DNA from: Minisyncoccota bacterium | GTDB lineage: Bacteria; Patescibacteriota; Minisyncoccia; Phycocordibacterales; UBA9973 | DNA: 64,000 bases | Assembly: GCA_031413715.1 (NCBI GenBank) | Contig: JANOFO010000007.1 | Span: forward strand, 90,338 to 154,337 | Direction of reading: 5' to 3' | In this document: positions 1-64,000 of the stretch, piece after piece | Position numbering within the stretch: position 1 is the stretch's first letter | Layout of the letters: every line of letters starts with the position of its first letter | The notes under the pieces: model-generated | What the model was told of the DNA's origin: nothing | What the model saw: only the letters and a program-made list of their open reading frames with translations | Database searches by the model: none | Made by a program: the position numbers and the translations under genes

Positions 1-633
1 CCAAAGCTCATCCTTTGGTCCATGACCGAATGAAGGTGGATCCATGATAATCGCATCATATGTTCTCCCGCGTTTGATTTCTCTTTTTAGAAACATAACT
101 ACATCATCGATGATCCACCTTATGGGTTTGTCTTCCATCCATGAAAGCTTGGTGTTTTCCCTCGCCCATGCAACTGCAGTTTTTGATCCATCGACATGAC
201 AGACCCAAGCTCCAGCCCGAGCACAAGCAAGTGTCGCGCCTCCTGTATAGGCAAAAAGATTCAATACTGAGATGGGATTATCTCTTTTAGTTTTTTCTTC
301 GGTGATTATTTTCTCCATCCATTGCCAGTTTGGAAGCTGTTCAGGGAAAAGACCGGTGTGCTTGAATGATGTCGAGCGAATCGAAAAAGTAAAGCCGCCG
401 AATGATATGATCCAGTTTTTTTCTATACCCTCTTTAATGACCCACTTAGTGCGATTAGCAGTGCGAGTAAATATAAGATCAGCATTTTCCCATATCTCTT
501 TTTCAAGTCCTTTTTTCCATAAGGCTTCAGGATCTGGGCGCATGAGTGTATACGAGCCATACCGTTCAAGCTTTTCACCTTCGCCAGAATCTAGGAGTTC
601 ATAATCTTTTTCTGTTTTAGTTTTTAATATCAT
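1..633 (-). CDS. class I SAM-dependent RNA methyltransferase, RlmI/RlmK-like; 3' end lies beyond the window start
   Basis: Manual minus-strand translation from the ATG at 633 gives MILKTKTEKDYELLDSGEGEKLERYG...FAYTGGATLACARAGAW...AIIMDPPSFGHG, with a SAM-binding glycine loop and a DPPxF motif. The ORF runs off the window edge, so it is absent from the ORF track. The + ORF 272..604 is its shadow. Confidence 0.6.
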   Translation of the reverse strand, partial: MILKTKTEKDYELLDSGEGEKLERYGSYTLMRPDPEALWKKGLEKEIWENADLIFTRTANRTKWVIKEGIEKNWIISFGGFTFSIRSTSFKHTGLFPEQLPNWQWMEKIITEEKTKRDNPISVLNLFAYTGGATLACARAGAWVCHVDGSKTAVAWARENTKLSWMEDKPIRWIIDDVVMFLKREIKRGRTYDAIIMDPPSFGHGPKDELW

Positions 634-669
634 GCTTGTCCGAAATAAATTTTAATAAATTTGGGCGGA

Positions 670-1602
670 TTATCTTAAGTACTTATTAATATTGGATATA
701 TGCTCTTTGTACGTTTTGGCTAAATGTATTGCTCCCGTCTTGTCGTGCAAGTAATAAAAGTACGCCGAATCTTCAGGATAAAGAGCAGCTTTGATCGCGC
801 GGAGTCCAGGGTTGCCAATCGGTTCACTTGGAAGCCCCATAGTAACATATGTGGAGCGATCTGCATCAACCTGAAGTAGCATTCTATTTTTTAGTCTTTT
901 CCATAAGATACCTGCAACAAGTGATGCGTCAGATTCACCTTGCGCCTCCTTCTCTACCAGTGATGCCATTGTTATGATCTCATCTAAGCTCCAACCAGAG
1001 CTCTCTATATCTGCCAGAAGAGAAGAAATGCGTTTCTTAAACGTATTACTTAATTCATCGATAAGTTCACTCGATGTGGTGAGTGGGAAAAAGAAATAGG
1101 TATCAGGAAACAAGTATCCTTGCTTGCTCTCGGGATCAGACAAAAATAAATCACGGCGGAAAGCTTGAAGGTTAGTCGCAAAGAGCGTGGCAATCTCTTC
1201 ATTCGTCATGCCTTCTTTTATAGTAATTCTTGTTGGATTAATATGGTGGTTTCCACGAGCAAGCATCCAGGCCACACTCCATACTGGCATATTCTCTGTA
1301 AAAAGATAGTCGCCGCGTGGAACATTCCGACGTGATCCAAATACTGTAACAAAGAATTTAAGCGCGGTGACACGACGCACTATATTGTGAGATTTTAAAT
1401 CCAGAGCTATGGATGTAAGTGTCTCTCCGGAAGCGATATGGATAAGGGTTCCTTGCCGATTTGCAATACTTTGGTTCCACACGGGAGCCCATGTCATGTA
1501 GTAGATGAAGATAAGAGCGAAAGCAACAATGAAAAAAATATTTAATATTTTATTATTGCCAAATTTTTTTCTCACTTCTGGAACAATCTCATTCATATTC
1601 AT
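670..1602 (-). CDS. mltG: endolytic murein transglycosylase MltG (YceG family)
   Basis: N-terminal TM anchor and C-terminal YceG-like signature ...LPSEPIGNPGLRAIKAALYPEDSAYFYY... Confidence 0.75.
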   Translation of the reverse strand: MNMNEIVPEVRKKFGNNKILNIFFIVAFALIFIYYMTWAPVWNQSIANRQGTLIHIASGETLTSIALDLKSHNIVRRVTALKFFVTVFGSRRNVPRGDYLFTENMPVWSVAWMLARGNHHINPTRITIKEGMTNEEIATLFATNLQAFRRDLFLSDPESKQGYLFPDTYFFFPLTTSSELIDELSNTFKKRISSLLADIESSGWSLDEIITMASLVEKEAQGESDASLVAGILWKRLKNRMLLQVDADRSTYVTMGLPSEPIGNPGLRAIKAALYPEDSAYFYYLHDKTGAIHLAKTYKEHISNINKYLR

Positions 1603-1605
1603 AGA

Positions 1606-2904
1606 TTATTGAGGCAAATTTGCTGGAGGTTTCGCAATTTTAGACTCAATACGCTTGAAGCTTGGAGTCTCTGATACCATACCTGGGAAGTGAAAAATTG
1701 TTGCAAGTTCACGACTGGATAAAACGAATATTTTTGGCGAGCCGGATGGGAAAAAAGCGTTGAAAATTTTTGGATATTTAAAAGAATATTGTATTGGTGG
1801 ATGAAAAAAGGTTCTCATGCGAAAGAAATTGAGTGTGCGTCTTTTATACTTGGTAAGTGCGCGACCAGTAGGATCTGACCATGGTGCATCAAACTGCGTA
1901 GAATTTACACGATCAAATTCATTAATATCTGGCTGAGCATATTGACGCCAAATCAAGCGAGAGGCGCGACGTAGATTATTAAACTGAGCCTCGGTGTTAT
2001 ACCTCTTATCTGCAAGAGTTACGACCCGAATACCACAATCAAAGTGAATGAGACTTATATTCTCAGTCACTACTTTAATGAGATTGGTCACCGGCGAAGG
2101 AGTACGGACGTCCATACCGAACGTTCCTTCATCATTTTCATTTTTTTGCGTACGCGTGTATGGTTTTAGTATTTCAAACATGAATTCTCGACCTGCTTGA
2201 TAGAAATCAACGTGTTTACCTGTGTGATGACTATGGTATGTTTTAATACATTGTCGCACGACAATCTGTATCCACATCTGCTGACCTTTTGGTAATGAAC
2301 CGAGAAGTTCGATAACCGGAGTAATCGGATCAATTTTGAATTCTTCTTTGGTGCCACTCTTCAACTCTTCCATATCTCGATATGTCCGAACAGGTAAAAA
2401 ATCTTCTTTGAGTTTAGTATATTCACAACCCCACATATACCAATCACCATTCTTTTTAAAATGAGACACGTGAAGAGTATAATCATCCACTTCCATCACT
2501 TTAGCCTGTGGATACTGAGCATATATTTGGGTTTCAATAAGATCGCGCATACGGGTTGGGGAACGGATAAAGAAATGTACTTTCCCATCAATTGATGCCA
2601 TTTCCAAAGAAAACCAAAACCATGGGGCACCTTGGATGTATTGTTCCCAGAAACCTTTATTACTTTTCTGATACAGAGCATTAGAAAAGAATAATTCCAT
2701 AGCAGCCGGAGATTTGATGACATCACGCGGAACATGAATTTCCAGAAGCACCCATTTGATCCCCATAATGAAGCGCTCCTGTCTGTAATGATGCCACAAA
2801 CGCAAGGCCACAATAGCCAGTGGAATAGGCATGAGATACCCAATAGCAACAAGGAGTATTTGCAGTACATTAAAATTGTGAGATGAAAAGAAATCTGAAA
2901 TCAT
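1606..2904 (-). CDS. hypothetical membrane-anchored protein
   Basis: 432-aa ORF with N-terminal hydrophobic helices; no motif recognised. Confidence 0.4.
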   Translation of the reverse strand: MISDFFSSHNFNVLQILLVAIGYLMPIPLAIVALRLWHHYRQERFIMGIKWVLLEIHVPRDVIKSPAAMELFFSNALYQKSNKGFWEQYIQGAPWFWFSLEMASIDGKVHFFIRSPTRMRDLIETQIYAQYPQAKVMEVDDYTLHVSHFKKNGDWYMWGCEYTKLKEDFLPVRTYRDMEELKSGTKEEFKIDPITPVIELLGSLPKGQQMWIQIVVRQCIKTYHSHHTGKHVDFYQAGREFMFEILKPYTRTQKNENDEGTFGMDVRTPSPVTNLIKVVTENISLIHFDCGIRVVTLADKRYNTEAQFNNLRRASRLIWRQYAQPDINEFDRVNSTQFDAPWSDPTGRALTKYKRRTLNFFRMRTFFHPPIQYSFKYPKIFNAFFPSGSPKIFVLSSRELATIFHFPGMVSETPSFKRIESKIAKPPANLPQ

Positions 2905-2915
2905 GTTATAAAAAA

Positions 2916-3056
2916 TCAGTTACCATAATACGTCGTAGTGGTAGTAGTGGTCTCTATTTCTTTCGTAAAAGATCCTGAGAACAACCCTATTAAAATAAGA
3001 ATAATCACGAGTCCTGCCACTATCATGATAATACTTAAAATTCCACGCTGATACAT
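2916..3056 (-). CDS. small single-pass membrane protein, 46 aa, poly-Thr tail
   Basis: Manual translation MYQRGILSIIMIVAGLVIILILIGLFSGSFTKEIETTTTTTTYYGN. It is below the ORF-track size cutoff and sits between two minus-strand genes. Confidence 0.25.
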   Translation of the reverse strand: MYQRGILSIIMIVAGLVIILILIGLFSGSFTKEIETTTTTTTYYGN

Positions 3057-3082
3057 GGGCTTATTATATCATACACAATATA

Positions 3083-3112
3083 AAAATCCCCACGTATATA
3101 TGGGGATTTTTA
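3083..3112 (-). terminator. rho-independent terminator-like hairpin (bidirectional)
   Basis: 10-bp perfect stem aaaaatcccca / tggggattttt with an 8-nt loop, flanked by A and T runs, immediately 3' of the CDS ending at 3122. Confidence 0.5.
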
Positions 3113-3121
3113 TAAGGCACC

Positions 3122-4153
3122 TTATGCTGTTATATAGAGTCCTTGCTTATTCTTTTTGAAGTATTTGGAATTCTGAAGATTGACAAGAATAGTGTTCTTT
3201 TTTAAATATCTCTCTTTCATAACTTGATCAACGATATCTTCTTTGGACATCGGGCCGTTTTTCTTCAAGAGTTCCTTGATGACATCGCGAACGACGCCTG
3301 ATTTGTAACCCCATTCAGAAAGTGCATAGATACCACGCCCAACGAGAACAAACCTTGAATCTTTAATGAGTTCATTGTGGCAGGTAGCTGTGTGGCACTT
3401 TTTATCAAACGTAGCTGCAACAGCTTTTGCAACTTCACGAAAATGCATCGGTGAGCCATGCTTACGCATCATTAAGAATGCATAGTCTTTGACACCGCGA
3501 GTCTTTATGCTCGAAGAAGTAGACTTACCCCATTCGCCGAGCGGATTTCGGGAAATAGTCTTTGACATAGCGAGCCAACGCTTGGCGATCTCTTCATTCT
3601 TGTATTGTTCTGACAATGCTTTGACTTCTTCAAGAAACCTTGCAACAAGTTCACTTTCTGAAACTAGTTCATCATCGGAAAGATTCTCATACAGATTCTT
3701 GAGTGATGCATGAACTTCCTCTGCGATTTCATCATCAACGCTCCAACGAGTTTTAAAATGGTCGTCTTCTTTATGTTTCTTGAAATCATCTCCAAGGGTT
3801 AGATACAAGTGTATATGATTCTGAGTGAGCTTGTCTTTTGAAATATGAGAAAGAAGTTCTTGTTCGGAAACAACCGCACCGAGAGTGTGCATGAGCTTCT
3901 TTAATTCTTCAAAAACTGCTTTCTCGTCTTTAAAAGTGGTGGACTTACGGATAAGCGTAAGCGCAGCATTTTCTATCTGTCTGACACGTTCGCGTGTAAT
4001 GCCGTATTTTTCACCAATGGCTTCAAGGGTCTTCCTTTGCGCGTCGTCAGTAAGTCCAAAGCGATTTACTACCACTTCATATGCCCTCTCTGGCAGATTC
4101 GAGAGCATTCGCTTAGTGACTTGTTTTGGTTTAAATGTAATAGTATTGGCCAT
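3122..4153 (-). CDS. DNA-binding protein with an N-terminal sigma-70 region-4-like HTH and a C-terminal HARE-HTH-like domain
   Basis: GEKYGITRERVRQIENAAL resembles sigma-70 region 4.2. C-terminal ...RFVLVGRGIYALSEWGY resembles the HARE-HTH motif of RpoE-delta and ASXL proteins. Confidence 0.5.
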   Translation of the reverse strand: MANTITFKPKQVTKRMLSNLPERAYEVVVNRFGLTDDAQRKTLEAIGEKYGITRERVRQIENAALTLIRKSTTFKDEKAVFEELKKLMHTLGAVVSEQELLSHISKDKLTQNHIHLYLTLGDDFKKHKEDDHFKTRWSVDDEIAEEVHASLKNLYENLSDDELVSESELVARFLEEVKALSEQYKNEEIAKRWLAMSKTISRNPLGEWGKSTSSSIKTRGVKDYAFLMMRKHGSPMHFREVAKAVAATFDKKCHTATCHNELIKDSRFVLVGRGIYALSEWGYKSGVVRDVIKELLKKNGPMSKEDIVDQVMKERYLKKNTILVNLQNSKYFKKNKQGLYITA

Positions 4154-4265
4154 TTGAGTTTAGATCTAATTTAATAATCATTTTCTACTAGTTTGATAAT
4201 ATCATTAGTATTAAATAAAGTCAACTTTTTATGATACTTCTTGTAAAATAAGGCTAGATGTACAG

Positions 4266-6077
4266 TTACCCTTTCGTTTTAGCTTTGGATCTTGATTGCT
4301 CCGTGAGGAATTTCTTGCGCAAACGGATATTCTTTGGTGTAATTTCAAGGTATTCATCGTCTGCCATGATCTCAAGAGCACGCTCAATAGAGAGTTTATA
4401 TGATGGCTTCACATTTACTGCCTCATCAGTACCTGATGAACGCATGTTTGAGAGCTGTTTGCCCTTTGTCGGGTTTACAGACATCTCATCGCCTTTAGTA
4501 ACGTTGCCGATAACCATGCCTTCGTATACTTCATCACCATGTTCGACATAAAGTATGCCGCGCTCTTGCAAAGTCCAGAGTGAAAATGCGACAACTTTAC
4601 CGCCAACCATCGATGTCATTGAACCAACATCGCGCTTCTTGATCTCTCCTGCATAATCTTTAAATCCAATGAACTGTGATGAGAGTAAGCCTTCACCTTT
4701 TGTGTCGACAACAAATTGTCCGCGGTAACCAAGAAGTCCGCGAGTTGGAATTTCAAGAAGTATACGAGTGATGCCTTCTTTCTCATGCATGTTCATAATC
4801 ATACCGCGACGCGCAGTTAGCTTTTCAATAACTGAGCCAGAAAATTCATTGCGTACATCTATTGTAACTTCTTCGTACGGTTCCAACTTTTTTCCATTTT
4901 CTTCTTTTATGATTACGTGCGGTTGTGAAACTTGAAGTTCATATCCTTCGCGACGCATATTTTCAAGCAAGACCGCGATGTGAAGTTCTCCGCGACCATA
5001 AACTAGATAACCTTCTTGCATCTCTTCTTCATCCGTTCCATCAAAATTTATCTTGAGGCCCACATTGATTTCAAGTTCTTTTTCAAGACGTTCGCGAATC
5101 TGACGGCTTGTAACATACTTGCCTTCACGTCCAGCAAACGGAGAGTCATTAACCAAAAAATTAAGAGAGATTGTCGGTTCATCTATAGCGATTGAAGAAA
5201 GTGCAGGAGTTTCTGCGTTGTTGACAATCGTCTCGCCGATGAAAACATCCGGAATACCTGCGATAATTGCGATATCACCTGTGTTTAGTATATCGACTTC
5301 CTTACGGGCAATGCCCTCGAATGTGAACATTTTAGTTATCTTTGTTGTACGGGATTTACCAGCATCATCCTTTACAATGATCTGCGAACCGGTTTTAATT
5401 GATCCCGCATATGCACGTGCAATGGCCAAACGTCCCAAGAAATTATCGTAGCCGAGATTGAAAACTTGAGCTTGGAATGGCTTATCCTCGTCTTTTGATG
5501 CTTCAGGTACCATTTCGAGAATAAGATCAAGCAATGGAGTAAGATCTTTTGAGTCGTCAGTGAGATTATTTTTGGCAATTCCTTGACGGCCGATAGCATA
5601 GATCGTCTTGAAATCAATCTGCTCTTCGTTAGCACCAAGCTCTAGAAATAGTTCCAGGACTTCTTCATGGACTCGGTTTGGATTTGCTGCCGGTTTATCA
5701 ATTTTATTGATAACAACAATTGGTTTAAGCCCGAGTTCAAGAGATTTTTTGAGCACAAAGCGAGTCTGCGGCATCGGACCTTCTTGTGCATCTACAAGAA
5801 GAAGCACAGAATCGATAGCACGAAGCACACGCTCAACCTCAGAACCGAAGTCCGCGTGGCCGGGGGTGTCGACGATATTGATCTTAGTACCTTTATAATT
5901 TACTGATGTATTTTTAGAATAGATAGTGATACCACGCTCAAGTTCAAGGGCATTTGAGTCCATAGTGGCACCTGTATCATTCATCCCGCATTGCTTCATA
6001 AGCTCATCAGTAAGAGTAGTCTTACCGTGATCCACGTGTGCAATGATTGCGATATTTCGTATTTCTGTAGGTTTCAT
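4266..6077 (-). CDS. typA: translational GTPase TypA/BipA
   Basis: [11 protein letters not shown]1 motif, [11 protein letters not shown]-like domain order, 603 aa. Confidence 0.95.
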
Positions 6078-6177
6078 ATAATTTTTATGTTTTGAGCGAA
6101 AATAAAATCGCCTCTCTGGCGAAATGTAGATTCAATATATCATAGATTTAATGAAATGTAAAATCAAAAAGATTATA

Positions 6178-7272
6178 CTAAAGCAACTTTACAATATCGT
6201 TATAGGTAATAACAATCATAAGAAGCATGAGGAGTCCGAAGCCGATAGCATTTACAGCATTGGCAACAGCGGGCTTTATGCGAGAACCTTTAATTTTTTC
6301 TATAAGTAAGAATAGCAACCGTCCACCATCAAGCGCTGGGAATGGAATCAGGTTAATAACTGCAAGATTAATAGAGATGAGTGCAGTAAAAGACAGTAGA
6401 TATATGAATCCAAATTTTGCTGCGTCACCTACAACTCCGACAATACCAATAGGTCCCGTAATAGCAGATATATCCCCTTGGCCTTTGATTCCATCGGAAA
6501 TAAGATGATAGAACCCAGAAACAGTGGCCACCGACAAATCCCAAGATAATTTTAATCCTTCCCATAATGCCTTATGGACTGGAAGCTTGAGTGTACCTAT
6601 TATATCCATACTGATGCCTATCATAGGTGTATTTTCTGTCTTACTTATTTCTGGAGTGACAACCGTCTCTTTATTTTCTGGCCCGCGCTTATAATCCAAA
6701 GTTATCTCTTCATTCCCATGTTTTTTTACGAAATATTGTACGCTTTCAACCGAAGGAGTCTCTGTTCTATCAATAGCGGTTTTCATCAAGGCAAGTTTAT
6801 CACCGACTTTAAGTCCAGCTTTCTCAGCTGGAGAACCAGGTAGGACGCTTGTGATTGTAAGAGCTTGATTTTCTAGAACAGAGCCAGTCGGTGTCGCACC
6901 AGCCGATGATGGTAGTCCAGACATGAAACCAATTGAAAGTAAGAGCCATGCTACAACGAAATTCATAGTTACTCCAGCAAGTAGAACAGATGCTTGAAGA
7001 TATTTTGGCTTGTTTACAAAACTCCTACTACTGTCGGGACCGTTCATTGATTCTTCATCAGGATTCTCTCCGAAAATTTTTACATAGCCGCCGATAGGAA
7101 ATGCATTGATACGATACATCGTCTCTCCTTTTCTGAAGCTCCATAGTTTCGGCCCCATACCAAAAGCAAATTCATCCACGCGTATCCCAGATTTTTTAGC
7201 AACAATAAAATGCCCCCATTCATGGGACACGACAAGGACAAGCAAAATTATCAAAAAGATTAGTATATTCAC
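6178..7272 (-). CDS. rseP: RIP metalloprotease RseP (site-2 protease)
   Basis: HEWGHFIVAKKSG HExxH motif in TM1, a central PDZ-like segment and a C-terminal LDGG motif. Confidence 0.85.
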   Translation of the reverse strand: MNILIFLIILLVLVVSHEWGHFIVAKKSGIRVDEFAFGMGPKLWSFRKGETMYRINAFPIGGYVKIFGENPDEESMNGPDSSRSFVNKPKYLQASVLLAGVTMNFVVAWLLLSIGFMSGLPSSAGATPTGSVLENQALTITSVLPGSPAEKAGLKVGDKLALMKTAIDRTETPSVESVQYFVKKHGNEEITLDYKRGPENKETVVTPEISKTENTPMIGISMDIIGTLKLPVHKALWEGLKLSWDLSVATVSGFYHLISDGIKGQGDISAITGPIGIVGVVGDAAKFGFIYLLSFTALISINLAVINLIPFPALDGGRLLFLLIEKIKGSRIKPAVANAVNAIGFGLLMLLMIVITYNDIVKLL

Positions 7273-7277
7273 TTTAT

Positions 7278-7811
7278 TTAACTCATTATCTCGGTTTCTT
7301 TCTTGGCAAAGACTGCTTCCAAGTTTTTGTTCGCTTCATCTACGCATTTCTGAATGTCCTCTTTGGCGCGATTCTTGTCATCTTCGCTCATCTCTGATGT
7401 CTTATCCATCTCATCTCCTCGCTCTTTCCTAACTTTAATACGAGCCTCTTCGAGCTTCTCTTTTAAGACTTTGGCGAGCTTGGTGCGATTCTCGGTAGTA
7501 AGCATTGGGAATATTACTCTTACCCCATCTGAATCTGAGGCAACGCTGAGTCCAAGGTTAGCGGCGGATATCGCAATCTCTATGTCTTTGATCTGATTTT
7601 TATCCCAAGGAGCTATGCGTAAAGTCTTTGGATCTTCAATATTTACAGATGCTACATTTTTAATAGGCATCCTTGATCCATAGCTTTCAACCTGGACGCT
7701 GTCGAGCACCATTGGCGTCGCCCGGCCTGTATGAACTTGCGCATACTCGTGACCAAGCCAATCTTCTGTCTTTTTTAATTCTTGCTTAAAATTTGTTGTG
7801 TTGTAAGCCAT
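7278..7811 (-). CDS. frr: ribosome recycling factor
   Basis: Full-length RRF-like 177 aa; ...VHTGRATPMVLD...IEDPKTLRIAPWDKN... Confidence 0.95.
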   Translation of the reverse strand: MAYNTTNFKQELKKTEDWLGHEYAQVHTGRATPMVLDSVQVESYGSRMPIKNVASVNIEDPKTLRIAPWDKNQIKDIEIAISAANLGLSVASDSDGVRVIFPMLTTENRTKLAKVLKEKLEEARIKVRKERGDEMDKTSEMSEDDKNRAKEDIQKCVDEANKNLEAVFAKKETEIMS

Positions 7812-7823
7812 ATACGTTGTTTA

Positions 7824-8522
7824 TTATATCACAATGGCCAGGTGTTCTAAAATCATTTTAACTGATGCACCAGGCAAAGACAAATAATCTCGCGCCTTAC
7901 CAAGCTCATCGAGTGCAAACTGTATATCTTTATTTGTTTTATCTGATAGAAACTTCTTACGCACAATCTCTTCAAGCCCGTTAATAAGTTCTGTAGCATG
8001 AAACCGTACACTCCCACTACCAATACTATCTTTATGTTCTTCAATAAGGTCACTCACTAATTTGATCCGATCTTTCGATTTGCTTTTATAAAATCCTAGA
8101 GCATTTTTTGCTCTATCCACATTCTCTTTTCGTACTTTAATAACATGTGCGCGAGATAGGATCGTATCGAGCAGCATTCGAGAATTCGGCACCACAATAA
8201 AAAAGTGAGTGTCCGCTTTTGGTTCTTCTATCATCTTGAGGAGCGTTCTTTCTGCGTCGTGATTTATAAATTTAGTTCCAATAATACAGATCTTCTTAGT
8301 TTCTGTTATCCCCATTTCACTATGCCACTCTTTTATCTTTTCACTATCTTCTACAGTAAATGAATTATAGACCTGACACAAAACATCCGAACTCGCGCGA
8401 CTGGCATCACCCCGCTCTTCTAAGTATACACGTAGATCGAGAGCAACCGTATCAGGGTCACCTTCTACTATGTAGCTATGATAGAGAGTGTTTGGAAATA
8501 AATCTTTGAACGAAGTGGTCAT
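7824..8522 (-). CDS. holB: DNA polymerase III delta-prime-like subunit (short)
   Basis: ...ERTLLKMIEEPKADTHFFIVVPNSRMLLDTILSRAHV resembles the LLKtLEEPP...tILSR box of the clamp-loader delta-prime subunit. Confidence 0.6.
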   Translation of the reverse strand: MTTSFKDLFPNTLYHSYIVEGDPDTVALDLRVYLEERGDASRASSDVLCQVYNSFTVEDSEKIKEWHSEMGITETKKICIIGTKFINHDAERTLLKMIEEPKADTHFFIVVPNSRMLLDTILSRAHVIKVRKENVDRAKNALGFYKSKSKDRIKLVSDLIEEHKDSIGSGSVRFHATELINGLEEIVRKKFLSDKTNKDIQFALDELGKARDYLSLPGASVKMILEHLAIVI

Positions 8523-8526
8523 ACAC

Positions 8527-9597
8527 CTATTCTACTCCAAGTGGGAAAATATCGGCAAGTTCACCAGAGTAATAAAATTCGTATGCAATATCTCCAAACG
8601 TATAGTCCACATTATTGATGTTTATTACCGTGCCTCCTACTTGAGGATTTGGTTTGGGTACAGAATAATAGAAGCCGAGATTATAGAGTGTGGCCAGAAC
8701 TTCTGGGCGATTGCTTATATCGTAGCCTGCTTTTTCCCACTGAGTTTCTATCTGCTTTATATATAAACCAACATACAAGTACGGGTAGTAAGGGTTTTTC
8801 GCATTGGTAATGCGGTCAAGTCTTTGGGATTCTAGACCATTCGGATTTGTATAATCGACGATATGTTCCATCTCGGAACCAAGATAAAATGGTGATGAGT
8901 CATCTTTTAAGTGCTCTTCAATTTGAAGTACTGTCTTGGGCTTAAGGCCAGCGATGCCGAAAGAAGTATTGGAAAGCGAGGCCAAAATTTTCAAAGGCTC
9001 GAAATAACTCTTGAATGATTCACGTCTGCTGTTAAAAAATCTAAATTGCTCGCCAATCACACCACCGAGTATTAATCGCGGCGAGACACCCACGTCAGCA
9101 GCCGCTTTTTTTATAATATCCTGATCGCGAGTGAAGACTTCACGCATAAGATTCCACTGATCCGTATCCGCCCAATTGTATGCCGAAATTGGCAATATTA
9201 TTTCTTTCGAACCAGTAGTATTGCATGTATCCATACTCGCTGTATAGAAAAAATCGTTCTCAAATCGCCTAGACGCAACTTGGATCATTTTTAGAAGCAC
9301 ATTTTCATCTGTTCCTCTGGAAAGAGAACGATATATATTTATAGCGGTAAGCGGAGCGTATTTACCAAGAGTATTTATTTGGCACGTAATCACAAGATCA
9401 TTAAAGGTATCTGTTTCAGAAGAGGAAGTTTTATTTAAATTGAAATAGGAGTTACGCTCCGATATTGAACCTTTTACATTAAATATTCCTGTATGCATAC
9501 CGACATATACGAGGCAAAATATAAATCCGATAGCGGCAAAACCACACAAAAGAATAAGAAATGCCTTTCGATGGATATGTTTCTTTGAAGTATTCAT
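8527..9597 (-). CDS. hypothetical membrane-anchored extracytoplasmic protein
   Basis: N-terminal TM helix followed by a roughly 320-aa Tyr/Asn-rich domain; no recognised motif. Confidence 0.4.
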   Translation of the reverse strand: MNTSKKHIHRKAFLILLCGFAAIGFIFCLVYVGMHTGIFNVKGSISERNSYFNLNKTSSSETDTFNDLVITCQINTLGKYAPLTAINIYRSLSRGTDENVLLKMIQVASRRFENDFFYTASMDTCNTTGSKEIILPISAYNWADTDQWNLMREVFTRDQDIIKKAAADVGVSPRLILGGVIGEQFRFFNSRRESFKSYFEPLKILASLSNTSFGIAGLKPKTVLQIEEHLKDDSSPFYLGSEMEHIVDYTNPNGLESQRLDRITNAKNPYYPYLYVGLYIKQIETQWEKAGYDISNRPEVLATLYNLGFYYSVPKPNPQVGGTVININNVDYTFGDIAYEFYYSGELADIFPLGVE

Positions 9598-10610
9598 TAT
9601 CTCTTGCTGAGAATTGTCTTCTTATAAGTTTCGAGGTGATTAAGTGCTTCACCCGTACCACGAGCAACACACAGAAGTGGCTCATCCGCAACATACGCTT
9701 TGACGCCTGTTCTGCGATAGATAAGATCCGCTAGATTGCGAAGCTGTGATGATCCTCCAGTCATTATTATTCCATCATCGATAATATCGGCGGCAAGTTC
9801 GGGTGGAGTGAGGGAGAGAACATCTTTAATGGCGTTTATCATCGTACGAAGTTCTTTGTCGATTGCACGGACGATTTCATTGGTAGAGATCTGGGCAGTG
9901 CGAGGCAATCCTTGGATAAAATCACGGCCTTTGATAGTAATGGTAAGCTCTTCTTCAAGCGGTACAGCTGCGCCAATTTTCATTTTGATAGCTTCAGCAG
10001 TTCGGTCCCCTATTGCTAGATTAAAAGTCTTCTTTATGTAGTCAGCGATAGCTTGGTCGATCTTATCTCCCGCGCATTTCACCGATGTAGAAGCAACAAT
10101 ACCACCGAGCGATATCACCGCGATGTCAGTTGTACCACCACCAATATCCATAATCATGTGACCCTTGGATTCGTGTATCGGAATACCCGCACCGATAGCA
10201 GCGAGAATCGGCTCCTTGACCACGTATGCGTTTTTTGCTCCAGCGCGAACTGCGGCTTCTACCACCGCACGGCGCTCAGTGGATGTTATGCCTGCAGGCA
10301 CTGAAACCATGACATCAGGCTTAAATAAATTATATTTTCCGAGTGCTTTGTTTATAAAATATCGAAGCATTGCTTCAGTTACTCTATAGTCTGCAATCAC
10401 ACCATCCTTCATAGGACGATAGACCATAATATTTTCGGGGGTTTTGCCGATCATGTCTTTAGCCTCAGTACCAATTGCGAGTATTGTATTGTCTTGCTCA
10501 GAAACAGCCACGACAGAAGGTTCATTTAAGATGATACCTTTACCAGGGAAATACACGAGTGTATTGGCTGTTCCGAGATCAATGCCTAATTTTTTAGAAA
10601 ATAAAGCCAT
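9597..10610 (-). CDS. mreB: rod shape-determining protein MreB
   Basis: LGIDLGTANTLVY phosphate-1 motif; actin/Hsp70-fold signatures throughout. Confidence 0.9.
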   Translation of the reverse strand: MALFSKKLGIDLGTANTLVYFPGKGIILNEPSVVAVSEQDNTILAIGTEAKDMIGKTPENIMVYRPMKDGVIADYRVTEAMLRYFINKALGKYNLFKPDVMVSVPAGITSTERRAVVEAAVRAGAKNAYVVKEPILAAIGAGIPIHESKGHMIMDIGGGTTDIAVISLGGIVASTSVKCAGDKIDQAIADYIKKTFNLAIGDRTAEAIKMKIGAAVPLEEELTITIKGRDFIQGLPRTAQISTNEIVRAIDKELRTMINAIKDVLSLTPPELAADIIDDGIIMTGGSSQLRNLADLIYRRTGVKAYVADEPLLCVARGTGEALNHLETYKKTILSKR

Positions 10611-10655
10611 ATATATAGAGCTACTATAGCACAGAAGTTATGCTAGGATAAAGGT

Positions 10656-12608
10656 ATGTATATCGCGACAGTTATACCGATAAAAAAAGGTCTTCAAAAA
10701 GAATATTTGACCTATTTCTCTGCTCAAGAAATACCGCTTGGAACTATTGTCACGGTACCAGTACGAACCAAAACTGTTGACGCTATTGTGATAAGTATGG
10801 AAGACGCGCGCTCAATGAAGAGTGATCTAAAGAGCGCGGAATATAAATTAAAAAAAATTATTGGAGTAAAAGGTCGCTCCCCTTTCACTCGAGAGTTTTT
10901 CGTGGCATGCGAGCGAATGAAAGACTACACCGTAAGTAACACGGGCAACATTATCAAATCAATGCTTCCTACCGTATTTCTTGAAAATATACCTCTGCTT
11001 GATCTATTACAAAATGTAGAAGCGACAGAACGATCAGAGAATATAAAACATGAGAAAGTTATTTTTCAGGCTCTTACGCCTGATCGTATTGCGTTTTATC
11101 GGACACTTATTCGTGAAGCATTTGCCAAGAAGCAATCTATTTTTATCTGCGTACCGACTCGCTATGATATTGAAGAATGGAGAGGAGCGCTTGTAAAAGG
11201 TATCGAGCAGTACGTTTTTGCTTTTCATGGCGAAATGACCAAGAAGATCCTCATAAATTCTTATAACAAGGCAGTTAATGAAGCACACCCGATCCTGATC
11301 ATCGGTACCGGTATGTTTCTATCTATCCCTCGAGTAGATATAAAAACAATTATTATCGAACATGAGAGCTCGGATGCATACAAGCAGATAAGCAGACCTT
11401 TTACAGATATACGCAGTTTCGCTGAGATTCTTTCCTCAATTCAAAAATCTAAGCTTATTCTAAGCGACACGCTTCTGCGACCAGACACACTCTATAGACA
11501 TGAAGAAGGTGAACTTGGAGAAGTAGCTTCCCCATTATTCCGTCTGCCCCAAGCAGAACGGCAGATTGTCGTCGATATGAAAGAAGAAACAGATGCTAAG
11601 GGCGCGAAAAAGTTTACCGTCCTCTCTGAAAAAATAAAAAAAATCATTGAGACTGCAATCGATAAAAATGAGTCGGTATTTTTATTTTCTGTTCGTAAAG
11701 GTCTCGCAGGTGTAACCGTATGCCACGATTGCGGACATACGCTTCTGTGCCCTAATTGCTCCGCTCCAGTTGTTCTCTATGGTGCCAAACAGCGCACTGC
11801 AACCAAGATGGCCACTGCGCGGATATTCATGTGCAACAAATGCGGACGAAAAGAAACTACAGAAATCCGTTGTCCGGAATGTACGAGTTGGAATCTGACT
11901 CCACTGGGTGTTGGTACTGATCGAGTCTGTGAGGAAGTCCGAGCACTTTTTCCAAAAACTTTTGTCATCCAAATAGACAAGGAAGCTACTCCAACTGATA
12001 AGGAAGCAAAAAACGCAATCAATTTGTTTTATAAAAAGCCAGGAAGCATTTTGATCGGAACTGAAATGGCATTCTCATATCTCCATAATGAAGTGACACA
12101 TAGCGCTATTGTATCCTTGGATGGACTCCTCTCTATACCCTCTTTCAATATTACTCAGAAAATTTTGCATATTATTGAGAAGCTACACTATATAACAGAG
12201 AGTAATATGATCATACAGACGCGCATCCCCGAGAATCAGATTCTTCGGTATATACTCTCTGGCAATGTCTTGCCGCTATATCGTGAAGACTTAAAAGAAA
12301 GGAAATCGTTTGGCTACCCGCCATTCAAACGACTTATAAAGATCACCTTCGCAGGCACTGCAGGAGAGACAGACAAAGCTCGCACCTTTCTCGATCGCTT
12401 ACTTGGTAACTACGATCCGCAAATATTCTCGGCGTTCATCGGCCGGGTTCGCGGCCAGTACATTACAAACACTGTCATAAAAGTAGATCCGTCTTTATGG
12501 CAGCTTCCGACAAGCGAACAACACCTGACTCCTTCTTCTTTACGAGAAAGCCTCTCTCATCTACCTCCATCTTTTTCTATTAATGTCGATCCAGAGGATT
12601 TGTTATAG
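10656..12608 (+). CDS. priA: primosomal protein N' (PriA)-like; helicase motifs degenerate
   Basis: PriA domain order with the Cys-rich zinc-binding insert CHDCGHTLLCPNCSAPVV...CNKCGRKE...CPECTS. Walker A, DEXH and motif VI positions are substituted (see findings). Confidence 0.7.
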   Translation: MYIATVIPIKKGLQKEYLTYFSAQEIPLGTIVTVPVRTKTVDAIVISMEDARSMKSDLKSAEYKLKKIIGVKGRSPFTREFFVACERMKDYTVSNTGNIIKSMLPTVFLENIPLLDLLQNVEATERSENIKHEKVIFQALTPDRIAFYRTLIREAFAKKQSIFICVPTRYDIEEWRGALVKGIEQYVFAFHGEMTKKILINSYNKAVNEAHPILIIGTGMFLSIPRVDIKTIIIEHESSDAYKQISRPFTDIRSFAEILSSIQKSKLILSDTLLRPDTLYRHEEGELGEVASPLFRLPQAERQIVVDMKEETDAKGAKKFTVLSEKIKKIIETAIDKNESVFLFSVRKGLAGVTVCHDCGHTLLCPNCSAPVVLYGAKQRTATKMATARIFMCNKCGRKETTEIRCPECTSWNLTPLGVGTDRVCEEVRALFPKTFVIQIDKEATPTDKEAKNAINLFYKKPGSILIGTEMAFSYLHNEVTHSAIVSLDGLLSIPSFNITQKILHIIEKLHYITESNMIIQTRIPENQILRYILSGNVLPLYREDLKERKSFGYPPFKRLIKITFAGTAGETDKARTFLDRLLGNYDPQIFSAFIGRVRGQYITNTVIKVDPSLWQLPTSEQHLTPSSLRESLSHLPPSFSINVDPEDLL

Positions 12609-12614
12609 CCATTC

Positions 12615-12902
12615 TTGCCTCGCATACATATATATGATACTATGTCCCCACATATGATTACTGTCATTGAGGTCAAGAAAAATACAAATGAAAGCAACAT
12701 GAACCTAGTTCGTCGCTTTTCACGCAAGGTTCAGGAATCTGGTATCATACAGAAAGTAAAAAGTAAACGCTATAACGAGCGCGATTTATCGAAACTAAAG
12801 ACAAAGCAAGCAACCCTCAAGCGCCTCGCTCGTCGTAAGAATCAGGAGAAGCTTATCAAGCTCGGCAAAGCTACCAAAGCTCCCATCCGCGGCCGACGTT
12901 AA
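12615..12902 (+). CDS. rpsU: 30S ribosomal protein S21
   Basis: ...NLVRRFSRKVQESGIIQKVKSKRYNERDLSKLKTKQATLKRLARRKNQ matches the S21 pattern. The track start at 12615 is a TTG; the ATG at 12654 is the more likely start. Confidence 0.7.
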   Translation: MPRIHIYDTMSPHMITVIEVKKNTNESNMNLVRRFSRKVQESGIIQKVKSKRYNERDLSKLKTKQATLKRLARRKNQEKLIKLGKATKAPIRGRR

Positions 12903-12905
12903 AAT

Positions 12906-13292
12906 ATGGCAGACAAAGAATTCTGCACAATTAGAAATACTACAAAAGACAAGCTTCCACGCTTGTCTTTTGTGTCTATAAAAAATAAAATACTTGGACA
13001 GAAATATGATCTGTCAGTGAGTTTTATATCTCCGCGAGAACAAAAAAAGATAAATAAAAAGTACCGCGGAAAAGACACGACGACCAATATCCTATCTTTT
13101 TCTCTTTCAGAAGATTCTGGTGAAATCACATTTGATCTTAATAAGGTCAAAGCCGATGCTCCCCAATTTGATATGACCTATCCTCGATTCTTAAAATATC
13201 TGTTTATCCACGGCTGCTTGCATTTGAAAGGTTTCGAACATAGTAGTACAATGGAAAAAGAAGAGAAGAAATTTCTCAAGATTTTTAAGTAA
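12906..13292 (+). CDS. ybeY: rRNA maturation endoribonuclease YbeY
   Basis: YRGKDTTTNILSF and HGCLHLKGFEH (H..HGxLHLxGyDH zinc motif). Confidence 0.85.
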   Translation: MADKEFCTIRNTTKDKLPRLSFVSIKNKILGQKYDLSVSFISPREQKKINKKYRGKDTTTNILSFSLSEDSGEITFDLNKVKADAPQFDMTYPRFLKYLFIHGCLHLKGFEHSSTMEKEEKKFLKIFK

Positions 13293-13311
13293 ACTCTTCA
13301 CTTTTTAACTA

Positions 13312-14487
13312 ATGGCAAAAATGAACTACACTTGCGGTATTGACGTGGGCACGCATACGACGCGGGTGGTAGTCGTGGGCTATACAAAAGAAGATAAATC
13401 TCCGTATACCTTGGCTGTCGGCCAAGCGGCTACTTCTGGTATGCGCTTGGGCTACATAACCAATACTGACCATGTGGCAACAAGCATCAAAGAGGCTTTG
13501 CGACAGGCTGAAAAAACTCTTGGATTCAAAATTCGCAAGGCATATGTATCGATCGGAGGCATAAGCTTGGGTTCGATTGTTTCTATTGGTTCAGTAGTTA
13601 TCTCTCGAGCTGATCAGGAAATAACTCATCTAGATATTTCTAAGGCTCTCGCCGACAGCGAGGAGAATTTAGAAATCTTGAATAAGAAAATAATTCATAT
13701 TATCCCGATCGGATACAAACTTGACGGCAAGGATATCCACGGCCGACCCGAGGGCATGAAAGGTGTGAAGCTTGAAATAAAAACACTCTTTGTCACGTGC
13801 TTGAAGCAAAATATAGAAGATCTTATTACTTCTCTTGCTCTTGCAGGAATAGAAGTGGAAGATGTTATCGCATCGCCTATTGCAAGTTCCGTTATGCTCC
13901 TTGGAACCAAGCAGCGGGCTGCCGGGTGCGCCCTTATCGATATAGGAGCCGAAACAGTGGCTATTGCAGTCTTTGAAAATAACCTTTTAATGTCACTTCA
14001 AGTCTTTTCTATAGGCAGCATGGACATTACCAAAGATGTTGCTCTCGGATTTAAGATCGCCTTGGAGGAGGCAGAGAGTATCAAGCTTGGCTCTGTTACC
14101 GGAGGAGACTATCCAAAGAAAAAAGTGGATGAGATCATTGAAGCGCGTCTTTCAGATATATTTGAACTGGTCGGCAACCACTTGAAGCGCCAACGGCGCA
14201 GTGAACTTTTGCCTGCAGGTGTCGTGATCACTGGTGGTGGTTCACACATCGGTCGTATAGAAGAACTGGCACGCACTCAACTGAAGCTTCCTGCACGAGT
14301 AGGACCAGTAGACAGCGCAATTATCAATAAATTTAAAATTCGTGATTCTTCCTGGTACACCGCATACGGACTTGCGCTATCAGCTACTGATTCATCTTTG
14401 AATAGCAATATCCATAGTTCTATTGGAGATAATATAAAGCAAGTAAAAGGATTTTTCAAAACTTTATTGTCTCAGCTTTTACCATAA
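13312..14487 (+). CDS. ftsA: cell division protein FtsA
   Basis: Actin-fold N-terminus CGIDVGTHTTRVVV; sits immediately upstream of ftsZ. Confidence 0.8.
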   Translation: MAKMNYTCGIDVGTHTTRVVVVGYTKEDKSPYTLAVGQAATSGMRLGYITNTDHVATSIKEALRQAEKTLGFKIRKAYVSIGGISLGSIVSIGSVVISRADQEITHLDISKALADSEENLEILNKKIIHIIPIGYKLDGKDIHGRPEGMKGVKLEIKTLFVTCLKQNIEDLITSLALAGIEVEDVIASPIASSVMLLGTKQRAAGCALIDIGAETVAIAVFENNLLMSLQVFSIGSMDITKDVALGFKIALEEAESIKLGSVTGGDYPKKKVDEIIEARLSDIFELVGNHLKRQRRSELLPAGVVITGGGSHIGRIEELARTQLKLPARVGPVDSAIINKFKIRDSSWYTAYGLALSATDSSLNSNIHSSIGDNIKQVKGFFKTLLSQLLP

Positions 14488-14593
14488 AACTCTCTTTTGT
14501 CAAAAAATGGAGGTGTAGCCTTTTTATAAATTTCTGCTATTATGTACCTACAAAAGATATATTATTAAAAGCAGTAATTCACCTATCATAAAT

Positions 14594-15766
14594 ATGGCTA
14601 AAATCACCACAGACGTTGAATCTTTCGCTCGAATCAAGGTTATTGGAATCGGCGGATCAGGCAAGAACGCCCTCAATCACATGATAAGTTGCAAAGTCAA
14701 AGGAGTCGAGTTTATCGTTATGAATACCGATACTCAGGACCTCCATAACTCCTTCGCTGAAAAGAAAGTCCACCTTGGCAAGAACCTTACCAAGGGTCTT
14801 GGCGCAGGTATGAACCCTGAAATCGGCAAGCGTGCAGCCGAAGAAACAAAGGCAGAGATCCAGGATGTCATCAAAGGCGCAGATATGGTTTTCATCGCAT
14901 GTGGAATGGGTGGAGGTACAGGAACAGGAGCAGCTCCTATTGTTGCTCAGGCTGCTAAAGAACAAGGCATACTTACTGTTGCTGTTGTAACAAAACCTTT
15001 CTCTTTCGAAGGTAACCAGCGCATGAAACTCGCCGATGAAGGATTGGCGCTTCTTGAACATGAAGTAGATGCAATTTTAGTAATTCCAAATGACAGACTT
15101 ATCATTATCTCTGGCAAAGAGGTAGGTTTCCGTGAAGCATTTGCGATGTGCGATGAAGTTTTGAAGCAAGCAGTTGAGGGAATTTCGGAACTAATTACTA
15201 CTCCAGGCATGGTGAATGTTGACTTTGCTGATATTCGTGCAGTCATGCACGATGCAGGTTCAGCACTGATGGGCGTAGGTATCGCAGCTGGCGATGGCCG
15301 TGCTGAAAAAGCAGCTCTAGCTGCTATCAACTCGCCTCTTCTTGACCTTTCTATCTCTGGTGCAAAAGGCGTACTCTTTGCAATATCCGGCGGTGATGAT
15401 CTGACAATTCATGAGATAAGTGAAGCCGCAAAAGTAATTACAGAATCCATAGACAAAGATGCAAAAGTCATTTTCGGTACTATCCGCGACGAGAAGCTTA
15501 AAAAAGGTGAGATGAAAGTTACCGTCATTGCCACCGGTTTCCCTACCGACATGCCACGTCGTTCACTTTTTCAGAGTCAAGCTCGTACAGGTGATCAAAC
15601 TATAGCCACAGCAACAAAAGAAGATATCATCCAAGCAGTCACGAAGGAAACAGGAAAAGACTCTGACTATATAAAAAAGACCGGCAAAGAAAAAGAGGAT
15701 GATCTATTCATAGATGATACAGATGACTGGAGCACTGTTCCAGCATTCTTGAGACGTAAAAAATAG
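14594..15766 (+). CDS. ftsZ: cell division GTPase FtsZ
   Basis: GIGGSGKNALNHM and the GMGGGTGTGAAP tubulin signature. Confidence 0.95.
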   Translation: MAKITTDVESFARIKVIGIGGSGKNALNHMISCKVKGVEFIVMNTDTQDLHNSFAEKKVHLGKNLTKGLGAGMNPEIGKRAAEETKAEIQDVIKGADMVFIACGMGGGTGTGAAPIVAQAAKEQGILTVAVVTKPFSFEGNQRMKLADEGLALLEHEVDAILVIPNDRLIIISGKEVGFREAFAMCDEVLKQAVEGISELITTPGMVNVDFADIRAVMHDAGSALMGVGIAAGDGRAEKAALAAINSPLLDLSISGAKGVLFAISGGDDLTIHEISEAAKVITESIDKDAKVIFGTIRDEKLKKGEMKVTVIATGFPTDMPRRSLFQSQARTGDQTIATATKEDIIQAVTKETGKDSDYIKKTGKEKEDDLFIDDTDDWSTVPAFLRRKK

Positions 15767-15773
15767 TATAAGC

Positions 15774-15885
15774 AAAATCAAAAATAGTCATCTTGTAGGA
15801 CACGCATATTTTTCTGTTGAAAAATTGCTCTGCTCGCGCCAGTCGCGCTTGTGCAAGTTCCTACAAGATGACTATTTTTGATTTT
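15774..15885. repeat. perfect 27-bp inverted repeat around a 58-nt loop, between ftsZ and trxB
   Basis: aaaatcaaaaatagtcatcttgtagga at 15774..15800 is the exact reverse complement of 15859..15885. Confidence 0.8.
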
Positions 15886-15896
15886 TAGTATAAAAT

Positions 15897-16850
15897 GTGA
15901 CAATGTACGATTTAATTATCTTGGGTGGCGGACCGGCTGGTACTGCAGCAAGTGTTTACGCTGCTCGTAAACAATTAAAAACTGCCTTGATCACCAGTGA
16001 ATTCGGCGGCCAATCTGTGGTATCCGAACTTATCTACAACTGGATTGGAACGCCCGAAATATCTGGCAAAGACCTTGGAGAGAATTTGAAAAAACACGCC
16101 CTTTACTACAAGGGGGCATTTCTTGATGTCATAGAAGGAGAAAAGATTACCAAAGTAGAAAAGAAAGATAAAGTTATTACTATTACTACAGAATCTGGAA
16201 AGACATACGATACTATGACATTACTCGTTGCTACAGGAAGTGGCAGGCGTAAGCTCGATGTCACAAACGCTGAAAAATTTGAAAACAAAGGGATCACCTA
16301 CTGTGCATCATGCGATGGTCCCCTTTTTGCAGATCAAGATGTTCTTGTCATTGGCGGAGGCAATGCCGGCTTTGAGACGGCGGCACAGCTCTTGGCATAT
16401 TGTAAAAGCGTGACGATGGTTCATCGAAGTGCAGATTTCAGAGCAGATGAGATCACAGTCAAAAAAATATTTGAGAATCCGAAATTCAAAGCGATTACCA
16501 ATGCAGAAATAACGGAAGTAAATAGCCTGCCCGTGCAGGCAGGTGATCCTCAATTTGTAAGCTCTCTTACCTATAAAGATAAGATTTCTGGAGGGTTAGT
16601 GACCATACCGACAACTGGTATATTCGTCGAAATTGGTCAGATCCCTAATACAGATTTTATGAAAGGAATTGTGGATATCGACTCGTTTGGTAAAATCGTT
16701 GTAGACCCTATGACCCAGATGACTAAGACCCCTGGCATCTGGGCAGCTGGAGACTGTACTAATGGCAGATACCATCAGAATAACATAGCAGCCGGCGACG
16801 CGGTAAAAGCACTAGAAGATCTCTATATCTGGGTGCATAAGAATAAGTAA
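15897..16850 (+). CDS. trxB: thioredoxin-disulfide reductase
   Basis: LIILGGGPAGTAASVYAAR FAD motif, CASCDG redox CxxC and GGGNAGFE NADPH motif. The track start is a GTG; the ATG at 15903 is likely. Confidence 0.9.
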   Translation: MTMYDLIILGGGPAGTAASVYAARKQLKTALITSEFGGQSVVSELIYNWIGTPEISGKDLGENLKKHALYYKGAFLDVIEGEKITKVEKKDKVITITTESGKTYDTMTLLVATGSGRRKLDVTNAEKFENKGITYCASCDGPLFADQDVLVIGGGNAGFETAAQLLAYCKSVTMVHRSADFRADEITVKKIFENPKFKAITNAEITEVNSLPVQAGDPQFVSSLTYKDKISGGLVTIPTTGIFVEIGQIPNTDFMKGIVDIDSFGKIVVDPMTQMTKTPGIWAAGDCTNGRYHQNNIAAGDAVKALEDLYIWVHKNK

Positions 16851-17597
16851 TTACTTATTTACTATTGTTTCAAGTCTTTCTAATTCTTCAATTGTATTCA
16901 CTCCAAGAGCTTCTTCTGGACTTATAGCAACAGATGCAATACTTTTCTCAGCGGCTGCATGCTCTACGAGATCTGTTAGATAGTACTCACTTTGTGCATT
17001 TTCGTTTTTTAGTTTTGCCAAGTGTTCAAAGAGCCATTTCTTTTCGAAACAAAAATAGCATGGATTTACTTCCTTCAATTCTTTTTCAAATTCGCTCGCA
17101 TCTTTGAATTCTACGCTACGGACAATTTTCCCATCTTCTGCACGAACAATCCGACTAAACGGTTTATAAAAAACTTGGTACCAATCATCGAACGATGGTA
17201 CCGTAACAGTCGCCATTGTAAGTGAGCAATTACTTTTGGCGTGAACAGCTATCAGGTTTGCAATCATAGCGCCTGTAACCGCAGGAGCATCGCCATAGAG
17301 CACGAGTATATGTTCCACAGACTCGGGAATACTTCCTTCAGTAACTCTTACGGCATGACCAGTGCCAAGTTGTTCTTCTTGAACTACATAAGTCGCTTCA
17401 GTTCCCAAGTGATTTATAATTTCTTCTTTTTTATATCCGACGACAAGAATAGGTTTTCCTACAACACCACTATGTTTAACTGCTTGCATGAGATAGTCAA
17501 TTATCGGCTTACCATTAAAAAGCACTAGCGCTTTTGGCATCTCAATATTCATTCTTTTTCCTTGCCCACCGGCCAGTATTAGGATTTGGGTATTCAT
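16851..17597 (-). CDS. sugar-1-phosphate nucleotidyltransferase (GlmU N-terminal-like domain only)
   Basis: ILILAGGQGKRM...MPKALVLFNGKPIIDY...QEEQLGTGHAV matches the GlmU/NTP-transferase N-terminal signature; 248 aa, so no acetyltransferase domain. Confidence 0.7.
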   Translation of the reverse strand: MNTQILILAGGQGKRMNIEMPKALVLFNGKPIIDYLMQAVKHSGVVGKPILVVGYKKEEIINHLGTEATYVVQEEQLGTGHAVRVTEGSIPESVEHILVLYGDAPAVTGAMIANLIAVHAKSNCSLTMATVTVPSFDDWYQVFYKPFSRIVRAEDGKIVRSVEFKDASEFEKELKEVNPCYFCFEKKWLFEHLAKLKNENAQSEYYLTDLVEHAAAEKSIASVAISPEEALGVNTIEELERLETIVNK

Positions 17598-17617
17598 AAA
17601 GTGTAATTAATTTTTTG

Positions 17618-17690
17618 TGCGCGATAGAGGAGTCGAACCTCTGACCTACCCCACGTCAAGGGGTCGCTCTACCAACTGAGCTAACCGCGC
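17618..17690 (-). tRNA. tRNA-Val (anticodon GAC)
   Basis: The reverse complement folds as a 73-nt cloverleaf GCGCGGTTAGCTCAGTTGGTAGAGCGACCCCTTGACGTGGGGT...TTCGACT...ATCGCGCA with anticodon loop TTGACGT. Confidence 0.85.
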
Positions 17691-17698
17691 ATTGCTTG

Positions 17699-17785
17699 CG
17701 GAAGCGGTGAGATTTGAACTCACGAGAAGTTTTCACCCCTGCCGCTTTTCGAGAGCGGTGCCTTCAACCACTCAGCCACGCTTCC
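17699..17785 (-). tRNA. tRNA-Ser (anticodon CGA), long variable arm
   Basis: The reverse complement is GGAAGCGTGGCTGAGTGGTTGAAGGCACCGCTCTCGAAAAGCGG...GTGAGTTCAAATCTCACCGCTTCCG. The anticodon loop CTCGAAA and a class II variable arm fit Ser. Confidence 0.8.
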
Positions 17786-17893
17786 GCCCGCCATTATACA
17801 GAATTGGAACTATATTATCAATAATCGTCGGAGCTTGTTAAAACTACAGAAATAGTGTAATCTACAGTTTAATTCGCAATTGGTGTATCTAAA

Positions 17894-17945
17894 AAAGGGC
17901 ACAGTGTTTTTCCTGGACAAGTACCAAGAGTGCCCTTTTTAAAAA
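17894..17945. terminator. bidirectional rho-independent terminator
   Basis: aaaaaagggcac...gtgccctttttaaaaaa: an 8-bp GC-containing stem flanked by an A-run and a T-run, 3' of the minus CDS 18054..18515 and 5' of the tRNA pair. Confidence 0.5.
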
Positions 17946-18053
17946 ATTTGATCTTTTAGTTTTCTCTGAGCCAATAAAAACGATTACCGTCTTCATAACA
18001 GGGTATATCGTTACCTCTCCAGATTCTGGAGAGGTTTTTTTATTGGAAGAGCA

Positions 18054-18515
18054 TTATTGAGATCCTGGCTTTTTTAAATCAGCAATTTGGAGTGGGCTTT
18101 GAATCTGAGGCGGTGTCATATCTATTTCTCCGAATTGCCTCTCATAATTTTTGATCTGACCATCTATCCATATAGCAATACTCTTCATCTGCTGGGGAGT
18201 AGCAGCAAAAGAGTCGAGGCTGTTGCCAGAAGTTATAGCAAAGGAAAAGAATTCCTTGCCATATGCTCCAATAGCTCCATCGCAGAACTTCTTGGGCAGT
18301 TGATTCATGTCTATTTTTGTTGGGTCAATCATGAATGTAATTATAGCATTAAAAACGATGAGGTAATAATAATTCCCTCTTTGATATCCGAAAGCTAAGT
18401 CACCCGATTGAACAGTTAGGCTATTTGGTAATATTCCAGAGGTGTGACCATTGTATAATCTAACATATTTCATATATCTTTTGCGATTTTTCCAAAAATG
18501 AAGTAATATAGGCAT
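18054..18515 (-). CDS. hypothetical protein
   Basis: 153-aa ORF with no recognised motif. Confidence 0.4.
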   Translation of the reverse strand: MPILLHFWKNRKRYMKYVRLYNGHTSGILPNSLTVQSGDLAFGYQRGNYYYLIVFNAIITFMIDPTKIDMNQLPKKFCDGAIGAYGKEFFSFAITSGNSLDSFAATPQQMKSIAIWIDGQIKNYERQFGEIDMTPPQIQSPLQIADLKKPGSQ

Positions 18516-18622
18516 TACTGGCCCTATATCGTCTAGCCTAGTTAGAATGTAGTGGATGTGGGCTTTTCAAACCGTAACAGGTAGCACAGTTGAAAATTAT
18601 TATGTTATTGTAGTTTAGTTAT

Positions 18623-18697
18623 GGCCCTATCGTCTAACGGTTAGGACATCGGCTTTTCAAGCCGGTAATCCGGGTTCGATTCCCGGTAGGGTCACCA
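18623..18697 (+). tRNA. tRNA-Glu (anticodon TTC), CCA encoded
   Basis: GGCCCTATCGTCTAACGGTTAGGACATCGGCTTTTCAAGCCGGTAATCCGGGTTCGATTCCCGGTAGGGTCACCA with anticodon loop TTTTCAA. Confidence 0.85.
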
Positions 18698-20309
18698 AAC
18701 GATTCACTTCATCCATAAATTCAGGTTCTATGTTGTAAACACAACATAATTCAGGAGTTTTAATAGTTGGATAGTGATAATAGAGATTGGAAGGAAAAAG
18801 TAGGGTTCTTAAAACTCTAAGGTCTTTCACATAGATGTCTTCCCAAATTTCAGGAAGATGCTTTAGAAATTCAACCCCTGTATCAACAACCCTATCTATT
18901 TCAAGTTCAGGAGAGGACAACTCACTCAAATCTTTTTGTAATTGCAATATTTCTATTTTGCACTTTTCATTTGCTGGTAAAAAGTCTTCATCTGATATCT
19001 TTGTTTCAAGTCTTAGATTTAGCAACTTATCTTTCTTGTCTCTTATTTCTGCAATCCTCATGTTAATTTTCTTTTCCGAGGTAGTAATAGAATTCAATTC
19101 ATTTTTATGAGCAAGTTTAATTGCCTCTTTGAGAACATCAAAGTGCTTATCATCAGGGGTCATCTTTGTAAGAAATTCAGTAAACTCTTCTTCCATATCT
19201 TTCTTTGGTATAGCAGTCCTCTTAGGACAATCACCACAAAAACAGCCATAATACTGGTAGTACTTGGTTTTACCTTTTGTCTTTCCTCCAGAGATACTCT
19301 TGCCACAACCACTGCATTTTATACCCCGCAGGGGATAGTCAGGACTATCCCTATTACGAGCTAACTTTCTTCCAGCCACACCTCTTTTATTACCACTACC
19401 ATTAGCTTCATTAAAGAGTTCAACAGAAATTATTGGTTTATGGCTACCTTCAACATCAACACCAAATTTTTGAACCACAATTCTGCCACAGTAAATTGGG
19501 TTTTTAAGGATTTTAGCGACTAGTTGCTTGCTTATTTTCATACCATGCCTACTTTTTTGTCCGCACTTATTTGCCAATCCTGCCAATTCCTTACAACTAT
19601 ATTTTCCCGTGATATGCTTCTCAAAAATCATTTTTATCACTGGTGCTCTTTCTGAGTGAGGAATAATAATTTTGTTGCCTAATTTATCTTTTGTATTTAC
19701 ATATCCCCAAGGAGCACCATTAGGCCATAAACCTTTGAGTGCTCTTGCTTTCATTCCTTCACCAGTTCTTTGAGACCTGACATCATTATCAAACTGAGCA
19801 AAGGCAGCCAGCATTGTTTCTTGCAATTTACCGCTAGGACTATCATCAAAAGCCTCTGTTACAGAAACTAAAGAGATATTTAATTTTTTAAGAAAGCTTC
19901 TAAATGCAAGATGTTCACCAGCGTTTCTGAAAAATCTATCAACTTTGTATATGACAACTCTGTCAATTTGTTTTTTGTTCTTATCACAGAACCTCAGCAT
20001 TTCCTGAAATCTTGTTCTGTTTTCCGTCTTCGCACTCTCTCCCTCTTCTCTAAATACTTTTAAGACAGTATGTTCAGTTCTTTTAGAGAATTCTCTGGAG
20101 AACTTTTCTTGATTGTCTAAGCTAAAATTCTCAACTTGTTCTTTTGATGACACACGCACATAGATGACATCATTTTTAGGTTTTTCTATTTTAGGTTTTA
20201 TTTTCATAAATTTGTTATTAGTTAATTTAAACTCTTTTCCCAAAAATCTCAAAATGTTTGTTCTGGAATTAAAGAGCTTATTGTTCTTGTAATTTGGTTT
20301 GCACGGCAA
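18657..20309 (-). CDS. large serine recombinase (integrase)
   Basis: VIYVRVSSKEQ catalytic-Ser motif, a recombinase domain, a zinc ribbon CSGCGK...YYGCFCGDCPK and a C-terminal coiled coil. The likely true start is the ATG at 20207 (MKIKPK...). The 3' end overlaps tRNA-Glu. Confidence 0.9.
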   Translation of the reverse strand: MPCKPNYKNNKLFNSRTNILRFLGKEFKLTNNKFMKIKPKIEKPKNDVIYVRVSSKEQVENFSLDNQEKFSREFSKRTEHTVLKVFREEGESAKTENRTRFQEMLRFCDKNKKQIDRVVIYKVDRFFRNAGEHLAFRSFLKKLNISLVSVTEAFDDSPSGKLQETMLAAFAQFDNDVRSQRTGEGMKARALKGLWPNGAPWGYVNTKDKLGNKIIIPHSERAPVIKMIFEKHITGKYSCKELAGLANKCGQKSRHGMKISKQLVAKILKNPIYCGRIVVQKFGVDVEGSHKPIISVELFNEANGSGNKRGVAGRKLARNRDSPDYPLRGIKCSGCGKSISGGKTKGKTKYYQYYGCFCGDCPKRTAIPKKDMEEEFTEFLTKMTPDDKHFDVLKEAIKLAHKNELNSITTSEKKINMRIAEIRDKKDKLLNLRLETKISDEDFLPANEKCKIEILQLQKDLSELSSPELEIDRVVDTGVEFLKHLPEIWEDIYVKDLRVLRTLLFPSNLYYHYPTIKTPELCCVYNIEPEFMDEVNRLVTLPGIEPGLPA

Positions 20310-20319
20310 ATAGCCACAT

Positions 20320-20526
20320 TTATGGGGAATTACCTGCTGACGCTAGTAAATCCTCCGCATTCTGTGGTTTTGGTGGTTTAAAGTGCTGTTTAATCTGTAG
20401 CCTGACGAGGAATAAAGCCAGTTCATATAGATTTTTGGCAGTTTTCTCTAAATCCTGTTCTGGAACTTTTGAATTGATTCTTTTCAGGTGTTCTATTATT
20501 TTTTGGACTTCTTCTGTGTTAAACAT
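20320..20526 (-). CDS. small hypothetical protein immediately upstream of the recombinase (candidate accessory or directionality factor)
   Basis: 68-aa ORF on the same strand, 11 bp from the recombinase track start; no motif recognised. Confidence 0.3.
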   Translation of the reverse strand: MFNTEEVQKIIEHLKRINSKVPEQDLEKTAKNLYELALFLVRLQIKQHFKPPKPQNAEDLLASAGNSP

Positions 20527-20598
20527 AAAAAATCCCCTGTTGGGGACTTCTTGAAGTCTATACTTTGAGTTTCTTTTAAGGTCCTAACTCATCCTAAT

Positions 20599-21327
20599 TC
20601 AGTAGTTTCTAAACACTGCTGGTTCTTGTTGGCGAAACAAGGATTGATTTATACCTTTTATTTTTAACTTCCTATTCAAATTAGCTACCAAATTTGAAAT
20701 TGATTTTTTCTCCCTCCCTCCCATTTTAGTATATTCATCTTTTTCACCTTTAATTGTTTCCCAGATATCACCATAGCTAACAGGTATTTTAGGTTTTGGT
20801 TTAAACATGATTTCACAGAAATAAGAATAATTTGTATTTGGATAAATCTTTAATTTTCTTTTACCAATAATAATTTCATTGTTTATATAATATGACTTTA
20901 GGTTAGATTTATAAATGCCTATATTTAATAATGTTTCAGTTTTTTTTAAAAATAATTTCCAGTTATATATTTCCAAAATCAATGAATCTTCATCATCTTC
21001 CAAGTAAACTCCTGAAACAGGGTTGATATCTTCTTTGGTCTGGGATACAATTTCATCCCCAATTTTAGTAATTGTTCCATTTAGAATATTTATCCATATT
21101 GACTCAGGATTAACTTCCCCTATATTCTGGTTTAGATATTGAATAAAATGCCTTGCCTCAGCTTTATTAATAGAAGATTCTTTTAGAGTATCAAAAGGTA
21201 TTTTCACTACCAAAGGCTCTTGTGTTGGAAATAGTACAGACTGTTCTTGAATCATTTTAAGCAACAGAGCTATTTGCTCTTCTTGGTGTAGGGTCAAGCT
21301 ATTTTCTTTCATACTTAAATAATACAT
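20599..21327 (-). CDS. hypothetical protein (element cargo)
   Basis: 242-aa ORF in AT-rich cargo; no motif recognised. Confidence 0.4.
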   Translation of the reverse strand: MYYLSMKENSLTLHQEEQIALLLKMIQEQSVLFPTQEPLVVKIPFDTLKESSINKAEARHFIQYLNQNIGEVNPESIWINILNGTITKIGDEIVSQTKEDINPVSGVYLEDDEDSLILEIYNWKLFLKKTETLLNIGIYKSNLKSYYINNEIIIGKRKLKIYPNTNYSYFCEIMFKPKPKIPVSYGDIWETIKGEKDEYTKMGGREKKSISNLVANLNRKLKIKGINQSLFRQQEPAVFRNY

Positions 21328-21589
21328 ACAAAAAGCAATAAAACAAAGCTTCTTTGATTTTTAGGTAAATAGAGGTAAAATGAAAGCATAATTTAATATA
21401 TAAAGTAGCCTAAACCTTTAGAAATAGAGGCATGGTGAAAAAACCAGTCAAGCATAAAGAACCTATCATATAGGGTTGCCTTGACTGGTCATATCTGGAA
21501 ACGGATATGGGGAGCGAAAGCTCTCACCTATGTGGTAGGCTTTTTGCGTCTTACCATGGGCTTATTATTAAAACGCAGAAAGAATCTTT

Positions 21590-22201
21590 ATGAAAAAATA
21601 TATTACAATTTTATTTTTAGCAGTATTAATAACCCCTTCAATTACTTTTGCTTCTTGGTGGAATCCTTTTTCTTGGTCAAAAGATTCCAAACAAGCTATA
21701 GATGTTATTGAGCCAACATTAATTCAAGCAACTGATAAATCCACCTCAGTAATTGAAACAAAACCTAAAGAAATTAAAGTTATTGAAAAAATAGTAGAGA
21801 AGCCAGTTATTCAGACTATTTCAGTTCAAGACCCTGCTTTACAGAAACGGATTAAACAACTGGAGTTAGAAAACCAAGAACTTAAATTACAGATAGAAAA
21901 ACTAAAGGCTTTACAACAACAAGTGCAAACACAAAAAGAAGAGATTGAATCATTAAAAAGTGTACCAGTCTTTTCAAAAGATAAAGAATGTGAGGAAGCA
22001 AAAGAATTCATTAATTCTACTGGTGAAAAAGTAACTGATTTAAGAGAACGGCAAGCAAAGGAAATTGCTGATTATATGAAGAACGGAATAAAATTGCAAA
22101 AAGACATAGACGCAATAAAAAATAAGTACCGTACAGAAGGAAGCCAAATTGACAAAAAAATCAAATCAGCTAAAGATAAAATTCAACTTTATTGTGATTA
22201 G
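21590..22201 (+). CDS. secreted coiled-coil protein
   Basis: Signal peptide MKKYITILFLAVLITPSITFASW, then a charged, Gln/Lys/Glu-rich coiled-coil-like region. Confidence 0.5.
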   Translation: MKKYITILFLAVLITPSITFASWWNPFSWSKDSKQAIDVIEPTLIQATDKSTSVIETKPKEIKVIEKIVEKPVIQTISVQDPALQKRIKQLELENQELKLQIEKLKALQQQVQTQKEEIESLKSVPVFSKDKECEEAKEFINSTGEKVTDLRERQAKEIADYMKNGIKLQKDIDAIKNKYRTEGSQIDKKIKSAKDKIQLYCD

Positions 22202-22235
22202 AAACTGTTGATTCTATCTAATTCTATCTACTTTT

Positions 22236-22552
22236 AAAAGACCCCTGAAAAGTGTTAAATAAACCAAATTAACCTAATTTAAAAAGACCTCAAAAAGTGT
22301 GTATTAAGCAAATTAAGCGAAATCTTTTTTGCTACTAAAACTTGGTATATATACCTAAATTAACCTAATTCTAGGATATTCCTCTAAACTGCTTATTTTA
22401 CAAATTTACCAAAATCATTTCTGGTCTCTAAAAGTGGTATTTATAGCAAATATAGCAAATCTCTTTTTGGGTCTGAAAAGTGTTAATTATATCAGTCTAA
22501 TCAGAATTTCTCTGGTGTCCAAAACTGCGAATTATATCAAAAGTATCAAACC
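22236..22552. repeat. about six degenerate direct repeats, 45 to 50 bp period, iteron-like
   Basis: Units share a core GGTCTnnAAAAGTGnTAnnTATAnC, for example gacccctgaaaagtgttaaataaacc, ggtctctaaaagtggtatttatagc, ggtctgaaaagtgttaattatatc and ggtgtccaaaactgcgaattatatc. They lie directly upstream of the CDS starting at 22590. Confidence 0.5.
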
Positions 22553-22589
22553 TTAAATTGGACTTTTAAATAGGCTTTATTGGTGTATA

Positions 22590-24107
22590 ATGCAAATTAT
22601 GTCTTCATACATTAAATCAATAAAAATTACTGAATTTGAAGGAGCTTTAGACCAGACTCTGGAATTTGAAGCGGGCTTAAATATCTTGAGCGGAGAAAAT
22701 GGAACTGGTAAAACAACGGTATTAAAGAAAATTAAAGAATTTGCAGGAGGTAATAATAGCAATTTAACTTTACTTTCTGACATTTCAGATATAACACTAC
22801 CAAACCAACTCAGTATTTACGCTCTTAGCCCAAAGAGAAATTCAGAAAAGAAGACTATAAATAATACTTTTTCACATCTCCGTTCTATAAGCAAAACGAT
22901 GGATACGCAGCTTGAGGAATTAAGAAATAGAGCAATTAACGATAATACTTTTGAAGCATATCCATCATTTGGAGAGTTATTTATTTTATATTTTGATGAA
23001 AAATGCAAAGACGGTGGAGAGCAAATTGGAAAGATGAATGAGGTAACTACTGAATTTAATAATCTTATACAAAAGGTTTTTCCTGAGTACTCCTTTGTTT
23101 CAAGTTGGGATTCCGTGTCTGGAAGACCAGATATAAACCTTAAAATCAGCAACCGCTCTCCCCTTAGTTTAGATAAATTAAGTTGTGGACAACAGGAAGT
23201 TCTGTCTTTGATATTTAACATTTATACTTCAAAGGGAAAATATAATATCTATTTAATTGATGAGCCTGAAATACATTTAAACTGGAACTTAGAAAAAGGA
23301 TTATTCCAATTTTTGGATTGGTTCTGTGTAAATCACAATAAGCAAATTATTACAGTTACTCACTCACGTACTATCTTTGAAGAACCATTTTATGAAAAGG
23401 CGAAGTTTTTGGTTTGGGAAGATGTAGTTATAAAATATCAAAGTGATATTTCTGATGCTCAGCGTGAAGCTATTGTAGGAGAATTAGCAGCAACCATAAA
23501 TGTTGTTGCTCCTACTTCTAAGACTTTCTTTGTTGAAGATAAAATGCATGAATTTGTTATTGATACTATTGCTCAAAAGCTAGGTAAAGTAATCTCAACA
23601 GTTAAGTGTGGAAACTCTGCAAATGTAAAAAGTTTCTATGGACTATCAAAAGATAAAAGTAGTGCTTGGAAAGAACATGGCTATTATGTTGTTGATGGAG
23701 ACAATGAGGGTAATCCTTTTCCAGGAGAACCAAGGTTTATCCACTTAAATAAATATTCCATTGATTCATATATATTTAACTTAGAGTTGCTTTCTGAGGT
23801 TCTAAATAAGACAGTTGAAGTTATACAAACAGAGATATTGTCTGTAATGCAGACAAAGAAATTAGCTATTTTTTCAAAAGGTAAAAATGCAAAATTTGGA
23901 CATGCATTGATAGACAAAATGACAAGCGATTACATAACAGAAGCACATTTGGCACTTGTAGATTGCACAGAAATTTTAGAAGGCTTTGCTCAATTACAAG
24001 GTAAATCATCGCAAGACTTGTTTGTAGAATATATTGAAAAGGCAAATCAAAAAGGAACATTGAATAGTATTTTTGACTCAGAACTTATTGACGTAATAAA
24101 TGCTTAA
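22590..24107 (+). CDS. OLD-family / PARIS-like ABC ATPase fused to a TOPRIM-like (DUF4435-like) C-terminal domain
   Basis: Walker A LSGENGTGKTT, ABC signature-like LSCGQQ, Walker B/D-loop IYLIDEPEIHLN and H-loop ITVTHS. The C-terminal FFVEDKMHEF...YVVDGDNEG fits a TOPRIM Glu followed by a DxD motif. Confidence 0.6.
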   Translation: MQIMSSYIKSIKITEFEGALDQTLEFEAGLNILSGENGTGKTTVLKKIKEFAGGNNSNLTLLSDISDITLPNQLSIYALSPKRNSEKKTINNTFSHLRSISKTMDTQLEELRNRAINDNTFEAYPSFGELFILYFDEKCKDGGEQIGKMNEVTTEFNNLIQKVFPEYSFVSSWDSVSGRPDINLKISNRSPLSLDKLSCGQQEVLSLIFNIYTSKGKYNIYLIDEPEIHLNWNLEKGLFQFLDWFCVNHNKQIITVTHSRTIFEEPFYEKAKFLVWEDVVIKYQSDISDAQREAIVGELAATINVVAPTSKTFFVEDKMHEFVIDTIAQKLGKVISTVKCGNSANVKSFYGLSKDKSSAWKEHGYYVVDGDNEGNPFPGEPRFIHLNKYSIDSYIFNLELLSEVLNKTVEVIQTEILSVMQTKKLAIFSKGKNAKFGHALIDKMTSDYITEAHLALVDCTEILEGFAQLQGKSSQDLFVEYIEKANQKGTLNSIFDSELIDVINA

Positions 24108-24158
24108 GGATGAATTCTCTAGATGTTTCTTTATGTAAAATTATGGTAAAATACAAAG

Positions 24159-24872
24159 ATGGAAACAGCAAGCCCTATTATAGTGGTTAGTACAGCAATT
24201 CTTACAAGCTTTTTTACATATTTTTTTACTTTCAATCAATACATAAAACAACGGCAAAGAGAAGAAGTAAGAAAAACATATATTGAAGATGGTATAGGTA
24301 GAGTAATGCAAGTCACAGAATCAGTTTCTCAGGCTTGTTATTTTAACTTTACAAAAGTAATTAGTGCACTAGATATTCTAGAAAGAAATTTTGGAGGGAA
24401 AGAGATTGAAAAAGAAATTTTAAATAATATTTTTCTGGAAATGCAAGATGTAAAAGTTGCCCCAGATTATGGAAATCTAAAATTGGCAATTTTTGATAAC
24501 CAAACCCTTATTATATGGGTAATTCAATCTTGGGCAGAATATCAAAAACTAAACGAATATCTAAGGCATTATATATTTCAAGAATTTAAAGCATACTTAA
24601 ATGATTCAACTTTATCCGAAGATAAGAGAAAAGAATTTTTGATTAAATTGAGAGAACAAGTTCGCAATCATTGGAACAGAGTAATTAACAACAATGAAAT
24701 ATTAAGGGGTCAGTTATTGTTACTACAAGTTGAAGCTGATAAAGCAAATATTTCAAATATTCAGGAGATAGATAACCTAGCAAAGAAAGAAGGGGTTTTA
24801 AAAGTTTTAAAAGCCATAGAAGATGGATATAAAAAAATTAAAGATAATCCAGTAGATATTACAACACTTTAA
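24159..24872 (+). CDS. hypothetical membrane-anchored protein downstream of the ATPase
   Basis: 237-aa ORF with an N-terminal TM helix, 52 bp after the ATPase stop on the same strand. Confidence 0.4.
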   Translation: METASPIIVVSTAILTSFFTYFFTFNQYIKQRQREEVRKTYIEDGIGRVMQVTESVSQACYFNFTKVISALDILERNFGGKEIEKEILNNIFLEMQDVKVAPDYGNLKLAIFDNQTLIIWVIQSWAEYQKLNEYLRHYIFQEFKAYLNDSTLSEDKRKEFLIKLREQVRNHWNRVINNNEILRGQLLLLQVEADKANISNIQEIDNLAKKEGVLKVLKAIEDGYKKIKDNPVDITTL

Positions 24873-25036
24873 AATTCAACTTCTAATTCCTAACATTTAA
24901 ATACCATTAAGGGAAGAGACTGGAAGTAGTTCTTGTTGGATAACCCTGTAATTTAAAGGTTTTTCAAAGTTAGAGATTATCTTTTCCAGCTCCTTAAAGA
25001 AGTTTACATAGGGTTTTGAGTCTGGTATCATTAAGG

Positions 25037-25085
25037 TCACACATACTTAAAAATCTGCACTGCTGCAGGTTTTTAAGTATGTGTG
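25037..25085. terminator. perfect 17-bp-stem hairpin between convergent genes
   Basis: tcacacatacttaaaaa ... tttttaagtatgtgtga around a 15-nt loop containing ctgcag palindromes. Confidence 0.4.
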
Positions 25086-25254
25086 AAAACGCAGGTATAA
25101 TTTTTCAGAAGAAAAATTGCCGAGTTGGGGTCGCGAGTACTTACGTAGAATTTGAGCAAAGCGAAAATTATACTTAGTAACTTGTGACCACATAGATTAG
25201 TACCTGTAAGGTTCGATAAGCGTACTCGCGGTCCCCATAGCTCACAAAGAAATT

Positions 25255-26394
25255 TTATTTACTATTTAACCCTCCAAAAGATGGGAAGTTGTGTACGTCG
25301 TAATCTTTTCTTATGTTTCGAAGATGTAATTTAATCGCCTTGTTATAGGTAAAACTTTTATCAAGAAGCAATTTTGCACCTTTAACGATTTCTGGAATCT
25401 TTTTTTCAATAAGATCATCTGCAACACAAGCCACTCTTTTACCCTCTCTCAAGAGCCTGTCACATTCTTTGGTTCTATTATCAAGAGAGGGGTATGAATT
25501 ACACTTAGGAAGAACCGAGTAAAATGGAACATCATTTAGGAAATATAATGGCCAACGACAGGTAGCAATTTCTAACCATGGCGTATCAACAAGAAAAGCA
25601 AGAAATGCAAAACCAGTATGTGGGGAAAGAAATATATCGCATTTTTCTATTAACGCTATCTGATTCCATAGACCGATATTGTATGCAGACTCCGCATTTT
25701 TAAGATGCTTGACCAAATAGTCTATATCATTCAAAGTAAAATCTTTTGTGAAAGTTCTATGATGGTCACTTTTGGTGATACCCGTAAAGTAAATTTTAAG
25801 ATTTGGTATTGCCTTTTCTAATGCCAAACAGATTTTAAGCCACATTTCAACAGACGGACTTTGCCTTAATCCTTTAGCGCCTCCAAGCATGATTACAACT
25901 GTAGGGCCACGATGCTTAAACTTCTTTGTGAATGTTTTTGCTTTTGTTGGAATAGGAAGGGTAATTTTTTGATTTGATACAGCCGGTAGAATACTACCTT
26001 CATTGTCTCCGTTTTGCTTAACATAGCCCTTTGCAATCTTGGCAACAAATATTTTATGTAACACTTCTTGAGTTTTTACTAACTCTGGTCTGTCGCTTAC
26101 TTTTACCAGTCGACCCGCTCGATTATCAGTACTTATATAATCCCAATTTTTGGGAATCCTTTGAAGACATTTTGCCTTTTCTCCGTCCTTGAAAACCTCA
26201 TCCGTTGAAATGGAATATGTTTTCTTAATCCATGGACATGCGTCTGCGAGTTCTGTCGGCGTATTAGCATTGAGCAACAAATATACATCAAGATTTTTGT
26301 TAGCGAGCGAATAACCCTTGGCAAGTTTTAATGCTTCAACTGCGTGCCCGACGGGTGGGTAGTATACCCAGTTAAGGAGTAGTTTTTTCTTCAT
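25255..26394 (-). CDS. glycosyltransferase family 9 (heptosyltransferase-like)
   Basis: VVIMLGGAKGLRQSPSVEMWLKICLAL and CDIFLSPHTGFAFLAFLVDTPWLEI resemble GT9 C-terminal motifs (KrWP...; DSGpmHlAaAlg.P). Confidence 0.55.
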   Translation of the reverse strand: MKKKLLLNWVYYPPVGHAVEALKLAKGYSLANKNLDVYLLLNANTPTELADACPWIKKTYSISTDEVFKDGEKAKCLQRIPKNWDYISTDNRAGRLVKVSDRPELVKTQEVLHKIFVAKIAKGYVKQNGDNEGSILPAVSNQKITLPIPTKAKTFTKKFKHRGPTVVIMLGGAKGLRQSPSVEMWLKICLALEKAIPNLKIYFTGITKSDHHRTFTKDFTLNDIDYLVKHLKNAESAYNIGLWNQIALIEKCDIFLSPHTGFAFLAFLVDTPWLEIATCRWPLYFLNDVPFYSVLPKCNSYPSLDNRTKECDRLLREGKRVACVADDLIEKKIPEIVKGAKLLLDKSFTYNKAIKLHLRNIRKDYDVHNFPSFGGLNSK

Positions 26395-26732
26395 GAGACA
26401 ATTATATCAAATCATGCGTATTTATCTTAGTTGTAAAATTGTGATAATTCTGATCTATGAGATAAAAATGTGAAAATACGCTTATACTACCAATAATCGG
26501 GTTCCAATTTGCACTAATATTAGGATCACAGATTTTAGCTTATATTATATAGCTCTATTCAAGTCGAAAGGCCTTGACTTTTGGGCTTATTTATGCTATT
26601 GTTCAAAGATAGGAGTGGATCTTTAACAAAATTTGTTTTCGAGATTGTTGCGAGAGTAGTTTTCGGCTTCCCTTTTTGCGAAGGTTAGAGCTACTCTCGT
26701 AAACAATCAAATTAAAAACAAAAAATAAACTT

Positions 26733-27236
26733 ATGACACCTGCAACAACTCCAGCTACAACAACTGGAACACCTACTCATCATGCAGCAGTACCTGCAAC
26801 CCCTGACAAAAAAAGTTATGGAGGCCTTGTGCTACTAATGGTAGTAATTGTAATTTTAATTATTATTTTACAATCAATACCTGGTAAAAAAACGACCAGG
26901 AGAGATACTCTGAAAAAACAACTTACTACTGTAGTACAACAAACATTTGATACCTATCCCCCAATTGATCCTCAAACCTTTGAGATCAATGGATCATTTT
27001 CAGAAAAGAAAATAATCCGGGACGGATATTATGTATCATTTGTATGTAATCAGCCGTATCAGATACGGAAAAGTAATGATAAATTAGTGGAAAGCGAAGC
27101 AAATAAATCTGCAAACATTGGTCTGTATAAGGCCGAGGAATCAATCGAAAATTCGCTTCTTGAATTCCGCACATTAAATGATGCGACCACAACAATGACA
27201 CTCATTTTCACACCGATGAAAATCAAAAAACACTAA
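26733..27236 (+). CDS. hypothetical membrane protein (Thr/Pro-rich N-terminus, one TM)
   Basis: MTPATTPATTTGTPTHH..., then the hydrophobic helix LVLLMVVIVILIIIL. Confidence 0.4.
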   Translation: MTPATTPATTTGTPTHHAAVPATPDKKSYGGLVLLMVVIVILIIILQSIPGKKTTRRDTLKKQLTTVVQQTFDTYPPIDPQTFEINGSFSEKKIIRDGYYVSFVCNQPYQIRKSNDKLVESEANKSANIGLYKAEESIENSLLEFRTLNDATTTMTLIFTPMKIKKH

Positions 27237-27241
27237 GAATT

Positions 27242-28111
27242 ATGAAAAAATTAGCCAAAGAGATAGTTTTCCATAAATGGAGTAACTATCTGACAGCAGT
27301 TTTGATATCATTCCTGCTGTTTATAATCCTGTACTTCGTCCTGTACGGAAGGATACAGAGTAAAATTGAAACAACTCATATAGTAGATCTCGTAGCTTTC
27401 TTTGGACTCCTTGCTGTAAGCATTGGAGCAGTATATGGATCAAAGCTAATTTCTCCACCGAGGAGAAAGAGGCATCTCATTGACATTTTCGGTGAAGAAA
27501 CTGAAGTGTGGATCACCGGAACAACCCGGTTCGGCTTTTATCTTTTCCATTTCGATATTGGTAGCCAGACAATTAGTGTTGAAGAAGATGAAATAATCGT
27601 TACCACTATTTGCGCCGATAGAAAAGGCAAACTAATAGAGATGAGATTAAGCGGCGTATGGAGAGTAGGTAAACATAACTGGCAAATGACTAACTTCAAA
27701 AAATTAGATGAGAATAGACAAGAGAATGAAGTAATTTTCAGTAACATGCTTGACAGAGCCAATGTTAGGCTGGGAGGAAGGAAAGAATTCTGGTCTCAGA
27801 TTCATGGAAAAGATTTACACAAGAGTATCCTCAACGATCCTATTTTCGTGGAGGATAAAAATGACTACGGCATAGAATTCCCATCACTATCATTGACTGT
27901 CAAATCAGCCGATCAAGCTACCGACAATTTCAACGCTCAGTATGATCGTGAGCTGGCGAAGTATATGTCCAAATACCCAATAGGTTACAAATTTACTCAC
28001 AAAGAATTAAAAGAAGCGAGTGATTTGATATTTGCTAAATTGGGTCGAGCTAAAATGCTTATTGTCAGAGGCGGAGCTATCGTACGAACTGATGCTGATG
28101 CATTGATGTAA
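27242..28111 (+). CDS. hypothetical membrane protein
   Basis: 289-aa ORF with two N-terminal TM helices; a 5-bp gap after the upstream ORF suggests an operon. Confidence 0.4.
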   Translation: MKKLAKEIVFHKWSNYLTAVLISFLLFIILYFVLYGRIQSKIETTHIVDLVAFFGLLAVSIGAVYGSKLISPPRRKRHLIDIFGEETEVWITGTTRFGFYLFHFDIGSQTISVEEDEIIVTTICADRKGKLIEMRLSGVWRVGKHNWQMTNFKKLDENRQENEVIFSNMLDRANVRLGGRKEFWSQIHGKDLHKSILNDPIFVEDKNDYGIEFPSLSLTVKSADQATDNFNAQYDRELAKYMSKYPIGYKFTHKELKEASDLIFAKLGRAKMLIVRGGAIVRTDADALM

Positions 28112-28140
28112 ATTAATTTGATCTTTTAGAGTTATAAAAT

Positions 28141-28178
28141 AAAGAAGCGCACGGTCTTACCGCAAGCGCTTCTTTTTT
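28141..28178. terminator. bidirectional rho-independent terminator between convergent genes
   Basis: aaagaagcgcacggtcttaccgcaagcgcttcttttttat: a GC-rich stem with an A-run 5' and a T-run 3'. Confidence 0.6.
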
Positions 28179-28186
28179 ATATCCAC

Positions 28187-29374
28187 TTATTTTTTATATT
28201 GTATAGCAATCCAATAATCGAAATTGCCTGTTACCGGTGGAGATTGGGTATAATATTGTTCTTCAAGAGAAAGCGCGCCCGCGTCATAGAGCGTAGAAGT
28301 ACTGGTAAGGCCTTTCAGCCTTGCAATCTCAATAAGAGCATTTCTTATAGCTTTTCCACGAGCTTTGCTGAGATCTTTGTCTACTCCCGAGTCCACTACA
28401 CGCCAGTACGTGGAATCAGATACATAGCTGTTAACGAGTGGGTTCGGCTTTGTACTTCGATCAGCTGGAGTTGGAAGTACTTCCGGCGCAGTAACTTCAG
28501 CCAGATTACAGTCATTGACAGTACCAGCGCCCAAGGGTCCTCGGACATCCCACCAGACATAGTAGAGCTTGGTTGATGGATCGTACATAGTCTTCCTATC
28601 ATAGACATGAGGATAGTCTAGACGGTCAGCAGGCGCAATACCGCTTGCTGCTATATATTTGGCTCTGGCATCAGCTCGTATGATTTGAAGGGCTTTATAC
28701 TCAGTACTATCACTTGCTGTGACTACTGCCTGCCAGCAAACTGTTGGTTTTTGTATATAGACCTTTGTAAATGGATTTGTTGTATACGTGCTAGCCGGCA
28801 ACTGTGGTGTGCTAGGAGCAATCCCTGGGGTCTGTGTAAGCGAACCACTAGATGTGAATATATCTTGGCCGGTGTTAGGTGAATTAGGAACATTGGTAGT
28901 GGGAGGAGTGGTGCCATCAACAGTATAGTCCCCGCTATTTTTGTTTATCTTAATATTCTTTACACCCAAGGTATCCAAGATTATATTCATAATCCCAAAT
29001 ACTGCCACCATAATAAAGAGTCCGATCACTCCCCAGAGCATATGAGATTTGCTTTTCTTCCGGATTTCCTCGCTATTGGGCGAAAGAAAGTACTGAGCTA
29101 CTCCATAAAGAAAGTAGGTCAAGGCACATGCAAAGAGAAAGAGAATAATCGGGTTGATGATAACCCTATTGATACTCATCATAAGCGTTTTCACGCTTGC
29201 CTCTGCAACCGGAATGAACTGGAAATCCATAAAGTTCCCTATTATATTATGGACAGAGTATGCCAGCAGATGGGATAGGGACACATGGTATATCACTCTG
29301 ATTGACTCTCGCACCTGTAACACCAAATGTACTTTGGAAGACTGCAATGATACCCCAGAAAGCCAAGATGACAA
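28187..29374 (-). CDS. pilin-like (TrbC/VirB2-like two-helix module) protein with a Thr/Pro-rich extracellular region; paralog 1
   Basis: N-terminal module ...ILFLFACALTYFLYGVAQYFLSPNSEEIRKKSKSHMLWGVIGLFIMVAVFG... is shared with four neighbours. The likely true start is the ATG at 29182 or 29179, because the track start overlaps the upstream paralog. Confidence 0.5.
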   Translation of the reverse strand: MSSWLSGVSLQSSKVHLVLQVRESIRVIYHVSLSHLLAYSVHNIIGNFMDFQFIPVAEASVKTLMMSINRVIINPIILFLFACALTYFLYGVAQYFLSPNSEEIRKKSKSHMLWGVIGLFIMVAVFGIMNIILDTLGVKNIKINKNSGDYTVDGTTPPTTNVPNSPNTGQDIFTSSGSLTQTPGIAPSTPQLPASTYTTNPFTKVYIQKPTVCWQAVVTASDSTEYKALQIIRADARAKYIAASGIAPADRLDYPHVYDRKTMYDPSTKLYYVWWDVRGPLGAGTVNDCNLAEVTAPEVLPTPADRSTKPNPLVNSYVSDSTYWRVVDSGVDKDLSKARGKAIRNALIEIARLKGLTSTSTLYDAGALSLEEQYYTQSPPVTGNFDYWIAIQYKK

Positions 29375-29615
29375 AGAGTCCGATAAGACCCTGGATGATC
29401 ATGCCGCGGGCTTTCTTTTTTTTCTCCTCATCGGTTGAAAGAGTGTATTGTATGACACCCCAGATAAAATAGACGACGGCAAGAGTAATGAGTACAGGAA
29501 TTATTCTGTTTAGAATATTAGCTGTAGTACTGATAATATCGAAAAATGTTACCGCTGAAACACTGAGTGGGGCTATGACAGCTGTTATAGCACCGATTGA
29601 AATGAATTTCTTCAT
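29247..29615 (-). CDS. pilin-like two-helix module protein; paralog 2
   Basis: ...IIPVLITLAVVYFIWGVIQYTLSTDEEKKKKARGMIIQGLIGLFVILAFWG... Confidence 0.5.
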   Translation of the reverse strand: MKKFISIGAITAVIAPLSVSAVTFFDIISTTANILNRIIPVLITLAVVYFIWGVIQYTLSTDEEKKKKARGMIIQGLIGLFVILAFWGIIAVFQSTFGVTGARVNQSDIPCVPIPSAGILCP

Positions 29616-29741
29616 GATAAATTATCTATAATAATAACGACTTTTTAATAATATTCATTGAACCCGCGACCGCAGGCAATGATAGGAACACACTGTTTTA
29701 CATGATTATTATATCACAAATGAGCCCTAAATTAGCAAGCT

Positions 29742-30038
29742 TTACTGAGAAAGCTGTGGAATAAGAGTTTTGATGCCAAAGGTGCTCGTAAGAACACCGA
29801 CCAGCCCCCAAATACTTATCATGACAAATAAGGCTATCAACCCCCAGATCATAAAACTCTTGCCTTTCTTGCGCTTTTCTTCATTGTCAGGATTCAGGAA
29901 ATACTGGATAATCCCCCATATGAATCCGGCAACGGCAAGCGTCAAAAGAAGAGGGATTATTGATTGGACGAGCGTACAGCTGGCCCAGTTGAAGATATTA
30001 CCCAAGGTGTTTAAATCAATTGTTTGGCAGTCTTTCAT
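29742..30038 (-). CDS. pilin-like two-helix module protein; paralog 3
   Basis: ...IIPLLLTLAVAGFIWGIIQYFLNPDNEEKRKKGKSFMIWGLIALFVMISIWG... Confidence 0.5.
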   Translation of the reverse strand: MKDCQTIDLNTLGNIFNWASCTLVQSIIPLLLTLAVAGFIWGIIQYFLNPDNEEKRKKGKSFMIWGLIALFVMISIWGLVGVLTSTFGIKTLIPQLSQ

Positions 30039-30044
30039 AATATA

Positions 30045-30830
30045 TTACGTCGTGCTTTTAATTTCGTCGACCGTTCCTTTAATAGCGTCTGCTACCACAA
30101 AAGCACCAAGCAAAAGAGCTGCGCCGATGAGAGTATAAAGGAGGGCTTGTTTTGCTTTCTTGAGTTTCTCGGAATTGCCGGCAGCGGTTACAAAAAGAAA
30201 ACCACAGTAAATAATGGCGAGTGCCACAATCGGTATTCCGATAAGAAGGACGAAATCAATTATAGCTCTTATAAAAGAAGGAATGTCCTGAAGATTCGGG
30301 CCTAGAGGATTCTTGATGCCGGAGTTTATCTTAACATCAGTACCATTTCCAGGAGGGATGGTACCATTATCTGGTGGAATAGTGCCGTTGTTTGGAGGAA
30401 TTGTGCCATTACCAGTTGTAGCTCCAGCTGTACGAGCATATCTAAACGGTACTTTTTCTGGATTAATTGAAACAACTCCATTAATGTATGGAAACGCTTG
30501 AACTTCAAGATCGTACGACCCTGGATCAAGAGTGATAGTTTTTTTAGTTACTGCTTGTTTAGGATCCATATCGCCAAATACAATTGTCTGGACCTTTTTT
30601 CCTCCTGTTGATGTATATAGATCGCCCATTACATTGTATTTAGTAGAAGCTACATTGGTAAGCGTAATAGTGAGTGTAGTCTTATCCGCTTTATAACTCA
30701 TAATGACAGGGCTCGCTGCAAGAACTATATTTGCAATGAATAATGAACCAGTAACAATAAATACAAAACTATGTCTCGCTATTATTGAAAGTAGACGATA
30801 TTTATTTTTTCTAAGTATATTCATATGCAC
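30045..30830 (-). CDS. secreted protein with NGTIPP repeats and a C-terminal pilin-like two-helix module; paralog 4
   Basis: Signal peptide, GNGTIPPNNGTIPPDNGTIPPGNGT repeats, and C-terminal ...IPIVALAIIYCGFLFVTAAGNSEKLKKAKQALLYTLIGAALLLGAFVV. Confidence 0.5.
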   Translation of the reverse strand: MHMNILRKNKYRLLSIIARHSFVFIVTGSLFIANIVLAASPVIMSYKADKTTLTITLTNVASTKYNVMGDLYTSTGGKKVQTIVFGDMDPKQAVTKKTITLDPGSYDLEVQAFPYINGVVSINPEKVPFRYARTAGATTGNGTIPPNNGTIPPDNGTIPPGNGTDVKINSGIKNPLGPNLQDIPSFIRAIIDFVLLIGIPIVALAIIYCGFLFVTAAGNSEKLKKAKQALLYTLIGAALLLGAFVVADAIKGTVDEIKSTT

Positions 30831-30861
30831 ATTATAACACTTATTATTTAATAGTAGTCAC

Positions 30862-31347
30862 TTAACAATCAGGTATTTCATTGCCAAGCCAATTTAAACA
30901 AGGATCGGCATTCACGATAGAAAAAATCGTATGTATTATGAGCCATGCGGCTAACGCTATGATAAAGCCAAAAATTGCATGCATAATCATCTTTTTGGCT
31001 TTGGAGCGACTTTCAGAATTACCTCCTGAAGTAATCAATTGAAATCCAGCATAGACTAGTATGAGAGCTACAAGTACCGGTGCTATAACGAAAATTAGAA
31101 AATCGATAACGTTATTTATCAGTCCCATGAGGAATCCAAAGTCACACTGCTTCGCGACCACACTCTCCATGACTGGTTCCCCTTTTTCAAGGACAGGTTT
31201 ACCCGTCGAATCAACCTTGGGTACTTGGATAACCTTGCCACACTCGGGAACCAAGCCCGCGGCATGAGCTATACCTAGTGGCACAATCGGGCTAATGATA
31301 AGGACAAGCCCAACGATATATCCGAGCAATTTTTTATTGAAAGACAT
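30862..31347 (-). CDS. secreted protein with a C-terminal pilin-like two-helix module; paralog 5
   Basis: Signal peptide, and C-terminal ...IAPVLVALILVYAGFQLITSGGNSESRSKAKKMIMHAIFGFIIALAAWLII. Confidence 0.5.
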   Translation of the reverse strand: MSFNKKLLGYIVGLVLIISPIVPLGIAHAAGLVPECGKVIQVPKVDSTGKPVLEKGEPVMESVVAKQCDFGFLMGLINNVIDFLIFVIAPVLVALILVYAGFQLITSGGNSESRSKAKKMIMHAIFGFIIALAAWLIIHTIFSIVNADPCLNWLGNEIPDC

Positions 31348-31348
31348 A

Positions 31349-32659
31349 TTATTTCTTAATTATGGAATCCAATTGGTTACTTGCTTTACCTAATGCATCT
31401 TCTACTGAAAGCTTGTTAGACACGATGTTATCTAAGAGCTCTCCAAATATTTCATCACTTCCCTTTGGATCCGGATCAAGCCACGCTCGAGAAATAATAG
31501 CAGAGTTAAAGAATGTAAAAAGATAAGGATCAGTAGGCTTGGTAGAGAGAAGCGCACGTGATGCTGGTGGAAGAGAGACTGCGGCTGCCAGATTCTTGGC
31601 TGTATCCCCTGCACTCAGAAGTGTAGCCACACCGAAATCTCCCGCAAGGTTGGCAGACTTCTTGTTAACCGCCACCGCATATATAGTACCATAGGTACGT
31701 TTGGTATTGGTGCCTCGGGTTTGCAGCACATCTGTGACATCAAAACTAAGATTTGGATTAACTGATTCTATCTTGAACAATTCGCTTGCATGACCAAGAT
31801 ACATTGCAAGCCTACCTCCGGTAAACATATCAGTAGAATTCGGGAGCGCCCTGCTCCATGAATAGGCGGCATCTGATGGGTTAGAGAATTTTATGAAAAA
31901 CTCAAAGATCTGTTCTGTAGGTGAAATTGGAAGCGAGGCGTTATTTCCGTTAAGTACTGACGAGTACGAGCCATTGCTTCCTAGGGCAACAATCTGATTG
32001 TTGCTTTGTAGAAGAAGCGTAGCGAGTATGTCTTTGACGTTTGTTATATTCTCGTATCGCCCGAGGGCTATAGCGCTCTGTAGTACAGTACCATCATCTT
32101 TCTTTTTTGTGAGTTTGGAAACAAAATTAAAGAGCTCATCCCAATATGCTGGCGGAGAGACGATGCCCTCATTGGAAAGAATGTCCTTATTGTAGTAAAG
32201 TACTACAGGATCAACAACAACTGGAAAGCCTATCAATCCGTCTTTTCCTAAATAAATATTTGCTCCATCAATATACGTATCGCGAAATGTTTTCTCTGGA
32301 TAGCTCGCATAAGGAATATTATAAATGAAATCTTTGTTTTTTAGAATCATATCCGGAGTTATAAAGAAAAGATCAGGACCCGTGCCAGAGGCAAACGCTT
32401 CAATCAGGTTTTGTTGGTATGTAGAAAGTGGTTTTTTGACATAGCTCACATTCAAATCCCTGTTGGTTCCTACCATATCAGAGAACACCTTATTGAGTTC
32501 TGAACTGCTATCAAACGTCCCCCAGATTACAACCTTACCCGAAAGAGTAGTGCTTGTACTCGACGATCCTCCGATTTTTAAAATTCCGGAAAATATCATA
32601 ACTGCAAATACAAAGAAGGCTAAAAAGATTGCGACCACGATTGTCTGAAAGTTATTCAT
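31349..32659 (-). CDS. extracellular solute-binding protein (ABC transporter family-1-like), orphan
   Basis: N-terminal TM/signal anchor and ...KVVIWGTFDSS...GPDLFFITPDMI..., typical of the sugar-type SBP fold. No permease or ATPase genes are adjacent. Confidence 0.65.
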   Translation of the reverse strand: MNNFQTIVVAIFLAFFVFAVMIFSGILKIGGSSSTSTTLSGKVVIWGTFDSSSELNKVFSDMVGTNRDLNVSYVKKPLSTYQQNLIEAFASGTGPDLFFITPDMILKNKDFIYNIPYASYPEKTFRDTYIDGANIYLGKDGLIGFPVVVDPVVLYYNKDILSNEGIVSPPAYWDELFNFVSKLTKKKDDGTVLQSAIALGRYENITNVKDILATLLLQSNNQIVALGSNGSYSSVLNGNNASLPISPTEQIFEFFIKFSNPSDAAYSWSRALPNSTDMFTGGRLAMYLGHASELFKIESVNPNLSFDVTDVLQTRGTNTKRTYGTIYAVAVNKKSANLAGDFGVATLLSAGDTAKNLAAAVSLPPASRALLSTKPTDPYLFTFFNSAIISRAWLDPDPKGSDEIFGELLDNIVSNKLSVEDALGKASNQLDSIIKK

Positions 32660-33179
32660 GCATTAAAATTATACCATACTGATGAGCCGAGGCAGAAATG
32701 TTTTCGAGATATTTGAACCCTCGACGTGTAAACAATTCCTTGGCCTCTAATTCTTTTACGACATACATTCTAGCTGGACCCATGCCACTGAAAGATTCCT
32801 TCCAGTCAACAACAAGCACTTTACCACCGGGTTTCAGTACTCTTTTTACTTCATCTACTAGACCAAGTTTATCTGATGCCGAAAAAAGGACATTAGAAAC
32901 AATGACTCTGTCTATACTATGCTCTTTCAATTTGGTGCCTCCTTCACATTCTATATCACCCCAAATAACATCGACATTCGTTATTCCTAATTCTTTCAGT
33001 TCAGCATCCAATTTTTTGAGCATGTCTTTCTGGATTTCTATTGCATATACTCGGCCTGTCGTTCCCACTTTAAGAGATGCTTCTTTTGTATAAAATCCAG
33101 TTCCTGCCCCAAAGTCAGCAACACGCATACCTTCCATAAGTCCAAGCGCGGCGACATTTTGTTTAGGATTTGCAAACAT
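32652..33179 (-). CDS. class I SAM-dependent methyltransferase
   Basis: RVADFGAGTGFYT motif I and an acidic motif II ...VYAIEIQ. Confidence 0.7.
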   Translation of the reverse strand: MFANPKQNVAALGLMEGMRVADFGAGTGFYTKEASLKVGTTGRVYAIEIQKDMLKKLDAELKELGITNVDVIWGDIECEGGTKLKEHSIDRVIVSNVLFSASDKLGLVDEVKRVLKPGGKVLVVDWKESFSGMGPARMYVVKELEAKELFTRRGFKYLENISASAHQYGIILMHE

Positions 33180-33235
33180 GATTTAATTATATCATGGGTT
33201 AGCTCTTAGCTACTAGCATAGCTCTTAATTAGAAG

Positions 33236-35710
33236 CTAAAGGCAAGTTATCGAAGCGATGCTATCGCCTGGGCGGAGCTTCATGATGGTAACACCTTGAG
33301 TTTGTCTGCCAGATGTAGGAATTGATTTGAGATCCACACGTATCACTTGGCCTTTTTGCGACACAGCTATGATCTCGTTCTCGTCTCCGACAATTTTGGC
33401 AACAATTAGTTTTCCTGTTTTTGGGGTCACTTTGGCAGTTTTAATGCCTGAGCCGCCGCGCTTTTGAGTTTTGTATTCTTTAATATTTGTTTTCTTACCA
33501 AGACCATTAGAAGAAAGTGAGAGGAGAGCTAAAGCAGTCTCACCTTTCGGAATGTTATCGACACCGATGACGAAATCCCCTTTTGAAAGCTTGATAGCGC
33601 GTACACCTCCGGCGGCACGACCCATTTCTCGTACGTCGGATTCTCTGAACCTAATTGATTGGCCGAGAGTTGTCGCAAGCATAACATCATCTCCTTTTGA
33701 GATAGCGAGTACAGCCTGAAGTTCATCTCCCTTCTCGAGCTTGATCGCGATCAAGCCGCTTCTACGGACATCTTTGAAACTCTCAGCGGCAACTTTTTTG
33801 ACCACGCCCATCGATGTCACCATCATCAAGTGTTCAACTGTTTTCTTTGCTTCCTTATCTATCGGAAGTATGGATGTCACCTTCTCATCTCCTTCAAGTG
33901 AGAGGAAATTCATAATAGATTTGCCTTTCGTAGCGCGCTTACCCTCAGGGATATCGTACATTTTAATCTGATAGGCTTTGCCGCGGTTAGTGAAAAACAA
34001 AAGGTCACTATGAGTACTTGCAGTAGTGAGCATTATGACAAAGTCTTCTTCTTTTGTCTCTATATCTATCACCCCCACACCGCCGCGCTTTTGAGTGCGA
34101 TACTCTCCAGGATCGGTACGCTTGACGTAGCCACCCTTAGTGAACACAAGAACTGACTCCTTTTCTGGAATAAGATCTTCTTCATTGATAGTTTTAACAC
34201 CACCCTTGACGATGCGTGTGCGACGCTCATCACTATATTTCTCCTTAATATCTTTAAGTTCTGTAGAAATGACGGTAAGCATTTTCTTTGGACTGGCAAG
34301 GAGCGCTTCGAGTTCTTTGATTAATTCTTGCTTATCTTTGAGCTCGAGTTCCACATTCTTGCGCTCGAGTCCGGCAAGTTTCTGAAGCTTCATTTCAAGT
34401 ATTGCGATCGCTTGGAGATCGGAGAACTTAAATTCCTTCATCAAGTTTGCTTTAGCGGTTGCAGTATCTTTGGATGCGCGAATAACTGAGATGACTTTAT
34501 CTATATGATCGAGCGCCTTCTTCAATCCGAGCAATATATGCTCACGTTCTTTGGCTTTACGCAGATCATATTCGGTACGACGACGGACAACAACCACTCG
34601 GTGGCTAATAAACTCGGAAAGCAGGCTCTTAAGCGACAAGGTTTGCGGTACGCCATCTACGAGAGCGACGATATTGAAATTAAACGACTGTTCAAGCTGC
34701 GTATGTTTATAGATATAATTGAGTACTTTCTCAGGAATAATTCCAGACTTTAGATCAATAGCGATACGAATATCCTTGGTCGATTCGTCACGAAGACCTT
34801 TTATGCCTTCAAGCTTTTTCTCTTGCACAAGCGCCGCGATGGATTCTATAAGCGCTGACTTATTTACGCGGTATGGGATGGAGGTGATGATAATCTGAAA
34901 TGTTCCGCTTTTTGCCTCTACGATCTCCGCTTCACCGCGAGTGACTACTCCGCCTCTACCAGTCGAATAGGCATGGAGCAAATCTGCTTGGCCATATGCA
35001 ATTCCGCCCATCGGAAAATCAGGACCTTTGATAAATTCCATCAAATCCTCCGTAGTAGCGTCTTTATTTTCAATCAAGTGAATAGTAGCATCAATTGTTT
35101 CAGATAGGTTGTGCGGAGGAATATTTGTCGCCATACCAACAGCGATACCAAGCGTACCATTGAGCAATAAGCTCGGAACTGCAGTAGGGAGAACCGTCGG
35201 CTCTTTGCGAGTCTGATCGTAGTTTGGACGGAAGTCGACTGTCTCTTTCTCAAGATCAAGTAAAAGCTGTGATGATAGGCGAGCCATCTTAGCTTCCGTA
35301 TAACGCATCGCTGCTGCATTGTCTCCATCAATAGAACCGAAGTTACCTTGACCAAATATAAGCGGATAGCGATATGAAAAGTCTTGAGCCATACCTACCA
35401 TGGAATCATAGACCGCCACATCACCGTGCGGATGATATTTACCGAGCACTTCACCGACAACTGTGGCTGATTTACGAAAACGACCCTGATATGTAAGGCC
35501 CATTTCGTTCATCGCATAGAGAATCCGACGATGTACTGGTTTGAGTCCATCACGCACATCAGGAAGCGCGCGGTCAGTAATAACCGACATCGCGTAGTCG
35601 ATGAATGACTCTTTCATTTCAGTACTGATATTTACCGAAACAACATTCTGATGATCCCCGCCTGAATGATCATCAGATCGGGCAGGTACTTTTGGCTCTT
35701 CTTTTGGCAT
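33236..35710 (-). CDS. gyrA: DNA gyrase subunit A
   Basis: ...[37 protein letters not shown]... contains the active-site Tyr region. The C-terminal beta-pinwheel has GyrA-box-like QKRGGVG. Confidence 0.9.
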
Positions 35711-35711
35711 G

Positions 35712-36029
35712 TTACTGGTTTTCTTTTGGTTCTACAACAATAAGATCTATCTGCTTTTGTGATGTTTCATCAGTCGCGTCTTTAGATGATGTCTTTCCGA
35801 CGCTTGCGCTTATGTCGTCATAGGTACTTGAAATGGAATTCGCAAAGAGTTTAAAAGGCTGCAGATTATCTTCTTGTTTACTTGCGACAGTTTCACTGCT
35901 AAACCGGTCAGTGAGATTATACACCCAGACGCCAATGACTAAAGACATGCATACGACCATAGAACCAAGTAAAATCTGCTTGCGAGCAACTTCGTTTTTT
36001 GATTGTAACTTTCTTATATATGAATTCAT
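35712..36029 (-). CDS. small membrane-anchored hypothetical protein
   Basis: 105 aa with one TM helix; start overlaps the gyrA stop. Confidence 0.35.
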
Positions 36030-36057
36030 AATTATTTTAAAAAATAGTTATAATAAT

Positions 36058-36738
36058 CTACGACGATAAAACTATTATTTCACCTTCACGGCCAACGAGC
36101 TCTTTGGCTTTAATTGTGAGCTTTTCGATTGGTGATACTTTCTCTTGTCCGCCTTCTTTAAGAAAGCTCTTCAGTGTCGCTTGGTCGTATTCCATCGGTA
36201 TAATAACTTTCGGCTCAAGTGATACTGCGAGCTTGTATGCCTCGGCTGGTGTAAGGAGTTCTTTATTGCCTATGGGCACAAACAATATATCAGGTGATTC
36301 AATTTCTCCTGCCACATCAGAACTCAACTTCCCTTCTGATACACAACCCAGGAAGCAGATTGATATGCCTTCTATGGTAAGCGTGTATATCGTATTGATA
36401 TATTTTTTTCCTGCCTGCGCAGGCAGGCCGCCAAGCTCAGTCTCGGTCATGATACCTTTTATAAAAATGTCTTTGATCTCGTAGTCGCCAGGGCCTTTGA
36501 CTTCAAAAGGAACCGTTTCGCCATGAGACACCAAGTCAAATCCGTTGTAATCAGGATGATTTGTGGTAGAAAGAGCGATCACTGAGCCAAAACGAGATAC
36601 AGACTCCTTGGAATCTTTACTAATAGGGTTCATTGCGATTACCAACTCTCCTTGCTGAATTTTGAAGAATTGCTTGCCCAAATACGTGATAATCATGCAT
36701 GCATTATAGCAGATTTTGGACAAAAAAAGAACCCTCAT
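36058..36738 (-). CDS. MBL-fold metal-dependent hydrolase (UPF0173-like)
   Basis: MIITYLG... beta-lactamase-fold pattern, with ...DILFVPIGN...PAEAYKLAVSLEPKVIIPMEYD at the C-terminus. Confidence 0.55.
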   Translation of the reverse strand: MRVLFLSKICYNACMIITYLGKQFFKIQQGELVIAMNPISKDSKESVSRFGSVIALSTTNHPDYNGFDLVSHGETVPFEVKGPGDYEIKDIFIKGIMTETELGGLPAQAGKKYINTIYTLTIEGISICFLGCVSEGKLSSDVAGEIESPDILFVPIGNKELLTPAEAYKLAVSLEPKVIIPMEYDQATLKSFLKEGGQEKVSPIEKLTIKAKELVGREGEIIVLSS

Positions 36739-36793
36739 ACTTATTTAATCAAATAAATATTGAGAGTTCCCGGTTTAGCCACCTTCCAAATGG

Positions 36794-37150
36794 TCAGTTT
36801 AAATACGGTTGGTATGCCATTTCATATACCAGCTCGTAAATTTTTTCTTCTGGTGGTGTAGTAATATTATACTTACCTATTCCAACGCCAAAGTATTGGC
36901 GGAATTCTGCGGCCATATGAGCATGCCATTCAAAAATGGCCACCAGTTTATAGGCTGCACTTCGTACAATAGTCTTAAACAAAAATTTACCTGAAGCAGC
37001 CAAATCTTTGATTTCATCTCTAAAGACAAGGATGCTGTAAGCTAAGTCTTTCTGCAATTCAAGAATTTTCTTATCACAGGCTTTTTGCATTAAAGAGCAT
37101 GGTACATTAAAGGCATTCACGGAATAGTCCGTTTTTTGGTTCAAGTTCAT
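36794..37150 (-). CDS. hypothetical protein
   Basis: 118-aa ORF; no motif recognised. Confidence 0.35.
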   Translation of the reverse strand: MNLNQKTDYSVNAFNVPCSLMQKACDKKILELQKDLAYSILVFRDEIKDLAASGKFLFKTIVRSAAYKLVAIFEWHAHMAAEFRQYFGVGIGKYNITTPPEEKIYELVYEMAYQPYLN

Positions 37151-37381
37151 AAAATAACAAATTTTGGGTTAGAAGATTGGGTTAATTCACTTATCTACAT
37201 TATATAACCTAACTACTAGTTAAAGTCAATAAATGATCTGCTTGCTAAATATAACTTTCTGTAGTATATTTACTGCATTATAAGCCCAGATTGAGAGTAA
37301 CCCTTTATGTTTACTTGGAAGGCCAAGAATCATTGAGAACCTCAAACTGTGCCGCAACCCATTCAACTTCGCTCAGGGTAA

Positions 37382-38569
37382 ATGCCCTCTTCGATTGTTC
37401 GGGATAAAGTGCGGTTTTTATTGTGCTCAGAGGGCACAAATTTAATTATGAAAAAAGACGAAACAAAAGAAAGTGATATAGTTACAAGTATCGCCGAGAA
37501 TGCCAAGATTGAGCTCTCGAGCGTCGGTAAGATGCTTGATAAGGCGGAACTACCCCCAGCTGTTGATGCGCTTGTCGAAGGCCCAGTGATTTCTATACAG
37601 AAATCATCTGTCTATATTGATCTCGCTCCATTCGGTACAGGTATCATTTACGGACGTGAGTTTATCAATGCAAAAGATATTATCAAGAAGGTAAACATCG
37701 GTGATGTCGTCAAAGCAAAAGTAGTATCTACTGATAACGATGAAGGATACATAGAACTATCGCTCAAAGAGGCAAAGCAAGCCCTTATCTGGAGCGAAGC
37801 CGACAAAGCAATCAAGTCTAAAATCCCACTTGAGCTTACTATTAAAGAGGCCAACAAGGGCGGACTTATTTTGGAGTGGCAAGGCATTCAAGGATTCCTT
37901 CCTGCATCACAACTCAAGAGCGAGCATTATCCTCGTGTTGAAGACTCTGATAAAGACAAGATATTGAAAGCACTCAAAATGCTCGTCGGTAAACGCATCA
38001 ATGTGGTTATGATTTCTGCATTGCCAAAGGAAGGCAAGCTTATCTTCTCCGAGAAAGACAACAACCCTGAAGAACGCCAGGAAATTATCGGAAAGTACCA
38101 TGTGGGGGATGAGCTTGAATGTAGTGTTGCCGGTATCGTGGATTTCGGTGTGTTCTTGAAAATTGAGGAAGGCTTGGAAGGTCTTGTGCATATTTCTGAA
38201 ATTGATTGGGGTCTTGTAGAAGATCCAAGAGCGATGTTTAAGGTTGGCGATAAAGTCAAAGCCAAGGTCATAGAAATAAAAGATGGCAAGATTTCCCTCT
38301 CCATCAAGGCTCTTAAGGAGAATCCGTGGCATGAATTCGAAAGTACACTCAAAAAAGGTGATATCGTTTCTGGTGTAGTGATCAAGTTCAACAAGCACGG
38401 CGCCCTTATCTCTATCAAGCAAGGTGTGGCGGGACTCGTCCACAACTCAAGCTTTGGTTCCGAAGAGAAGCTCAAGAAGACTCTGGAGCTCGGCAAGACA
38501 TATGACTTCCAAGTCACATTGTTTGAACCGAAAGATCAGCGCATGACACTCGTCTATCTAGAAGTTTGA
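37382..38569 (+). CDS. rpsA: S1 RNA-binding domain protein (ribosomal protein S1-like, four S1 repeats)
   Basis: Repeated S1 OB-fold patterns (GDVVKAKVV..., GDELECSVAGIVDFGVFL..., GDKVKAKVIEI..., GDIVSGVVIKF...). The likely start is MKKDE at 37448. Confidence 0.7.
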   Translation: MPSSIVRDKVRFLLCSEGTNLIMKKDETKESDIVTSIAENAKIELSSVGKMLDKAELPPAVDALVEGPVISIQKSSVYIDLAPFGTGIIYGREFINAKDIIKKVNIGDVVKAKVVSTDNDEGYIELSLKEAKQALIWSEADKAIKSKIPLELTIKEANKGGLILEWQGIQGFLPASQLKSEHYPRVEDSDKDKILKALKMLVGKRINVVMISALPKEGKLIFSEKDNNPEERQEIIGKYHVGDELECSVAGIVDFGVFLKIEEGLEGLVHISEIDWGLVEDPRAMFKVGDKVKAKVIEIKDGKISLSIKALKENPWHEFESTLKKGDIVSGVVIKFNKHGALISIKQGVAGLVHNSSFGSEEKLKKTLELGKTYDFQVTLFEPKDQRMTLVYLEV

Positions 38570-38675
38570 TTAATATTTTGCTATAATAATTTCATGGAAA
38601 AAGTTGAACTCAAATGAAATATCAACTCCCTATGTAAAAGTAGAATACTGGATGATCTACCTATAAAATATTACA

Positions 38676-39167
38676 GTGAATAAAAGAACACAACAAAAAG
38701 GTTTTACTCTCATAGAGCTACTAGTAGTAATCTCTATTATTAGCCTTTTGTCTAGTATAGTCCTCGCAGCTTTAAACTCTGCTAGGTCAAAGGGTCGCGA
38801 TGCTGTCAGATATCAAACTGCAAACCAGATAAAAACTGCGTTGGAGCTGTACTTTACCAATTACGGCTATTACCCAGTCTGTGGAGGAAACGTTCATTGC
38901 ACTACGGTAGGAACATATAGTGCTCTCAGTACGCTTGCAGTAGTGCCTACATATATATCAAGTATCAAAGACGATCCAATAAATGCCAACGGCTATGGAT
39001 ACTTTTATGGTAGAGGATATATAAAAACAGGAACTAATTCATTCTTATATACAGGAGCCGAAACAGACTATATTTTTGGCATGAGACTCGAAAATAGCTC
39101 TGCTCCCACTTATAGCGGCTGGACTAACCCTAATCTAAATTACCTCGACAGCAATAGAAATCAGTAA
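38676..39167 (+). CDS. type IV pilin / pseudopilin with a prepilin-type N-terminal cleavage/methylation domain
   Basis: MNKRTQQKGFTLIELLVVISIISLLSSIVLAAL has the class III signal GFTLIELLVV. Confidence 0.8.
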   Translation: MNKRTQQKGFTLIELLVVISIISLLSSIVLAALNSARSKGRDAVRYQTANQIKTALELYFTNYGYYPVCGGNVHCTTVGTYSALSTLAVVPTYISSIKDDPINANGYGYFYGRGYIKTGTNSFLYTGAETDYIFGMRLENSSAPTYSGWTNPNLNYLDSNRNQ

Positions 39168-39207
39168 GTGTCCAGAATGGAAGCTTTTAAGGGTTATCAT
39201 ATAAATT

Positions 39208-39792
39208 CTAGTTATACAACGTCATCGCTTTATCTTTGCCTTCGGCGGAGATAGTAACAATTATTTCAGTGACTTTTTTGGAAATCTTTTTTAGTTCCTT
39301 CAATTCATCATCTTTGAAATTACCGAGAAGAAATTTGAGTACTTGCTCTTCCCCTTTTGGTTTCTTAATTTTACCTGTTGGTGTATGAGGCGAGACGCCA
39401 ATACGGATCCTGACAAACTCCCGAGATTTTACCTTCTTGATGACTGATTCGAGTCCATTATGCCCCCCGGAGCTCCGATTGAAGGAAATCTTTAGGCTCC
39501 CAATCGGTAAATCGATGTCATCATATACTACAATAAAATTTTTGAGTTTCTTTGGGCTATCTATAATCTGCATGACTGCATTCCCAGAATTATTCATGAA
39601 CGTATTGGGTAAAAGGAATTCTGCTTTCTCTTTGTTGAGTTCCCCTTTTGCTCTCCATGATTTCAATTTCATATCGTTTTTCCAATCTGAAAAATCATTC
39701 GCTTTGGCAATGTTCTGTAAAACAATCCGCCCGGCGTTATGGCGATTGCTTTCATGTTCTTTATTTGGATTTCCTAAACCAGTGATCAGCAT
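39208..39792 (-). CDS. pth: peptidyl-tRNA hydrolase
   Basis: LITGLGNP...NRHNAG N-terminal signature. Confidence 0.9.
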   Translation of the reverse strand: MLITGLGNPNKEHESNRHNAGRIVLQNIAKANDFSDWKNDMKLKSWRAKGELNKEKAEFLLPNTFMNNSGNAVMQIIDSPKKLKNFIVVYDDIDLPIGSLKISFNRSSGGHNGLESVIKKVKSREFVRIRIGVSPHTPTGKIKKPKGEEQVLKFLLGNFKDDELKELKKISKKVTEIIVTISAEGKDKAMTLYN

Positions 39793-39861
39793 AAAAAAAT
39801 TATATCATACGATCAGGAATTGTACTAAAACACAATAAAACATCTTCTGTCAATAGTCTTT

Positions 39862-40485
39862 GTGTGTTACTATAATGCTTATATGGAGGATAACAATAAT
39901 AAGGAACGAATTGCCCCTGTTCAAAAATCCAAATTGGGGAAGCATGCCGAGAACGCATGGGATCTGATCAAGTTCGCAATTATCGCACTTGCGATTGTTG
40001 TACCGATCCGCATGTTCGTAGCTCAACCATTCGTAGTGAGCGGTGAATCGATGTACCCTACATTTGATGATGGACAGTATTTGATCGTCGATGAGTTATC
40101 ATACAATCTAAATGGCGCTCGTCGTGGCGATGTTGTCATCTTCCGTTACCCGCTTGATCCATCTCGATTCTTCATAAAGAGAGTCATAGGTATGCCGAAT
40201 GAAAAGATAGATATCAAAGACGGCAAAGTAACAATCATAAATAAAGAAAAACCTAATGGTTTTGTGCTTATCGAGGATTACATAGATGAGCCGTTCCATA
40301 CAACGGCCACATATACCACTGGCACTGACGAGTACTTTGTCATGGGCGACAACCGCAACCGAAGCTCTGACTCACGTATATGGGGAGTCTTGCCAAAGAA
40401 GTTAATGATTGGGCGCGCATTTGTGCGACTTCTACCACTCAAAACCTTATCATATTTGCCAGGAGCAATAGAAGAAACGAAATAA
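39862..40485 (+). CDS. lepB: signal peptidase I
   Basis: SGESMYPTF catalytic Ser box, RGDVVIF and GDNRNRSSDSRIWG box E. Confidence 0.9.
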   Translation: MCYYNAYMEDNNNKERIAPVQKSKLGKHAENAWDLIKFAIIALAIVVPIRMFVAQPFVVSGESMYPTFDDGQYLIVDELSYNLNGARRGDVVIFRYPLDPSRFFIKRVIGMPNEKIDIKDGKVTIINKEKPNGFVLIEDYIDEPFHTTATYTTGTDEYFVMGDNRNRSSDSRIWGVLPKKLMIGRAFVRLLPLKTLSYLPGAIEETK

Positions 40486-40492
40486 ATAATGT

Positions 40493-41788
40493 ATGAATAC
40501 TGAAAAGAAAAAAGGAAGTAAAGAAGTAACATCGGTCAAAGGAATGCGCGATATTATAGACACTCAATATTATCAATTCCAGGGGTTTTTTGAAAAAGCT
40601 CAGGAGGTGGCAGTTTACTATGGCTTCAAGCCGATCGACACGCCTATCGTAGAGCATGAAGAGGTTTTCACCTCAGCTATTGGTATCGGCACTGATATCG
40701 TCGACAAAGAAATGTATACCCTCAAAACAAAAGGGGGTGACCATTTGGCACTTCGCCCTGAGCACACCGCAGGACTTATGCGTAGCTACATCGAGAACGG
40801 TATGCAGACCCTTCCCCAGCCAGTGCTTTTTTATAACTACGGTCCAATTTTCCGCCACGACAATCCTCAAAAAGGACGCTATCGTCAATTTTGGCAATTC
40901 GACATGGATGCGATCGGGTCAGAAAAAAGCATTCTCGATGCGCTTGTCATCAAGACTGCCTGGACAGTACTTTGCGAGGCAGGTGCTTCAAATCTTTCCA
41001 TAGACATAAACTCTATCGGTGACAAGGAGTGCAGGCAAAGCTATATTCGCGAGCTGGTTTCATATTATAAAAAGCATTTGAATGCTCTTCCGCCTATTGA
41101 CCGTGAGAGACTAAAAGTAAATCCCCTTCGAATCCTCGATTCAAAAGAAGAAAAAACGATAGAGCTCAATCAAGGTGCCCCAGAAACGCTCTCGCACCTA
41201 TGCCCTGCTTGCAAGAAACACTTCAAGGAAGTGCTTGAGTACTTGGAAGAGATGGAGATACCGTATTCGATAAACAAATGCCTCGTGCGTGGACTCTCGT
41301 ACTATACTCGTACCGTATTTGAAATCATGATACCAAATGAAGAAGATGGCAAGCTCGTCACTATTGCCTCTGGAGGACGCTACGACTATCTGGGCAAGCA
41401 GTTGGGAGCAAAAAAAGATGTACCGGCCGTCGGCTCAAGTATCGGAGTCGATCGAGTCGTTGAGGCCCCGTGGTTTGCCAAGCTCTCGCCCCGTATCATC
41501 AAGAAGCCAAAGATATATTTTATCCAACTTGGCTTTGATGCAAAATTAAAATCACTCAATGTCATAGAAATACTTCGCAAAGGAAAAATCCCGATAGCTC
41601 AATCGATATCAAAAGACAATCTCGGTGCTCAGCTTGCAGTCGCAGAAAAGCTCGGTATGCACTATGCGATAATCTTTGGGCAAAAAGAAGCGATGGAGAA
41701 CTCGGTGATTTTCCGCGATATGATAAATCGCTCACAAGAGACAGTAAAACTGCCAAAACTTTTAGAATACATAAAAGAACTCAAATAA
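40493..41788 (+). CDS. hisS: histidine--tRNA ligase
   Basis: GMRD motif, FRHDNPQKGRYRQFWQFDMDAIG motif 2 and a C-terminal anticodon-binding domain. Confidence 0.95.
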   Translation: MNTEKKKGSKEVTSVKGMRDIIDTQYYQFQGFFEKAQEVAVYYGFKPIDTPIVEHEEVFTSAIGIGTDIVDKEMYTLKTKGGDHLALRPEHTAGLMRSYIENGMQTLPQPVLFYNYGPIFRHDNPQKGRYRQFWQFDMDAIGSEKSILDALVIKTAWTVLCEAGASNLSIDINSIGDKECRQSYIRELVSYYKKHLNALPPIDRERLKVNPLRILDSKEEKTIELNQGAPETLSHLCPACKKHFKEVLEYLEEMEIPYSINKCLVRGLSYYTRTVFEIMIPNEEDGKLVTIASGGRYDYLGKQLGAKKDVPAVGSSIGVDRVVEAPWFAKLSPRIIKKPKIYFIQLGFDAKLKSLNVIEILRKGKIPIAQSISKDNLGAQLAVAEKLGMHYAIIFGQKEAMENSVIFRDMINRSQETVKLPKLLEYIKELK

Positions 41789-41813
41789 ATCCACCAAAAT
41801 TTTTGTAAAAACT

Positions 41814-42362
41814 ATGATTGAAATTGTTCAAAATGGTCATCCTGCGCTCCGCAAAATTGCAAGCGAAGTATCACGTGCGACTATCTCAAAACCAAAAATA
41901 CAAAAGGTCTTGAAAGACATGGCTCAGGCTCTCCACTCGCAAGATGACGGAGTGGCTATCGCGGCACCGCAGATAGGAGTATCACTTCGGATATTCATCG
42001 TATCAGGCAGAATTTTTGAAGAAGATTTCATTCGAGGCAAAAAACCGGAAAAAACAGCTAGAAAAATAAAGTCGATTCATAAAGATTTAGCTTTCATTAA
42101 TCCAGTTTTCAAAAAAATATCAAAAGATAGAAAGCTTCTTGCAGAGGGCTGTTTGTCAGTGCGGCCTCTGTATGGCAAAGTCCGCCGGGCTACCAAGGCC
42201 ACAATGGAAGCTTATGATGAGCATGGCAAGAGGTTCACCATGAGCGCATCAGGACTACTCGCACATATTTTTCAGCATGAGACTGATCATTTGGATGGCA
42301 TATTGTTCATAGATAAAGCGCGTGACATCCATGAATCAACATCAGATGAAGAATATAAGTAG
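41814..42362 (+). CDS. def: peptide deformylase
   Basis: GIAAPQIG, EGCLSV and HETDHLDG metal-binding motifs. Confidence 0.9.
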   Translation: MIEIVQNGHPALRKIASEVSRATISKPKIQKVLKDMAQALHSQDDGVAIAAPQIGVSLRIFIVSGRIFEEDFIRGKKPEKTARKIKSIHKDLAFINPVFKKISKDRKLLAEGCLSVRPLYGKVRRATKATMEAYDEHGKRFTMSASGLLAHIFQHETDHLDGILFIDKARDIHESTSDEEYK

Positions 42363-42412
42363 GGATTATAGCAAATAGAGTAAAATGAATAGTGAGATAA
42401 GACAATAAATAT

Positions 42413-43261
42413 ATGAAAAACATTTCCTTTGCATTTTTTGGTACTCCCGAATTTTCACTATTCGTACTTGAGGAAATAATTTCTGCTGGGTATTCCCCTT
42501 CATTGATAATAACTACACCAGACAAGCCAGCCGGACGAGGACTCGAAATTTCCGAGTCGCCAGTAAAGAAGTTTGCTATCGAAAACAATATTCCAGTACT
42601 TCAACCAGAAAAACTTGATGAAAAGTTTATTAAAGAATTAGAAGAAAGGAACTTAGAGTCATTTATAGTAGCTGCTTATGGAAAGTTAATCCCAGAATCT
42701 GTTTTGTCGATTGCAAAATATAGAGCTCTTAACGTACACCCATCACTCCTGCCAAGATATCGAGGCACTTCACCAGTCGAAAGCCAGATACTCGCTGATG
42801 AAAAAGATGTAGGCGTTACAGTTATTGAAATGGATAAAGAGATGGATCACGGACCTATAGTTGTAAATGAACATATTGATATACCAAATTGGCCAGTATC
42901 TCGAGATACGCTAAATCATATTTTATGGAAAAAGGGCGGGCAGATACTCTCACAAGTTATTCCTAAATGGCTTGAGGGTAAAATCCAAACAGTAAAACAA
43001 AATCATGAAGACGCTACTTTTACAAAAAAAATACACAAAGAAGATGGGCTTATTGACATATCGAAGCAAGGAAAAGAAAATTTCCTAAAATACTTAGCCT
43101 ACGAAGGTTGGCCAGGAGTATTCTTTTTTAAAAATGGAAAAAGAATAAAAATAACGAGAGTGCGATATGAAAACGACTCGTTCATCATTGAACGAGTCAT
43201 TCCCGAAGGGAAAAAGGAAGTTTCTTATGATGAATTCTTAAAGTCTAATATTTCGAAGTAA
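42413..43261 (+). CDS. fmt: methionyl-tRNA formyltransferase (short form)
   Basis: FGTPEFS N-terminus and NVHPSLLPRYRG formyltransferase motif. Confidence 0.85.
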   Translation: MKNISFAFFGTPEFSLFVLEEIISAGYSPSLIITTPDKPAGRGLEISESPVKKFAIENNIPVLQPEKLDEKFIKELEERNLESFIVAAYGKLIPESVLSIAKYRALNVHPSLLPRYRGTSPVESQILADEKDVGVTVIEMDKEMDHGPIVVNEHIDIPNWPVSRDTLNHILWKKGGQILSQVIPKWLEGKIQTVKQNHEDATFTKKIHKEDGLIDISKQGKENFLKYLAYEGWPGVFFFKNGKRIKITRVRYENDSFIIERVIPEGKKEVSYDEFLKSNISK

Positions 43262-43628
43262 ATGGATTTCTATCAGAAAGGCCTTTGAGCATCTTTTTGA
43301 TGCTTGCTGCCCCCCGCTTAAATAGCGTTTTTTTACGATCTTTGTTATTGCTGATTTTCTGCGTTATTTCTTCTTTGGCATCATCGATAGCAGAGTATAA
43401 GTCACTTTTCTCTGACATAGCAAAGAATTTTTCACCGTTCATATTTATATCGAATTCGGCTTTGAATACATCACCTTGCTTGTGGTGATTTGTAGTCTTT
43501 CCGATTTCTACGTGGCCTGTAATCTCACCATCTTTTCTAAATTTTTCTATCGTACCCAGACGCTTGTTCACGTAATCATTAATCGCACCAGTTAATTCCA
43601 TATTTGTCGCTTTTATATTGATGTTCAT
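43245..43628 (-). CDS. hpf: ribosome hibernation promoting factor (RaiA/HPF, short)
   Basis: MNINIKATNMELTGAINDYVNKRL... sigma-54-modulation-protein fold pattern, 127 aa. Confidence 0.85.
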   Translation of the reverse strand: MNINIKATNMELTGAINDYVNKRLGTIEKFRKDGEITGHVEIGKTTNHHKQGDVFKAEFDINMNGEKFFAMSEKSDLYSAIDDAKEEITQKISNNKDRKKTLFKRGAASIKKMLKGLSDRNPFTSKY

Positions 43629-43800
43629 CCCGTTAGAGATAGTCCCCCGTAGGTGGACGTATCTTATTAATTATTATTAATATATAAAACTGAGGCGACC
43701 CATATTTATTATACTACAAAACTCAGATAAAACATCTCTCTAATGGGATTCAGAATTTTTATATCTAGCAACAAACAACAAATAGAGCTATAATGTAACT

Positions 43801-43926
43801 ATGAAAAAAGAAATTAAAATGCATCAAAAGAGTCCTGCCAATGGATTGTATCGAGCATCTCGCCTACCGACTGCTGTAAAAAACTTCGGCAACCGCCAGA
43901 TTCGTAAGGCAAAGAAGTCAAAATAA
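43801..43926 (+). CDS. small basic protein, 41 aa, unassigned
   Basis: Manual translation MKKEIKMHQKSPANGLYRASRLPTAVKNFGNRQIRKAKKSK; below the ORF-track size cutoff. Confidence 0.2.
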   Translation: MKKEIKMHQKSPANGLYRASRLPTAVKNFGNRQIRKAKKSK

Positions 43927-44022
43927 GACTCAGAAGTTTCATGTATCAATCAACTCGTATTTCCATTGACTACTTTCCTTATATATGACATAATGTATTT
44001 GAACCTTTAAAACTCGTTAAAT

Positions 44023-44430
44023 ATGACAACTAAAATCATGTTGTTTATCGCCTTATTTGTATTGTCATATCTTATGACTATGCAAATAATTTTGGGCATA
44101 AAAACCCGCAAGAATATCTGCCACTTGAAAGACGGTGTACAACCGTTTACAAAGCACAAAAAATATGGAAGGATTATATTCTTCTTTATGTTAGCTTTGG
44201 TAATTTCTATCGAATTAATGGTAAGAATTAAAGGCAGTGTAGTAAAGACAGATGATCTTTTCTACTTCCACATTGCATTTTCCAGCGCATTTTTTGTGAC
44301 TACTTTTTTCCTTAATTGGCCATTTAACGGTCAGAGGAGCAAACATCACAAAGAGATGGCGTATTGGGGGCTCACCTTCTTCTTAGTTATGATTGGAACA
44401 GCTGTTCCAATCATCTTACGATTAGAATGA
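44023..44430 (+). CDS. hypothetical multi-pass membrane protein
   Basis: 135 aa with four predicted hydrophobic helices. Confidence 0.45.
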   Translation: MTTKIMLFIALFVLSYLMTMQIILGIKTRKNICHLKDGVQPFTKHKKYGRIIFFFMLALVISIELMVRIKGSVVKTDDLFYFHIAFSSAFFVTTFFLNWPFNGQRSKHHKEMAYWGLTFFLVMIGTAVPIILRLE

Positions 44431-44447
44431 TAACCTTTTATTTTGTC

Positions 44448-44486
44448 GCAGCCCATTCCCTTCACAGAGAATGGGCTGCTTTTTAT
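44448..44486 (+). terminator. rho-independent terminator
   Basis: gcagcccat...atgggctgc 9-bp stem followed by a tttttattt run, 18 bp after the stop at 44430. Confidence 0.55.
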
Positions 44487-44539
44487 TTACCCTTGACTAA
44501 TTTATTTTCAAATGGTAATTTGAGCAAAACCGCAATGGT

Positions 44540-44911
44540 ATGAAAATTAGTGAAGATAAAACCATCTTAGATCTTCTCTTTCGTAAGGCACAAAAGAATA
44601 ATGTTAGGGAGTGTTTGAATTTCTTAAAAAACGTATTGACACTCAGTAACTCTTTCAGAACAGCACTTTTGGAGAAAGACCGAGTTGGAAAAAAATTTAA
44701 CAAAACTGACCGAATTAGAAACGAAATTGACAAGTTGGTGAATAAGGAAGGAGTAATCCCCCAGTTTATCAATGAGTTAATTGCCATCATTCGGAAGGGA
44801 AAAATTGAGACAATCAGAACAGAAATAAAAGACAAAAAAGTGGAGGTTACTGCCATCACTGATTTTGATCAGCTTTTATCAAAACTACTGATGCCTCAAT
44901 TACAAGAATGA
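44540..44911 (+). CDS. hypothetical charged protein
   Basis: 123-aa Lys/Glu-rich ORF, followed by the inverted repeat gaatgattt...aaatcattc and a T-run. The overlapping minus ORF 44497..44859 is judged a shadow. Confidence 0.35.
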   Translation: MKISEDKTILDLLFRKAQKNNVRECLNFLKNVLTLSNSFRTALLEKDRVGKKFNKTDRIRNEIDKLVNKEGVIPQFINELIAIIRKGKIETIRTEIKDKKVEVTAITDFDQLLSKLLMPQLQE

Positions 44912-45050
44912 TTTAGCTTTAATTTGGCAAATCATTCTTTTTTATTTAAGAGAAATAATTTTGCTTTTTTAAGCCAATTTTGATAGTATTCATACATTCT
45001 GGAGTAGACTGATATGGATCAGGACTTAGGATGTGAGTGCATAAAAGCAT

Positions 45051-45125
45051 TCCGGAGTAGCTCAGCGGTAGAGCAAGCGACTGTTAATCGCTTGGTCGCA
45101 GGTTCGATCCCTGCCTCCGGAGCCA
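45051..45125 (+). tRNA. tRNA-Asn (anticodon GTT), CCA encoded
   Basis: TCCGGAGTAGCTCAGCGGTAGAGCAAGCGACTGTTAATCGCTTGGTCGCAGGTTCGATCCCTGCCTCCGGAGCCA with anticodon loop CTGTTAA. Confidence 0.85.
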
Positions 45126-46727
45126 GATAGGATTAACATCAGCGAAAGCTGGTGTTTTTCCTTTATTGACGGGCTCTTTTGGCGGTTCGAAACTCTTTTT
45201 TTCGTCTACTTTTTCTCCCAACATCTGCATTACGCGGTCAGAGACCATTTTAAAGGCTTTGTGGTATGAAATCTCAACTTTCTTGCCATTTATCGTCGAG
45301 TTCGAAAATAAAAGGGACATAAGCAACTTCTTGTCGTCGACCATCTCGATACTGCTTCGGTTTACATAAATCTTTCGCGCTTCCTTTGCCATTTGTAGAA
45401 AGGTCGATCCCATATCGTAGTACTTGAGGTTGGCATTCTTATGCTTATTGAGGCTATCCATCACTTCCTCCTGCTCGATCTTGTACTGCTCATACTTTTT
45501 CTGATAGAAATCCTCGCTTATTTTGCCGTCGATCTTGTCGTCGTATATCTTGTCCAATCTCTGCGTGGCTACTTGGTAGCGTCGCTCGAGCTCGCCGGTG
45601 GCCTTTTCTCTGAATTCTATTTCCTCGCCGTGGCTTTCCTTGAGAGCTGTTTGGACCCAGCCAAGCATGTTTTCTATTGCCTCATCGTGCCTGGAGCTTA
45701 GTTGCTCAATATTCTCCATTACCTGCAAATCAACATTTTCCTGTTTGACCCATTCTCGCTGGGAACAGTTTTTATAATGGTTACAGTGGCCATACCAGTG
45801 GCCTTTCTGTATCTCCCACGTCACCTTTCCTTTGCATTCGTCACAGCGGAAGACATTTTTAAAAAGCGAATTATGCTTATTGTGTTTCGGCGTGCCGTTG
45901 CTATGCATAATGTCTTGGCACCGCATAAATAATTCTTTGGTGATCAATGGCTCATGTTCACCTTTACCGACCTTACCATTCCAACGATTCATTCCATAAT
46001 AAAACGGATCGCCGAGAAGCTGATGGACTCGCGAGTGACTCACTTTGTTTCCTCCTCGAGATCGCATGCCGAGCTTATACATTTCTTCGGCCAGTCTTTT
46101 TGTTGAGCTTACGTTTGTAGCATAGAGATCAAACATTTTCTTAACCAGTGGTGATTTTTCTTCGTCTAGCACATGAATTTTATGTCCTTTCTCGCCGATG
46201 GTTTTATATCCGAGCGGAGGCTTGCTCGGTAGCCAACCTTGAGCAAGTTTTTCTTTCTGTCCTTTCTTTACGTTTTCGGAAAGGAGTCGGATGTAGTATT
46301 CGGCCGTTGCTACTTTCACTCGCCACATAAACCATTCGTGCGACTTGGAGTCCTTGTGGAGAGTACATCCTTCTTTGACTAGATGGATCGTATGCTTTTC
46401 ATCGGCCAGTATCCACTCGTCGATTATCGGCACATCGGCAAAGTTACGGGTTAAGCGGTCAGTCGTTTCCACGAAGATCGTGTTGATCTTGGACTTGGTT
46501 ACATATTCCAACATTTCGTGAAATATCTTTCGCTGGATTTTTCCAGCGGCCGACTCTTGAATGGCAAAAACTTTTACGAGCTCAAAGCCGTTCCGGTCAG
46601 CATAATCTCGCAAAAGTTTCTCTTGAGCCGGAAGCGAATAGCCGGTGTCCTCCTGATCCTTGGAAGACACCCGGGCATAGCCTACGGCCTGCATCGATTG
46701 ATTTTCTTGATTCATTATCATAATCAT
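45084..46727 (-). CDS. large serine recombinase (integrase)
   Basis: AVGYARVSSKDQ catalytic motif, a recombinase domain, a zinc ribbon CDECKGK...HCNHYKNC and a coiled coil. The C-terminal 14 codons are antisense to the tRNA-Asn 3' half. Confidence 0.9.
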   Translation of the reverse strand: MIMIMNQENQSMQAVGYARVSSKDQEDTGYSLPAQEKLLRDYADRNGFELVKVFAIQESAAGKIQRKIFHEMLEYVTKSKINTIFVETTDRLTRNFADVPIIDEWILADEKHTIHLVKEGCTLHKDSKSHEWFMWRVKVATAEYYIRLLSENVKKGQKEKLAQGWLPSKPPLGYKTIGEKGHKIHVLDEEKSPLVKKMFDLYATNVSSTKRLAEEMYKLGMRSRGGNKVSHSRVHQLLGDPFYYGMNRWNGKVGKGEHEPLITKELFMRCQDIMHSNGTPKHNKHNSLFKNVFRCDECKGKVTWEIQKGHWYGHCNHYKNCSQREWVKQENVDLQVMENIEQLSSRHDEAIENMLGWVQTALKESHGEEIEFREKATGELERRYQVATQRLDKIYDDKIDGKISEDFYQKKYEQYKIEQEEVMDSLNKHKNANLKYYDMGSTFLQMAKEARKIYVNRSSIEMVDDKKLLMSLLFSNSTINGKKVEISYHKAFKMVSDRVMQMLGEKVDEKKSFEPPKEPVNKGKTPAFADVNPIWLRRQGSNLRPSD

Positions 46728-46826
46728 TTAGTTAATAATTTTGTTGGTTCGAATGCGACTTTTCGTACCACGACACACCCTATACTAATTTTTCGGACAC
46801 GCTAAGCTCGAGTTGCCCACAATCGG

Positions 46827-47435
46827 TTATTCTCCGTCTGCAAGCCACTTTTTTATTATCGCGGCTTTCGCATCGGGATATTGATTGCGTGCGAGTGCCA
46901 GTTGCATTTCATAAGGAATAAACTCCCAGCGTTCGCCTGGAGACATCTCGCTAAAGTTGATCTTATTAAGTTGAAGAGTTTCTTTCGGATGACCCTCCAC
47001 ACGATCCAGTAGTTCCTTGATAGCGGACAGCTTCACGCCATCGTTCTGGCTTCCCATAAGAGCGACGAGCATTTCGTTGGCCAAACGAAAGTTTTGCTCA
47101 CGAACACGTACACCGGCTTTTCGGACAATGTCCACGGTTTCCTGATGGATCGCATCCATTTCCTGTTCGTACAGCTCGTAGGTTTCCCGTAGCGTTCCCG
47201 ATTGCCTGAACCAGTCTTTGACGGTTTGCTCGGTGAATTTGGCTTTTCTACTTTTTTCAAACCGATGATTGATATCCTCGGCGATGTTTTGGTAGGAATG
47301 CCCTTTATATTTCAGCTCGAGTGCTCGCTCGTGGTATTTGGTTATGTGTTTAAGCTTGGCCATAAAAGTGGAGTTTAGTGGAGTCTTTTCTTGCTCTCGA
47401 TTGGGATGATGAGGAGCGGTCTTCCGGTTGTCCAC
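46827..47435 (-). CDS. hypothetical protein (phage-like cargo)
   Basis: 202-aa ORF; no motif recognised. Confidence 0.4.
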   Translation of the reverse strand: MDNRKTAPHHPNREQEKTPLNSTFMAKLKHITKYHERALELKYKGHSYQNIAEDINHRFEKSRKAKFTEQTVKDWFRQSGTLRETYELYEQEMDAIHQETVDIVRKAGVRVREQNFRLANEMLVALMGSQNDGVKLSAIKELLDRVEGHPKETLQLNKINFSEMSPGERWEFIPYEMQLALARNQYPDAKAAIIKKWLADGE

Positions 47436-47581
47436 TCGATGATGTAAGCGGCCGCTTGAGCTCTTACGACTTTGTCTTTGCTTCCCAGAAGTGAGATCAG
47501 AACTTTCGCCGCTTTTGGCATGTTCTTTCGGATGATCTCATCAGCGATTTCAATTTCAGTTTTCTTTTTATGATTGGTCAT
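47375..47581 (-). CDS. small hypothetical protein overlapping the downstream gene by 61 nt
   Basis: 68-aa ORF. Confidence 0.3.
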   Translation of the reverse strand: MTNHKKKTEIEIADEIIRKNMPKAAKVLISLLGSKDKVVRAQAAAYIIEWTTGRPLLIIPIESKKRLH

Positions 47582-47586
47582 GGATT

Positions 47587-48174
47587 TTAGTAATTACGCT
47601 TGTGTCGATTCGACGAGAACGACATCTTGGCCACGAGACTCGCTTTCATCTCGTTTATTTTCTTAATTTGGTTTTGGCCGTTAACTTCTTTATAATTTTC
47701 TTTAATTTCTTTTAAACCCTTAGCTTCTATATCATCGCCGTCTGACGCAGTGTGCATGTCATGCCGTCCGGTATTTCGTGTTGATCGGCCTCCGTCCTGC
47801 TTCAAATGTAGGACGGAGAGCAATGTAATGCTTCGGGGTTTAAACTTTGCATCTTCACCACGGATTTTAGTGATAGCGATAAAAGTCCACTCCTCGAGCT
47901 TGTCCAAACATTTCTTTATCGTTCGCCAATCTTTGAGGCCAGAGTAAATCAAAAGCGTCTTATTTGATGCTTCGATGGTCTGGCTTGCCTTATTGGAGGC
48001 AATTTCGGTTAAGGCGCAATAGACATTACGAAGATTCCGATATGCATCAACACCAATGTGCTTATCAAGCCACTGCTGGCGCATAAACCGCAAAGCCGGT
48101 TTGTCTTGGTAGGCAAACGGGGCTTCGCGGTAATCTCGGACCTTATGCTTCTTGTCGCTTGGGTACATTGTCAT
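47587..48174 (-). CDS. hypothetical protein (phage-like cargo)
   Basis: 195-aa ORF. Confidence 0.4.
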   Translation of the reverse strand: MTMYPSDKKHKVRDYREAPFAYQDKPALRFMRQQWLDKHIGVDAYRNLRNVYCALTEIASNKASQTIEASNKTLLIYSGLKDWRTIKKCLDKLEEWTFIAITKIRGEDAKFKPRSITLLSVLHLKQDGGRSTRNTGRHDMHTASDGDDIEAKGLKEIKENYKEVNGQNQIKKINEMKASLVAKMSFSSNRHKRNY

Positions 48175-48442
48175 ATGGTTCTATGAGCGTTCGACCACTG
48201 GTGATGTCCTCAGTGTAGAATCGCGACAAAGCATCGTAATAATTTACGAGATTGAATGCTATGTCGTGCAGGTCTTGGTCATTCACTTCCTGACCGAAGT
48301 CTCTTTTGAGAATCACGCGAAGCTTCTCCAGCGTTTCCGGTTTTATTTTCACAGGTCTTAGTTCTCGGCATAAATCCGTACTTTGACCTGTTTGAGCTCG
48401 TTGAAGAACGCTTGAGGCTCGACTTGAAGCTCGCGGCTCCAA
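48143..48442 (-). CDS. small hypothetical protein
   Basis: 99-aa ORF overlapping its neighbours, typical of compact phage operons. The alternative ORF 48358..48600 overlaps it. Confidence 0.3.
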   Translation of the reverse strand: MEPRASSRASSVLQRAQTGQSTDLCRELRPVKIKPETLEKLRVILKRDFGQEVNDQDLHDIAFNLVNYYDALSRFYTEDITSGRTLIEPYDNVPKRQEA

Positions 48443-48766
48443 TATCGCTTCACCAGAGAATCCAAGTCCGGGCTCTTGCCGAAGCAGAAGAGCACCTTGT
48501 GCGGATTTCCCCGATCCACGACCTCAAGAGAATCAGGAATAAATAATAAAAGCACCGCGACCAATGCCAGGTCGGCGGTTTTGTAGTAATTGTTTTCCAT
48601 ATTTTGGCATTTTCATTGTCATTAACTTCCTCTCACACACTTTTATTGTTGCAGTTGGACCGCACCTCTTTACATACTCTTTAGGTAAATTCAGAAACAA
48701 AAAAGATGGCTATTTATGCCGCTTGTAAAAAAGTTATCAAGAAGGGTCGGGAGAGTACCAGCGATT

Positions 48767-49396
48767 TTATTCCTTTTTCAAAATTATGCCCGGATAAATT
48801 CGATATCCGGAGTCTCGGTATCCTTCTATTAGTTTAAAGACACCGAGTTCTTTATGGGCGATCCTGTTCATGGCATCAACGGCACTCTCAAGCGATTTCC
48901 TGGATACGAAACCGCAGAGTTCTATCAGAGTTTCAGTTGGCACATAAGTTTTGTGAGCGATCAATGTCCGGAGCATCTTGTCCCGGTAGCTATTTACTTC
49001 CAAACGATAGCAATGGTCGCTTTTAGGTTCGCAGTAGAGTTCATGGTCAGTTGAAAAATAGACTATCGTTTTGTTTTTGATTGGCTGGATCGGCGTGGTT
49101 ACTTTTTCAAACCAATAATCCACCACGTCCTTAGCTATCCTTTTTCTCTCGCTTTTGTTTTGTTTCTGGTATTCCTGTATGCCGGATAAAATGTTTTCTG
49201 TTTTGGCTAGCCGGTTTTTGTATTCCAGTTGGGCTTCCCACATTTTTTGACTCAAAGTTTTTACGACTTCGGTCGCTTCTCTTAAAGCCAACACGAGTCC
49301 GGCATTATCAAAAGCATTTTGGACCGCGTCTTTCGTTGCGATAATATCAAATCTATAACAGCTCTCGATCGAGACTTTCGTCATTGTCATAATCAT
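48767..49396 (-). CDS. hypothetical protein (phage-like cargo)
   Basis: 209-aa ORF. The 10-bp inverted repeat gctcgcgatc...gatcgcgagc lies just upstream at 49413..49454. Confidence 0.4.
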   Translation of the reverse strand: MIMTMTKVSIESCYRFDIIATKDAVQNAFDNAGLVLALREATEVVKTLSQKMWEAQLEYKNRLAKTENILSGIQEYQKQNKSERKRIAKDVVDYWFEKVTTPIQPIKNKTIVYFSTDHELYCEPKSDHCYRLEVNSYRDKMLRTLIAHKTYVPTETLIELCGFVSRKSLESAVDAMNRIAHKELGVFKLIEGYRDSGYRIYPGIILKKE

Positions 49397-49664
49397 TATC
49401 AGTTAAACAAAAGGCTCGCGATCCGTAATCACAAAAGTGACGTAGATCGCGAGCTCTTGGGCCCGGAATGCCTTTCAGGTTTGCCTCGTAGGGCGCTTAT
49501 TTAACTGTTGGATTCATTTTATCACTTTTACCTGTTTAGCCATAGTTCAGCGCGGTGGACAAAAAGTACCGATTCTGTCCAGTACAGCGATTTAACTGCT
49601 CAAAATCGGCGTTTCCGTAATGATACAAAAGTGTACTAGTTCGGAAATGGTTAAACTAATTATC

Positions 49665-49693
49665 TTGCAATCGATTCAAATATAGCATATAAT
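49665..49693 (+). promoter_or_regulatory. sigma-70-like promoter for the abiEi-abiEii operon
   Basis: TTGCAA, then a 17-nt spacer, then TATAAT, about 40 bp upstream of the ATG at 49733. Confidence 0.35.
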
Positions 49694-49732
49694 GTACTGG
49701 AACTAACCTTTAAGGTTATTTCTAGTCTATAT

Positions 49733-50350
49733 ATGGACAATAAACCAACCAAAGGTGAATATGTAGAGGTCTTATTGAGATCTCCTAAAACCGTCTTTTC
49801 CACCAAAGATGTTGCTTTGTTGTGGGGTGAAGAAAAAGAACAGACCGTTAGCGGACGATTGTACAAATACGTTAAGGCTGGAAAGTTGATCAAAATTCAT
49901 CGTGGTATTTATGCAAAAGACAAAAATTATAATCGCTTTGAATTGGCTACTCGCATTTATACTCCCTCCTACATAAGCTTTGAGACTGTATTGACTCGAA
50001 CTGGTATCAATTTCCAATTCTACGGAAACATTTTTGTCGCCTCGTACGTGACTCGAAATATTGAAGCTGGTGATCAGAAAATATCATTTATCCGGATGAA
50101 AGACTATGTCTTGAGTAACACTACCGGCATTGAGCATCAGGATGGCATTGCTACGGCCACCAAAGAGCGGGCTTTCTTGGACCGGATTTATGTCAGCAAG
50201 GATTATCATTTTGATAACTTAAACGCATTGGATTGGGACAAAGTCTTTCAGATTTTGCCGATCTATAACAATAAACGGATGGAGAAAAAAGTTAAATCCT
50301 ACTTTAAGCATTATAAAAGTGATCAACCAACTCAATCAAAAAATATATGA
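49733..50350 (+). CDS. abiEi: AbiEi-family antitoxin / transcriptional regulator
   Basis: N-terminal winged-HTH pattern ...RLYKYVKAGKLIKIHRGIYA. It overlaps the downstream toxin gene by 4 nt (ATGA). Confidence 0.7.
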   Translation: MDNKPTKGEYVEVLLRSPKTVFSTKDVALLWGEEKEQTVSGRLYKYVKAGKLIKIHRGIYAKDKNYNRFELATRIYTPSYISFETVLTRTGINFQFYGNIFVASYVTRNIEAGDQKISFIRMKDYVLSNTTGIEHQDGIATATKERAFLDRIYVSKDYHFDNLNALDWDKVFQILPIYNNKRMEKKVKSYFKHYKSDQPTQSKNI

Positions 50351-51042
50351 AATTAGATTACTCAAAACACAAAAATATTTTGTTGCAGATTTTGAAGGAT
50401 ATTTATTCCGATACATCTATCGCGCCTCATTTGGGCTTTAAGGGTGGAACGGCCGCTCTGTTGTTCTATGGCTTGACCCGTGATTCGGTTGATTTGGATT
50501 TTGATCTATTGAACGAAGAAAAAGAAACTGAAGTATTTGAAAAGATTCAAAAAATGATTTCCAGTTACGGGACTGTCGTTGATTCTAGAATTAAGAAATT
50601 CAATCTATTGAATGTTCTCTCATATGCCCCTGGAGCTCAAAGAATAAAGGTTGAAGTTAATCGTAGAAATTTCAGATCGAAGTATGAGCTAAAGACCTTG
50701 CTTGGCATATCAATGTTGGTAATGGCGCAGGAAGATATGTTCGCCCATAAGCTTATGGCTATGCACGAGCGTATCGGTAAAACGAGCCGTGATGTGTACG
50801 ATGTTTGGTATTTCTTGGAAAATCACTGGCCGATTAATAAAGAGATTGTTGAACAGCGTTCCGGCAAGACATTCAAGGAAGTTTTGCAATTGACTGCCGA
50901 ACAATTGGAGAAAATGGACAATAAGCACGTTCTCGATGGCTTAGGTGATTTTCTTACGGAGCCACAGAAAGACTGGGCTAGAGCAAAGTTAAAATCCGAG
51001 ACTATCTTTCTTTTGAAAGCTCGGATGGAAAGCGAAAAATAA
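50347..51042 (+). CDS. abiEii: AbiEii/AbiGii-family nucleotidyltransferase toxin (DUF1814)
   Basis: FKGGTAALLFYGLTRDSVDLDFD NTase G-x(n)-DxD motif and SRDVYDVWYF motif. Confidence 0.8.
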   Translation: MKLDYSKHKNILLQILKDIYSDTSIAPHLGFKGGTAALLFYGLTRDSVDLDFDLLNEEKETEVFEKIQKMISSYGTVVDSRIKKFNLLNVLSYAPGAQRIKVEVNRRNFRSKYELKTLLGISMLVMAQEDMFAHKLMAMHERIGKTSRDVYDVWYFLENHWPINKEIVEQRSGKTFKEVLQLTAEQLEKMDNKHVLDGLGDFLTEPQKDWARAKLKSETIFLLKARMESEK

Positions 51043-51047
51043 CATTT

Positions 51048-51239
51048 ATGCCAAAGGAAATCGCCATCAAAACTGAGAAAGAAACCTACATCAAGTGCAA
51101 GAAGTGTGGCACTGAGATTTTTTCTATTACGTATGGGGATTTAACCTCATGTAAATGTGGGGCTGTTTCTGTCGATGGCTCTAAAGAATTAGTGAGAGTT
51201 GTCGGTAAACCAGAGGATTACGAAGAAATCCAAAAATAA
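51048..51239 (+). CDS. small zinc-ribbon protein
   Basis: CKKCGTEIF...CKCGAVS CxxC...CxC pattern, 63 aa. Confidence 0.35.
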   Translation: MPKEIAIKTEKETYIKCKKCGTEIFSITYGDLTSCKCGAVSVDGSKELVRVVGKPEDYEEIQK

Positions 51240-52917
51240 ATTTATGCCTGAAAAAGATTTACAAAAAGAAATAATAGATTTGAAAGCCGAAGTAAAAAGG
51301 CTGAAAAAAAGTCGTCAGTACGGCTTGGTTTGGGAGCATAAGCCCGAGGATATTGTTTTAGAGAGCAATGAGAATATTCCCATTCTTAAGGAAGTAAAAG
51401 GCAAAAAAGTCTTTATTGATAGTTTGGTGCCAAACAACTTTTTAATCGAAGGCGATAACTATCACGCCTTGGCAGTTTTGAATTACACTCACCGCCGACA
51501 ATTTGATGTGGTTTATATCGATCCTCCCTATAACACCGGCGCTAGAGATTGGAAATACAACAATGACTTCGTTGATATAAACGATGAGTACAGACACAGT
51601 AAATGGCTGTCTTTGATGGCTAATAGACTTGTGCTAGCAAAAAATCTTCTCAAGGAAGATGGTGTACTCGTTATTGCGATCGACGACAACGAAGTGCATC
51701 ATCTACGGGTTTTACTCGAACAGCTGATGCCCTCGTATGACGTTACTTCGATAACTCTTGTGCATAATCCGAGAGGAAACATAACAAATAACTTCGCACG
51801 TACCCACGAGTATGCTCTTTTCGTTATCCCGAAAGGGCTATCTGCTATATCCCGCACGAAAAAGGATAATTCGGTATTAAGAAAAATGCGAAGATGGGGT
51901 CATAATTCAACACGAACAGCACGACCCACGATGTTTTATCCGGTCTATGTCAAAGATGGGAAGATTTCCCGAATCGGAGAAGCTCCAGAGAAAGATTTTC
52001 ATCCAAAAAATAAAAACATCAAGTTGGCCACCGGCGAAATTGAGGTATGGCCTATCGATCAGGACGGCGTAGAACGACGTTGGAATTTCGGACTTGATAG
52101 AGTGAATGATGAACTTGAGAGAATGGTTGCTGTTGAAGCAAAGAGTGAGTTTGATATTTTCTTAACGCAAGAAGATACGACGACCAAAACAGTCTGGACG
52201 GAAACGGACCTAGAAGCCGGAAGACATGGATCGACTTTGGTGAAAACAATCACAGGAAAAGACTTTCCTTTCCCTAAATCCATTCACACAGTCAGAAAGT
52301 GTTTGGAATTAATTATTGGTAATCGTCCAAATGCAAAAGTCCTAGACTATTTCGCAGGTTCCGGAACAACAGGACATGCGGTATTGGAAATCAATAAAGC
52401 CGATGGAGGCAACCGGCAATTTGTTTTGTGTACGAACAATGAGAGTAATATCTGCGAGGAAATAACGTATGAGCGAGTTAAAAGGGTAATAAAGGGCTAT
52501 AAGAACGGAAAGGATGAAAAAGTAGTGGGTATTCCAGCAAACTTTGCTTATTACAAAACAGATTTAATAAGTGTTGGCTTGCTAAAGAAAATCTCGGACG
52601 ATGCAAAAGTTAAGGTTACCTACCAAGCTGGAGAGATGATCGCTGTGCGTGAGGATACACTGAATGAAGTCGAGAAGAACGACTGGTGGCAAATCTTCGA
52701 GGGACGAGGACGAATGACTGCAATTTATTTCAAAGAGGATAAAGCCAAGCTTGCCGAACTGATAGCAAAATTGGAAAAGAAAGATGAGCCTATTGCTCTG
52801 TATATCTTCAGCTGGGGCAAGAACGAGTACAAGGGCGAATATTCTTCCGCCAGTATCCGAGTCGAGGATATTCCCGAGCCAATCCTTGAGGTGTATAAGG
52901 AACTAAACCGCCTATAA
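51199..52917 (+). CDS. mod: Type III restriction-modification methyltransferase (Mod), N6-adenine/N4-cytosine class
   Basis: VVYIDPPYNTG motif IV precedes FAGSGTTGHAV motif I (beta-class order). The likely true start is the ATG at 51244. Confidence 0.85.
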   Translation: MSVNQRITKKSKNKFMPEKDLQKEIIDLKAEVKRLKKSRQYGLVWEHKPEDIVLESNENIPILKEVKGKKVFIDSLVPNNFLIEGDNYHALAVLNYTHRRQFDVVYIDPPYNTGARDWKYNNDFVDINDEYRHSKWLSLMANRLVLAKNLLKEDGVLVIAIDDNEVHHLRVLLEQLMPSYDVTSITLVHNPRGNITNNFARTHEYALFVIPKGLSAISRTKKDNSVLRKMRRWGHNSTRTARPTMFYPVYVKDGKISRIGEAPEKDFHPKNKNIKLATGEIEVWPIDQDGVERRWNFGLDRVNDELERMVAVEAKSEFDIFLTQEDTTTKTVWTETDLEAGRHGSTLVKTITGKDFPFPKSIHTVRKCLELIIGNRPNAKVLDYFAGSGTTGHAVLEINKADGGNRQFVLCTNNESNICEEITYERVKRVIKGYKNGKDEKVVGIPANFAYYKTDLISVGLLKKISDDAKVKVTYQAGEMIAVREDTLNEVEKNDWWQIFEGRGRMTAIYFKEDKAKLAELIAKLEKKDEPIALYIFSWGKNEYKGEYSSASIRVEDIPEPILEVYKELNRL

Positions 52918-52922
52918 AATAT

Positions 52923-55199
52923 ATGTTTGCACTAAAACCATTTCAGGAAACCGCAGTATCAAAACTCAAGAACGAGTTTCTTTCGCTGTGGAAGTTACCG
53001 AATCAAAACACACCGCTTGTTTTCAAATCTCCTACCGGCTCGGGCAAGACCATTATGCTGGCGCAGTTTTTGCGCGATATCGTAAGCGATCCACGCTTTG
53101 AAGGTAATGACGTAGCGTTTGTGTGGTTCTCGTTCAGCGAGGACTCATACGCACAGAGTAAGAAGAAACTCTTTGAATACTATGGTGGCGCATCAGAACT
53201 CGACTTGATTGACCTTAACGACCTTTCCCGTGGGAAACTTCATAAAAATGATGTTTTCTTTATTAACTGGCAAAAGATTAAAGGTAAAACAAAGGATAGT
53301 CGAAAGCTTCGCCGTGAAAACGAGCAAGGACTCACATTCGACAATTTTATAAACGAAACTCATGACGATGGACGCAAAATTGTTGTGATCATCGACGAGG
53401 AGCATATTGGTTCGGATACAGAACTAGCGCTGGAAGTCGTGGACGGACTCATCAAGCCGAAAATAACGCTTCGAGTATCTGCTACGCCAAAATATATCCC
53501 TACCCGCGCCGATACTGCGGGTTATGTCGAAGTAAAGCGAGCCGAAGTTGTGGAGGCCGGACTTATTAAAGAAAAGATTGTTTTTCAAACTGAAGAAGAT
53601 TTAGGACAAAAGGCAGTCAAGAAACTCGATCAAGATGAGATGCTTTTGGAGCTTGCTTATAACAAACGGCAGGACCTTATTGATCTATACAAAGAAATTA
53701 AGACTGAAGTAAATCCGTTGGTGCTTATCCAGTTGCCAAACGATGACCAAGCCACGAAAGAAACAAATGGTACGACCAAACAACAGATTGTTTTGGACTA
53801 CTTCAAGCGCAAAGGTGTGAAAGAAAACGAGATCGCCGTATGGCTCTCAAAAGAAAAGGAGAACCTTGAGGATTTGGAAAAGAGCAATTCTCCGGTCTCA
53901 TTCCTCCTATTCAAGCAAGCGGCCGCGACCGGCTGGGATTGTCCACGGGCTGGCGTGCTTGTGATGTTTCGCGAGATTAAGAATCCGACTTTTGCCATTC
54001 AAACTGTTGGCCGTATTTTGCGTATGCCGTTTGGAACTCATTTTGCTCATCCCGAGCTTAACCTCGGTTATCTCTACACAAACTACAAGCGCAACGAGGT
54101 GCTTGCGGAATATGCCAAGTCAAAAACGGAAAATCGCCCAGCGATCAATGGCAGTTATCGTAAGAAAAACATAAAGCCGGTCAAGCTTGAATCCGTCTTT
54201 ATGACACGTGCCGACTATAACGATCTCGGTGATACATTCCAACAGACATTCAAGAAAGTTGCGGATAAGAACCTTGATATTAAGAATTTGGATTTGAAAC
54301 CAAAAGTAACGAATGGTCTTATTGTTGGTGTCGAGATTGACGACTATGACAACTTTACGAAAGAGCTTTTTGAGGAAGGTGGGAGTCATGACCAAGAAAT
54401 GTCGAGGCATGACCTCGAACGACTCTATAACCTGCTTTGTTTCAAGATAATTGCCAAGCAGACAGATGAGAATAGAAAATTTGCGCCCGAACGTTCGTGG
54501 GGAAAGCTAAAAACCGCACTCAATATCTGGCTTATGGGTAAGCTGGGAGCTTCGCGTACTGATGCTTACAAAATTATTGTAAACGATCTTGTGAGTCCGG
54601 CAGGCGCTCTTGCTCCCGTCATTGGTGATGCACTTCTTGAGTATCGCCCTCTTCGAGAGCAGGAAGTTAACAAGAAATCTGCCCGAGCGAAGCGTATCGA
54701 GCACATCGAAATTCCGCGTGAGGCACTGTTCTTTACCGATCAATATGAGTCTATTACTACAAAGAAATCCGCGATGGAACCATTTTGGCTCGAGAAAGGA
54801 ATGTTTGGTGCGGTAAATGAAAAAGCTTTTATTGAATTTCTCGAATCTCCAAAGAATAAAAACGTAGTCTGGTGGTACAAAAATGGCGACTCCGGAAGCG
54901 AGTATTTCTCAATCTCTTACTATAATTCTGATGAGAACAAGGAGAAGCTGTTTTATCCCGACTGGATCGTTCAGTCTAAAGGCGAGGTTTATATCCTTGA
55001 TACCAAAGCCGGGATAACCGCCGAGAGCAATGACACAAAATATAAAGCTGAAGCTCTACAAGCATGGCTCAAAGGTAGGAAAGGTTTTGATGGTGGTATT
55101 GCAGTTCAAGACGGACCTAATGGCTGGAAGATAAATCGGAATGCTAAATATACTTACGACTCGTCAATGAAAGGCTGGGAGGTTTTTGAATTGAAATAG
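52923..55199 (+). CDS. res: Type III restriction endonuclease / helicase subunit (Res)
   Basis: SPTGSGKT Walker A, VIIDEEH DEXH box and QTVGRILR motif VI; 758 aa, 5 bp after mod. Confidence 0.85.
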   Translation: MFALKPFQETAVSKLKNEFLSLWKLPNQNTPLVFKSPTGSGKTIMLAQFLRDIVSDPRFEGNDVAFVWFSFSEDSYAQSKKKLFEYYGGASELDLIDLNDLSRGKLHKNDVFFINWQKIKGKTKDSRKLRRENEQGLTFDNFINETHDDGRKIVVIIDEEHIGSDTELALEVVDGLIKPKITLRVSATPKYIPTRADTAGYVEVKRAEVVEAGLIKEKIVFQTEEDLGQKAVKKLDQDEMLLELAYNKRQDLIDLYKEIKTEVNPLVLIQLPNDDQATKETNGTTKQQIVLDYFKRKGVKENEIAVWLSKEKENLEDLEKSNSPVSFLLFKQAAATGWDCPRAGVLVMFREIKNPTFAIQTVGRILRMPFGTHFAHPELNLGYLYTNYKRNEVLAEYAKSKTENRPAINGSYRKKNIKPVKLESVFMTRADYNDLGDTFQQTFKKVADKNLDIKNLDLKPKVTNGLIVGVEIDDYDNFTKELFEEGGSHDQEMSRHDLERLYNLLCFKIIAKQTDENRKFAPERSWGKLKTALNIWLMGKLGASRTDAYKIIVNDLVSPAGALAPVIGDALLEYRPLREQEVNKKSARAKRIEHIEIPREALFFTDQYESITTKKSAMEPFWLEKGMFGAVNEKAFIEFLESPKNKNVVWWYKNGDSGSEYFSISYYNSDENKEKLFYPDWIVQSKGEVYILDTKAGITAESNDTKYKAEALQAWLKGRKGFDGGIAVQDGPNGWKINRNAKYTYDSSMKGWEVFELK

Positions 55200-55201
55200 A
55201 C

Positions 55202-56386
55202 ATGATATTAGAACCAGAAAAATCAGAGGAAGAAATAGTTGATAACTATCGCACCGATACGCTTTATACGCATAAATTCAAAAATGATGCCGGTAAGTAT
55301 TTCACTATTGTTTCAAGAGATGGTAATAATGTGCCAGATGCAGTCGATGTAGAACATCCTTATCCTGTAATAAGGAATAAGATTAAAACCACATTTACTT
55401 TCATTAAACAAAATAATGAAATTACGGATGTATCGTTTAAGCGCTTCAAGTACTACAAGAATAAAGGCTATGTTGAGCAAGAAGAGCAAATTGTTTTTTC
55501 ATTCCCGTTTTTCAAACAGATTATCGGCTACCTACAACTTCTCTCGGAACTAAATCTTGTTGATGTGAATGAGAGGAGAATAGCACTTGCTGATGACAAC
55601 CTACCAAATTTAGACGATGAGACCAAGAAGAAGATTAAAACTCTTTTACTACGAAAGGACGGGCAACAAATCATAGAAGAGGTGTTGGCTAGTGGAATTA
55701 TAACCTCGACTGACATAGTTAATATTGGATATCGCAAGAAGCAACTTGAGATTTTCGACAAACTTATAAACCAAGCTGATTATTTCTCGACCTATGTATC
55801 AGAAAATGAACTTACTGATACCCGCCACGAATCGGTCTGGCAACATTTTTTCCATACTAACGATTGGATTTTTGGTTATGGATTAGATTATCGTTTTCTT
55901 GGCATCCTACAAAAAGAAGCTCATGTAACCGGCTCGGATGTTGCTGGGAAGGATTCTGTGATAAACGATTTTCTATTAGGATGTAGTAAATTTACAGTTT
56001 TAGTTGAATTAAAGAAGCACGACACTCCGCTATTTGGTAAAGACAAGAATCGCTCAAATTCTTGGACTCTTTCCGATGACTTAATATCCGGTCTTTCTCA
56101 AATCCTAGAACAAAAAGCGAGCTGGCAGATTTCGGCGGAAACAAATCCTAGTGGAAATTTTGATGATCAAGGAAACCCAATAAAACAAAAGACTATTGAC
56201 CCCAAAAGTATTCTTGTTATCGGATCAACTAAACAATTTGACGGGGATGAAAAAGAAAAACAAATCAAAGCAAAAACATTTGAACTCTTTCGGCGTGATT
56301 CTAGGAATATAGAAATTCTCACTTACGATGAATTGTACGAGAGGGCGAAGTTTATTGTTGAACATAAATTTAAAGCTAAAAAATAA
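55202..56386 (+). CDS. DUF4263 (Shedu SduA-like) PD-(D/E)xK nuclease-domain protein
   Basis: C-terminal ...WQHFFHTNDWIFGY...DFLLGCSKFTVLVELKKHDTPLF...SQILEQKASWQ...KSILVIGSTKQF...NIEILTYDELYERAKFIVEH matches the DUF4263 layout (D-x(n)-ExK, then ...TYDdLl). Its start is 2 bp after the res stop. Confidence 0.55.
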   Translation: MILEPEKSEEEIVDNYRTDTLYTHKFKNDAGKYFTIVSRDGNNVPDAVDVEHPYPVIRNKIKTTFTFIKQNNEITDVSFKRFKYYKNKGYVEQEEQIVFSFPFFKQIIGYLQLLSELNLVDVNERRIALADDNLPNLDDETKKKIKTLLLRKDGQQIIEEVLASGIITSTDIVNIGYRKKQLEIFDKLINQADYFSTYVSENELTDTRHESVWQHFFHTNDWIFGYGLDYRFLGILQKEAHVTGSDVAGKDSVINDFLLGCSKFTVLVELKKHDTPLFGKDKNRSNSWTLSDDLISGLSQILEQKASWQISAETNPSGNFDDQGNPIKQKTIDPKSILVIGSTKQFDGDEKEKQIKAKTFELFRRDSRNIEILTYDELYERAKFIVEHKFKAKK

Positions 56387-56535
56387 TGAGAAGAAAACGG
56401 GACCCGAAATTTAAGGTTGAGGTGGTTTATAAAGGGGTACCGGACAAGAAAGATAACGTGCGCCAACTTTGGGATTTGCTAGTTTCCTTGCCTGATCCAG
56501 AGAAAGTGTCAAGGGAGATTAAAAAGGCTAATTGA
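56386..56535 (+). CDS. 49-aa ORF translationally coupled (TAATG) to the DUF4263 gene
   Basis: Manual translation MRRKRDPKFKVEVVYKGVPDKKDNVRQLWDLLVSLPDPEKVSREIKKAN. Confidence 0.2.
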   Translation: MRRKRDPKFKVEVVYKGVPDKKDNVRQLWDLLVSLPDPEKVSREIKKAN

Positions 56536-56643
56536 GTATGTAAGTCTATTTTGAGAAGTGGTATAATATTATTAATCAATTTATAAATAATTAATCGCCA
56601 GCTATTTTATTGGATCAAAATACAATAAAGCGACTGGTTCAAT

Positions 56644-59013
56644 ATGAATATGAAAATATTATATAAACTCAGTTCGTTTTTATTAGTATTCTCTCTCGTT
56701 ATCCTACCAACCGCTCCGGCCTTTGCTCAACTGGGAGATGTATCAGCACCGACAGTTGAAGCTTCTCCGGCTCCAGCACCCGAGCCCACACCTCCTCCAG
56801 TAGTTGAACCTACACCGGCTCCCGTACCGGAAACAGAAGGTCTTGAACCAGAAGTTCAGACTACAACTGAAGTATCAACTCCTCCAGTAACTCAATCCGG
56901 GCCCGAAGTTTCCGTAGGAACTGGATCAGGAGTTACGGTTACGGATACAATTGCACCCACCATCTCCGGTGTGGCCGATCTCTCACTTGGTTTAAGCGAA
57001 GCCACGATCGTTTGGACTACAGACGAACTTGCCGTCTCCCAACTTGAATATGGCACGACACAAAGCTATGGCCAGAGCGTCACACTTCCCGCAACTGGTC
57101 TTCTTGCTCATACAGCCATACTTCTCAACCTTTCTCCAAATACCACATATTACTACTGCATCCACGCCACTGATCTAGTCGGCAACACGAGAAATTCCTG
57201 CGGGCATACGTTCCAAACAGCAGCGCATCAGAGTGTCGAGGACACGACACCGCCAAATGTCACCTTGATTACTGTTGCTCCCATCACCACCACATCGGCA
57301 ACGATAAACTTCACCACCGACCTTGTCGGTAATGCTCGCGTCGAGTACGGCATGACTGCAGGGTATGGAGAAAGCACACCGCTTGATACGACCTTGAGCT
57401 TGAACCACAGTGTCGCTCTTTCAAATCTAACTCCAAACACCTTGTACCACTATCGTGTCATTACAAGCGACGAGCTTGGCAATGAGAGCATCACTTCCGA
57501 CGAGACATTTACCACCGAATCTATTGCCGCCGTTGATGCGGGAGTGACTACTCCTGAAACAGTGAACGTAGGTACGGGACAAACGGGTGTGAATGCATCG
57601 GTTGTCATTTCCGCTGTCGATACCGTATCAATCAGCACCTCGGCGGCAACGATCACTTGGCACACCAATCTTCCATCGGATTCACAAATCGAATACGGCG
57701 ACAGCGAGAATTTCGGGTCGCAAAGCACTTTGAGTTCAGCATTGACGACTTCGCATTCCGTCACGCTCACCGGTCTCGCCCCAAATACCAATTATATTTT
57801 CCGGGTGAAATCGAAGCCTCTTGGCGCAAGCGTTGCTACTATTTCGCAAAACTATGAGTTCAATACGCTCAATCATTCGATTCCAGTCGTCGCTCCGGCA
57901 AACATCATTTCCGTTTCTTCCGGATCGGTGACGAACACTGGGGCGACTATCAGTTGGACGACGGACAAGGATGCAACATCGCAAGTTGAATATGGATTGG
58001 ACACGACATACGGCTCGCGCAGCACTTTCCAGTCAGGCCTTGTCACAAGCCACTCGGTTTCTCTCGCAGGACTTTCTTCCGGCACGACATACCACTACAG
58101 AGTCAAGTCGGTTGATGAAGCTGGTAACATTACCTTTTCGGAAGATTACACCTTCACCACATCGGGTACTTCTTCGGGTGTTGTGGCACCGCATGTCACA
58201 CCAACACCTATCGGTGAGGCAGTTACGCCCGTAGTCGACGTAAACGGAGCCGACTCGCAGGTGATCTTCGAGATCAATGAGGGGAATCCAGATATTGTCG
58301 AAGATGTCGTAATCGAGCGTGACGGACAAGTGATCTACGAAGGAACAAGCCAGACCTTTACTGACACTAATCTTGTAAACGGTCATGACTATCACTACAC
58401 CGTCTTTGCTCGTGGGGGCGGAGGATCAAGTTCGGGGAGAGTCAACATTACCATCGCTCCGCAAGCAGGAGTTCGACAGGTTCAGTTTAACGAAAGTGGC
58501 ACACTTGCATCATCAACCCCAGCATTTCACTTCGTGAAGACATGGCAAAAAGGTGACAAGGATATCGAAATCGAACATTTGCAGGAAATTCTCGTTGCAG
58601 ACAAAGATTCATATCCGGAGAAATATGTGACTGGTTACTTCGGCTCTTTGACTCAAGCCGCACTCAAACGTTTTCAGGCAAAGCATGGACTTTCGCAGAC
58701 AGGAATTGTTGATGTGGTAACCCAAGCAAAACTTAATACTGTCTCTCATTCTGAAACAAAGCTCAATGTCCCGCATGATTATGTTGTCTTCTCAACTGAC
58801 CTCAAACGTGGTGATCAGGGCGAAGCGGTCAAAGACCTGCAACAATATCTGATCCATGAGGGTAGCTACGTCGAGGCACTCGTCTCCGGCTACTTCGGTA
58901 ATTACACCCACAATGCGGTAAAGAAATTCCAGACCAAATATGGTGTGACTCCGGTATCAGGGTTCGTCGGTTACAAAACACGTCACAGAATGCAACAGCT
59001 TACTGGAATGTAG
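56644..59013 (+). CDS. secreted surface protein: Pro-rich linker, five tandem FN3-like (purple-acid-phosphatase-N-like) repeats, two C-terminal peptidoglycan-binding domains
   Basis: Signal peptide ...PTAPAFAQ, APAPEPTPPPVVEPTPAPVP, five copies of the Q(L/V)EYG.T..YG......L.T.HSV.L.GL.PNT.Y.YRV pattern, and two PG_binding_1-like GD(K/Q)...L(Q)..L......GYFG..T..A(L/V)K(R/K)FQ.K(H/Y)G modules. Confidence 0.7.
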   Translation: MNMKILYKLSSFLLVFSLVILPTAPAFAQLGDVSAPTVEASPAPAPEPTPPPVVEPTPAPVPETEGLEPEVQTTTEVSTPPVTQSGPEVSVGTGSGVTVTDTIAPTISGVADLSLGLSEATIVWTTDELAVSQLEYGTTQSYGQSVTLPATGLLAHTAILLNLSPNTTYYYCIHATDLVGNTRNSCGHTFQTAAHQSVEDTTPPNVTLITVAPITTTSATINFTTDLVGNARVEYGMTAGYGESTPLDTTLSLNHSVALSNLTPNTLYHYRVITSDELGNESITSDETFTTESIAAVDAGVTTPETVNVGTGQTGVNASVVISAVDTVSISTSAATITWHTNLPSDSQIEYGDSENFGSQSTLSSALTTSHSVTLTGLAPNTNYIFRVKSKPLGASVATISQNYEFNTLNHSIPVVAPANIISVSSGSVTNTGATISWTTDKDATSQVEYGLDTTYGSRSTFQSGLVTSHSVSLAGLSSGTTYHYRVKSVDEAGNITFSEDYTFTTSGTSSGVVAPHVTPTPIGEAVTPVVDVNGADSQVIFEINEGNPDIVEDVVIERDGQVIYEGTSQTFTDTNLVNGHDYHYTVFARGGGGSSSGRVNITIAPQAGVRQVQFNESGTLASSTPAFHFVKTWQKGDKDIEIEHLQEILVADKDSYPEKYVTGYFGSLTQAALKRFQAKHGLSQTGIVDVVTQAKLNTVSHSETKLNVPHDYVVFSTDLKRGDQGEAVKDLQQYLIHEGSYVEALVSGYFGNYTHNAVKKFQTKYGVTPVSGFVGYKTRHRMQQLTGM

Positions 59014-59069
59014 CATTTGGTTTTTCTCAGCCTTGCTTAGTATACCCCCTAGGGGGTATACTTGTTTAT

Positions 59070-59345
59070 ATGAAATATATGGATGATAAAAATAAAGGTC
59101 GGATCATTCGGCGACTCAAGCTTCTTGAGGGTCAAGTGCGTGGCCTTCAGAAAATGGTTGAAAATGATACCTATTGCATCGACGTGATCACTCAAACGTC
59201 GGCAGTAAAACAAGGACTCTCAAATGTTGAAGACTTGTTGCTCGAAAATCATCTCAGTGGATGTATCCTCGACCAAGTAAAATCTGGTCAAACCAAGAAA
59301 GCAAAGGAGGAAATTCTAAAGGTATATAAACTCAAGAGAAAATAA
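59070..59345 (+). CDS. csoR: CsoR/RcnR-family metal-sensing transcriptional repressor
   Basis: ...LEGQVRGLQKMVENDTYCIDVITQTSAVKQGL...HLSGCI has the Cys-His-Cys metal ligands of the DUF156/CsoR fold. Confidence 0.8.
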   Translation: MKYMDDKNKGRIIRRLKLLEGQVRGLQKMVENDTYCIDVITQTSAVKQGLSNVEDLLLENHLSGCILDQVKSGQTKKAKEEILKVYKLKRK

Positions 59346-59346
59346 T

Positions 59347-61653
59347 ATGCCCAATAATATTCATAGCCAAACCTACAGAGTAAAAGGAATGCACTGCGCT
59401 TCGTGCTCCTCGATCATCGAGAAGACCTTTAAGAAAGTAGAGGGTGTGCAATCCGCAGAGGTAAACTACGGCACAGAGAAAGCCAAAGTATCTTTTGATC
59501 CGTCAAAGACGAATCCTCACGACCTTTCAAAGCATATCGAGCCCCTTGGTTACTCACTAGAAGTTCCTTCCACTGCCGAGGAAATGGGAATGTCTGAAAG
59601 CGAGCATGCTGGACACCTAGGTCTCAATCAATCAAAAAAAGAAAAGCTTGCCGAGGTCGCTGATATGCGGACAAAGGTAATGACGGCTATCCCTCTCGCT
59701 ATTTTCAGCATCATCGTCATGGGCTGGGATATCTTTGCTCAATTTGGAATCTTTTCCGCAATGTCTACAGTTGTGTCTGAGTTCGTCCATCACCTTTTAC
59801 CGATCTTTGCGACATACGTACTCTTTGTGGTCGGCAAGCCCTACCTTTTAGGTTTCTATCGCTTCTTGCGTTACGGCAAAGCAAACATGGATACACTCAT
59901 CGGTATCGGTACGTCAATCGCATTTCTATACAGCTTTATCATCACCGCTTTTGAAGAACCGCTCCGCCAGTTTATAAATGTTGAGCATACATATTACGAC
60001 GTTACCATCGTAGTGATAGCTTTTATTACTCTCGGCAAATATCTCGAAGCGAAGGCAAAAATTAAAACCGGAGACGCTATAGAGAAACTACTTAATCTCC
60101 AAGCTAAGACAGCCATCGTCATCCGAGACGGCAAAGAGCAGGAAGTACCTATCAATCAGGTTGTTCATGGCGACAGTATTGTGGTCAAGCCAGGTACTCG
60201 CGTTCCGGTAGACGGGACCGTGTCTGAGGGCTCGTCATTTGTAGATGAATCAATGGTTACCGGAGAGTCCATGCCAATTGAGAAAAATGTCGGCGATCTT
60301 GTTGTGGCCGGTACGATCAATACGACTGGATCATTTGTATTTAAAGCAACAAAGGTTGGATCGGAGACACTGCTTGCCCACATCATCAAAATGGTTGAGG
60401 ACGCGCAAGGCAGTCGTGCTCCGATTCAAGCACTGGCTGATAAAATTTCGGCTGTATTCGTTCCGATTGTCTTAGTCCTCGCTTTTGTGGCACTAGGTGC
60501 GTGGCTTCTTTTAGGCACGTCTACGCTCGGTTTCTCTCAAGCTCTTTCGTACGGACTTACTTCGTTCGTTGGCATTCTGGTCATCGCATGTCCGTGTGCG
60601 CTTGGGCTTGCGACACCGACGGCGATTATTGTTGGTGTCGGTAAGGGGGCGAAAGAAGGAATTTTAATTAAGGACGCCGCGACTCTTGAAAAGCTTCATA
60701 AGGTCAATACGGTTGTGGTAGACAAGACCGGCACGATCACTAAAGGCAAGCCGGAACTTGTCAGTGTGCAGAATCTATCAACATTACCGGAAGAAAAACT
60801 CATCTCTATTCTTGCAACGCTTGAAGCCAAATCCGAACATCCTATTGCTCATGCCGTACTAGAATATGCGAAGACAAAAAATATTCCTCACATGTCAGCT
60901 TCTGGTTTCGAGATTATCAAAGGAAAAGGGGTAAAAGCCGTTATTGAAAACACCGAATACTTTGCTGGAAATACAAAACTCATTTCTGATCTCAAACTAT
61001 CTTTTGATCTAAATAAAATTGAGGCGGAAACCTTACAGGGCAAGACTCCGGTGATCCTTGCTACAAATGAGGTGGTGCTGGGTGTGGTTATGGTGGCAGA
61101 TGCTATCAAACCAGAGGCTGTTGAAGCGGTAAAAAGTCTGCACAAGCTTGGCATAAAAGTCATTATGCTAACCGGTGATCACAAAAACACCGCTCAGGCA
61201 ATCGCTAAAGAAGTCGGGATAGACGATGTGGTGGCCGAAGTGCTTCCGGAGGATAAGCTCAATAAAATCAAAGAGTTGCAGAGTCAGGGTCGTATCGTTG
61301 CTATGGCTGGTGACGGCATCAATGACGCCCCAGCACTTGCTCAAGCCGATGTGGGTATTGCTATGGGGACCGGCACGGACGTGGCTATCGAGACTGCTGG
61401 CATCACACTTTTACACGGTGATATCTCCAAGTTGGTAAAAGCCGTTCGCTTGTCCAAGCTCACTATGCGAGGAATAAAACAAAATCTTTTTTGGGCTTTT
61501 ATCTATAACATCATTGGTATTCCACTTGCCGGAGGATTATTTTTCCCGATTTTTGGTTGGCTCTTGAATCCAATATTTGCAGGGCTTGCGATGGCATTCT
61601 CAAGCGTTTCGGTGGTCGGCAACTCATTACGACTTAAGGCAATGAAAATATAA
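59347..61653 (+). CDS. copA: copper-translocating P1B-type ATPase
   Basis: N-terminal HMA GMHCASCSSI, TM CPC motif CPCALGLATP, DKTGTIT phosphorylation site and GDGINDAPAL. Confidence 0.95.
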   Translation: MPNNIHSQTYRVKGMHCASCSSIIEKTFKKVEGVQSAEVNYGTEKAKVSFDPSKTNPHDLSKHIEPLGYSLEVPSTAEEMGMSESEHAGHLGLNQSKKEKLAEVADMRTKVMTAIPLAIFSIIVMGWDIFAQFGIFSAMSTVVSEFVHHLLPIFATYVLFVVGKPYLLGFYRFLRYGKANMDTLIGIGTSIAFLYSFIITAFEEPLRQFINVEHTYYDVTIVVIAFITLGKYLEAKAKIKTGDAIEKLLNLQAKTAIVIRDGKEQEVPINQVVHGDSIVVKPGTRVPVDGTVSEGSSFVDESMVTGESMPIEKNVGDLVVAGTINTTGSFVFKATKVGSETLLAHIIKMVEDAQGSRAPIQALADKISAVFVPIVLVLAFVALGAWLLLGTSTLGFSQALSYGLTSFVGILVIACPCALGLATPTAIIVGVGKGAKEGILIKDAATLEKLHKVNTVVVDKTGTITKGKPELVSVQNLSTLPEEKLISILATLEAKSEHPIAHAVLEYAKTKNIPHMSASGFEIIKGKGVKAVIENTEYFAGNTKLISDLKLSFDLNKIEAETLQGKTPVILATNEVVLGVVMVADAIKPEAVEAVKSLHKLGIKVIMLTGDHKNTAQAIAKEVGIDDVVAEVLPEDKLNKIKELQSQGRIVAMAGDGINDAPALAQADVGIAMGTGTDVAIETAGITLLHGDISKLVKAVRLSKLTMRGIKQNLFWAFIYNIIGIPLAGGLFFPIFGWLLNPIFAGLAMAFSSVSVVGNSLRLKAMKI

Positions 61654-61655
61654 CT

Positions 61656-62669
61656 ATGAAAACCTACACATTCCATGTCACTGGTACCCACTGTGCATCA
61701 TGCAAAATCTTAATCGAGGATGTTTTAAGTGAGCAATCTTTTATTAAGAGCTCGCAGGTTAACTTGAAAAAGGAAACGGTCACTATCGAGATCGAGAGCG
61801 AACAAAGTGCCGAAGAAGTGGCGCAACTACTGACAGGTAAAATAAAACCCAACGGCTACACACTTTCAGTTAAAAAAGTGATTCAGGAAAAGAAATCTGA
61901 CGATGTTATCTGGAAAGCAATCCCAATCGGTCTTATATTCTTGATACTATTTTTTATATTGCAAAAGTCAGGCATTCTTAATCTCGGTATAGGCGGCACC
62001 ACAACACCGGCGACAAGCTTTATTATCGGCCTCATCGCATCGGTGTCGAGCTGTCTTGCGATAGTTGGCGGTCTGATCCTTTCGCTCTCTGCGAAAGTCG
62101 CGCAGGACGAAAGCACCAAGACCAGTAAAAAGCAGTTTATCCTATTCCACGGCGGTAGACTGTTTGGCTTCGCAGTACTCGGTGGTGTATTGGGTCTCGT
62201 CGGGCAAGCGATCGGTATCAGCTTCACCTTTTCTGCGATCCTTGGCCTCATTGCATCGAGCGTGATGATACTGCTCGGTCTCAATCTGGTGGGCGTTATC
62301 AAGAAAAATAAGGTCTCTCTGCCAACCGGCATATTCGCGTATTTTAGAAAAATAGAACATTCGACCTTTGCTCCGATCCTCATCGGTATTGGCACGTTCT
62401 TCTTGCCGTGCGGATTCACTCAAGCGATGCAGGTCGCCGCGCTTTCAAGCGGATCATTCGTGTCCGGACTCCTGATCATGCTTTCGTTTGCGCTCGGTAC
62501 GCTCCCAATGCTCGCGCTCCTTTCATTCGGATCGGTGTCATTCGCTCACTCGAAGCACGCGCCACTGTTTTTCAAATCAGCCGGTATTGTTGTGATCGGA
62601 CTCGGAATCTTTGCACTCCTTGCAGGTCTTGCCGGACTTGGAATCATCCGTCCTTTATTTAACATTTAA
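61656..62669 (+). CDS. HMA-domain protein fused to a polytopic membrane domain (putative metal permease, TauE/SafE- or CcdA-like)
   Basis: N-terminal HVTGTHCASCKILIE HMA motif, then more than six hydrophobic helices with SSCLA and LPCGF Cys motifs. Confidence 0.5.
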   Translation: MKTYTFHVTGTHCASCKILIEDVLSEQSFIKSSQVNLKKETVTIEIESEQSAEEVAQLLTGKIKPNGYTLSVKKVIQEKKSDDVIWKAIPIGLIFLILFFILQKSGILNLGIGGTTTPATSFIIGLIASVSSCLAIVGGLILSLSAKVAQDESTKTSKKQFILFHGGRLFGFAVLGGVLGLVGQAIGISFTFSAILGLIASSVMILLGLNLVGVIKKNKVSLPTGIFAYFRKIEHSTFAPILIGIGTFFLPCGFTQAMQVAALSSGSFVSGLLIMLSFALGTLPMLALLSFGSVSFAHSKHAPLFFKSAGIVVIGLGIFALLAGLAGLGIIRPLFNI

Positions 62670-62689
62670 CTTTTTGATATAATAAGCTT

Positions 62690-63094
62690 ATGAACAAAAC
62701 CGCCTCAATCATCATCACAATCGCCCTCGTTGTCGGTATCGGCATTGTCTTTCTTGGCGGTTCAAAATCAAATAACAATACTTCTGCTGTTTCTAGCCAA
62801 CCTACATCAAACGTCGAGATAAAAGGCGGCGTTCAATACGTAACGATTGATGCGAAAGCCGGTTATGCTCCAAAAGTATCAACGGCGAAAGCTGGCATTC
62901 CAACCAAGCTCGTTGTAAAAACGAACGGCACCTATGACTGCTCGGCTTCTTTGGCGATTCGGTCAATCGGATATCAAAAAATACTGCCGCAAACGGGAGA
63001 AGAAACAATCGACATTGGCACTCCGAAAGCCGGAGAGCCATTACAGGGAGTGTGTGGTATGGGAATGTATAACTTTTTGATTAATTTTAGTTAG
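62690..63094 (+). CDS. membrane-anchored cupredoxin-like copper-binding protein
   Basis: N-terminal TM anchor and C-terminal ...GTYDCSAS...GVCGMGMYNF, resembling the Cys...(H/C).M.M ligand pattern of cupredoxins. Confidence 0.45.
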   Translation: MNKTASIIITIALVVGIGIVFLGGSKSNNNTSAVSSQPTSNVEIKGGVQYVTIDAKAGYAPKVSTAKAGIPTKLVVKTNGTYDCSASLAIRSIGYQKILPQTGEETIDIGTPKAGEPLQGVCGMGMYNFLINFS

Positions 63095-63376
63095 ACTAAA
63101 CCAGTCATATTTGCTTAATGTTTCAAAAGTTAAGCAAATCGTCCCATGCGCTCAAATTTGGTTTTACGGCTCATCAGTGTCGCAATTGGTGCAAAGCTCT
63201 TACTCTCGACACAAAGCTCGCCACAGGGGCAAACAGCTGGGGAATCAGGGGTTACAGGTTCTCGTACTTGGCCAGCAATCCTTTCATCTGGTCTAAAACC
63301 ACGGTAGGATATTTGTACTCCTCCGCCCAGTCAAAAGTTCGAAAATCGTTGAGCAGGGCGAGCTCGTAAAAATCTT

Positions 63377-63410
63377 AAGTCCCCCATCTGGGGGCTTTTG
63401 ATTTTTTGAG
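63377..63410. terminator. rho-independent terminator-like hairpin (bidirectional)
   Basis: aagtccccc atct gggggcttt followed by ttgattttttg, with an A-run on the 5' side. Confidence 0.45.
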
Positions 63411-63505
63411 CTCCGGAGAGAAAGCAAACTGCTTTGCTTTCGTGCAGGGAGCGAAAGATTGGTGCTGTTTTGTTTACAAAACCACCAATTCACGCGCTGT
63501 AGGCG

Positions 63506-63525
63506 AGATCTCCTGCCTCCGGAGC
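63506..63525 (+). repeat. direct repeat of the tRNA-Asn 3' end (candidate attR of island 2)
   Basis: gatctcctgcctccggagc here versus gatccctgcctccggagc at 45105..45123; 14 nt identical plus flanks with one single-base indel. Confidence 0.45.
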
Positions 63526-63635
63526 AAAATTTTTAGCCCCGCCCGAACGACTGTTCAGTCGGGCTGGCATATATTTCAATGGTTATTTTTTCTACCTTCT
63601 TAGGAAGTTCGAACCTAGTTTGTTATAATTCAATA

Positions 63636-64000
63636 ATGGACAAAGTACCAGGACAAAATAGAAAACCATACCTAATAAAATTTGAACAAACAGATAAAGG
63701 TAAAGAAGGTTTACTAGAAGCAGAACTTATATCAGGAGAAAAAATTACACTCAAATTCTCCTCTCGCTTCCAAGGGAAAATAGAATTGCTCAAAAAAGCA
63801 TTATCTGCAAAAAATTACGAGGATTTATATACTGCTATATCAAGGATTCCATCAAATGAAATGGAAGAACTCACTAACGATGAAATTGTTTATTTTATAG
63901 AAAATAACCCTGAGGGTTACACTTTAGACGATTACAAAAAGTCATATCCGGAAGGAGGTCTAAAAACTGAAAATAATCCAATCGGTGTTGAATACACTTT
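63636..64000 (+). CDS. hypothetical protein, 5' partial view (continues beyond the window)
   Basis: Open frame from the ATG at 63636 (MDKVPGQNRKPYLIKFEQTDKGKEGLL...) runs uninterrupted to the window end. It is absent from the ORF track, presumably because no stop codon is reached. Confidence 0.35.
   Translation, partial: MDKVPGQNRKPYLIKFEQTDKGKEGLLEAELISGEKITLKFSSRFQGKIELLKKALSAKNYEDLYTAISRIPSNEMEELTNDEIVYFIENNPEGYTLDDYKKSYPEGGLKTENNPIGVEYT

What the first reader, a model, noticed from the sequence alone, without database searches (positions are those of the whole stretch)
22590..24872. OLD/PARIS-like ABC ATPase with a TOPRIM-like C-terminal domain, plus a downstream membrane protein, on the tRNA-Glu element
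The 505-aa protein has a complete ABC ATPase head (Walker A GTGKTT, signature LSCGQQ, Walker B/D-loop LIDEPEIHLN, H-loop VTHS). Its C-terminal roughly 170 aa contain an acidic VED...E segment and a YVVDGDNEG DxD motif about 55 aa later, the spacing expected for a TOPRIM/DUF4435 nuclease domain. This is the architecture of class 1 OLD nucleases and of fused PARIS (AriA-AriB) anti-phage proteins. A 237-aa TM-anchored protein of unknown function follows 52 bp downstream on the same strand and may be an effector partner. The gene sits in AT-rich integrase-associated cargo, consistent with a mobile defence gene.
Basis: partly seen in the sequence, partly recalled or inferred. Interest (0 to 1): 0.7.

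Follow-up and report, generated by a model that had tools for sequence, protein, structure and literature searches.

The report
Compact single-gene PARIS-type defence nuclease
This gene encodes a one-protein version of the known PARIS anti-phage system (an ATP-driven sensor fused to an AriB-like nuclease) on a mobile island; the membrane protein gene after it is an unrelated orphan, so this is a sound but fairly ordinary defence gene.

The parts
22599..24107 (+). Gene for the single-chain ABC ATPase-Toprim (AriAB-like) protein, 502 aa from the probable start. The mechanical ORF begins at 22590 (505 aa). Residue numbers in this report count from 22590.
   Evidence: start; ATPase; Toprim
22590..23444 (+). 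ABC ATPase head (residues 1-285): Walker A 22692-22718 (K41), signature LSCGQQ 23178-23195, Walker B/D-loop 23253-23282 (D224, E225), H-loop 23355-23366 (H258). The helical insertion is short: 184 aa from the Walker A Lys to the Walker B Glu, against 354 in AriA.
   Evidence: AriA residue numbers from PMC11464382
23445..24104 (+). AriB-like Toprim (DUF4435-type) domain plus C-terminal helical bundle (residues 286-505). Acidic cluster: E316/D317 (23535-23540) after strand 1, D369-G-D371 (23694-23702) after strand 3, D392 (23763-23765).
22586..22591 (+). TATAAT -10-like box, 7 nt upstream of the probable start codon and conserved with the L002 homologue's upstream region. It suggests a leaderless or near-leaderless mRNA (inference).
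22230..22585 (+). Array of about 7-8 degenerate units of 45-46 bp (AAAAGTG core plus a short internal 9-bp doublet) filling the upstream intergenic region. The units resemble the promoter-proximal sequence. Role unknown, possibly regulatory.
24159..24872 (+). 237-aa orphan ORF with an N-terminal transmembrane segment, 51 nt downstream on the same strand. Probably co-transcribed or transcribed from its own -10-like box. Not a conserved partner of the ATPase.
25037..25086 (.). Perfect 23-bp-stem hairpin between the convergent 237-aa ORF and the 379-aa ORF (25255..26394 -). Probable bidirectional terminator that ends the transcription unit.
18657..20309 (-). Large serine recombinase of the island. 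The ORF's 3' end overlaps tRNA-Glu (18623-18697 +).

Best explanation
The gene encodes a compact, single-polypeptide member of the PARIS (AriA-AriB, OLD class 4) family of anti-phage proteins.

Shown:
- An N-terminal ABC ATPase head that is most similar to AriA.
- A C-terminal Toprim nuclease domain with an AriB/DUF4435 fold. Its acidic metal-binding cluster is invariant across a family of roughly 500-aa proteins found in many bacterial and archaeal phyla.
- The gene travels alone as a one-gene cassette. It is found on serine-recombinase islands (as here), inside type I restriction-modification operons, or next to type IIG/IIL enzymes.

Inferred by analogy with the characterised E. coli PARIS system:
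- The ATPase head senses a phage-encoded trigger, plausibly an anti-restriction protein.
- ATP-dependent rearrangement then licenses the Toprim domain, probably through dimerisation, to cleave a host nucleic acid. tRNA is the most likely substrate. Cleavage would arrest translation and abort the infection.
- Because the two modules are covalently linked and the long AriA helical scaffold is missing, activation cannot proceed by releasing a free AriB. It must be a conformational or oligomeric switch within the fused protein.

The downstream 237-aa membrane protein is lineage-specific cargo, not part of the system.
For: ATPase head:
- Pfam AAA_15 1e-16 and AAA_21 1.7e-9.
- The best PADLOC model is the fused AriAB (1e-29, query 151-411), followed by AriA models.
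- The best solved relative is AriA, at 2e-7 with the single sequence and 4e-15 with the family profile.
- All catalytic ABC motifs are invariant.

C-terminal domain:
- 14 of 42 family members match Pfam DUF4435 from its first profile positions, at the TFFVED strand.
- The AF2 domain model has pLDDT 89.3 and pTM 0.84, with beta-alpha-beta-alpha-beta-beta topology followed by a helical bundle.
- Foldseek finds AriB (8ux9_A) as the only significant PDB hit (E 5.8e-4, TM 0.64) (chain identity).
- Motif mapping to AriB: E26 = E316, D88/E90 = D369/D371, E122 = D392 (acidic in 41 of 42 members). The AriB residues are from PMC11464382.

One-gene cassette and defence context:
- The downstream gene differs in every close relative.
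- Family members sit in hsdS-X-hsdR position in L007, L008 and L014. Others sit next to MmeI-like, Eco57I-like or ResIII enzymes, or next to large serine recombinases.
- A PHROG family matches nearly the full length of the protein.

Literature: single-gene AriAB fusions are described (PMC9122126, PMC11464382).
Against: - The window's own C-terminal domain does not reach any Pfam model, even at E 10. The C-terminal sequence profile finds no solved relative.
- The profile comparison to the single AriB sequence is weak (E 0.006, probability 6%). The AriB link for this copy therefore rests on a predicted fold plus family-level DUF4435 hits.
- The position of AriB D30 is His or Gln here.
- The ATPase insertion is about 170 aa shorter than AriA's, so the hexameric scaffold and trigger pores of the solved complex are probably absent.
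- The match covers only about 40% of the 694-position PADLOC AriAB model.
- No restriction-modification genes were found in this window.
- Nothing here tests phage defence, the trigger or the substrate. A DNA target, as in OLD nucleases, is not excluded.
Confidence: 0.75

Rival explanations
1. It is a class 1 OLD nuclease: a single-gene ABC ATPase-Toprim protein that degrades or nicks DNA, as P2 Old and Thermus OLD do, rather than a PARIS-type tRNA-directed system.
For: - It has a single-gene architecture.
- The full-length Foldseek top hit is Thermus OLD 6p74 (E 3.9e-9).
- The 2023 review says it is unresolved whether fused AriAB proteins act like class 1 OLD (PMC10568477).
Against: - AriB is the only significant Foldseek hit for the nuclease domain.
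- The head matches AriA at 4e-15 against 3e-3 for OLD.
- Pfam OLD-like_TOPRIM is hit weakly by 1 of 42 members, against 14 of 42 for DUF4435.
- GajA and ATPase-Toprim PADLOC models score far below AriAB.
Confidence: 0.14
2. It is a two-gene system in which the ATPase-Toprim protein acts as the sensor and the downstream 237-aa membrane-anchored protein acts as the effector.
For: - The two genes are on the same strand with a 51-nt spacer, and no terminator was detected between them.
- The protein has an N-terminal transmembrane segment.
- Membrane effectors are common in abortive-infection systems (established knowledge).
Against: - The 237-aa protein has no homologue other than itself and no family hit.
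- The 84%- and 88%-identical ATPase genes are followed by unrelated genes.
- No downstream gene recurs across 15 family loci.
- The Toprim catalytic residues are invariant, so the protein carries its own effector.
Confidence: 0.06
3. It is not a defence gene but a housekeeping or element-maintenance ATPase-nuclease, for example in DNA repair of the RecF/Rad50 type or in replication or partition of the island.
For: - There are weak SMC_N, RecF and Rad50 matches to the P-loop region.
- Some family loci have housekeeping neighbours (L006, L010, L013).
Against: - Those matches cover only the generic ABC N-terminus.
- The distribution is patchy across phyla, and 40%-identical copies occur in both archaea and bacteria.
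- The gene is repeatedly embedded in restriction-modification operons and recombinase islands.
- The best matches are all defence proteins.
Confidence: 0.05

Closest known systems
Merged single-gene AriAB (PARIS; OLD family class 4), described by Rousset et al. 2022 and Burman et al. 2024 and represented by PADLOC model PDLC02981
   Same: - One polypeptide with an AAA_15/AAA_21 ABC ATPase followed by a DUF4435-type Toprim domain.
- It is the best PADLOC hit (1e-29).
- Relatives of about 695 aa with the same architecture are recovered at about 25% identity.
   Different: - The protein is about 190 aa shorter than the 694-position model, and only about 40% of the model is matched.
- The helical insertion in the ATPase is much shorter.
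- The Toprim opening motif is VED..H rather than the VEG..D of AriB.
- Whether this ~500-aa clade corresponds to one of the two published 'merged' clades could not be determined here.
E. coli B185 PARIS, the two-gene AriA6:AriB3 complex (PDB 8ux9, 8v45-8v49)
   Same: - AriA is the closest solved sequence for the head.
- AriB is the closest solved fold for the tail.
- Four of the five AriB metal-binding acidic positions are conserved.
   Different: - The two modules are fused, so AriB release cannot occur.
- The Walker A to Walker B distance is 184 aa against 354 aa.
- The C-terminal domain is 220 aa against 306 aa.
- AriB D30 corresponds to His320.
- Trigger and substrate are unknown here, whereas AriB cleaves tRNA-Lys(UUU), tRNA-Thr and tRNA-Asn after sensing Ocr, Ptr1 or Ptr2 (PMC11464382, PMC12409363).
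Class 1 OLD nucleases (P2 Old; Thermus scotoductus OLD, PDB 6p74)
   Different: - The nuclease domain is closer to AriB.
- There is no OLD-like_TOPRIM Pfam match.
- The head is far closer to AriA.
- OLD enzymes are DNA exo/endonucleases (PMC10568477).
PrrC anticodon nuclease of the prr locus (hsdM-hsdS-prrC-hsdR). The comparison rests on my own knowledge of Kaufmann and colleagues' work; PrrC is cited as a tRNA-Lys nuclease in PMC12409363.
   Same: - It resembles PrrC in logic and gene position, not in homology. PrrC has an NTPase head fused to an RNA nuclease tail.
- Family members L007, L008 and L014 occupy the same slot between hsdS and hsdR.
- PARIS and PrrC both respond to phage anti-restriction factors and both cut tRNA-Lys.
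   Different: - The nuclease domain is Toprim, not the PrrC ACNase domain.
- Pfam AAA_13 (the PrrC-type head) is hit by only 1 of 42 members, at 0.008.
- The window copy has no restriction-modification neighbour.

Membership tests
Single-gene PARIS (merged AriAB, OLD class 4) | ABC ATPase of the AAA_15/AAA_21 type with intact Walker A, signature, Walker B and H-loop | tested here: met
   AAA_15 scores 62 bits (cut-off 32.1) and AAA_21 scores 38.7 bits (cut-off 27). K41, S198, G200, D224, E225 and H258 are invariant in 42 of 42 members.
Single-gene PARIS (merged AriAB, OLD class 4) | ATPase closer to AriA than to other defence ABC ATPases | tested here: met
   PADLOC scores: AriAB 1e-29, AriA 4e-21, GajA 2e-16, PtuA 3e-11. 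Family profile against the PDB: AriA 4e-15, Rad50 1e-8, PtuA about 1e-7, OLD 3e-3.
Single-gene PARIS (merged AriAB, OLD class 4) | DUF4435 (PF14491) domain detectable by sequence on the same polypeptide | tested here: inconclusive
   The window protein has no hit, even at E 10. 14 of 42 family members do hit (best 1.6e-7, mostly near the 27-bit cut-off), aligned from the start of the profile at the TFFVED strand.
Single-gene PARIS (merged AriAB, OLD class 4) | C-terminal domain has the AriB fold (Toprim core plus helical domain) | tested here: met
Single-gene PARIS (merged AriAB, OLD class 4) | Toprim metal-binding acidic residues equivalent to AriB E26, D30, D88, E90 and E122 | tested here: inconclusive
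   Four of five are conserved: E316, D369, D371 and D392 (acidic in 41 of 42). The D30 position is His or Gln. An invariant D317 next to E316 may substitute for it, which is an inference. The underlying profile alignment is weak (E 0.006).
Single-gene PARIS (merged AriAB, OLD class 4) | Anti-phage activity triggered by a phage protein; tRNA cleavage by the Toprim domain | not testable with these tools
   This needs phage challenge, trigger co-expression and tRNA sequencing.
E. coli B185-type two-gene PARIS complex (AriA6:AriB3) | Separate ariA and ariB genes; long helical insertion in AriA (IS1, coiled coil, IS2) forming the scaffold and trigger pores | tested here: not met
   There is one ORF. 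The Walker A Lys to Walker B Glu distance is 184 aa against 354 aa in AriA (AriA K39 and E393). The model shows only four short helices in the insertion.
Class 1 OLD nuclease | Single gene with an N-terminal ABC ATPase and a C-terminal Toprim domain | tested here: met
Class 1 OLD nuclease | OLD-type Toprim domain (Pfam PF20469) that is closest to OLD structures | tested here: not met
Gabija GajA (class 2 OLD) | Adjacent UvrD-like helicase GajB; helical insert in the Toprim domain | tested here: not met
PrrC-type anticodon nuclease | PrrC NTPase head (AAA_13) with a C-terminal ACNase domain, encoded between hsdS and hsdR | tested here: not met
   AAA_13 is hit by 1 of 42 members at 0.0084, and the tail is Toprim. 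The gene position is matched only in family loci L007, L008 and L014, not in the window.

The most novel reading that the evidence does not exclude
The ~500-aa family is a distinct, minimal form of PARIS. It has dispensed with the AriA hexameric scaffold and with AriB release, so a single chain senses the trigger and switches on its own Toprim nuclease. In many genomes it is wired into restriction-modification operons in the same slot as prrC, acting as a built-in guard that fires when a phage disables the neighbouring restriction enzyme. The window copy would be a mobile, free-standing version of this guard in a candidate-phyla-radiation (Nomurabacteria-like) genome.
Probability: 0.3. Interest if true: 0.55.

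Novelty: new member of a known kind. Interest (0 to 1): 0.3.

Why it matters
- It adds a confidently assigned PARIS-type defence gene to a small-genome lineage; the nearest relatives are in Candidatus Nomurabacteria MAGs.
- It shows that a compact ~500-aa ATPase-Toprim clade is widespread in bacteria and archaea. Its own DUF4435 domain often falls below Pfam thresholds, so annotation pipelines may miss it.
- A 2023 review states that it is unresolved whether fused AriAB proteins behave like PARIS or like class 1 OLD. This minimal clade has a short ATPase insertion and recurs inside type I restriction-modification operons. That makes it a convenient test case for how a covalently linked sensor and nuclease are kept off and then switched on.
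- For the window itself, the result is a straightforward annotation rather than a surprise.

Tried and rejected
- Direct Pfam scan of the window's C-terminal 225 aa at E 10: no hit.
- hmmsearch of the C-terminal family profile (A2) against PDB sequences: only chance GFP matches on the DGD..G..PF string.
- Profile of the stand-alone zinc-ribbon-Toprim relatives (A4) against the PDB: only rubredoxin-like matches to the ribbon.
- phmmer of two stand-alone putative AriB ORFs (L040, L031) against the PDB, as a bridge to AriB: no hits.
- Local jackhmmer from AriB over all ORFs of the fetched loci: only the Pseudoalteromonas AriB was found.
- hhalign of A2 against the single AriB sequence: the motifs align correctly but the statistics are weak.
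- Search for an att-like repeat of tRNA-Glu (12 nt or longer) elsewhere in the window: none, so the right end of the island is undefined.
- Homologues or family assignment for the 237-aa ORF: none. Comparison with the gene downstream of the 84% homologue: unrelated.
- tblastn of restriction-modification neighbours of family loci against the window: no hits.
- Conservation of the upstream 46-bp repeat array in L001 and L002: absent. Only the last ~20 nt, the promoter region, are shared with L002.
- Rejected: reading the full-length Foldseek ranking (OLD first) as evidence for class 1 OLD. That ranking is dominated by the shared ABC head. The domain-only searches separate AriB from OLD.
Full report
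**Observation**

Every quoted motif is present at the stated spacing: Walker A 35-43, LSCGQQ 197-202, LIDEPEIHLN 222-231, VTHS 256-259, FFVEDK 313-318 and VVDGDNEG 367-374. Neither ORF is a chance open frame. Shuffles of 20001-25000 never gave a stop-free run longer than 147 codons.

The region from 20 to 25 kb has 29-32% GC, against about 40% for the window. A large serine recombinase (Resolvase, Recombinase and Zn-ribbon domains) is encoded at 18657..20309 on the minus strand. Its ORF overlaps the 3' end of tRNA-Glu at 18623-18697.

There is one correction to the gene model. The first ATG lies inside a TATAAT box, and the sequence TTTATTGGTGTATAATGC is shared with the locus of the 88%-identical homologue. 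Gene callers and all homologues begin at the second ATG, 22599, which gives 502 aa.

**The ATPase head**

Pfam assigns AAA_15 (1e-16) and AAA_21 (1.7e-9). In PADLOC the best model is the fused AriAB (1e-29, covering residues 151-411), followed by two AriA models. GajA, PtuA and generic ATPase-Toprim models score well below these.

Among solved structures, AriA of PARIS is the closest sequence. It scores 2e-7 with the single protein and 4e-15 with a 42-member family profile. In the same search Rad50 scores 1e-8, PtuA about 1e-7 and Thermus OLD 3e-3. K41, S198, G200, D224, E225 and H258 are invariant across the family.

The head is compact. There are 184 residues between the Walker A lysine and the Walker B glutamate, against 354 in AriA (AriA residue numbers from PMC11464382). 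The model shows only four short helices in the insertion.

**The C-terminal domain**

The window's own C-terminus hits no Pfam model. A sequence profile of the domain finds no solved relative. The family nevertheless gives the answer:
- 14 of 42 members match Pfam DUF4435, the AriB domain. The match runs from the first profile positions at the TFFVED strand.
- Only one member touches OLD-like_TOPRIM, and it does so below threshold.

A domain-only AlphaFold model is confident (pLDDT 89.3, pTM 0.84). It shows a beta-alpha-beta-alpha-beta-beta core followed by a helical bundle. The invariant E316/D317 lie directly after strand 1 and D369-G-D371 directly after strand 3, which is the canonical Toprim arrangement.

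The fold searches agree:
- Foldseek against the PDB finds one significant hit, chain 8ux9_A (E 5.8e-4, TM 0.64). One search identifies this chain as AriB.

To map catalytic residues I recovered the solved AriB sequence through a close homologue on a Pseudoalteromonas plasmid. This confirmed the published numbering: E26 and D30 in VEGRHD, D88 and E90 in CDRE, and E122 in LENY.

A profile-to-sequence comparison is statistically weak (E 0.006). It does align D369/D371 with D88/E90, and the family's IENY motif (SIDSY in the window, D392) with LENY/E122. That column is acidic in 41 of 42 members.

So four of the five AriB metal-binding positions are conserved. The D30 position is His or Gln, and the family instead has an invariant Asp (D317) next to the Toprim glutamate.

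**Family and context**

The word-indexed search returned 267 relatives. The closest are 88% and 84% identical, the latter from a Candidatus Nomurabacteria MAG. The rest form a broad set of ~490-aa proteins at about 40% identity, from Patescibacteria, Bipolaricaulota, Planctomycetota, Aminicenantes, Alphaproteobacteria and others. Archaeal copies appear in the genome scan.

An exhaustive search of 1.84 billion cluster representatives gave 1,908 hits, 95 of them at E ≤ 1e-30. It also found two related groups:
- Proteins of about 695 aa with the same architecture, at about 25% identity. This is the length of the PADLOC AriAB model.
- Stand-alone zinc-ribbon-Toprim proteins of about 260-296 aa.

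Across 15 loci that encode family members, no downstream gene recurs:
- Three members sit between hsdS and hsdR of type I restriction-modification operons (L007, L008, L014).
- One is followed by a ResIII helicase (L018), one by an MmeI-like enzyme (L012), and one is preceded by an Eco57I-like enzyme (L011).
- One lies beside a LexA-methyltransferase fusion (L015), and one is preceded by a UvrD helicase (L009).
- Four lie next to large serine recombinases (the window, L001, L016, L017).
- Three have housekeeping neighbours (L006, L010, L013).

The gene therefore behaves as a mobile one-gene defence cassette. The window itself has no recognisable restriction-modification genes.

**The 237-aa ORF**

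It is a real gene with an N-terminal transmembrane segment. Its only match among 5.8 billion proteins is itself, and it matches nothing in Pfam, NCBIfam, PADLOC or PHROGs.

The 84%-identical ATPase is followed by an unrelated, acidic, non-membrane protein with a C-terminal DNA-binding-like region. The 88%-identical ATPase is followed by a small HNH-like gene.

No terminator was detected in the 51-nt spacer, so co-transcription is possible. There is no evidence of a functional partnership.

**Mechanism**

The ATPase-Toprim architecture, its affinity to AriA and AriB, and the conserved catalytic residues are shown. The mechanism is inferred from the characterised E. coli system (PMC11464382, PMC12409363). 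In that system AriA senses phage proteins such as the anti-restriction protein Ocr. ATP-dependent change frees AriB, which dimerises and nicks tRNA-Lys(UUU), tRNA-Thr and tRNA-Asn, stopping translation.

Here the two modules are one chain and the long AriA scaffold is missing. Release is impossible, so activation must be an intramolecular or oligomeric switch. The recurrent position inside restriction-modification operons fits a role as a guard against anti-restriction factors. From my own knowledge, that slot is also the one occupied by prrC in the prr locus. This remains an inference. A DNA substrate, as in OLD nucleases, is not excluded.

**Comparison and novelty**

Single-gene AriAB fusions are already described. 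Rousset et al. 2022 reported them, Burman et al. 2024 defined two 'merged' clades, and PADLOC has a model for them. A 2023 review notes that it is unclear whether such fusions act like PARIS or like class 1 OLD.

On the evidence here the protein is a new, compact member of the merged PARIS kind. It is not a class 1 OLD, and it is not a two-gene system with the membrane protein. Interest is modest. The useful points are that family members often escape DUF4435 detection, and that this minimal clade offers a simple model for how a fused sensor-nuclease is controlled.

Noticed in passing
window 21407-21525 (+): Full-length match to the Rfam LOOT RNA family (RF03000): 89.8 bits against a gathering score of 46.4, E 1.4e-16. 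It lies on the low-GC island between the 242-aa and 203-aa ORFs. It is absent from the islands of the two closest ATPase homologues (L001, L002). The paper library holds almost nothing on this RNA.
   Followed up: partly
window 22230-22585: The whole intergenic region upstream of the ATPase gene is an array of about 7-8 degenerate 45-46-bp units. Each has an AAAAGTG-like core followed by a unit-specific 9-bp doublet (for example TATAGCAAA twice at 22442-22460). The units resemble the promoter-proximal sequence. The array is not present upstream of the L001 or L002 homologues. It could be tandem promoter copies or regulator or iteron-like binding sites.
   Followed up: partly
window 22586-22601 and 24140-24161: Both the ATPase gene and the 237-aa ORF have a -10-like box (TATAAT; TGGTAAAAT) ending 6-7 nt before the start codon, and neither has a Shine-Dalgarno sequence. 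This suggests leaderless mRNAs.
   Followed up: no
window 25122-25243 (+): A GC-rich structured element in an AT-rich spacer. A 15-bp closing stem (GGGGTCGCGAGTAC ... GTACTCGCGGTCCCC) encloses two inner hairpins. MFE is -42.9 kcal/mol, z = -4.36 against shuffles, and there is no Rfam match. It is not found in any fetched locus. It could be a small RNA or a recombination site at the island's right end.
   Followed up: partly
window 25037-25086: A perfect 23-bp-stem hairpin between convergent genes, probably a bidirectional terminator. It produces spurious sub-threshold miRNA hits in Rfam.
   Followed up: partly
window 18623-18697 / 18657-20309: The C-terminal 13 codons of the large serine recombinase ORF are read antisense through the 3' part of tRNA-Glu. 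This is consistent with integration into the tRNA gene. No tRNA-derived repeat of 12 nt or longer marks the other end of the island.
   Followed up: partly
L001 1-9600 (Candidatus Nomurabacteria MAG JAPLXV010000011.1): The 84%-identical ATPase also lies on a serine-recombinase island. It is preceded by three co-directional genes (563 aa with HATPase_c_3, 290 aa unknown, 508 aa with RNA_pol_A_CTD/HhH-like repeats). It is followed by a 243-aa protein with a predicted DNA-binding C-terminus and an IS110 transposase. The three upstream genes may be another defence system.
   Followed up: no
proteins P0215-P0217, P0223, P0228-P0230, P0239, P0240, P0243, P0250 (alignment A4); locus L086 5001-5891: Stand-alone proteins of 260-296 aa combine an N-terminal four-cysteine, rubredoxin-like zinc ribbon with the same Toprim domain (TFxVED, DGDN, YCIENY motifs). 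The one locus examined has no adjacent ATPase; its neighbours are DinB-family and unknown genes.
   Followed up: partly
L009 428-4045: In one family locus a UvrD-type helicase gene lies directly upstream of the ATPase-Toprim gene. This is a Gabija-like pairing with a PARIS-like nuclease protein.
   Followed up: no
L015 4130-5620 (-): A single 496-aa protein fuses a LexA DNA-binding domain, an S24 peptidase and an N6/N4 DNA methyltransferase. It is encoded divergently next to a family member.
   Followed up: no

Follow-up and report, generated by a model that had tools for sequence, protein, structure and literature searches.

A solute-binding protein gene followed by five differentiated T4SS_pilin-family genes: a conserved unit of Paceibacteria and its candidate role at the cell surface

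Five consecutive minus-strand genes in a 64-kb stretch of DNA (the window, meaning the whole stretch analysed) from an ultra-small bacterium of the Patescibacteria (class Paceibacteria) encode proteins that share a two-helix module of ~70 aa, and directly upstream of them lies the gene of a membrane-anchored solute-binding protein (SBP). The order SBP-p1-p2-p3-p4-E is found in full in 54 of 80 related species loci. Judged by profile and pairwise comparisons, the module belongs to the Pfam T4SS_pilin family (PF18895), and each of the five genes represents an ancient, position-specific orthologous group rather than a recent duplicate. On balance, and with moderate confidence, we lean towards an array whose products would be specialised building blocks, some major and some minor, of a filament or sheath on the cell surface, assembled by a T4SS encoded elsewhere and serving in host contact.

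Gene content and family assignment

The genes of the unit and their neighbours are:

26733-27236, plus strand: X2, 167 aa, one transmembrane segment, convergent with the array
27242-28111, plus strand: X1, 289 aa, N-terminal transmembrane segments, convergent with the array
28187-31347, minus strand: the five pilin genes of the SBP-pilin unit (p1, p2, p3, p4, E)
28187..29230, minus strand: E, 347 aa, PF18895 20.5 bits, below cut-off
29247..29615, minus strand: p4, 122 aa, PF18895 38.5 bits
29742..30038, minus strand: p3, 98 aa, PF18895 42.8 bits
30045..30824, minus strand: p2, 259 aa from ATG, PF18895 28.5 bits
30862..31347, minus strand: p1, 161 aa, PF18895 40.2 bits
31349..32659, minus strand: SBP, membrane-anchored, 436 aa, opening the conserved SBP-pilin unit
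32652..33179, minus strand: SAM-dependent methyltransferase, 175 aa (Pfam Methyltransf_31/11/25)

Genes called independently on a copy of the locus from a metagenome (161, 259, 98, 122 and 347 aa) agree with these five ORFs, which together with an alignment of the module (A1) bear out the first-pass annotation's claim of five minus-strand genes with a common two-helix module. For E, a 395-aa ORF starting from TTG, which overlaps the neighbouring gene, was rejected; the true start is the ATG at 29230. An alternative start for p2 is the GTG at 30830. The two hydrophobic helices enclose a conserved loop, D-E-E-K-K-K or N-S-E-K-x-K-K-A-K, and the AF2 models of p4 and E are helical hairpins. The predicted topology places this short loop, rich in Lys/Arg and Glu, on the cytoplasmic side or in the lumen of an assembled fibre, with both termini pointing outward. 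Extracellular Cys pairs are present in the array proteins, whose organism is probably monoderm.

The five proteins carry the hairpin in different settings. p1 consists of a signal peptide, a short Cys-containing ectodomain and a C-terminal hairpin of the 'GGNSE..KAK' subfamily; its orthologues reach total lengths of up to 702 aa, with ectodomains that hold IPT/TIG, fn3-like or DUF5018 modules. In p2, a signal peptide is followed by an ectodomain of ~100 aa that is probably beta-rich, by NGT repeats, and by the C-terminal T4SS_pilin hairpin, the Asn-rich segment being made of three consecutive NGTIPPx heptads and a fourth NGT (NGT at residues 139, 146, 153 and 160). p3, apart from an N-terminal Cys pair (C4, C21), is a bare hairpin. 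A signal peptide is missing since its ORF cannot extend upstream, and several of its orthologues do have one. p4 has the canonical layout, in which a signal peptide and the two-helix hairpin are followed by a Cys-Cys loop at the C-terminus (C111, C121); its AF2 model (pLDDT 77.5) has a helix at 3-14 and the hairpin at 24-59/63-97. E combines a conserved N-terminus (..IPVAEAS..) and the hairpin (helices 12-49/54-87) with a disordered Thr/Pro-rich linker at about residues 100-150 and a C-terminal ectodomain, which the AF2 model (pLDDT 80.7, C-domain > 90) folds into two beta-alpha-beta-beta units. Of the three paralogs initially described as short proteins with an N-terminal module, p3 and E indeed have no signal peptide, in p4 such a peptide precedes the module, and E, with a ~50-aa linker and a ~200-aa folded C-terminal domain, is not short. 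The latter domain has no more than 38 representatives among 1.84 billion, each time at the C-terminus and in 1-5 copies, and fold searches returned no informative match.

The scores of p1 to p4 all lie above the PF18895 gathering score of 26.6 bits. We also count E, which falls below it, in the pilin family because it is homologous to p3/p4: BLAST aligns E with p3 at 41% identity (E-value 3e-20), several E orthologues carry a precomputed PF18895 match, and the sub-groups p1/p2 and p3/p4/E are homologous to each other (hhalign probability 96%, E-value 3.7e-9). Close homologues carry the NCBI name 'pilin'. The proposal that these are TrbC/VirB2-like pilins therefore holds at the level of the T4SS_pilin family, and direct evidence for kinship with TrbC/VirB2 is weak. 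Against PF04956 (TrbC/VirB2; gathering score 27.9 bits), p2 and p1 reach sub-threshold scores of 19.2 and 17.8 bits, and p3, p4 and E have no match at E-value 0.1 or better. An alignment of p1/p2 (A3) compared by hhalign with eight annotated VirB2/TrbC proteins (A7) gives a probability of 21.5% and an E-value of 0.001, with 66 columns in register over both helices. No signal was obtained from the p3/p4 alignment (A6) against the same set, nor from single-sequence comparisons with VirB2, for which the query sequence had been checked against annotated virB2 genes (99.2%). PDB sequence searches with the array proteins found nothing, and in fold searches conjugative pilins do not stand out from other helical hairpins. 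The annotation had itself named a holin match, or absence from relatives, as grounds for abandoning its proposal. A PHROGs scan of the five proteins found no holin family at E-value 0.01 or better and the array is conserved in relatives; with the family assignment holding as well, neither ground applies.

Neighbourhood, positional orthology and the p4 leader

The array is chromosomal, lies in a syntenic position between gyrA and ftsZ, and is not part of a prophage. The 3' end of the methyltransferase gene runs 8 nt into the SBP gene. Lying between gyrA and SBP, it is a conserved neighbour on the upstream side (same position in loci L003, L005, L006 and L007), and the order in relatives likewise reads gyrA, methyltransferase, SBP, pilins. 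On the other side, X1 and X2 have no match in Pfam, NCBIfam or PHROGs. Their homologues are found downstream of the array in several relatives, which makes them semi-conserved neighbours whose membership of the unit is uncertain.

The SBP is a distant MalE-like protein of the carbohydrate type, with an N-terminal transmembrane anchor and no lipobox. Pfam scores are 66.8 bits for SBP_bac_8 and 53.9 bits for SBP_bac_1, NCBIfam gives weak MalE/GanS matches, and the PDB sequence matches are maltose-binding proteins, with full-length sugar-binding SBPs at E-values of about 1e-5 to 6e-7; the two strongest matches (1e-11) are MBP-containing receptor fusion constructs. Its closest homologue clusters are 58-72% identical among the 119 matches listed. 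As had been noticed on first inspection, it is an orphan: ABC permease and ATPase genes (BPD_transp, ABC_tran) were found neither beside it nor elsewhere in the window.

Our comparison set comprises 80 related loci from species-representative Paceibacteria genomes, all Paceibacteria-type lineages, and the homologues are named Patescibacteria, Paceibacterota or Nomurabacteria. In 73 of the 74 species genomes where adjacency could be evaluated, the SBP gene lies directly upstream of the first pilin gene (median gap 2 nt), packed against p1 with 1-2 nt between them. Between members of the array identity is low (22-44% to the first sequence in A1, 24-51% for paralogs by BLAST), whereas the best matches of each gene are same-position genes at 36-79% identity. 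This holds for p1 (37-52%), for p2, whose orthologues are 59-65% identical over the module and variable in their N-terminal part, and for p3 (69-79%, alignment A2). p4 ranks with the best conserved members, with 429 homologue clusters that are 54-69% identical among the 119 closest listed, several of them named 'pilin' by NCBI; for E there are 85 other clusters. Because each gene is closer to its same-position counterparts than to its neighbours, we regard the array as five ancient orthologous positions, and refine in this sense the diversified paralog family of the first-pass annotation. Across species the modules are 46-53% identical and the ectodomains 28-29%, with ectodomain lengths of 40-592 aa and IPT/TIG, fn3 and DUF5018 modules, which are Ig-like, among the orthologues. 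p1, p2 and E carry hypervariable domains, predicted to be extracellular.

The spacer between p3 and p4, and the 5' leader of p4, contain conserved elements of their own:

29708..29738, minus strand: conserved internal promoter in the p3-p4 spacer (spacer alignment)
29708-29716, minus strand: extended -10, TGATATAAT
29733-29738, minus strand: -35-like TTGCTA
29656..29681, minus strand: stem-loop in the p4 5' leader (core 29662-29677, GCCTG-cggtcg-CGGGT, invariant GTCG in the loop)
29635-29653, minus strand: single-stranded motif ATTATTA..AGTCGTT in the p4 5' leader

Of 68 spacers from relatives, 55 contain the promoter motif TGnTA[TC]A[AC]T. A stem of at least 5 bp around GTCG can be drawn in 34 of 55 spacers, as against a mean of 11.5 and a maximum of 21 in shuffled ones; 74% of the leader-hairpin cells are paired versus 66.3% when shuffled (0/500), and the covariation score is 0.355 versus 0.237 (0/500), with double changes in all six of six pairs. 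The hairpin has no match in Rfam, and is the only significant covariance-model match in the window.

Relation to known pilin systems

Tandem arrays of divergent VirB2-like pilins are already known in Patescibacteria, as is the 'pilin' naming of homologues. The published record comprises 441 arrays in 383 assemblies and the T4SS cluster SEML1_0006-0019 of Southlakia epibionticum ML1 (Wang et al. 2023, PMC10633639; Quinonero-Coronel et al. 2025, PMC12102498). An array is defined there as at least two VirB2-like/PF18895 genes of a Patescibacteria genome in tandem or with one non-pilin gene between them (PMC12102498). Those arrays have 2-11 divergent tandem pilin genes with a mean identity of 25% and a maximum of 54% (PMC12102498). 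Our five consecutive genes, at 22-51%, agree with that definition and fall within the published range of divergence, and they share with the known arrays the family, the phylum, the tandem layout and a presumed role in host interaction. They differ in being led by an SBP gene, in their five fixed orthologous positions, in ectodomain fusions that PMC12102498 does not mention, and in their distance from secretion genes. While in S. epibionticum the essential VirB2-like array sits inside the T4SS cluster (PMC10633639, PMC12102498, PMC12857230), virB1, virB3 and virB4 do not adjoin the present Paceibacteria array. The earlier remark that VirB4 and VirD4 are missing nearby extends to the whole window, where a scan of all ORFs of at least 500 aa and most smaller ones found no virB4, virD4, virB3 or virB6. 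In the 80 related loci no virB4-like gene occurs within 10 kb, the only large Walker-A cluster being ClpB. An SBP-led array is also absent from Table S3 of PMC12102498 for one genome that carries such an array. The fixed five-gene order behind an SBP gene, far from the secretion machinery, thus appears not to have been described before.

Is there a T4SS elsewhere in these genomes? The window covers 64 kb of a contig of 168,760 bp. All five array-bearing genomes in the published dataset are scored positive for VirB4 (PMC12102498 Table S1), a co-occurrence that is uninformative because VirB4 is found in about 80% of all Patescibacteria. In the relative GCA_000991405.1 (locus L060), VirB3, VirB4 and a PF18895 gene lie at gene indices 683-688, away from the array; since this T4SS core has its own adjacent pilin, the array need not be its substrate.

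With the conjugative TrbC/VirB2 pilins of diderm MPF-T systems (PF04956; Agrobacterium VirB2), the array proteins have in common a leader, two hydrophobic helices, a short loop and small size. They depart from them in their sub-threshold scores, the lack of adjoining virB1/virB3/virB4, a longer Glu/Lys-rich loop, members without leader or with large ectodomains, and a probably monoderm organism. All five also match the 80-position model of the Mbov_0395 family of Mycoplasma ICEs (NF045849) nearly full-length, at 27.5, 28.3, 34.0, 23.1 and 26.7 bits, each below its curated cut-off of 40 bits. The source of Mbov_0395 is wall-less monoderms, and the patescibacterial VirB4 clade is reportedly sister to their T4SS class, MPF-FATA (PMC12102498); the Mycoplasma protein is however a single ICE gene within a conjugation module, instead of a chromosomal five-gene array. 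Lastly, the VirB2 paralog arrays of Bartonella and Anaplasma (cited in PMC12102498) likewise hold several divergent tandem VirB2-like genes in a host-associated bacterium. These are read as antigenic or host-range variants of one subunit, in contrast to the ancient orthologous groups with different architectures found here.

Possible roles of the unit

The reading we lean towards takes the unit as a chromosomal operon conserved across Paceibacteria, in which an SBP gene precedes five differentiated T4SS_pilin members. p4 is the likely major, highly expressed subunit, given its place among the best conserved proteins of the array and the conserved extended -10 promoter and leader hairpin of its own. 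In cultured Paceibacteria, T4SS pilin genes rank with the most strongly expressed ones for secreted proteins (PMC10936435). p3 would be a second bare subunit. In p1, p2 and E the hairpin may act as an anchor or polymerisation module displaying the hypervariable ectodomains, and these three would likely be minor, host-contact subunits. A virB3/virB4-type T4SS encoded elsewhere would extract the subunits from the membrane into a surface filament or sheath, which in turn may mediate contact with the host cell of the epibiotic bacterium. The surface or adhesion apparatus suggested at the outset is plausible, as orthologues carry Ig-like ectodomains. Counted against a filament are the lack of virB4 nearby, the separate pilin of the relative's T4SS core, the weak VirB2/TrbC homology and fold searches that do not discriminate, as well as the missing signal peptides of p3 and E. 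No patescibacterial T4SS pilus has been observed so far, and reviews treat it as a possibility. The tight coupling to the SBP is not accounted for by a pilus.

Several of these points would suit a T4SS-independent surface-display complex, which we consider rather unlikely. Here the hairpins would form no filament but remain embedded in the cytoplasmic membrane, serving for anchoring or oligomerisation, and a hetero-oligomeric platform would present the p1, p2 and E ectodomains and hold the co-expressed SBP at the surface. The array never lies close to virB4 and a separate pilin gene accompanies the T4SS core, the SBP is membrane-anchored and its gene packed against p1, the hairpin sits like a membrane anchor at the extreme C-terminus of large Ig-domain proteins, and neither fold nor sequence tests point specifically to a conjugative pilin. 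A simple anchor, however, would need no five conserved and differentiated hairpin paralogs, nor the bare p3 and p4, which are among the best conserved and one of which has its own promoter. Elsewhere in the phylum, moreover, T4SS_pilin genes do occur in association with virB4 (PMC12102498).

We see a small chance that the SBP-led operon encodes a distinct apparatus, separate from a T4SS pilus built of the pilin next to virB4. It would form a heteromeric surface fibre or conduit of one abundant and four specialised VirB2-like subunits, on which the SBP would dock and sense or capture host carbohydrate, with the GTCG-loop leader hairpin, bound by some factor, as regulator. If true, this would be a new SBP-coupled host-tapping device in a clade that is unable to make its own building blocks. 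A nutrient-capture device, in which the SBP would pass host carbohydrate to a hairpin-built channel (the pilus lumen or a membrane pore) in place of the missing permease and ATPase, strikes us as very unlikely. The near-universal SBP-array adjacency and the strong conservation of an SBP with no permease or ATPase gene in the window do fit, and a part of the patescibacterial T4SS and pilus in taking up material from the host is a speculation found in reviews. Yet the operon lacks an energising component, SBP-to-pilin transport is without precedent, and an ABC transporter encoded elsewhere could serve the SBP; the adjacency of gyrA and the methyltransferase gene further illustrates that genes in tiny genomes can keep a conserved order without sharing a function.

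A paralog family of recent expansion, serving antigenic or host-range variation by alternative expression as proposed for the VirB2 arrays of Bartonella and Anaplasma and suggested for patescibacterial ones (PMC12102498), agrees with the low identity between members and the hypervariable ectodomains, but can hardly be right: positional orthology across about 75 species largely refutes a recent expansion, the genes stand close together in a single operon-like unit with no recombination repeats or silent cassettes seen at the array, and the variation sits between species in the ectodomains and not between copies that could replace one another.

The locus bears on the way in which Patescibacteria, which account for much of bacterial diversity, attach to their hosts and feed on them; in the one species tested, S. 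epibionticum, T4SS and pilins are essential (PMC10633639, PMC12102498, PMC12857230). The present locus leaves the overall picture unchanged. What it adds is a well-defined, testable unit for the largest class, the Paceibacteria: a fixed set of five differentiated pilin-like subunits, three of which bear hypervariable and putatively host-facing domains, together with an obligatorily linked SBP and a conserved promoter and RNA hairpin before the probable major subunit. Surveys confined to the neighbourhood of virB4 miss this major pilin locus, and the ectodomains of p1, p2 and E are candidate host-specificity determinants for the few available Paceibacteria-host co-cultures.

A shared hairpin in five pilin-like proteins

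Directly downstream of a gene for a membrane-anchored, distantly MalE-like solute-binding protein (SBP), five consecutive minus-strand genes, here p1 to p4 and E, occupy positions 28187-31347. Product lengths come from gene calls made independently on a metagenome contig of identical sequence, and identities are to the genes in the same position in relatives.

31349-32659, minus strand: SBP, directly upstream of p1
30862-31347, minus strand: p1, 161 aa, 37-52% identity
30045-30824, minus strand: p2, 259 aa, 59-65% identity
29742-30038, minus strand: p3, 98 aa, 69-79% identity
29247-29615, minus strand: p4, 122 aa, 57-64% identity
28187-29230, minus strand: E, 347 aa, 36-49% identity

All five products contain a module of about 70 aa, in which a short charged loop joins two hydrophobic helices (alignment A1), which confirms the first-pass annotation of this locus as a five-gene array with a common two-helix module. 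One sub-group comprises p1 and p2 (loop ‘GGNSE..KAK’, module C-terminal), the other p3, p4 and E (‘FIWG.IQY..S.DEEKKK’, module near the N-terminus), and hhalign finds the two to be homologous (96% probability, E 3.7e-9). AF2 models place the helical hairpin at residues 24-59/63-97 of p4 and 12-49/54-87 of E, which starts at the ATG at 29230, an overlapping 395-aa TTG ORF not marking the true start. Signal peptides are present in p1, p2 and p4, and absent from p3 and E. Cys pairs are confined to parts predicted to lie outside the cell, which is consistent with both termini facing outward and the Lys/Arg-rich loop inward. Residues 1-12 of E (29197-29230; M.F..IPVAEAS), which form no signal peptide, are nearly invariant in 45 homologues, hinting that this stretch is processed or recognised immediately ahead of the first helix.

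PF18895 ‘T4SS_pilin’ was matched by all five proteins. Four of them exceed the gathering score and E, at 20.5 bits, falls short of it, so membership in this family is established. The first-pass annotation had called the module TrbC/VirB2-like and had proposed a check against the T4SS pilin families; here PF04956 (TrbC/VirB2) gave sub-threshold matches for p1 and p2 only, and the Mycoplasma ICE ‘Mbov_0395 pilin-like conjugal transfer protein’ gave sub-threshold matches in all five. With hhalign, a single Agrobacterium VirB2 sequence produced no signal, while against a profile of eight annotated VirB2/TrbC proteins (seed validated at 99.2% against annotated virB2) p1/p2 aligned weakly, in register and over both helices (21.5% probability, E 0.001), and p3/p4 had no match. 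As such, the pilin family assignment stands, and homology to classical VirB2, weak in these comparisons, is plausible at most. Searches of PDB sequences with the p3/p4 (A2) and p1/p2 (A3) profiles found no pilin, returning designed or unrelated membrane helices only, or nothing. A holin, which the first-pass annotation had named as the competing identity, had no match in PHROGs and is unsupported.

Conservation of the array and its chromosomal setting

The window is chromosomal, carrying gyrA, bipA, priA, ftsA, ftsZ, mreB, hisS, def, fmt, pth and lepB, and homologues carry the labels Patescibacteria, Paceibacterota or Nomurabacteria. A SAM-methyltransferase gene, itself preceded by gyrA, overlaps the start of the SBP gene, whose homologues among the matches listed all belong to close relatives. 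On four metagenome or genome contigs with E homologues (35-49% identical), the order is the same: S1 protein, metallo-beta-lactamase-fold protein, gyrA, methyltransferase, SBP, pilins, E, two convergent unknowns and, further on, ftsZ, ftsA and priA. In the window the two convergent genes, at 26733-27236 (167 aa) and 27242-28111 (289 aa) of the plus strand, encode membrane proteins with no family in Pfam, NCBIfam or PHROGs; several genomes have them downstream of the array as well, and they may be accessory components.

A scan of one genome per species, with ORFs typed by HMM, yielded 80 loci in Nomurabacteria, Lloydbacteria, Vogelbacteria, Campbellbacteria, UBA2163 and others. Each locus holds 4-9 pilin genes, with the exact order p1-p2-p3-p4-E in 54 of the 80, gyrA upstream in 69, and the SBP gene directly upstream in 73 of the 74 evaluable loci (median gap 2 nt). 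Genes of the window resemble their own array neighbours less (24-51% identity) than the same-position genes elsewhere, and the five are therefore ancient, differentiated subunits and not recent or interchangeable copies; this positional orthology rejects recent duplication and antigenic variation. In nine Lloydbacteria-type loci (L066-L069, L075, L079, L080, L083 and L084) the SBP-led array is enlarged to 8-9 pilin genes, the p2 and p3 types being duplicated and E followed by an additional pilin, and some such arrays are split by unrelated genes, for instance one for a fused MFS/spermidine-synthase-like protein in L079.

Variability is concentrated outside the hairpin. Between species the hairpin modules share 46-53% identity, and the p1 and p2 ectodomains 28-29% over their alignable part, with lengths of 40-592 aa; the long versions carry IPT/TIG, fn3 or DUF5018 Ig-like modules, always with the pilin hairpin at the extreme C-terminus. 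In p2 an ectodomain of about 100 aa is followed by three NGTIPPx heptads and a fourth NGT, which make up four N-x-T sequons in a predicted extracellular linker (residues 139-162). At the same site, p2 orthologues have unrelated low-complexity repeats (GDTGPK, TPDTTTTG), and all of these may be glycosylated or extensible spacers. Beyond its hairpin, E continues into a disordered linker rich in Thr and Pro and then into a C-terminal domain of two beta-alpha-beta-beta units that AF2 folds with confidence, and for which fold searches returned no informative structural neighbour. This domain is confined to the sub-clade of the window: among 1.84 billion protein clusters it has 38 representatives, in all of which it lies at the C-terminus, in 1-5 tandem copies. 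Outside the sub-clade, most lineages have an E of about 105 aa.

The window also contains features of other kinds. A low-GC stretch (about 18650-25200; 0.31-0.32 against about 0.41) starts at the gene for a serine recombinase (18657-20309), which overlaps tRNA-Glu and adjoins tRNA-Val and tRNA-Ser, and the stretch holds an AAA_15/ABC-like ATPase gene (22590-24107) and several ORFs without family. It is probably an integrated element, since syntenic relatives lack it; flanking direct repeats were not found around it. For the adjoining pilin array itself, conserved chromosomal synteny rules out a mobile-element origin. A second island, at 45051-56386 beside tRNA-Asn, is a defence island.

45084-46727: serine recombinase
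49733-51042: AbiEi/AbiEii toxin-antitoxin pair
51199-52917: N6/N4 DNA methylase
52923-55199: ResIII helicase
55202-56386: Shedu SduA nuclease

At 56644-59013, a 789-aa protein with four Pur_ac_phosph_N/fn3-like repeats and two C-terminal PG_binding_1 (peptidoglycan-binding) domains is of the same kind as the PGBD surface protein reported to be highly expressed in archaea-parasitising Paceibacteria (PMC10936435). A lone prepilin-type gene (38676-39167; N_methyl, type IV pilin/pseudopilin), between the S1 protein and pth genes, belongs to a pilus system other than that of the array.

A promoter and leader hairpin ahead of p4

Only between p3 and p4 does the array have a sizeable gap, a spacer of 126 nt (29616-29741, minus strand), which contains the following elements.

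29708-29716, minus strand: conserved extended -10 element, TGATATAAT, of a promoter at 29708-29738
29656-29681, minus strand: leader stem-loop downstream of the promoter, with an invariant GTCG in the loop and a covarying stem
29635-29653, minus strand: second, single-stranded AGTCGTT motif after the stem-loop

The extended -10 motif is present in this spacer in 55 of 68 relatives. A stem of at least 5 bp can form in 34 of 55 spacers, where shuffled sets average 11.5; the share of cells that pair is 74%, compared with 66.3% after shuffling (0/500), and double changes occur in 6/6 pairs. The leader is AU-rich, with no Shine-Dalgarno sequence before the p4 start. Furthermore, the hairpin has no Rfam family, and a covariance-model search of the window gave no second significant copy. 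The element may be an undescribed cis-regulatory RNA or protein-binding site of Paceibacteria pilin operons. From this dedicated promoter ahead of p4, which is bare and among the best-conserved of the five, we infer that p4 is the probable major structural subunit.

Relation to the T4SS and to published arrays

Pilin arrays of this kind have already been described in Patescibacteria. Wang et al. 2023 (PMC10633639) reported a series of essential predicted pilins within the T4SS cluster of Southlakia epibionticum, and Quinonero-Coronel et al. 2025 (PMC12102498), who applied PF04956, PF18895 and CONJScan profiles to 3,035 Patescibacteria genomes, found 441 arrays, each with 2-11 VirB2-like genes that share 25% identity on average, and saw pilins close to virB4 in 1,135 of 1,948 assemblies. 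In cultured Paceibacteria, genes for T4SS pilins (among them PMX.108_00341 and PMX.50_00571, 00607 and 00608) rank among the top secreted-protein genes by expression (PMC10936435), and a review of 2025 treats a pilus as an ‘intriguing possibility’. No VirB4, VirD4, VirB6 or VirB3 gene occurs in the 64-kb window, bearing out the first-pass remark that VirB4/VirD4-type ATPases are not nearby, and none of the 80 loci has a virB4-like gene within 10 kb, the sole large Walker-A protein cluster there being ClpB.

One array-bearing genome, Nomurabacteria GW2011_GWD2_36_14 (GCA_000991405.1; array locus at LBRL01000001.1, 229753-250886), is part of the dataset of PMC12102498. Its rows in Table S3 of that survey give VirB3 (gene 683), VirB4 (686) and one PF18895 pilin (688), and do not include its five-gene SBP-led array. 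The PF18895 rows examined in this table are all flagged as near virB4, a column which suggests that the family was recorded only around virB4; distal Paceibacteria arrays were thus probably under-counted there.

The first-pass interpretation is partly supported: the family is right, the link to VirB2 is weak, and the surface or adhesion function is plausible and inferred. The best-supported reading, somewhat favoured over the others, is that a distal T4SS would assemble the five differentiated subunits into a surface structure, of which p4, and perhaps p3, would form the bulk, with p1, p2 and E as its minor subunits that would display fast-evolving host-contact domains. Four further array-bearing genomes are VirB4-positive in Table S1 of the survey, and about 80% of all Patescibacteria genomes are VirB4-positive; against this background the co-occurrence is compatible with T4SS dependence, not evidence for it. 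A membrane platform independent of the T4SS, merely anchoring the ectodomains and the SBP, is the less likely but serious alternative. An uptake device coupled to the SBP is improbable, and antigenic-variation paralogs, which positional orthology largely excludes, are hardly credible. The near-obligate linkage to the SBP is explained by none of these four models.

Since the Nomurabacteria genome has a virB4-adjacent pilin and, elsewhere, the array, the clade combines a T4SS core, equipped with a pilin of its own, with a separate SBP-led pilin operon. The operon is conserved, and as a variant of the Patescibacteria pilin arrays it appears undescribed: it lies away from virB4, keeps five fixed positions, fuses ectodomains to the hairpin, and has a promoter and a leader hairpin of its own.

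What the first reader, a model, noticed from the sequence alone, without database searches (positions are those of the whole stretch)
45051..63525. About 18.4-kb tRNA-Asn-integrated island bounded by a direct repeat of the tRNA 3' end, carrying a serine integrase plus defence and copper-resistance cargo
The 3' half of tRNA-Asn (45051..45125) is overlapped by the 3' end of a large serine recombinase gene. The 14-mer cctgcctccggagc from the tRNA 3' end recurs once, at 63512..63525, inside a roughly 19-bp imperfect direct repeat. The chance occurrence of a 14-mer in 64 kb is roughly 5e-4, so this is unlikely to be coincidence. Everything between is distinct cargo: phage-like overlapping minus-strand genes, AbiEi/AbiEii, Type III R-M plus a DUF4263 nuclease, a giant FN3/PG-binding surface protein and a csoR-copA-HMA-cupredoxin cluster. 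The region is visibly more GC-rich than the housekeeping flanks. This is the classic signature of an integrative island with attL inside the tRNA and attR downstream. The island's size and cargo mix (defence + surface protein + copper) are noteworthy for a small-genome host.
Basis: partly seen in the sequence, partly recalled or inferred. Interest (0 to 1): 0.75.

Follow-up and report, generated by a model that had tools for sequence, protein, structure and literature searches.

The report
tRNA-Asn island that splits its integrase

Summary
In detail: tRNA-Asn at 45051-45125, a 547-aa large serine recombinase (LSR) ORF overlapping it antisense, the 14-mer occurring exactly twice, and AbiE, Type III R-M, Shedu, FN3/PG-binding and copper cargo.

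The island is real, but the second 14-mer is not attR. It lies in a host tRNA-like structured element (63410-63525). In island-free relatives (L104, L105/106) this element sits directly after tRNA-Asn and its terminator hairpin. L104 carries both copies of the 14-mer about 150 nt apart with no island between them.

The true junctions are 4-bp GAGC cores at 45120-45123 and 63360-63363, giving an island of 45124-63363 (18,240 bp). Left of the right-hand core lies a family-conserved signature, GCTC-N12-GNNTTTCGAAC, also seen in four other loci with five variants elsewhere. It continues the LSR reading frame. Rejoining the ends gives a 571-aa LSR with a conserved 36-aa C-terminal tail (DFRTFDW...) that aligns with 19 full-length homologues.

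So attP lies inside the LSR gene, and integration swaps the tail for 12 residues encoded antisense to the tRNA.

A second, 25%-identical LSR at tRNA-Glu (island 18696-25040) does the same. Both belong to large Patescibacteria families.

The parts
45051..45125 (+). tRNA-Asn(GUU), the attB target. Bases up to the discriminator come from the host. The encoded CCA (45123-45125) is supplied at least in part by the island, and is read as a Trp codon on the other strand.
   Evidence: Native tRNA-Val and tRNA-Ser in the window lack an encoded CCA, as does tRNA-Asn in island-free relatives. tRNA-Asn genes next to an LSR of this subfamily have it.
45120..45123 (.). attL core GAGC, the left copy of the 4-bp sequence shared by both junctions. 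The crossover dinucleotide lies within it.
   Evidence: Sequence. The cores in L071, L111, L050 and L066 intersect on GAGC/GCTC.
45124..46727 (-). Body of the large serine recombinase gene, residues 1 to about 535 (catalytic domain, recombinase domain, zinc-ribbon/coiled-coil region, K/P/E-rich linker ending ...NPIW). As integrated, the ORF runs on to 45084 through the antisense of the tRNA, giving the tail LRRQGSNLRPSD*.
45140..45159 (+). Small hairpin (cagc-gaaa-gctg) plus a T-run just after the tRNA, inside the 3' end of the LSR coding region. Inferred to be an island-supplied terminator for the tRNA and/or part of the P' arm. The stem co-varies in relatives.
   Evidence: window cagc/gctg; L023 ggacg/cgtcc; L022 cagagc/gctctg. 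The function is inferred.
46827..49396 (-). Conserved core module of the island family: small genes of 202, 68, 195, 99, 80 (DUF5659) and 209 aa. Function unknown; no virion genes.
   Evidence: blastn shows 87-90% identity to L019, L024 and L018 over 45.05-49.5 kb and nothing beyond. Same gene order. Pfam and PHROGs.
49733..51042 (+). AbiEi/AbiEii abortive-infection toxin-antitoxin pair (cargo).
   Evidence: PADLOC 1.4e-57 and 5.4e-78; Pfam.
51199..55199 (+). Type III restriction-modification system: Mod 51199-52917, Res 52923-55199 (cargo).
   Evidence: PADLOC MTase_III 2.2e-70, REase_III 1.4e-18; Pfam.
55202..56386 (+). Shedu SduA (DUF4263) nuclease (cargo).
   Evidence: PADLOC 8.9e-148; Pfam SduA_C 1.7e-29.
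56644..59013 (+). 789-aa surface protein with FN3/purple-acid-phosphatase-N repeats and two PG_binding_1 domains (cargo). The most atypical composition in the window.
59070..63094 (+). Copper cluster: CsoR 59070-59345, CopA P-type ATPase 59347-61653, HMA-DsbD_2 membrane protein 61656-62669, cupredoxin 62690-63094 (cargo).
63252..63363 (-). Detached 3' end of the LSR gene: 36 codons plus stop (LALLNDFRTFDWAEEYKYPTVVLDQMKGLLAKYENL*), in frame with the LSR body once the island ends are joined. It contains the family signature GCTC-N12-GATTTTCGAAC-TT-TTGACTGGG (63326-63363). This is the P arm of attP. The listed + strand ORF 63118-63369 is probably spurious.
63360..63363 (.). attR core GAGC, the right copy. 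The island is 45124-63363 (18,240 bp).
   Evidence: The reconstructed attB has the same layout as the empty sites in L104 and L105.
63380..63407 (+). Host terminator hairpin (tccccc-atct-gggggc plus a T-run). It is natively the terminator just after tRNA-Asn.
63410..63525 (+). Host-encoded tRNA-Asn-like structured element. It is not part of the island and not a tRNA.
   Evidence: Fold z = -5.2. No Rfam family. Homologues in L104, L105/106 and L111. 42 predicted pairs, 11 with compensatory changes among 3 sequences.

Best explanation
**What it is**
- Window 45124-63363 is an 18,240-bp integrative island, not a prophage. It is inserted at the extreme 3' end of the host's tRNA-Asn gene by a large serine recombinase (LSR).
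- The LSR belongs to a large family specific to Patescibacteria (CPR).

**Where recombination occurred (shown)**
- Recombination took place within a 4-bp core, GAGC. These are the last two bases of the acceptor stem, the discriminator and the following C.
- One copy of the core lies at 45120-45123 and the other at 63360-63363.

**attP lies inside the LSR's own gene (shown from sequence and homology)**
- In the circular form the gene encodes 571 aa. A disordered Lys/Pro/Glu-rich linker ending in ..NPIW is followed by a conserved 36-residue helical tail (L-x3-[DN]-x-F-R-T-x-x-W ... P-E ... L-L).
- Integration separates this tail (now at 63252-63363, the far end of the island) from the body (45124-46727).
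- The integrated gene instead reads on through the antisense of the tRNA. It ends after 12 surrogate residues at a TAA in the anticodon loop.
- The island also gives the tRNA an encoded CCA. A small terminator hairpin supplied by the island is inferred.

**The 14-mer repeat is unrelated to the junction (shown)**
- Natively this element follows tRNA-Asn and its terminator. The island simply pushed it 18 kb away.

**Consequence (inferred)**
- Only the excised or incoming element makes the full-length integrase.
- The tail swap therefore ties the enzyme's form to the state of the element. It may influence directionality or stability, as with archaeal 'suicidal' integrases.
- The cargo (AbiE, Type III R-M, Shedu, surface protein, copper export) is variable payload attached to a conserved 4.4-kb core module.
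For: **1. The left junction is a family property**
- 44 of 86 loci encoding relatives of the LSR have a tRNA on the opposite strand overlapping the end of the LSR ORF. 31 of these are tRNA-Asn; the rest are Gln, Ser, Asp, Arg, Val or Ile. Another 23 loci stop at a contig end.
- The hosts differ. Each tRNA keeps its own matched acceptor and anticodon stems.

**2. Empty sites**
- L104 has an intron-bearing tRNA-Asn, then a 38-nt hairpin, then the element, with the 14-mer present twice.
- L105/L106 have tRNA-Asn, then a hairpin, then the element.
- Neither has an LSR.
- L111 has tRNA-Asn, a 6.8-kb LSR island, GAGC, a hairpin and then the element.

**3. Right-end signature**
- GCTC-N12-GNNTTTCGAAC-NN-TTGANTGGG occurs once in the window (63326-63363; none expected).
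- It also occurs at the far end of the islands in L050 (contig position 1), L066, L071 and L088.
- Variants with the same spacing occur in L111, at the internal junction of L066 and in L113.

**4. In-frame reconstruction**
- Joining the island ends gives a 571-aa ORF.
- Its tail aligns with the C-termini of 19 full-length homologues, with L535 and R542 nearly invariant.
- In a pairwise comparison the tail hits P0100 residues 514-543 of 547, E = 7e-6.
- Among 120 database homologues, at least 53 end in antisense-tRNA tails (..WLRxxDSNxxP) by pattern match. By eye roughly 25-30 end in the native FRT-type tail.

**5. Structure prediction**
- AlphaFold2 of P0100 shows a disordered linker (residues 492-513, pLDDT below 50) followed by C-terminal helices at pLDDT about 70-82.

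**6. Conserved core versus variable cargo**
- Relatives share 45.05-49.5 kb at 87-90% nucleotide identity and nothing beyond that point.

**7. Composition**
- Three of four island blocks are atypical. The defence block is borderline.

**8. Independent replicate in the same window**
- At tRNA-Glu, GGTCAC cores lie at 18690-18695 and 25035-25040.
- A 45-codon in-frame tail there is homologous to the C-terminus of P0246, E = 7e-8.
Against: - No excised circle and no empty site has been seen in the same species. The closest island-free relatives have Fmt (methionyl-tRNA formyltransferase, a host housekeeping gene 1.8 kb from the tRNA) only 64-71% identical. Sequence to the right of the element is not syntenic with them.
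- The 4-bp core is too short to be significant alone. The boundary rests on the conserved signature, the reading frame and the comparative layout.
- The full-length LSRs whose chromosomal context I read all lie in tandem island arrays, not free elements (L043, L066, L113/114). In those arrays the tail fused to an LSR belongs to the neighbouring island.
- No contig tested was circular.
- Whether the truncated, integrated LSR is active is unknown. No recombination directionality factor was identified.
- The Logan contig L001 ends in the anticodon loop (window 45086) rather than at the core. This is unexplained, though it is probably an assembly-graph effect of a shared tRNA sequence.
Confidence: 0.85

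Rival explanations
1. The 14-bp repeat (45110-45123 and 63512-63525) is the att core. The island runs to 63525, and the tRNA-like fold to its left is the island's own P arm, that is, a tRNA-like attP.
For: - The exact 14-mer occurs twice with none expected.
- The similarity extends to the last four bases of the T-loop. It starts at the same tRNA position as a 20-nt repeat in L071.
- The sequence after the second copy looks like a native tRNA trailer without CCA.
Against: - The same two 14-mer copies flank only a hairpin plus the element in island-free L104. The element also follows tRNA-Asn directly in L105/106.
- In L111 the element lies outside an island whose end is marked by the family signature.
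- The conserved GCTC-N12 signature and the in-frame LSR tail lie about 150 nt to the left.
- At tandem-island junctions the LSR end abuts GCTC directly, with no tRNA-like element in between.
Confidence: 0.05
2. The hairpin plus tRNA-like element (about 63377-63525) is not a functional host RNA. It is a relic or miniature non-autonomous element left at tRNA-Asn by an older integration event, flanked by a duplicated tRNA 3' end. The main island then inserted between it and the tRNA.
For: - In L104 the unit is flanked by direct repeats of the tRNA 3' end.
- It is absent from L109, a relative with a near-identical tRNA-Asn.
- In L105 it has lost 7 nt of its 3' strand.
- A more reduced version exists in the distant host of L071.
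- Its acceptor and T-stem sequences track those of the local tRNA.
Against: - A 32-nt block is identical between hosts whose Fmt is only 64% identical.
- 11 of 42 predicted pairs show compensatory changes among only three sequences. This argues for selection on structure.
- No integrase or other mobility gene is associated with it.
Confidence: 0.3
3. Crossover inside the tRNA, in the T-loop or anticodon loop, with the island carrying a replacement 3' part of the tRNA, as with classical tyrosine-integrase islands.
For: - The LSR ORF stops in the anticodon loop, and the Logan contig ends there.
- tRNA-targeting elements classically restore the tRNA 3' end (established knowledge).
- A GTTCGA motif occurs in the P arm.
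Against: - Islands whose LSRs are 98% identical sit next to tRNAs with different acceptor and anticodon stems. Both strands of each stem match the local host.
- No displaced tRNA 3' half is found at the right end of the island.
- The junctions in six islands share only GAGC.
- The stop in the anticodon loop is the fixed in-frame TAA of the antisense ..GTTAA.. sequence.
Confidence: 0.04

Closest known systems
Large serine integrases of phages and integrative elements (phiC31, Bxb1, A118/LI, SPbeta SprA, CcrAB of SCCmec)
   Same: - Resolvase catalytic domain, recombinase domain and a zinc-ribbon/coiled-coil region.
- Site-specific insertion with only a few shared bases between the att sites.
- Integrase gene located at one end of the element.
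   Different: - The target is the last bases of a tRNA gene, not a protein-coding gene or intergenic site.
- attP lies inside the integrase ORF, so integration replaces a conserved C-terminal module.
- No relative closer than about 32% identity exists among 50,697 phage records.
- No directionality factor was identified.
Archaeal SSV-type ('suicidal', class I) tyrosine integrases
   Same: The att site lies within the integrase's own gene, the target is a tRNA gene, and the gene is fragmented on integration (review PMC8371274).
   Different: - Those are tyrosine recombinases of archaeal viruses and plasmids, and their gene is cut into two substantial parts.
- Here a bacterial serine recombinase loses only its last 36 of 571 residues and gains a 12-residue surrogate tail. 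The catalytic and DNA-binding domains stay intact.
Integration-dependent immunity of mycobacteriophages, where attP lies inside the repressor gene
   Same: Integration changes the C-terminus of a phage protein because attP lies in its coding sequence. This couples the form of the protein to the state of the element.
   Different: There the gene affected is the repressor and the integrase is a tyrosine enzyme. Here the integrase itself is affected.
Classical tRNA-linked genomic islands (P4-like or tyrosine integrases) and phiRSM-type small serine recombinases that target a tRNA 3' end (the latter cited in PMC7192596 ref. 22; details from memory)
   Same: An island at the 3' end of a tRNA gene, integrase gene next to the tRNA, tRNA left intact, variable defence and metal-resistance cargo, and tandem accretion at the same tRNA.
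   Different: There is no long direct repeat made by the element, only a 4-bp core. The long repeat visible here belongs to the host.

Membership tests
Large serine recombinase (serine integrase) | N-terminal resolvase-type catalytic domain with the nucleophilic serine | tested here: met
   PF00239 at 7.4e-24, residues 14-164. R19, S21 and S22 (..ARVSS..) are invariant in 30 homologues.
Large serine recombinase (serine integrase) | Recombinase domain (RD) following helix E | tested here: met
   PF07508 at 5e-17, residues 189-276.
Large serine recombinase (serine integrase) | Zinc-ribbon domain with an inserted coiled coil | tested here: inconclusive
   PF13408 is not significant in the window protein. 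It is annotated in many homologues and weakly in LSR2. C295, C298 and C321 are invariant and C315 nearly so. The AF2 model of homologue P0100 shows strands followed by long helices 319-441.
Large serine recombinase (serine integrase) | Recombination between attP and attB at a 2-bp crossover, without a long homologous core | not testable with these tools
   The junctions share only GAGC, which is compatible. Cleavage was not observed.
Integrative genomic island at a tRNA gene | Integrase gene adjacent to an intact tRNA gene at one end | tested here: met
   Recurs in 44 of 86 related loci.
Integrative genomic island at a tRNA gene | Related genomes with an unoccupied site whose layout equals the two flanks joined | tested here: met
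   L104 and L105/106 have tRNA-Asn, hairpin and element with no island. The reconstructed attB has the same layout. Caveat: these are relatives at genus or family level, not the same species.
Integrative genomic island at a tRNA gene | Composition differing from the host | tested here: met
   GC 0.435 against 0.40-0.41. Tetranucleotide r of 0.36-0.78 for three of four blocks against 0.91-0.95 for host chunks. The defence block (0.91) is borderline.
Integrative genomic island at a tRNA gene | Excision to a circular form | not testable with these tools
   Both halves of the LSR gene are intact and in frame. No junction reads were available.
Prophage | Virion and packaging genes (capsid, portal, large terminase, tail) | tested here: not met
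   None found by Pfam or PHROGs. There are only weak matches to the small terminase subunit, E = 1e-3 to 8e-3.
SSV-type 'suicidal' integrases | Recombination site inside the integrase's own ORF, so the gene is split on integration | tested here: met
SSV-type 'suicidal' integrases | Tyrosine recombinase catalytic fold (R..KxxR..Y) | tested here: not met
   The enzyme is a serine recombinase. It therefore works like this class but is not a member.
tRNA (for the element 63410-63525) | Cloverleaf with D-arm, anticodon arm and a 7-nt T-loop | tested here: not met
   Not called by ARAGORN or by the Rfam tRNA model, even at E up to 10. Only the acceptor-like and T-stem-like helices are shared.
Defence systems AbiE, Type III R-M and Shedu | Signature proteins present and adjacent | tested here: met
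   PADLOC: AbiEi 1.4e-57, AbiEii 5.4e-78, MTase_III 2.2e-70, REase_III 1.4e-18, SduA 8.9e-148.

The most novel reading that the evidence does not exclude
The C-terminal module swap is a built-in directionality or commitment switch for a serine integrase. Only the circular element encodes the full-length enzyme, which would be competent for attP x attB. The integrated element encodes a variant with a tRNA-antisense tail. That variant would be either locked, as with archaeal 'suicidal' integrases, or competent for attL x attR without a separate directionality factor. This would be an RDF-independent way of controlling the direction of large serine recombinases. It appears to be used by at least two large LSR clades, with more than 1,000 database proteins each, across Patescibacteria.
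Probability: 0.25. Interest if true: 0.85.

Novelty: new variant of a known kind. Interest (0 to 1): 0.6.

Why it matters
**For this genome**
- It corrects the island boundary.
- It shows that a statistically striking direct repeat can be a host feature rather than an att site.

**More generally**
- Large families of serine integrases in the candidate phyla radiation target the last bases of tRNA genes and carry attP inside their own coding sequence.
- At least 53 of the 120 best homologues in public databases are therefore chimeric, ending in translated antisense tRNA. Att-site prediction and integrase mining for genome engineering would mis-assign both the protein end and attP.
- If the tail swap affects activity, it is a new handle on how serine-integrase directionality is controlled.

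**Biology of the host**
- The islands deliver defence systems and metal resistance to organisms with tiny genomes, and they stack in tandem at tRNA-Asn.

**A further lead**
- The tRNA-Asn-linked structured element is a candidate new non-coding RNA.

Tried and rejected
**Models considered and dropped**
- *The 14-mer as attR.* I first accepted this, noting the tRNA-like fold and the CCA-less trailer. I dropped it once island-free relatives showed the same pair of copies.
- *Crossover in the anticodon loop.* This was suggested by the LSR stop codon and the end of Logan contig L001 at window 45086. It was rejected because both strands of every tRNA stem match the local host.
- *Crossover in the T-loop with an island-borne tRNA 3' end.* The repeats in the window and in L071 both start at tRNA position 57. 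This was rejected by the GCTC-N12 signature, the tandem junctions and L111.
- *A 5-bp shift of a zinc-ribbon-domain (ZD) motif.* GTTCGA lies 12 nt from the core in attB and 17 nt from it in the P arm. This would fit the 5-bp shift of the ZD motif described by Rutherford et al. 2013 (PMC3783163). I keep it only as a hint, for three reasons. The motif also encodes the conserved F-R-T residues. It is TTTAGAAC or TTCAGAAC in L066 and L111. The P' arm has no counterpart.

**Searches that led nowhere**
- GTDB relatives found with Fmt are at most 51% identical and not syntenic.
- Three scans of the viral contig collection found nothing: for the LSR, for the element pattern and for its 32-mer.
- Exact look-ups of the LSR and of a core gene were not on record.
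- A search for tRNA-end repeats of 9 nt or more upstream of the LSR in 37 tRNA-adjacent loci found only the one in L071.
- No repeat of the tRNA-Glu end was found, which is the expected outcome given a 6-bp core.
- A regular-expression search for the FRT-type tail motif (seen in the first LSR's family) at the right end of island 2 failed. Reading the sequence directly solved it.
- No Rfam family matches either structured element.
- Literature searches found no description of serine integrases in CPR bacteria or of a serine integrase split by integration. The library searched is incomplete.

Homologue P0100 was modelled instead.

Full report
**1. Checking the observation**

ARAGORN and Rfam place tRNA-Asn(GUU) at 45051-45125. 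CCTGCCTCCGGAGC occurs exactly twice, at 45110-45123 and 63512-63525, with none expected in shuffles. With one indel the similarity extends leftwards into the T-loop.

ORF 45084-46727 on the minus strand is 547 aa and carries Resolvase and Recombinase domains. It matches the PHROG integrase family at 2.8e-73. It overlaps the tRNA by 42 nt and stops at a TAA in the anticodon loop.

- DUF5659
- AbiEi and AbiEii
- Type III Mod and Res
- Shedu SduA
- a 789-aa FN3/PG-binding protein
- CsoR, CopA, an HMA-DsbD_2 protein and a cupredoxin

Island GC is 0.435 against 0.40-0.41 for the host. Tetranucleotide usage is atypical for the core module, the FN3 gene and the copper block, and borderline for the defence block.

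**2. Host, and the family around the left end**

Fmt (methionyl-tRNA formyltransferase) is the host housekeeping gene, 1.8 kb left of the tRNA, that I used to find and rank relatives. The closest species representatives by Fmt are Kaiserbacteria and Lloydbacteria MAGs at no more than 51% identity. The host is therefore a Patescibacteria (CPR) bacterium with no close reference genome. Two Logan contigs from run SRR20217197 come from the same organism, and L002 is 100% identical across 62.6-64.0 kb.

The LSR has 1,859 database homologues at E <= 1e-20. All of those that carry a source name are from Patescibacteria. I fetched 86 loci encoding relatives at 39-98% identity. The end of the LSR ORF falls as follows:

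| Situation at the end of the LSR ORF | Loci |
|---|---|
| tRNA on the opposite strand overlapping the ORF end | 44 (31 tRNA-Asn; others Gln, Ser, Asp, Arg, Val, Ile) |
| Contig ends at that point | 23 |
| No tRNA called | 19 |

Among the 19 loci with no tRNA called are tRNA-Asn genes with group I introns (L024) and tandem arrays, described in section 6.

Relatives share 45.05-49.5 kb at 87-90% nucleotide identity and nothing beyond that point. The element is thus a conserved 4.4-kb core module plus variable cargo. No virion genes are present, so it is an integrative island and not a prophage.

**3. Where the left crossover lies**

An alignment of five junctions shows that island sequence is conserved up to ...CATCCYATMTGGCTC. 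This stretch encodes H-P-I-W-L, and its TGG is the reverse complement of the tRNA's CCA. Beyond it, each tRNA has its own acceptor, T and anticodon stems, and both strands of each stem match the local host. This holds even where the LSRs are 98% identical.

The whole tRNA up to the discriminator is therefore host DNA. The encoded CCA comes from the island:
- The native tRNA-Val and tRNA-Ser in the window lack an encoded CCA.
- tRNA-Asn in island-free relatives also lacks it.

**4. The right end: the 14-mer belongs to the host**

The region around the second 14-mer, 63410-63525, folds into a tRNA-shaped structure. Its 9-bp 'acceptor' stem is identical to that of tRNA-Asn (z = -5.2). It matches no Rfam family.

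Relatives found through Fmt settle what this region is.

| Locus | Fmt identity | Layout downstream of tRNA-Asn |
|---|---|---|
| L105/L106 | 64% | tRNA-Asn, 4 nt, a palindromic hairpin, then a homologue of the element with a 32-nt identical block. No LSR. |
| L104 | 71% | Intron-containing tRNA-Asn, hairpin, element. cctgcctccggagc is present in both the tRNA and the element, about 150 nt apart. No island. |
| L109 | 71% | tRNA-Asn followed directly by a gene. No element. |
| L111 | 60% | tRNA-Asn with CCA, a 6.8-kb LSR island, GAGC, hairpin, element. |

The three element sequences support 42 base pairs, of which 11 show compensatory changes. The 14-mer repeat therefore pre-exists in the host lineage.

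**5. The true attR, and a split integrase gene**

The sequence GATTTTCGAAC-NN-TTGACTGGG, minus strand at 63326-63347, recurs at the far end of the islands in L050, L066, L071 and L088. In every case it lies exactly 12 nt after GCTC. The window has one match with none expected. In L050 the contig begins exactly at GCTC. Variants with the same spacing occur in L111, at the internal junction of L066 and in L113.

GCTC is the reverse complement of GAGC, the last bases of tRNA-Asn. The junctions of the window, L111 and L071 share only this core.

The 12-nt spacing equals four codons. Joining 63363 to 45124 continues the LSR frame and gives a 571-aa protein. It ends:

...NPIW-LALLNDFRTFDWAEEYKYPTVVLDQMKGLLAKYENL*

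The stop codon lies at 63252-63254. Support for this tail being genuine:
- It aligns with the C-termini of 19 full-length database homologues, with L535 and R542 nearly invariant.
- It hits P0100 residues 514-543 of 547 with E = 7e-6.
- Of the 120 best homologues, at least 53 end in translated antisense tRNA (..WLRxxDSNxxP) by pattern match. By eye roughly 25-30 carry the native tail. Most of the remainder stop at contig ends, a few residues past the conserved ..PIWL.
- AlphaFold2 of P0100 predicts a disordered linker (residues 492-513) followed by a small helical C-terminal module at pLDDT about 70-82.

attP therefore lies inside the LSR ORF. Integration detaches a discrete C-terminal module and substitutes 12 residues encoded antisense to the tRNA.

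The island is 45124-63363, or 18,240 bp. The reconstructed attB (tRNA-Asn, a short spacer, hairpin, element) has the same layout as the empty sites in L104 and L105.

**6. Tandem arrays**

Full-length LSRs in chromosomal contigs lie in tandem arrays. There the distal island's LSR is completed by the right-end segment of the proximal island:
- L043 and L066.
- L113 and L114, where the proximal LSR abuts an intron-containing tRNA-Asn.

I found no circular contig. The free form is therefore inferred, not observed.

**7. A replicate in the same window**

A second LSR lies at 18657-20309 on the minus strand. It is 25% identical to the first and overlaps tRNA-Glu in the same way.
- Its cores are GGTCAC at 18690-18695 and 25035-25040.
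- The right-hand core is followed by a terminator hairpin.
- On the minus strand a 45-codon in-frame tail follows (LMIPDSKPYVNFFKELEKIISNFE...). It is homologous to the C-terminus of the full-length homologue P0246, E = 7e-8.
- Most of its 1,157 homologues at E <= 1e-30 end in antisense T-arm peptides (..VTLPGIEPGL..).
- This island is 18696-25040: 6,345 bp, GC 0.316. It carries an AriAB-like (PARIS) ATPase and a LOOT RNA.

**8. Mechanism, and what is inferred rather than shown**

*Shown:*
- the junction cores;
- the conserved right-end signature;
- the in-frame conserved tail;
- the host origin of the 14-mer;
- the family-wide targeting of tRNAs.

*Inferred:*
- the element excises as a circle;
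- only that circular form makes the full-length enzyme;
- the tail swap affects activity or directionality;
- the P' hairpin terminates the tRNA transcript.

One further hint: GTTCGA sits 12 nt from the core in attB and 17 nt from it in the P arm. This resembles the 5-bp shift of the zinc-ribbon-domain motif between attB and attP described for the Listeria integrase (PMC3783163). It is confounded by the coding constraint on F-R-T, and it does not hold in every island.

**9. Comparison with what is known**

- The enzyme is a large serine recombinase by its domains.
- The behaviour, an att site inside the integrase's own gene and a tRNA target, parallels archaeal SSV-type 'suicidal' tyrosine integrases (PMC8371274). 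The catalytic family is different, and only a small C-terminal module is exchanged.
- No close relative exists among 50,697 phage records.
- I found no paper describing serine integrases of CPR bacteria, or a serine integrase split by integration. The library searched is incomplete.

**10. Verdict**

- The island is real and ordinary in kind.
- The integrase architecture is a new variant of a known kind and is worth experimental follow-up.

Noticed in passing
window 18623-25040: A second island of the same kind. It sits at tRNA-Glu(UUC), with GGTCAC cores at 18690-18695 and 25035-25040. The island is 18696-25040 (6,345 bp, GC 0.316). Its 550-aa LSR is only 25% identical to the first and is also split by integration: a 45-codon in-frame tail at 24897-25034 (-) is homologous to the C-terminus of P0246. 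Cargo includes an AriAB-like (PARIS/OLD-family) ATPase at 22590-24107.
   Followed up: partly
window 21407-21525 (+): A LOOT RNA (Rfam RF03000, 89.8 bits against a gathering score of 46.4) lies inside the tRNA-Glu island, between two hypothetical genes.
   Followed up: no
window 63410-63525; L104 18985-19108 (-); L105 7701-7837; L111 20791-20867 (cut off by the locus end): A conserved tRNA-Asn-like structured element immediately downstream of tRNA-Asn and its terminator. Its acceptor-like and T-stem-like helices track the local tRNA-Asn sequence. Of 42 predicted pairs, 11 show compensatory changes among three sequences. It matches no Rfam family and is absent from relative L109. Function unknown; a candidate new non-coding RNA, or a relic of an older insertion.
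   Followed up: partly
window 25122-25240 (+): Another strongly structured intergenic element just outside the tRNA-Glu island and the host terminator. It has a 14-bp closing stem and a GGTTCGAT T-loop-like motif (-42.9 kcal/mol, z = -4.5). No Rfam match.
   Followed up: partly
L024 3509-3810; L104 19147-19495; L113 18520-18656: tRNA-Asn genes of several relatives carry a group I intron in the anticodon loop (Rfam RF00028, 69.7 bits in L104). LSR islands still sit at their 3' ends, and ARAGORN misses these tRNAs.
   Followed up: partly
L043, L066, L113/L114: Tandem arrays of two LSR islands at one tRNA-Asn. The distal island's LSR gene is completed in frame by the right-end segment of the proximal island, so its C-terminal tail is borrowed from another element.
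   Followed up: partly
L001 (Logan SRR20217197), its end at window 45086: The short-read contig carrying the left flank stops in the anticodon loop of tRNA-Asn, not at the att core. This is probably an assembly-graph branch caused by tRNA sequence shared with other organisms, but that was not shown.
   Followed up: no
window 25255-29374: The stretch between the tRNA-Glu island and the ordinary host genes is somewhat atypical (GC 0.389, tetranucleotide r 0.927). It encodes hypothetical proteins, including one with a weak match to a T4SS pilin (28187-29374).
   Followed up: no
L086 12680-12791 (+): A weak match (32.4 bits, E = 3e-6) of the element's covariance model, about 1 kb from a tRNA-Ser that carries an LSR island. 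Not examined.
   Followed up: no
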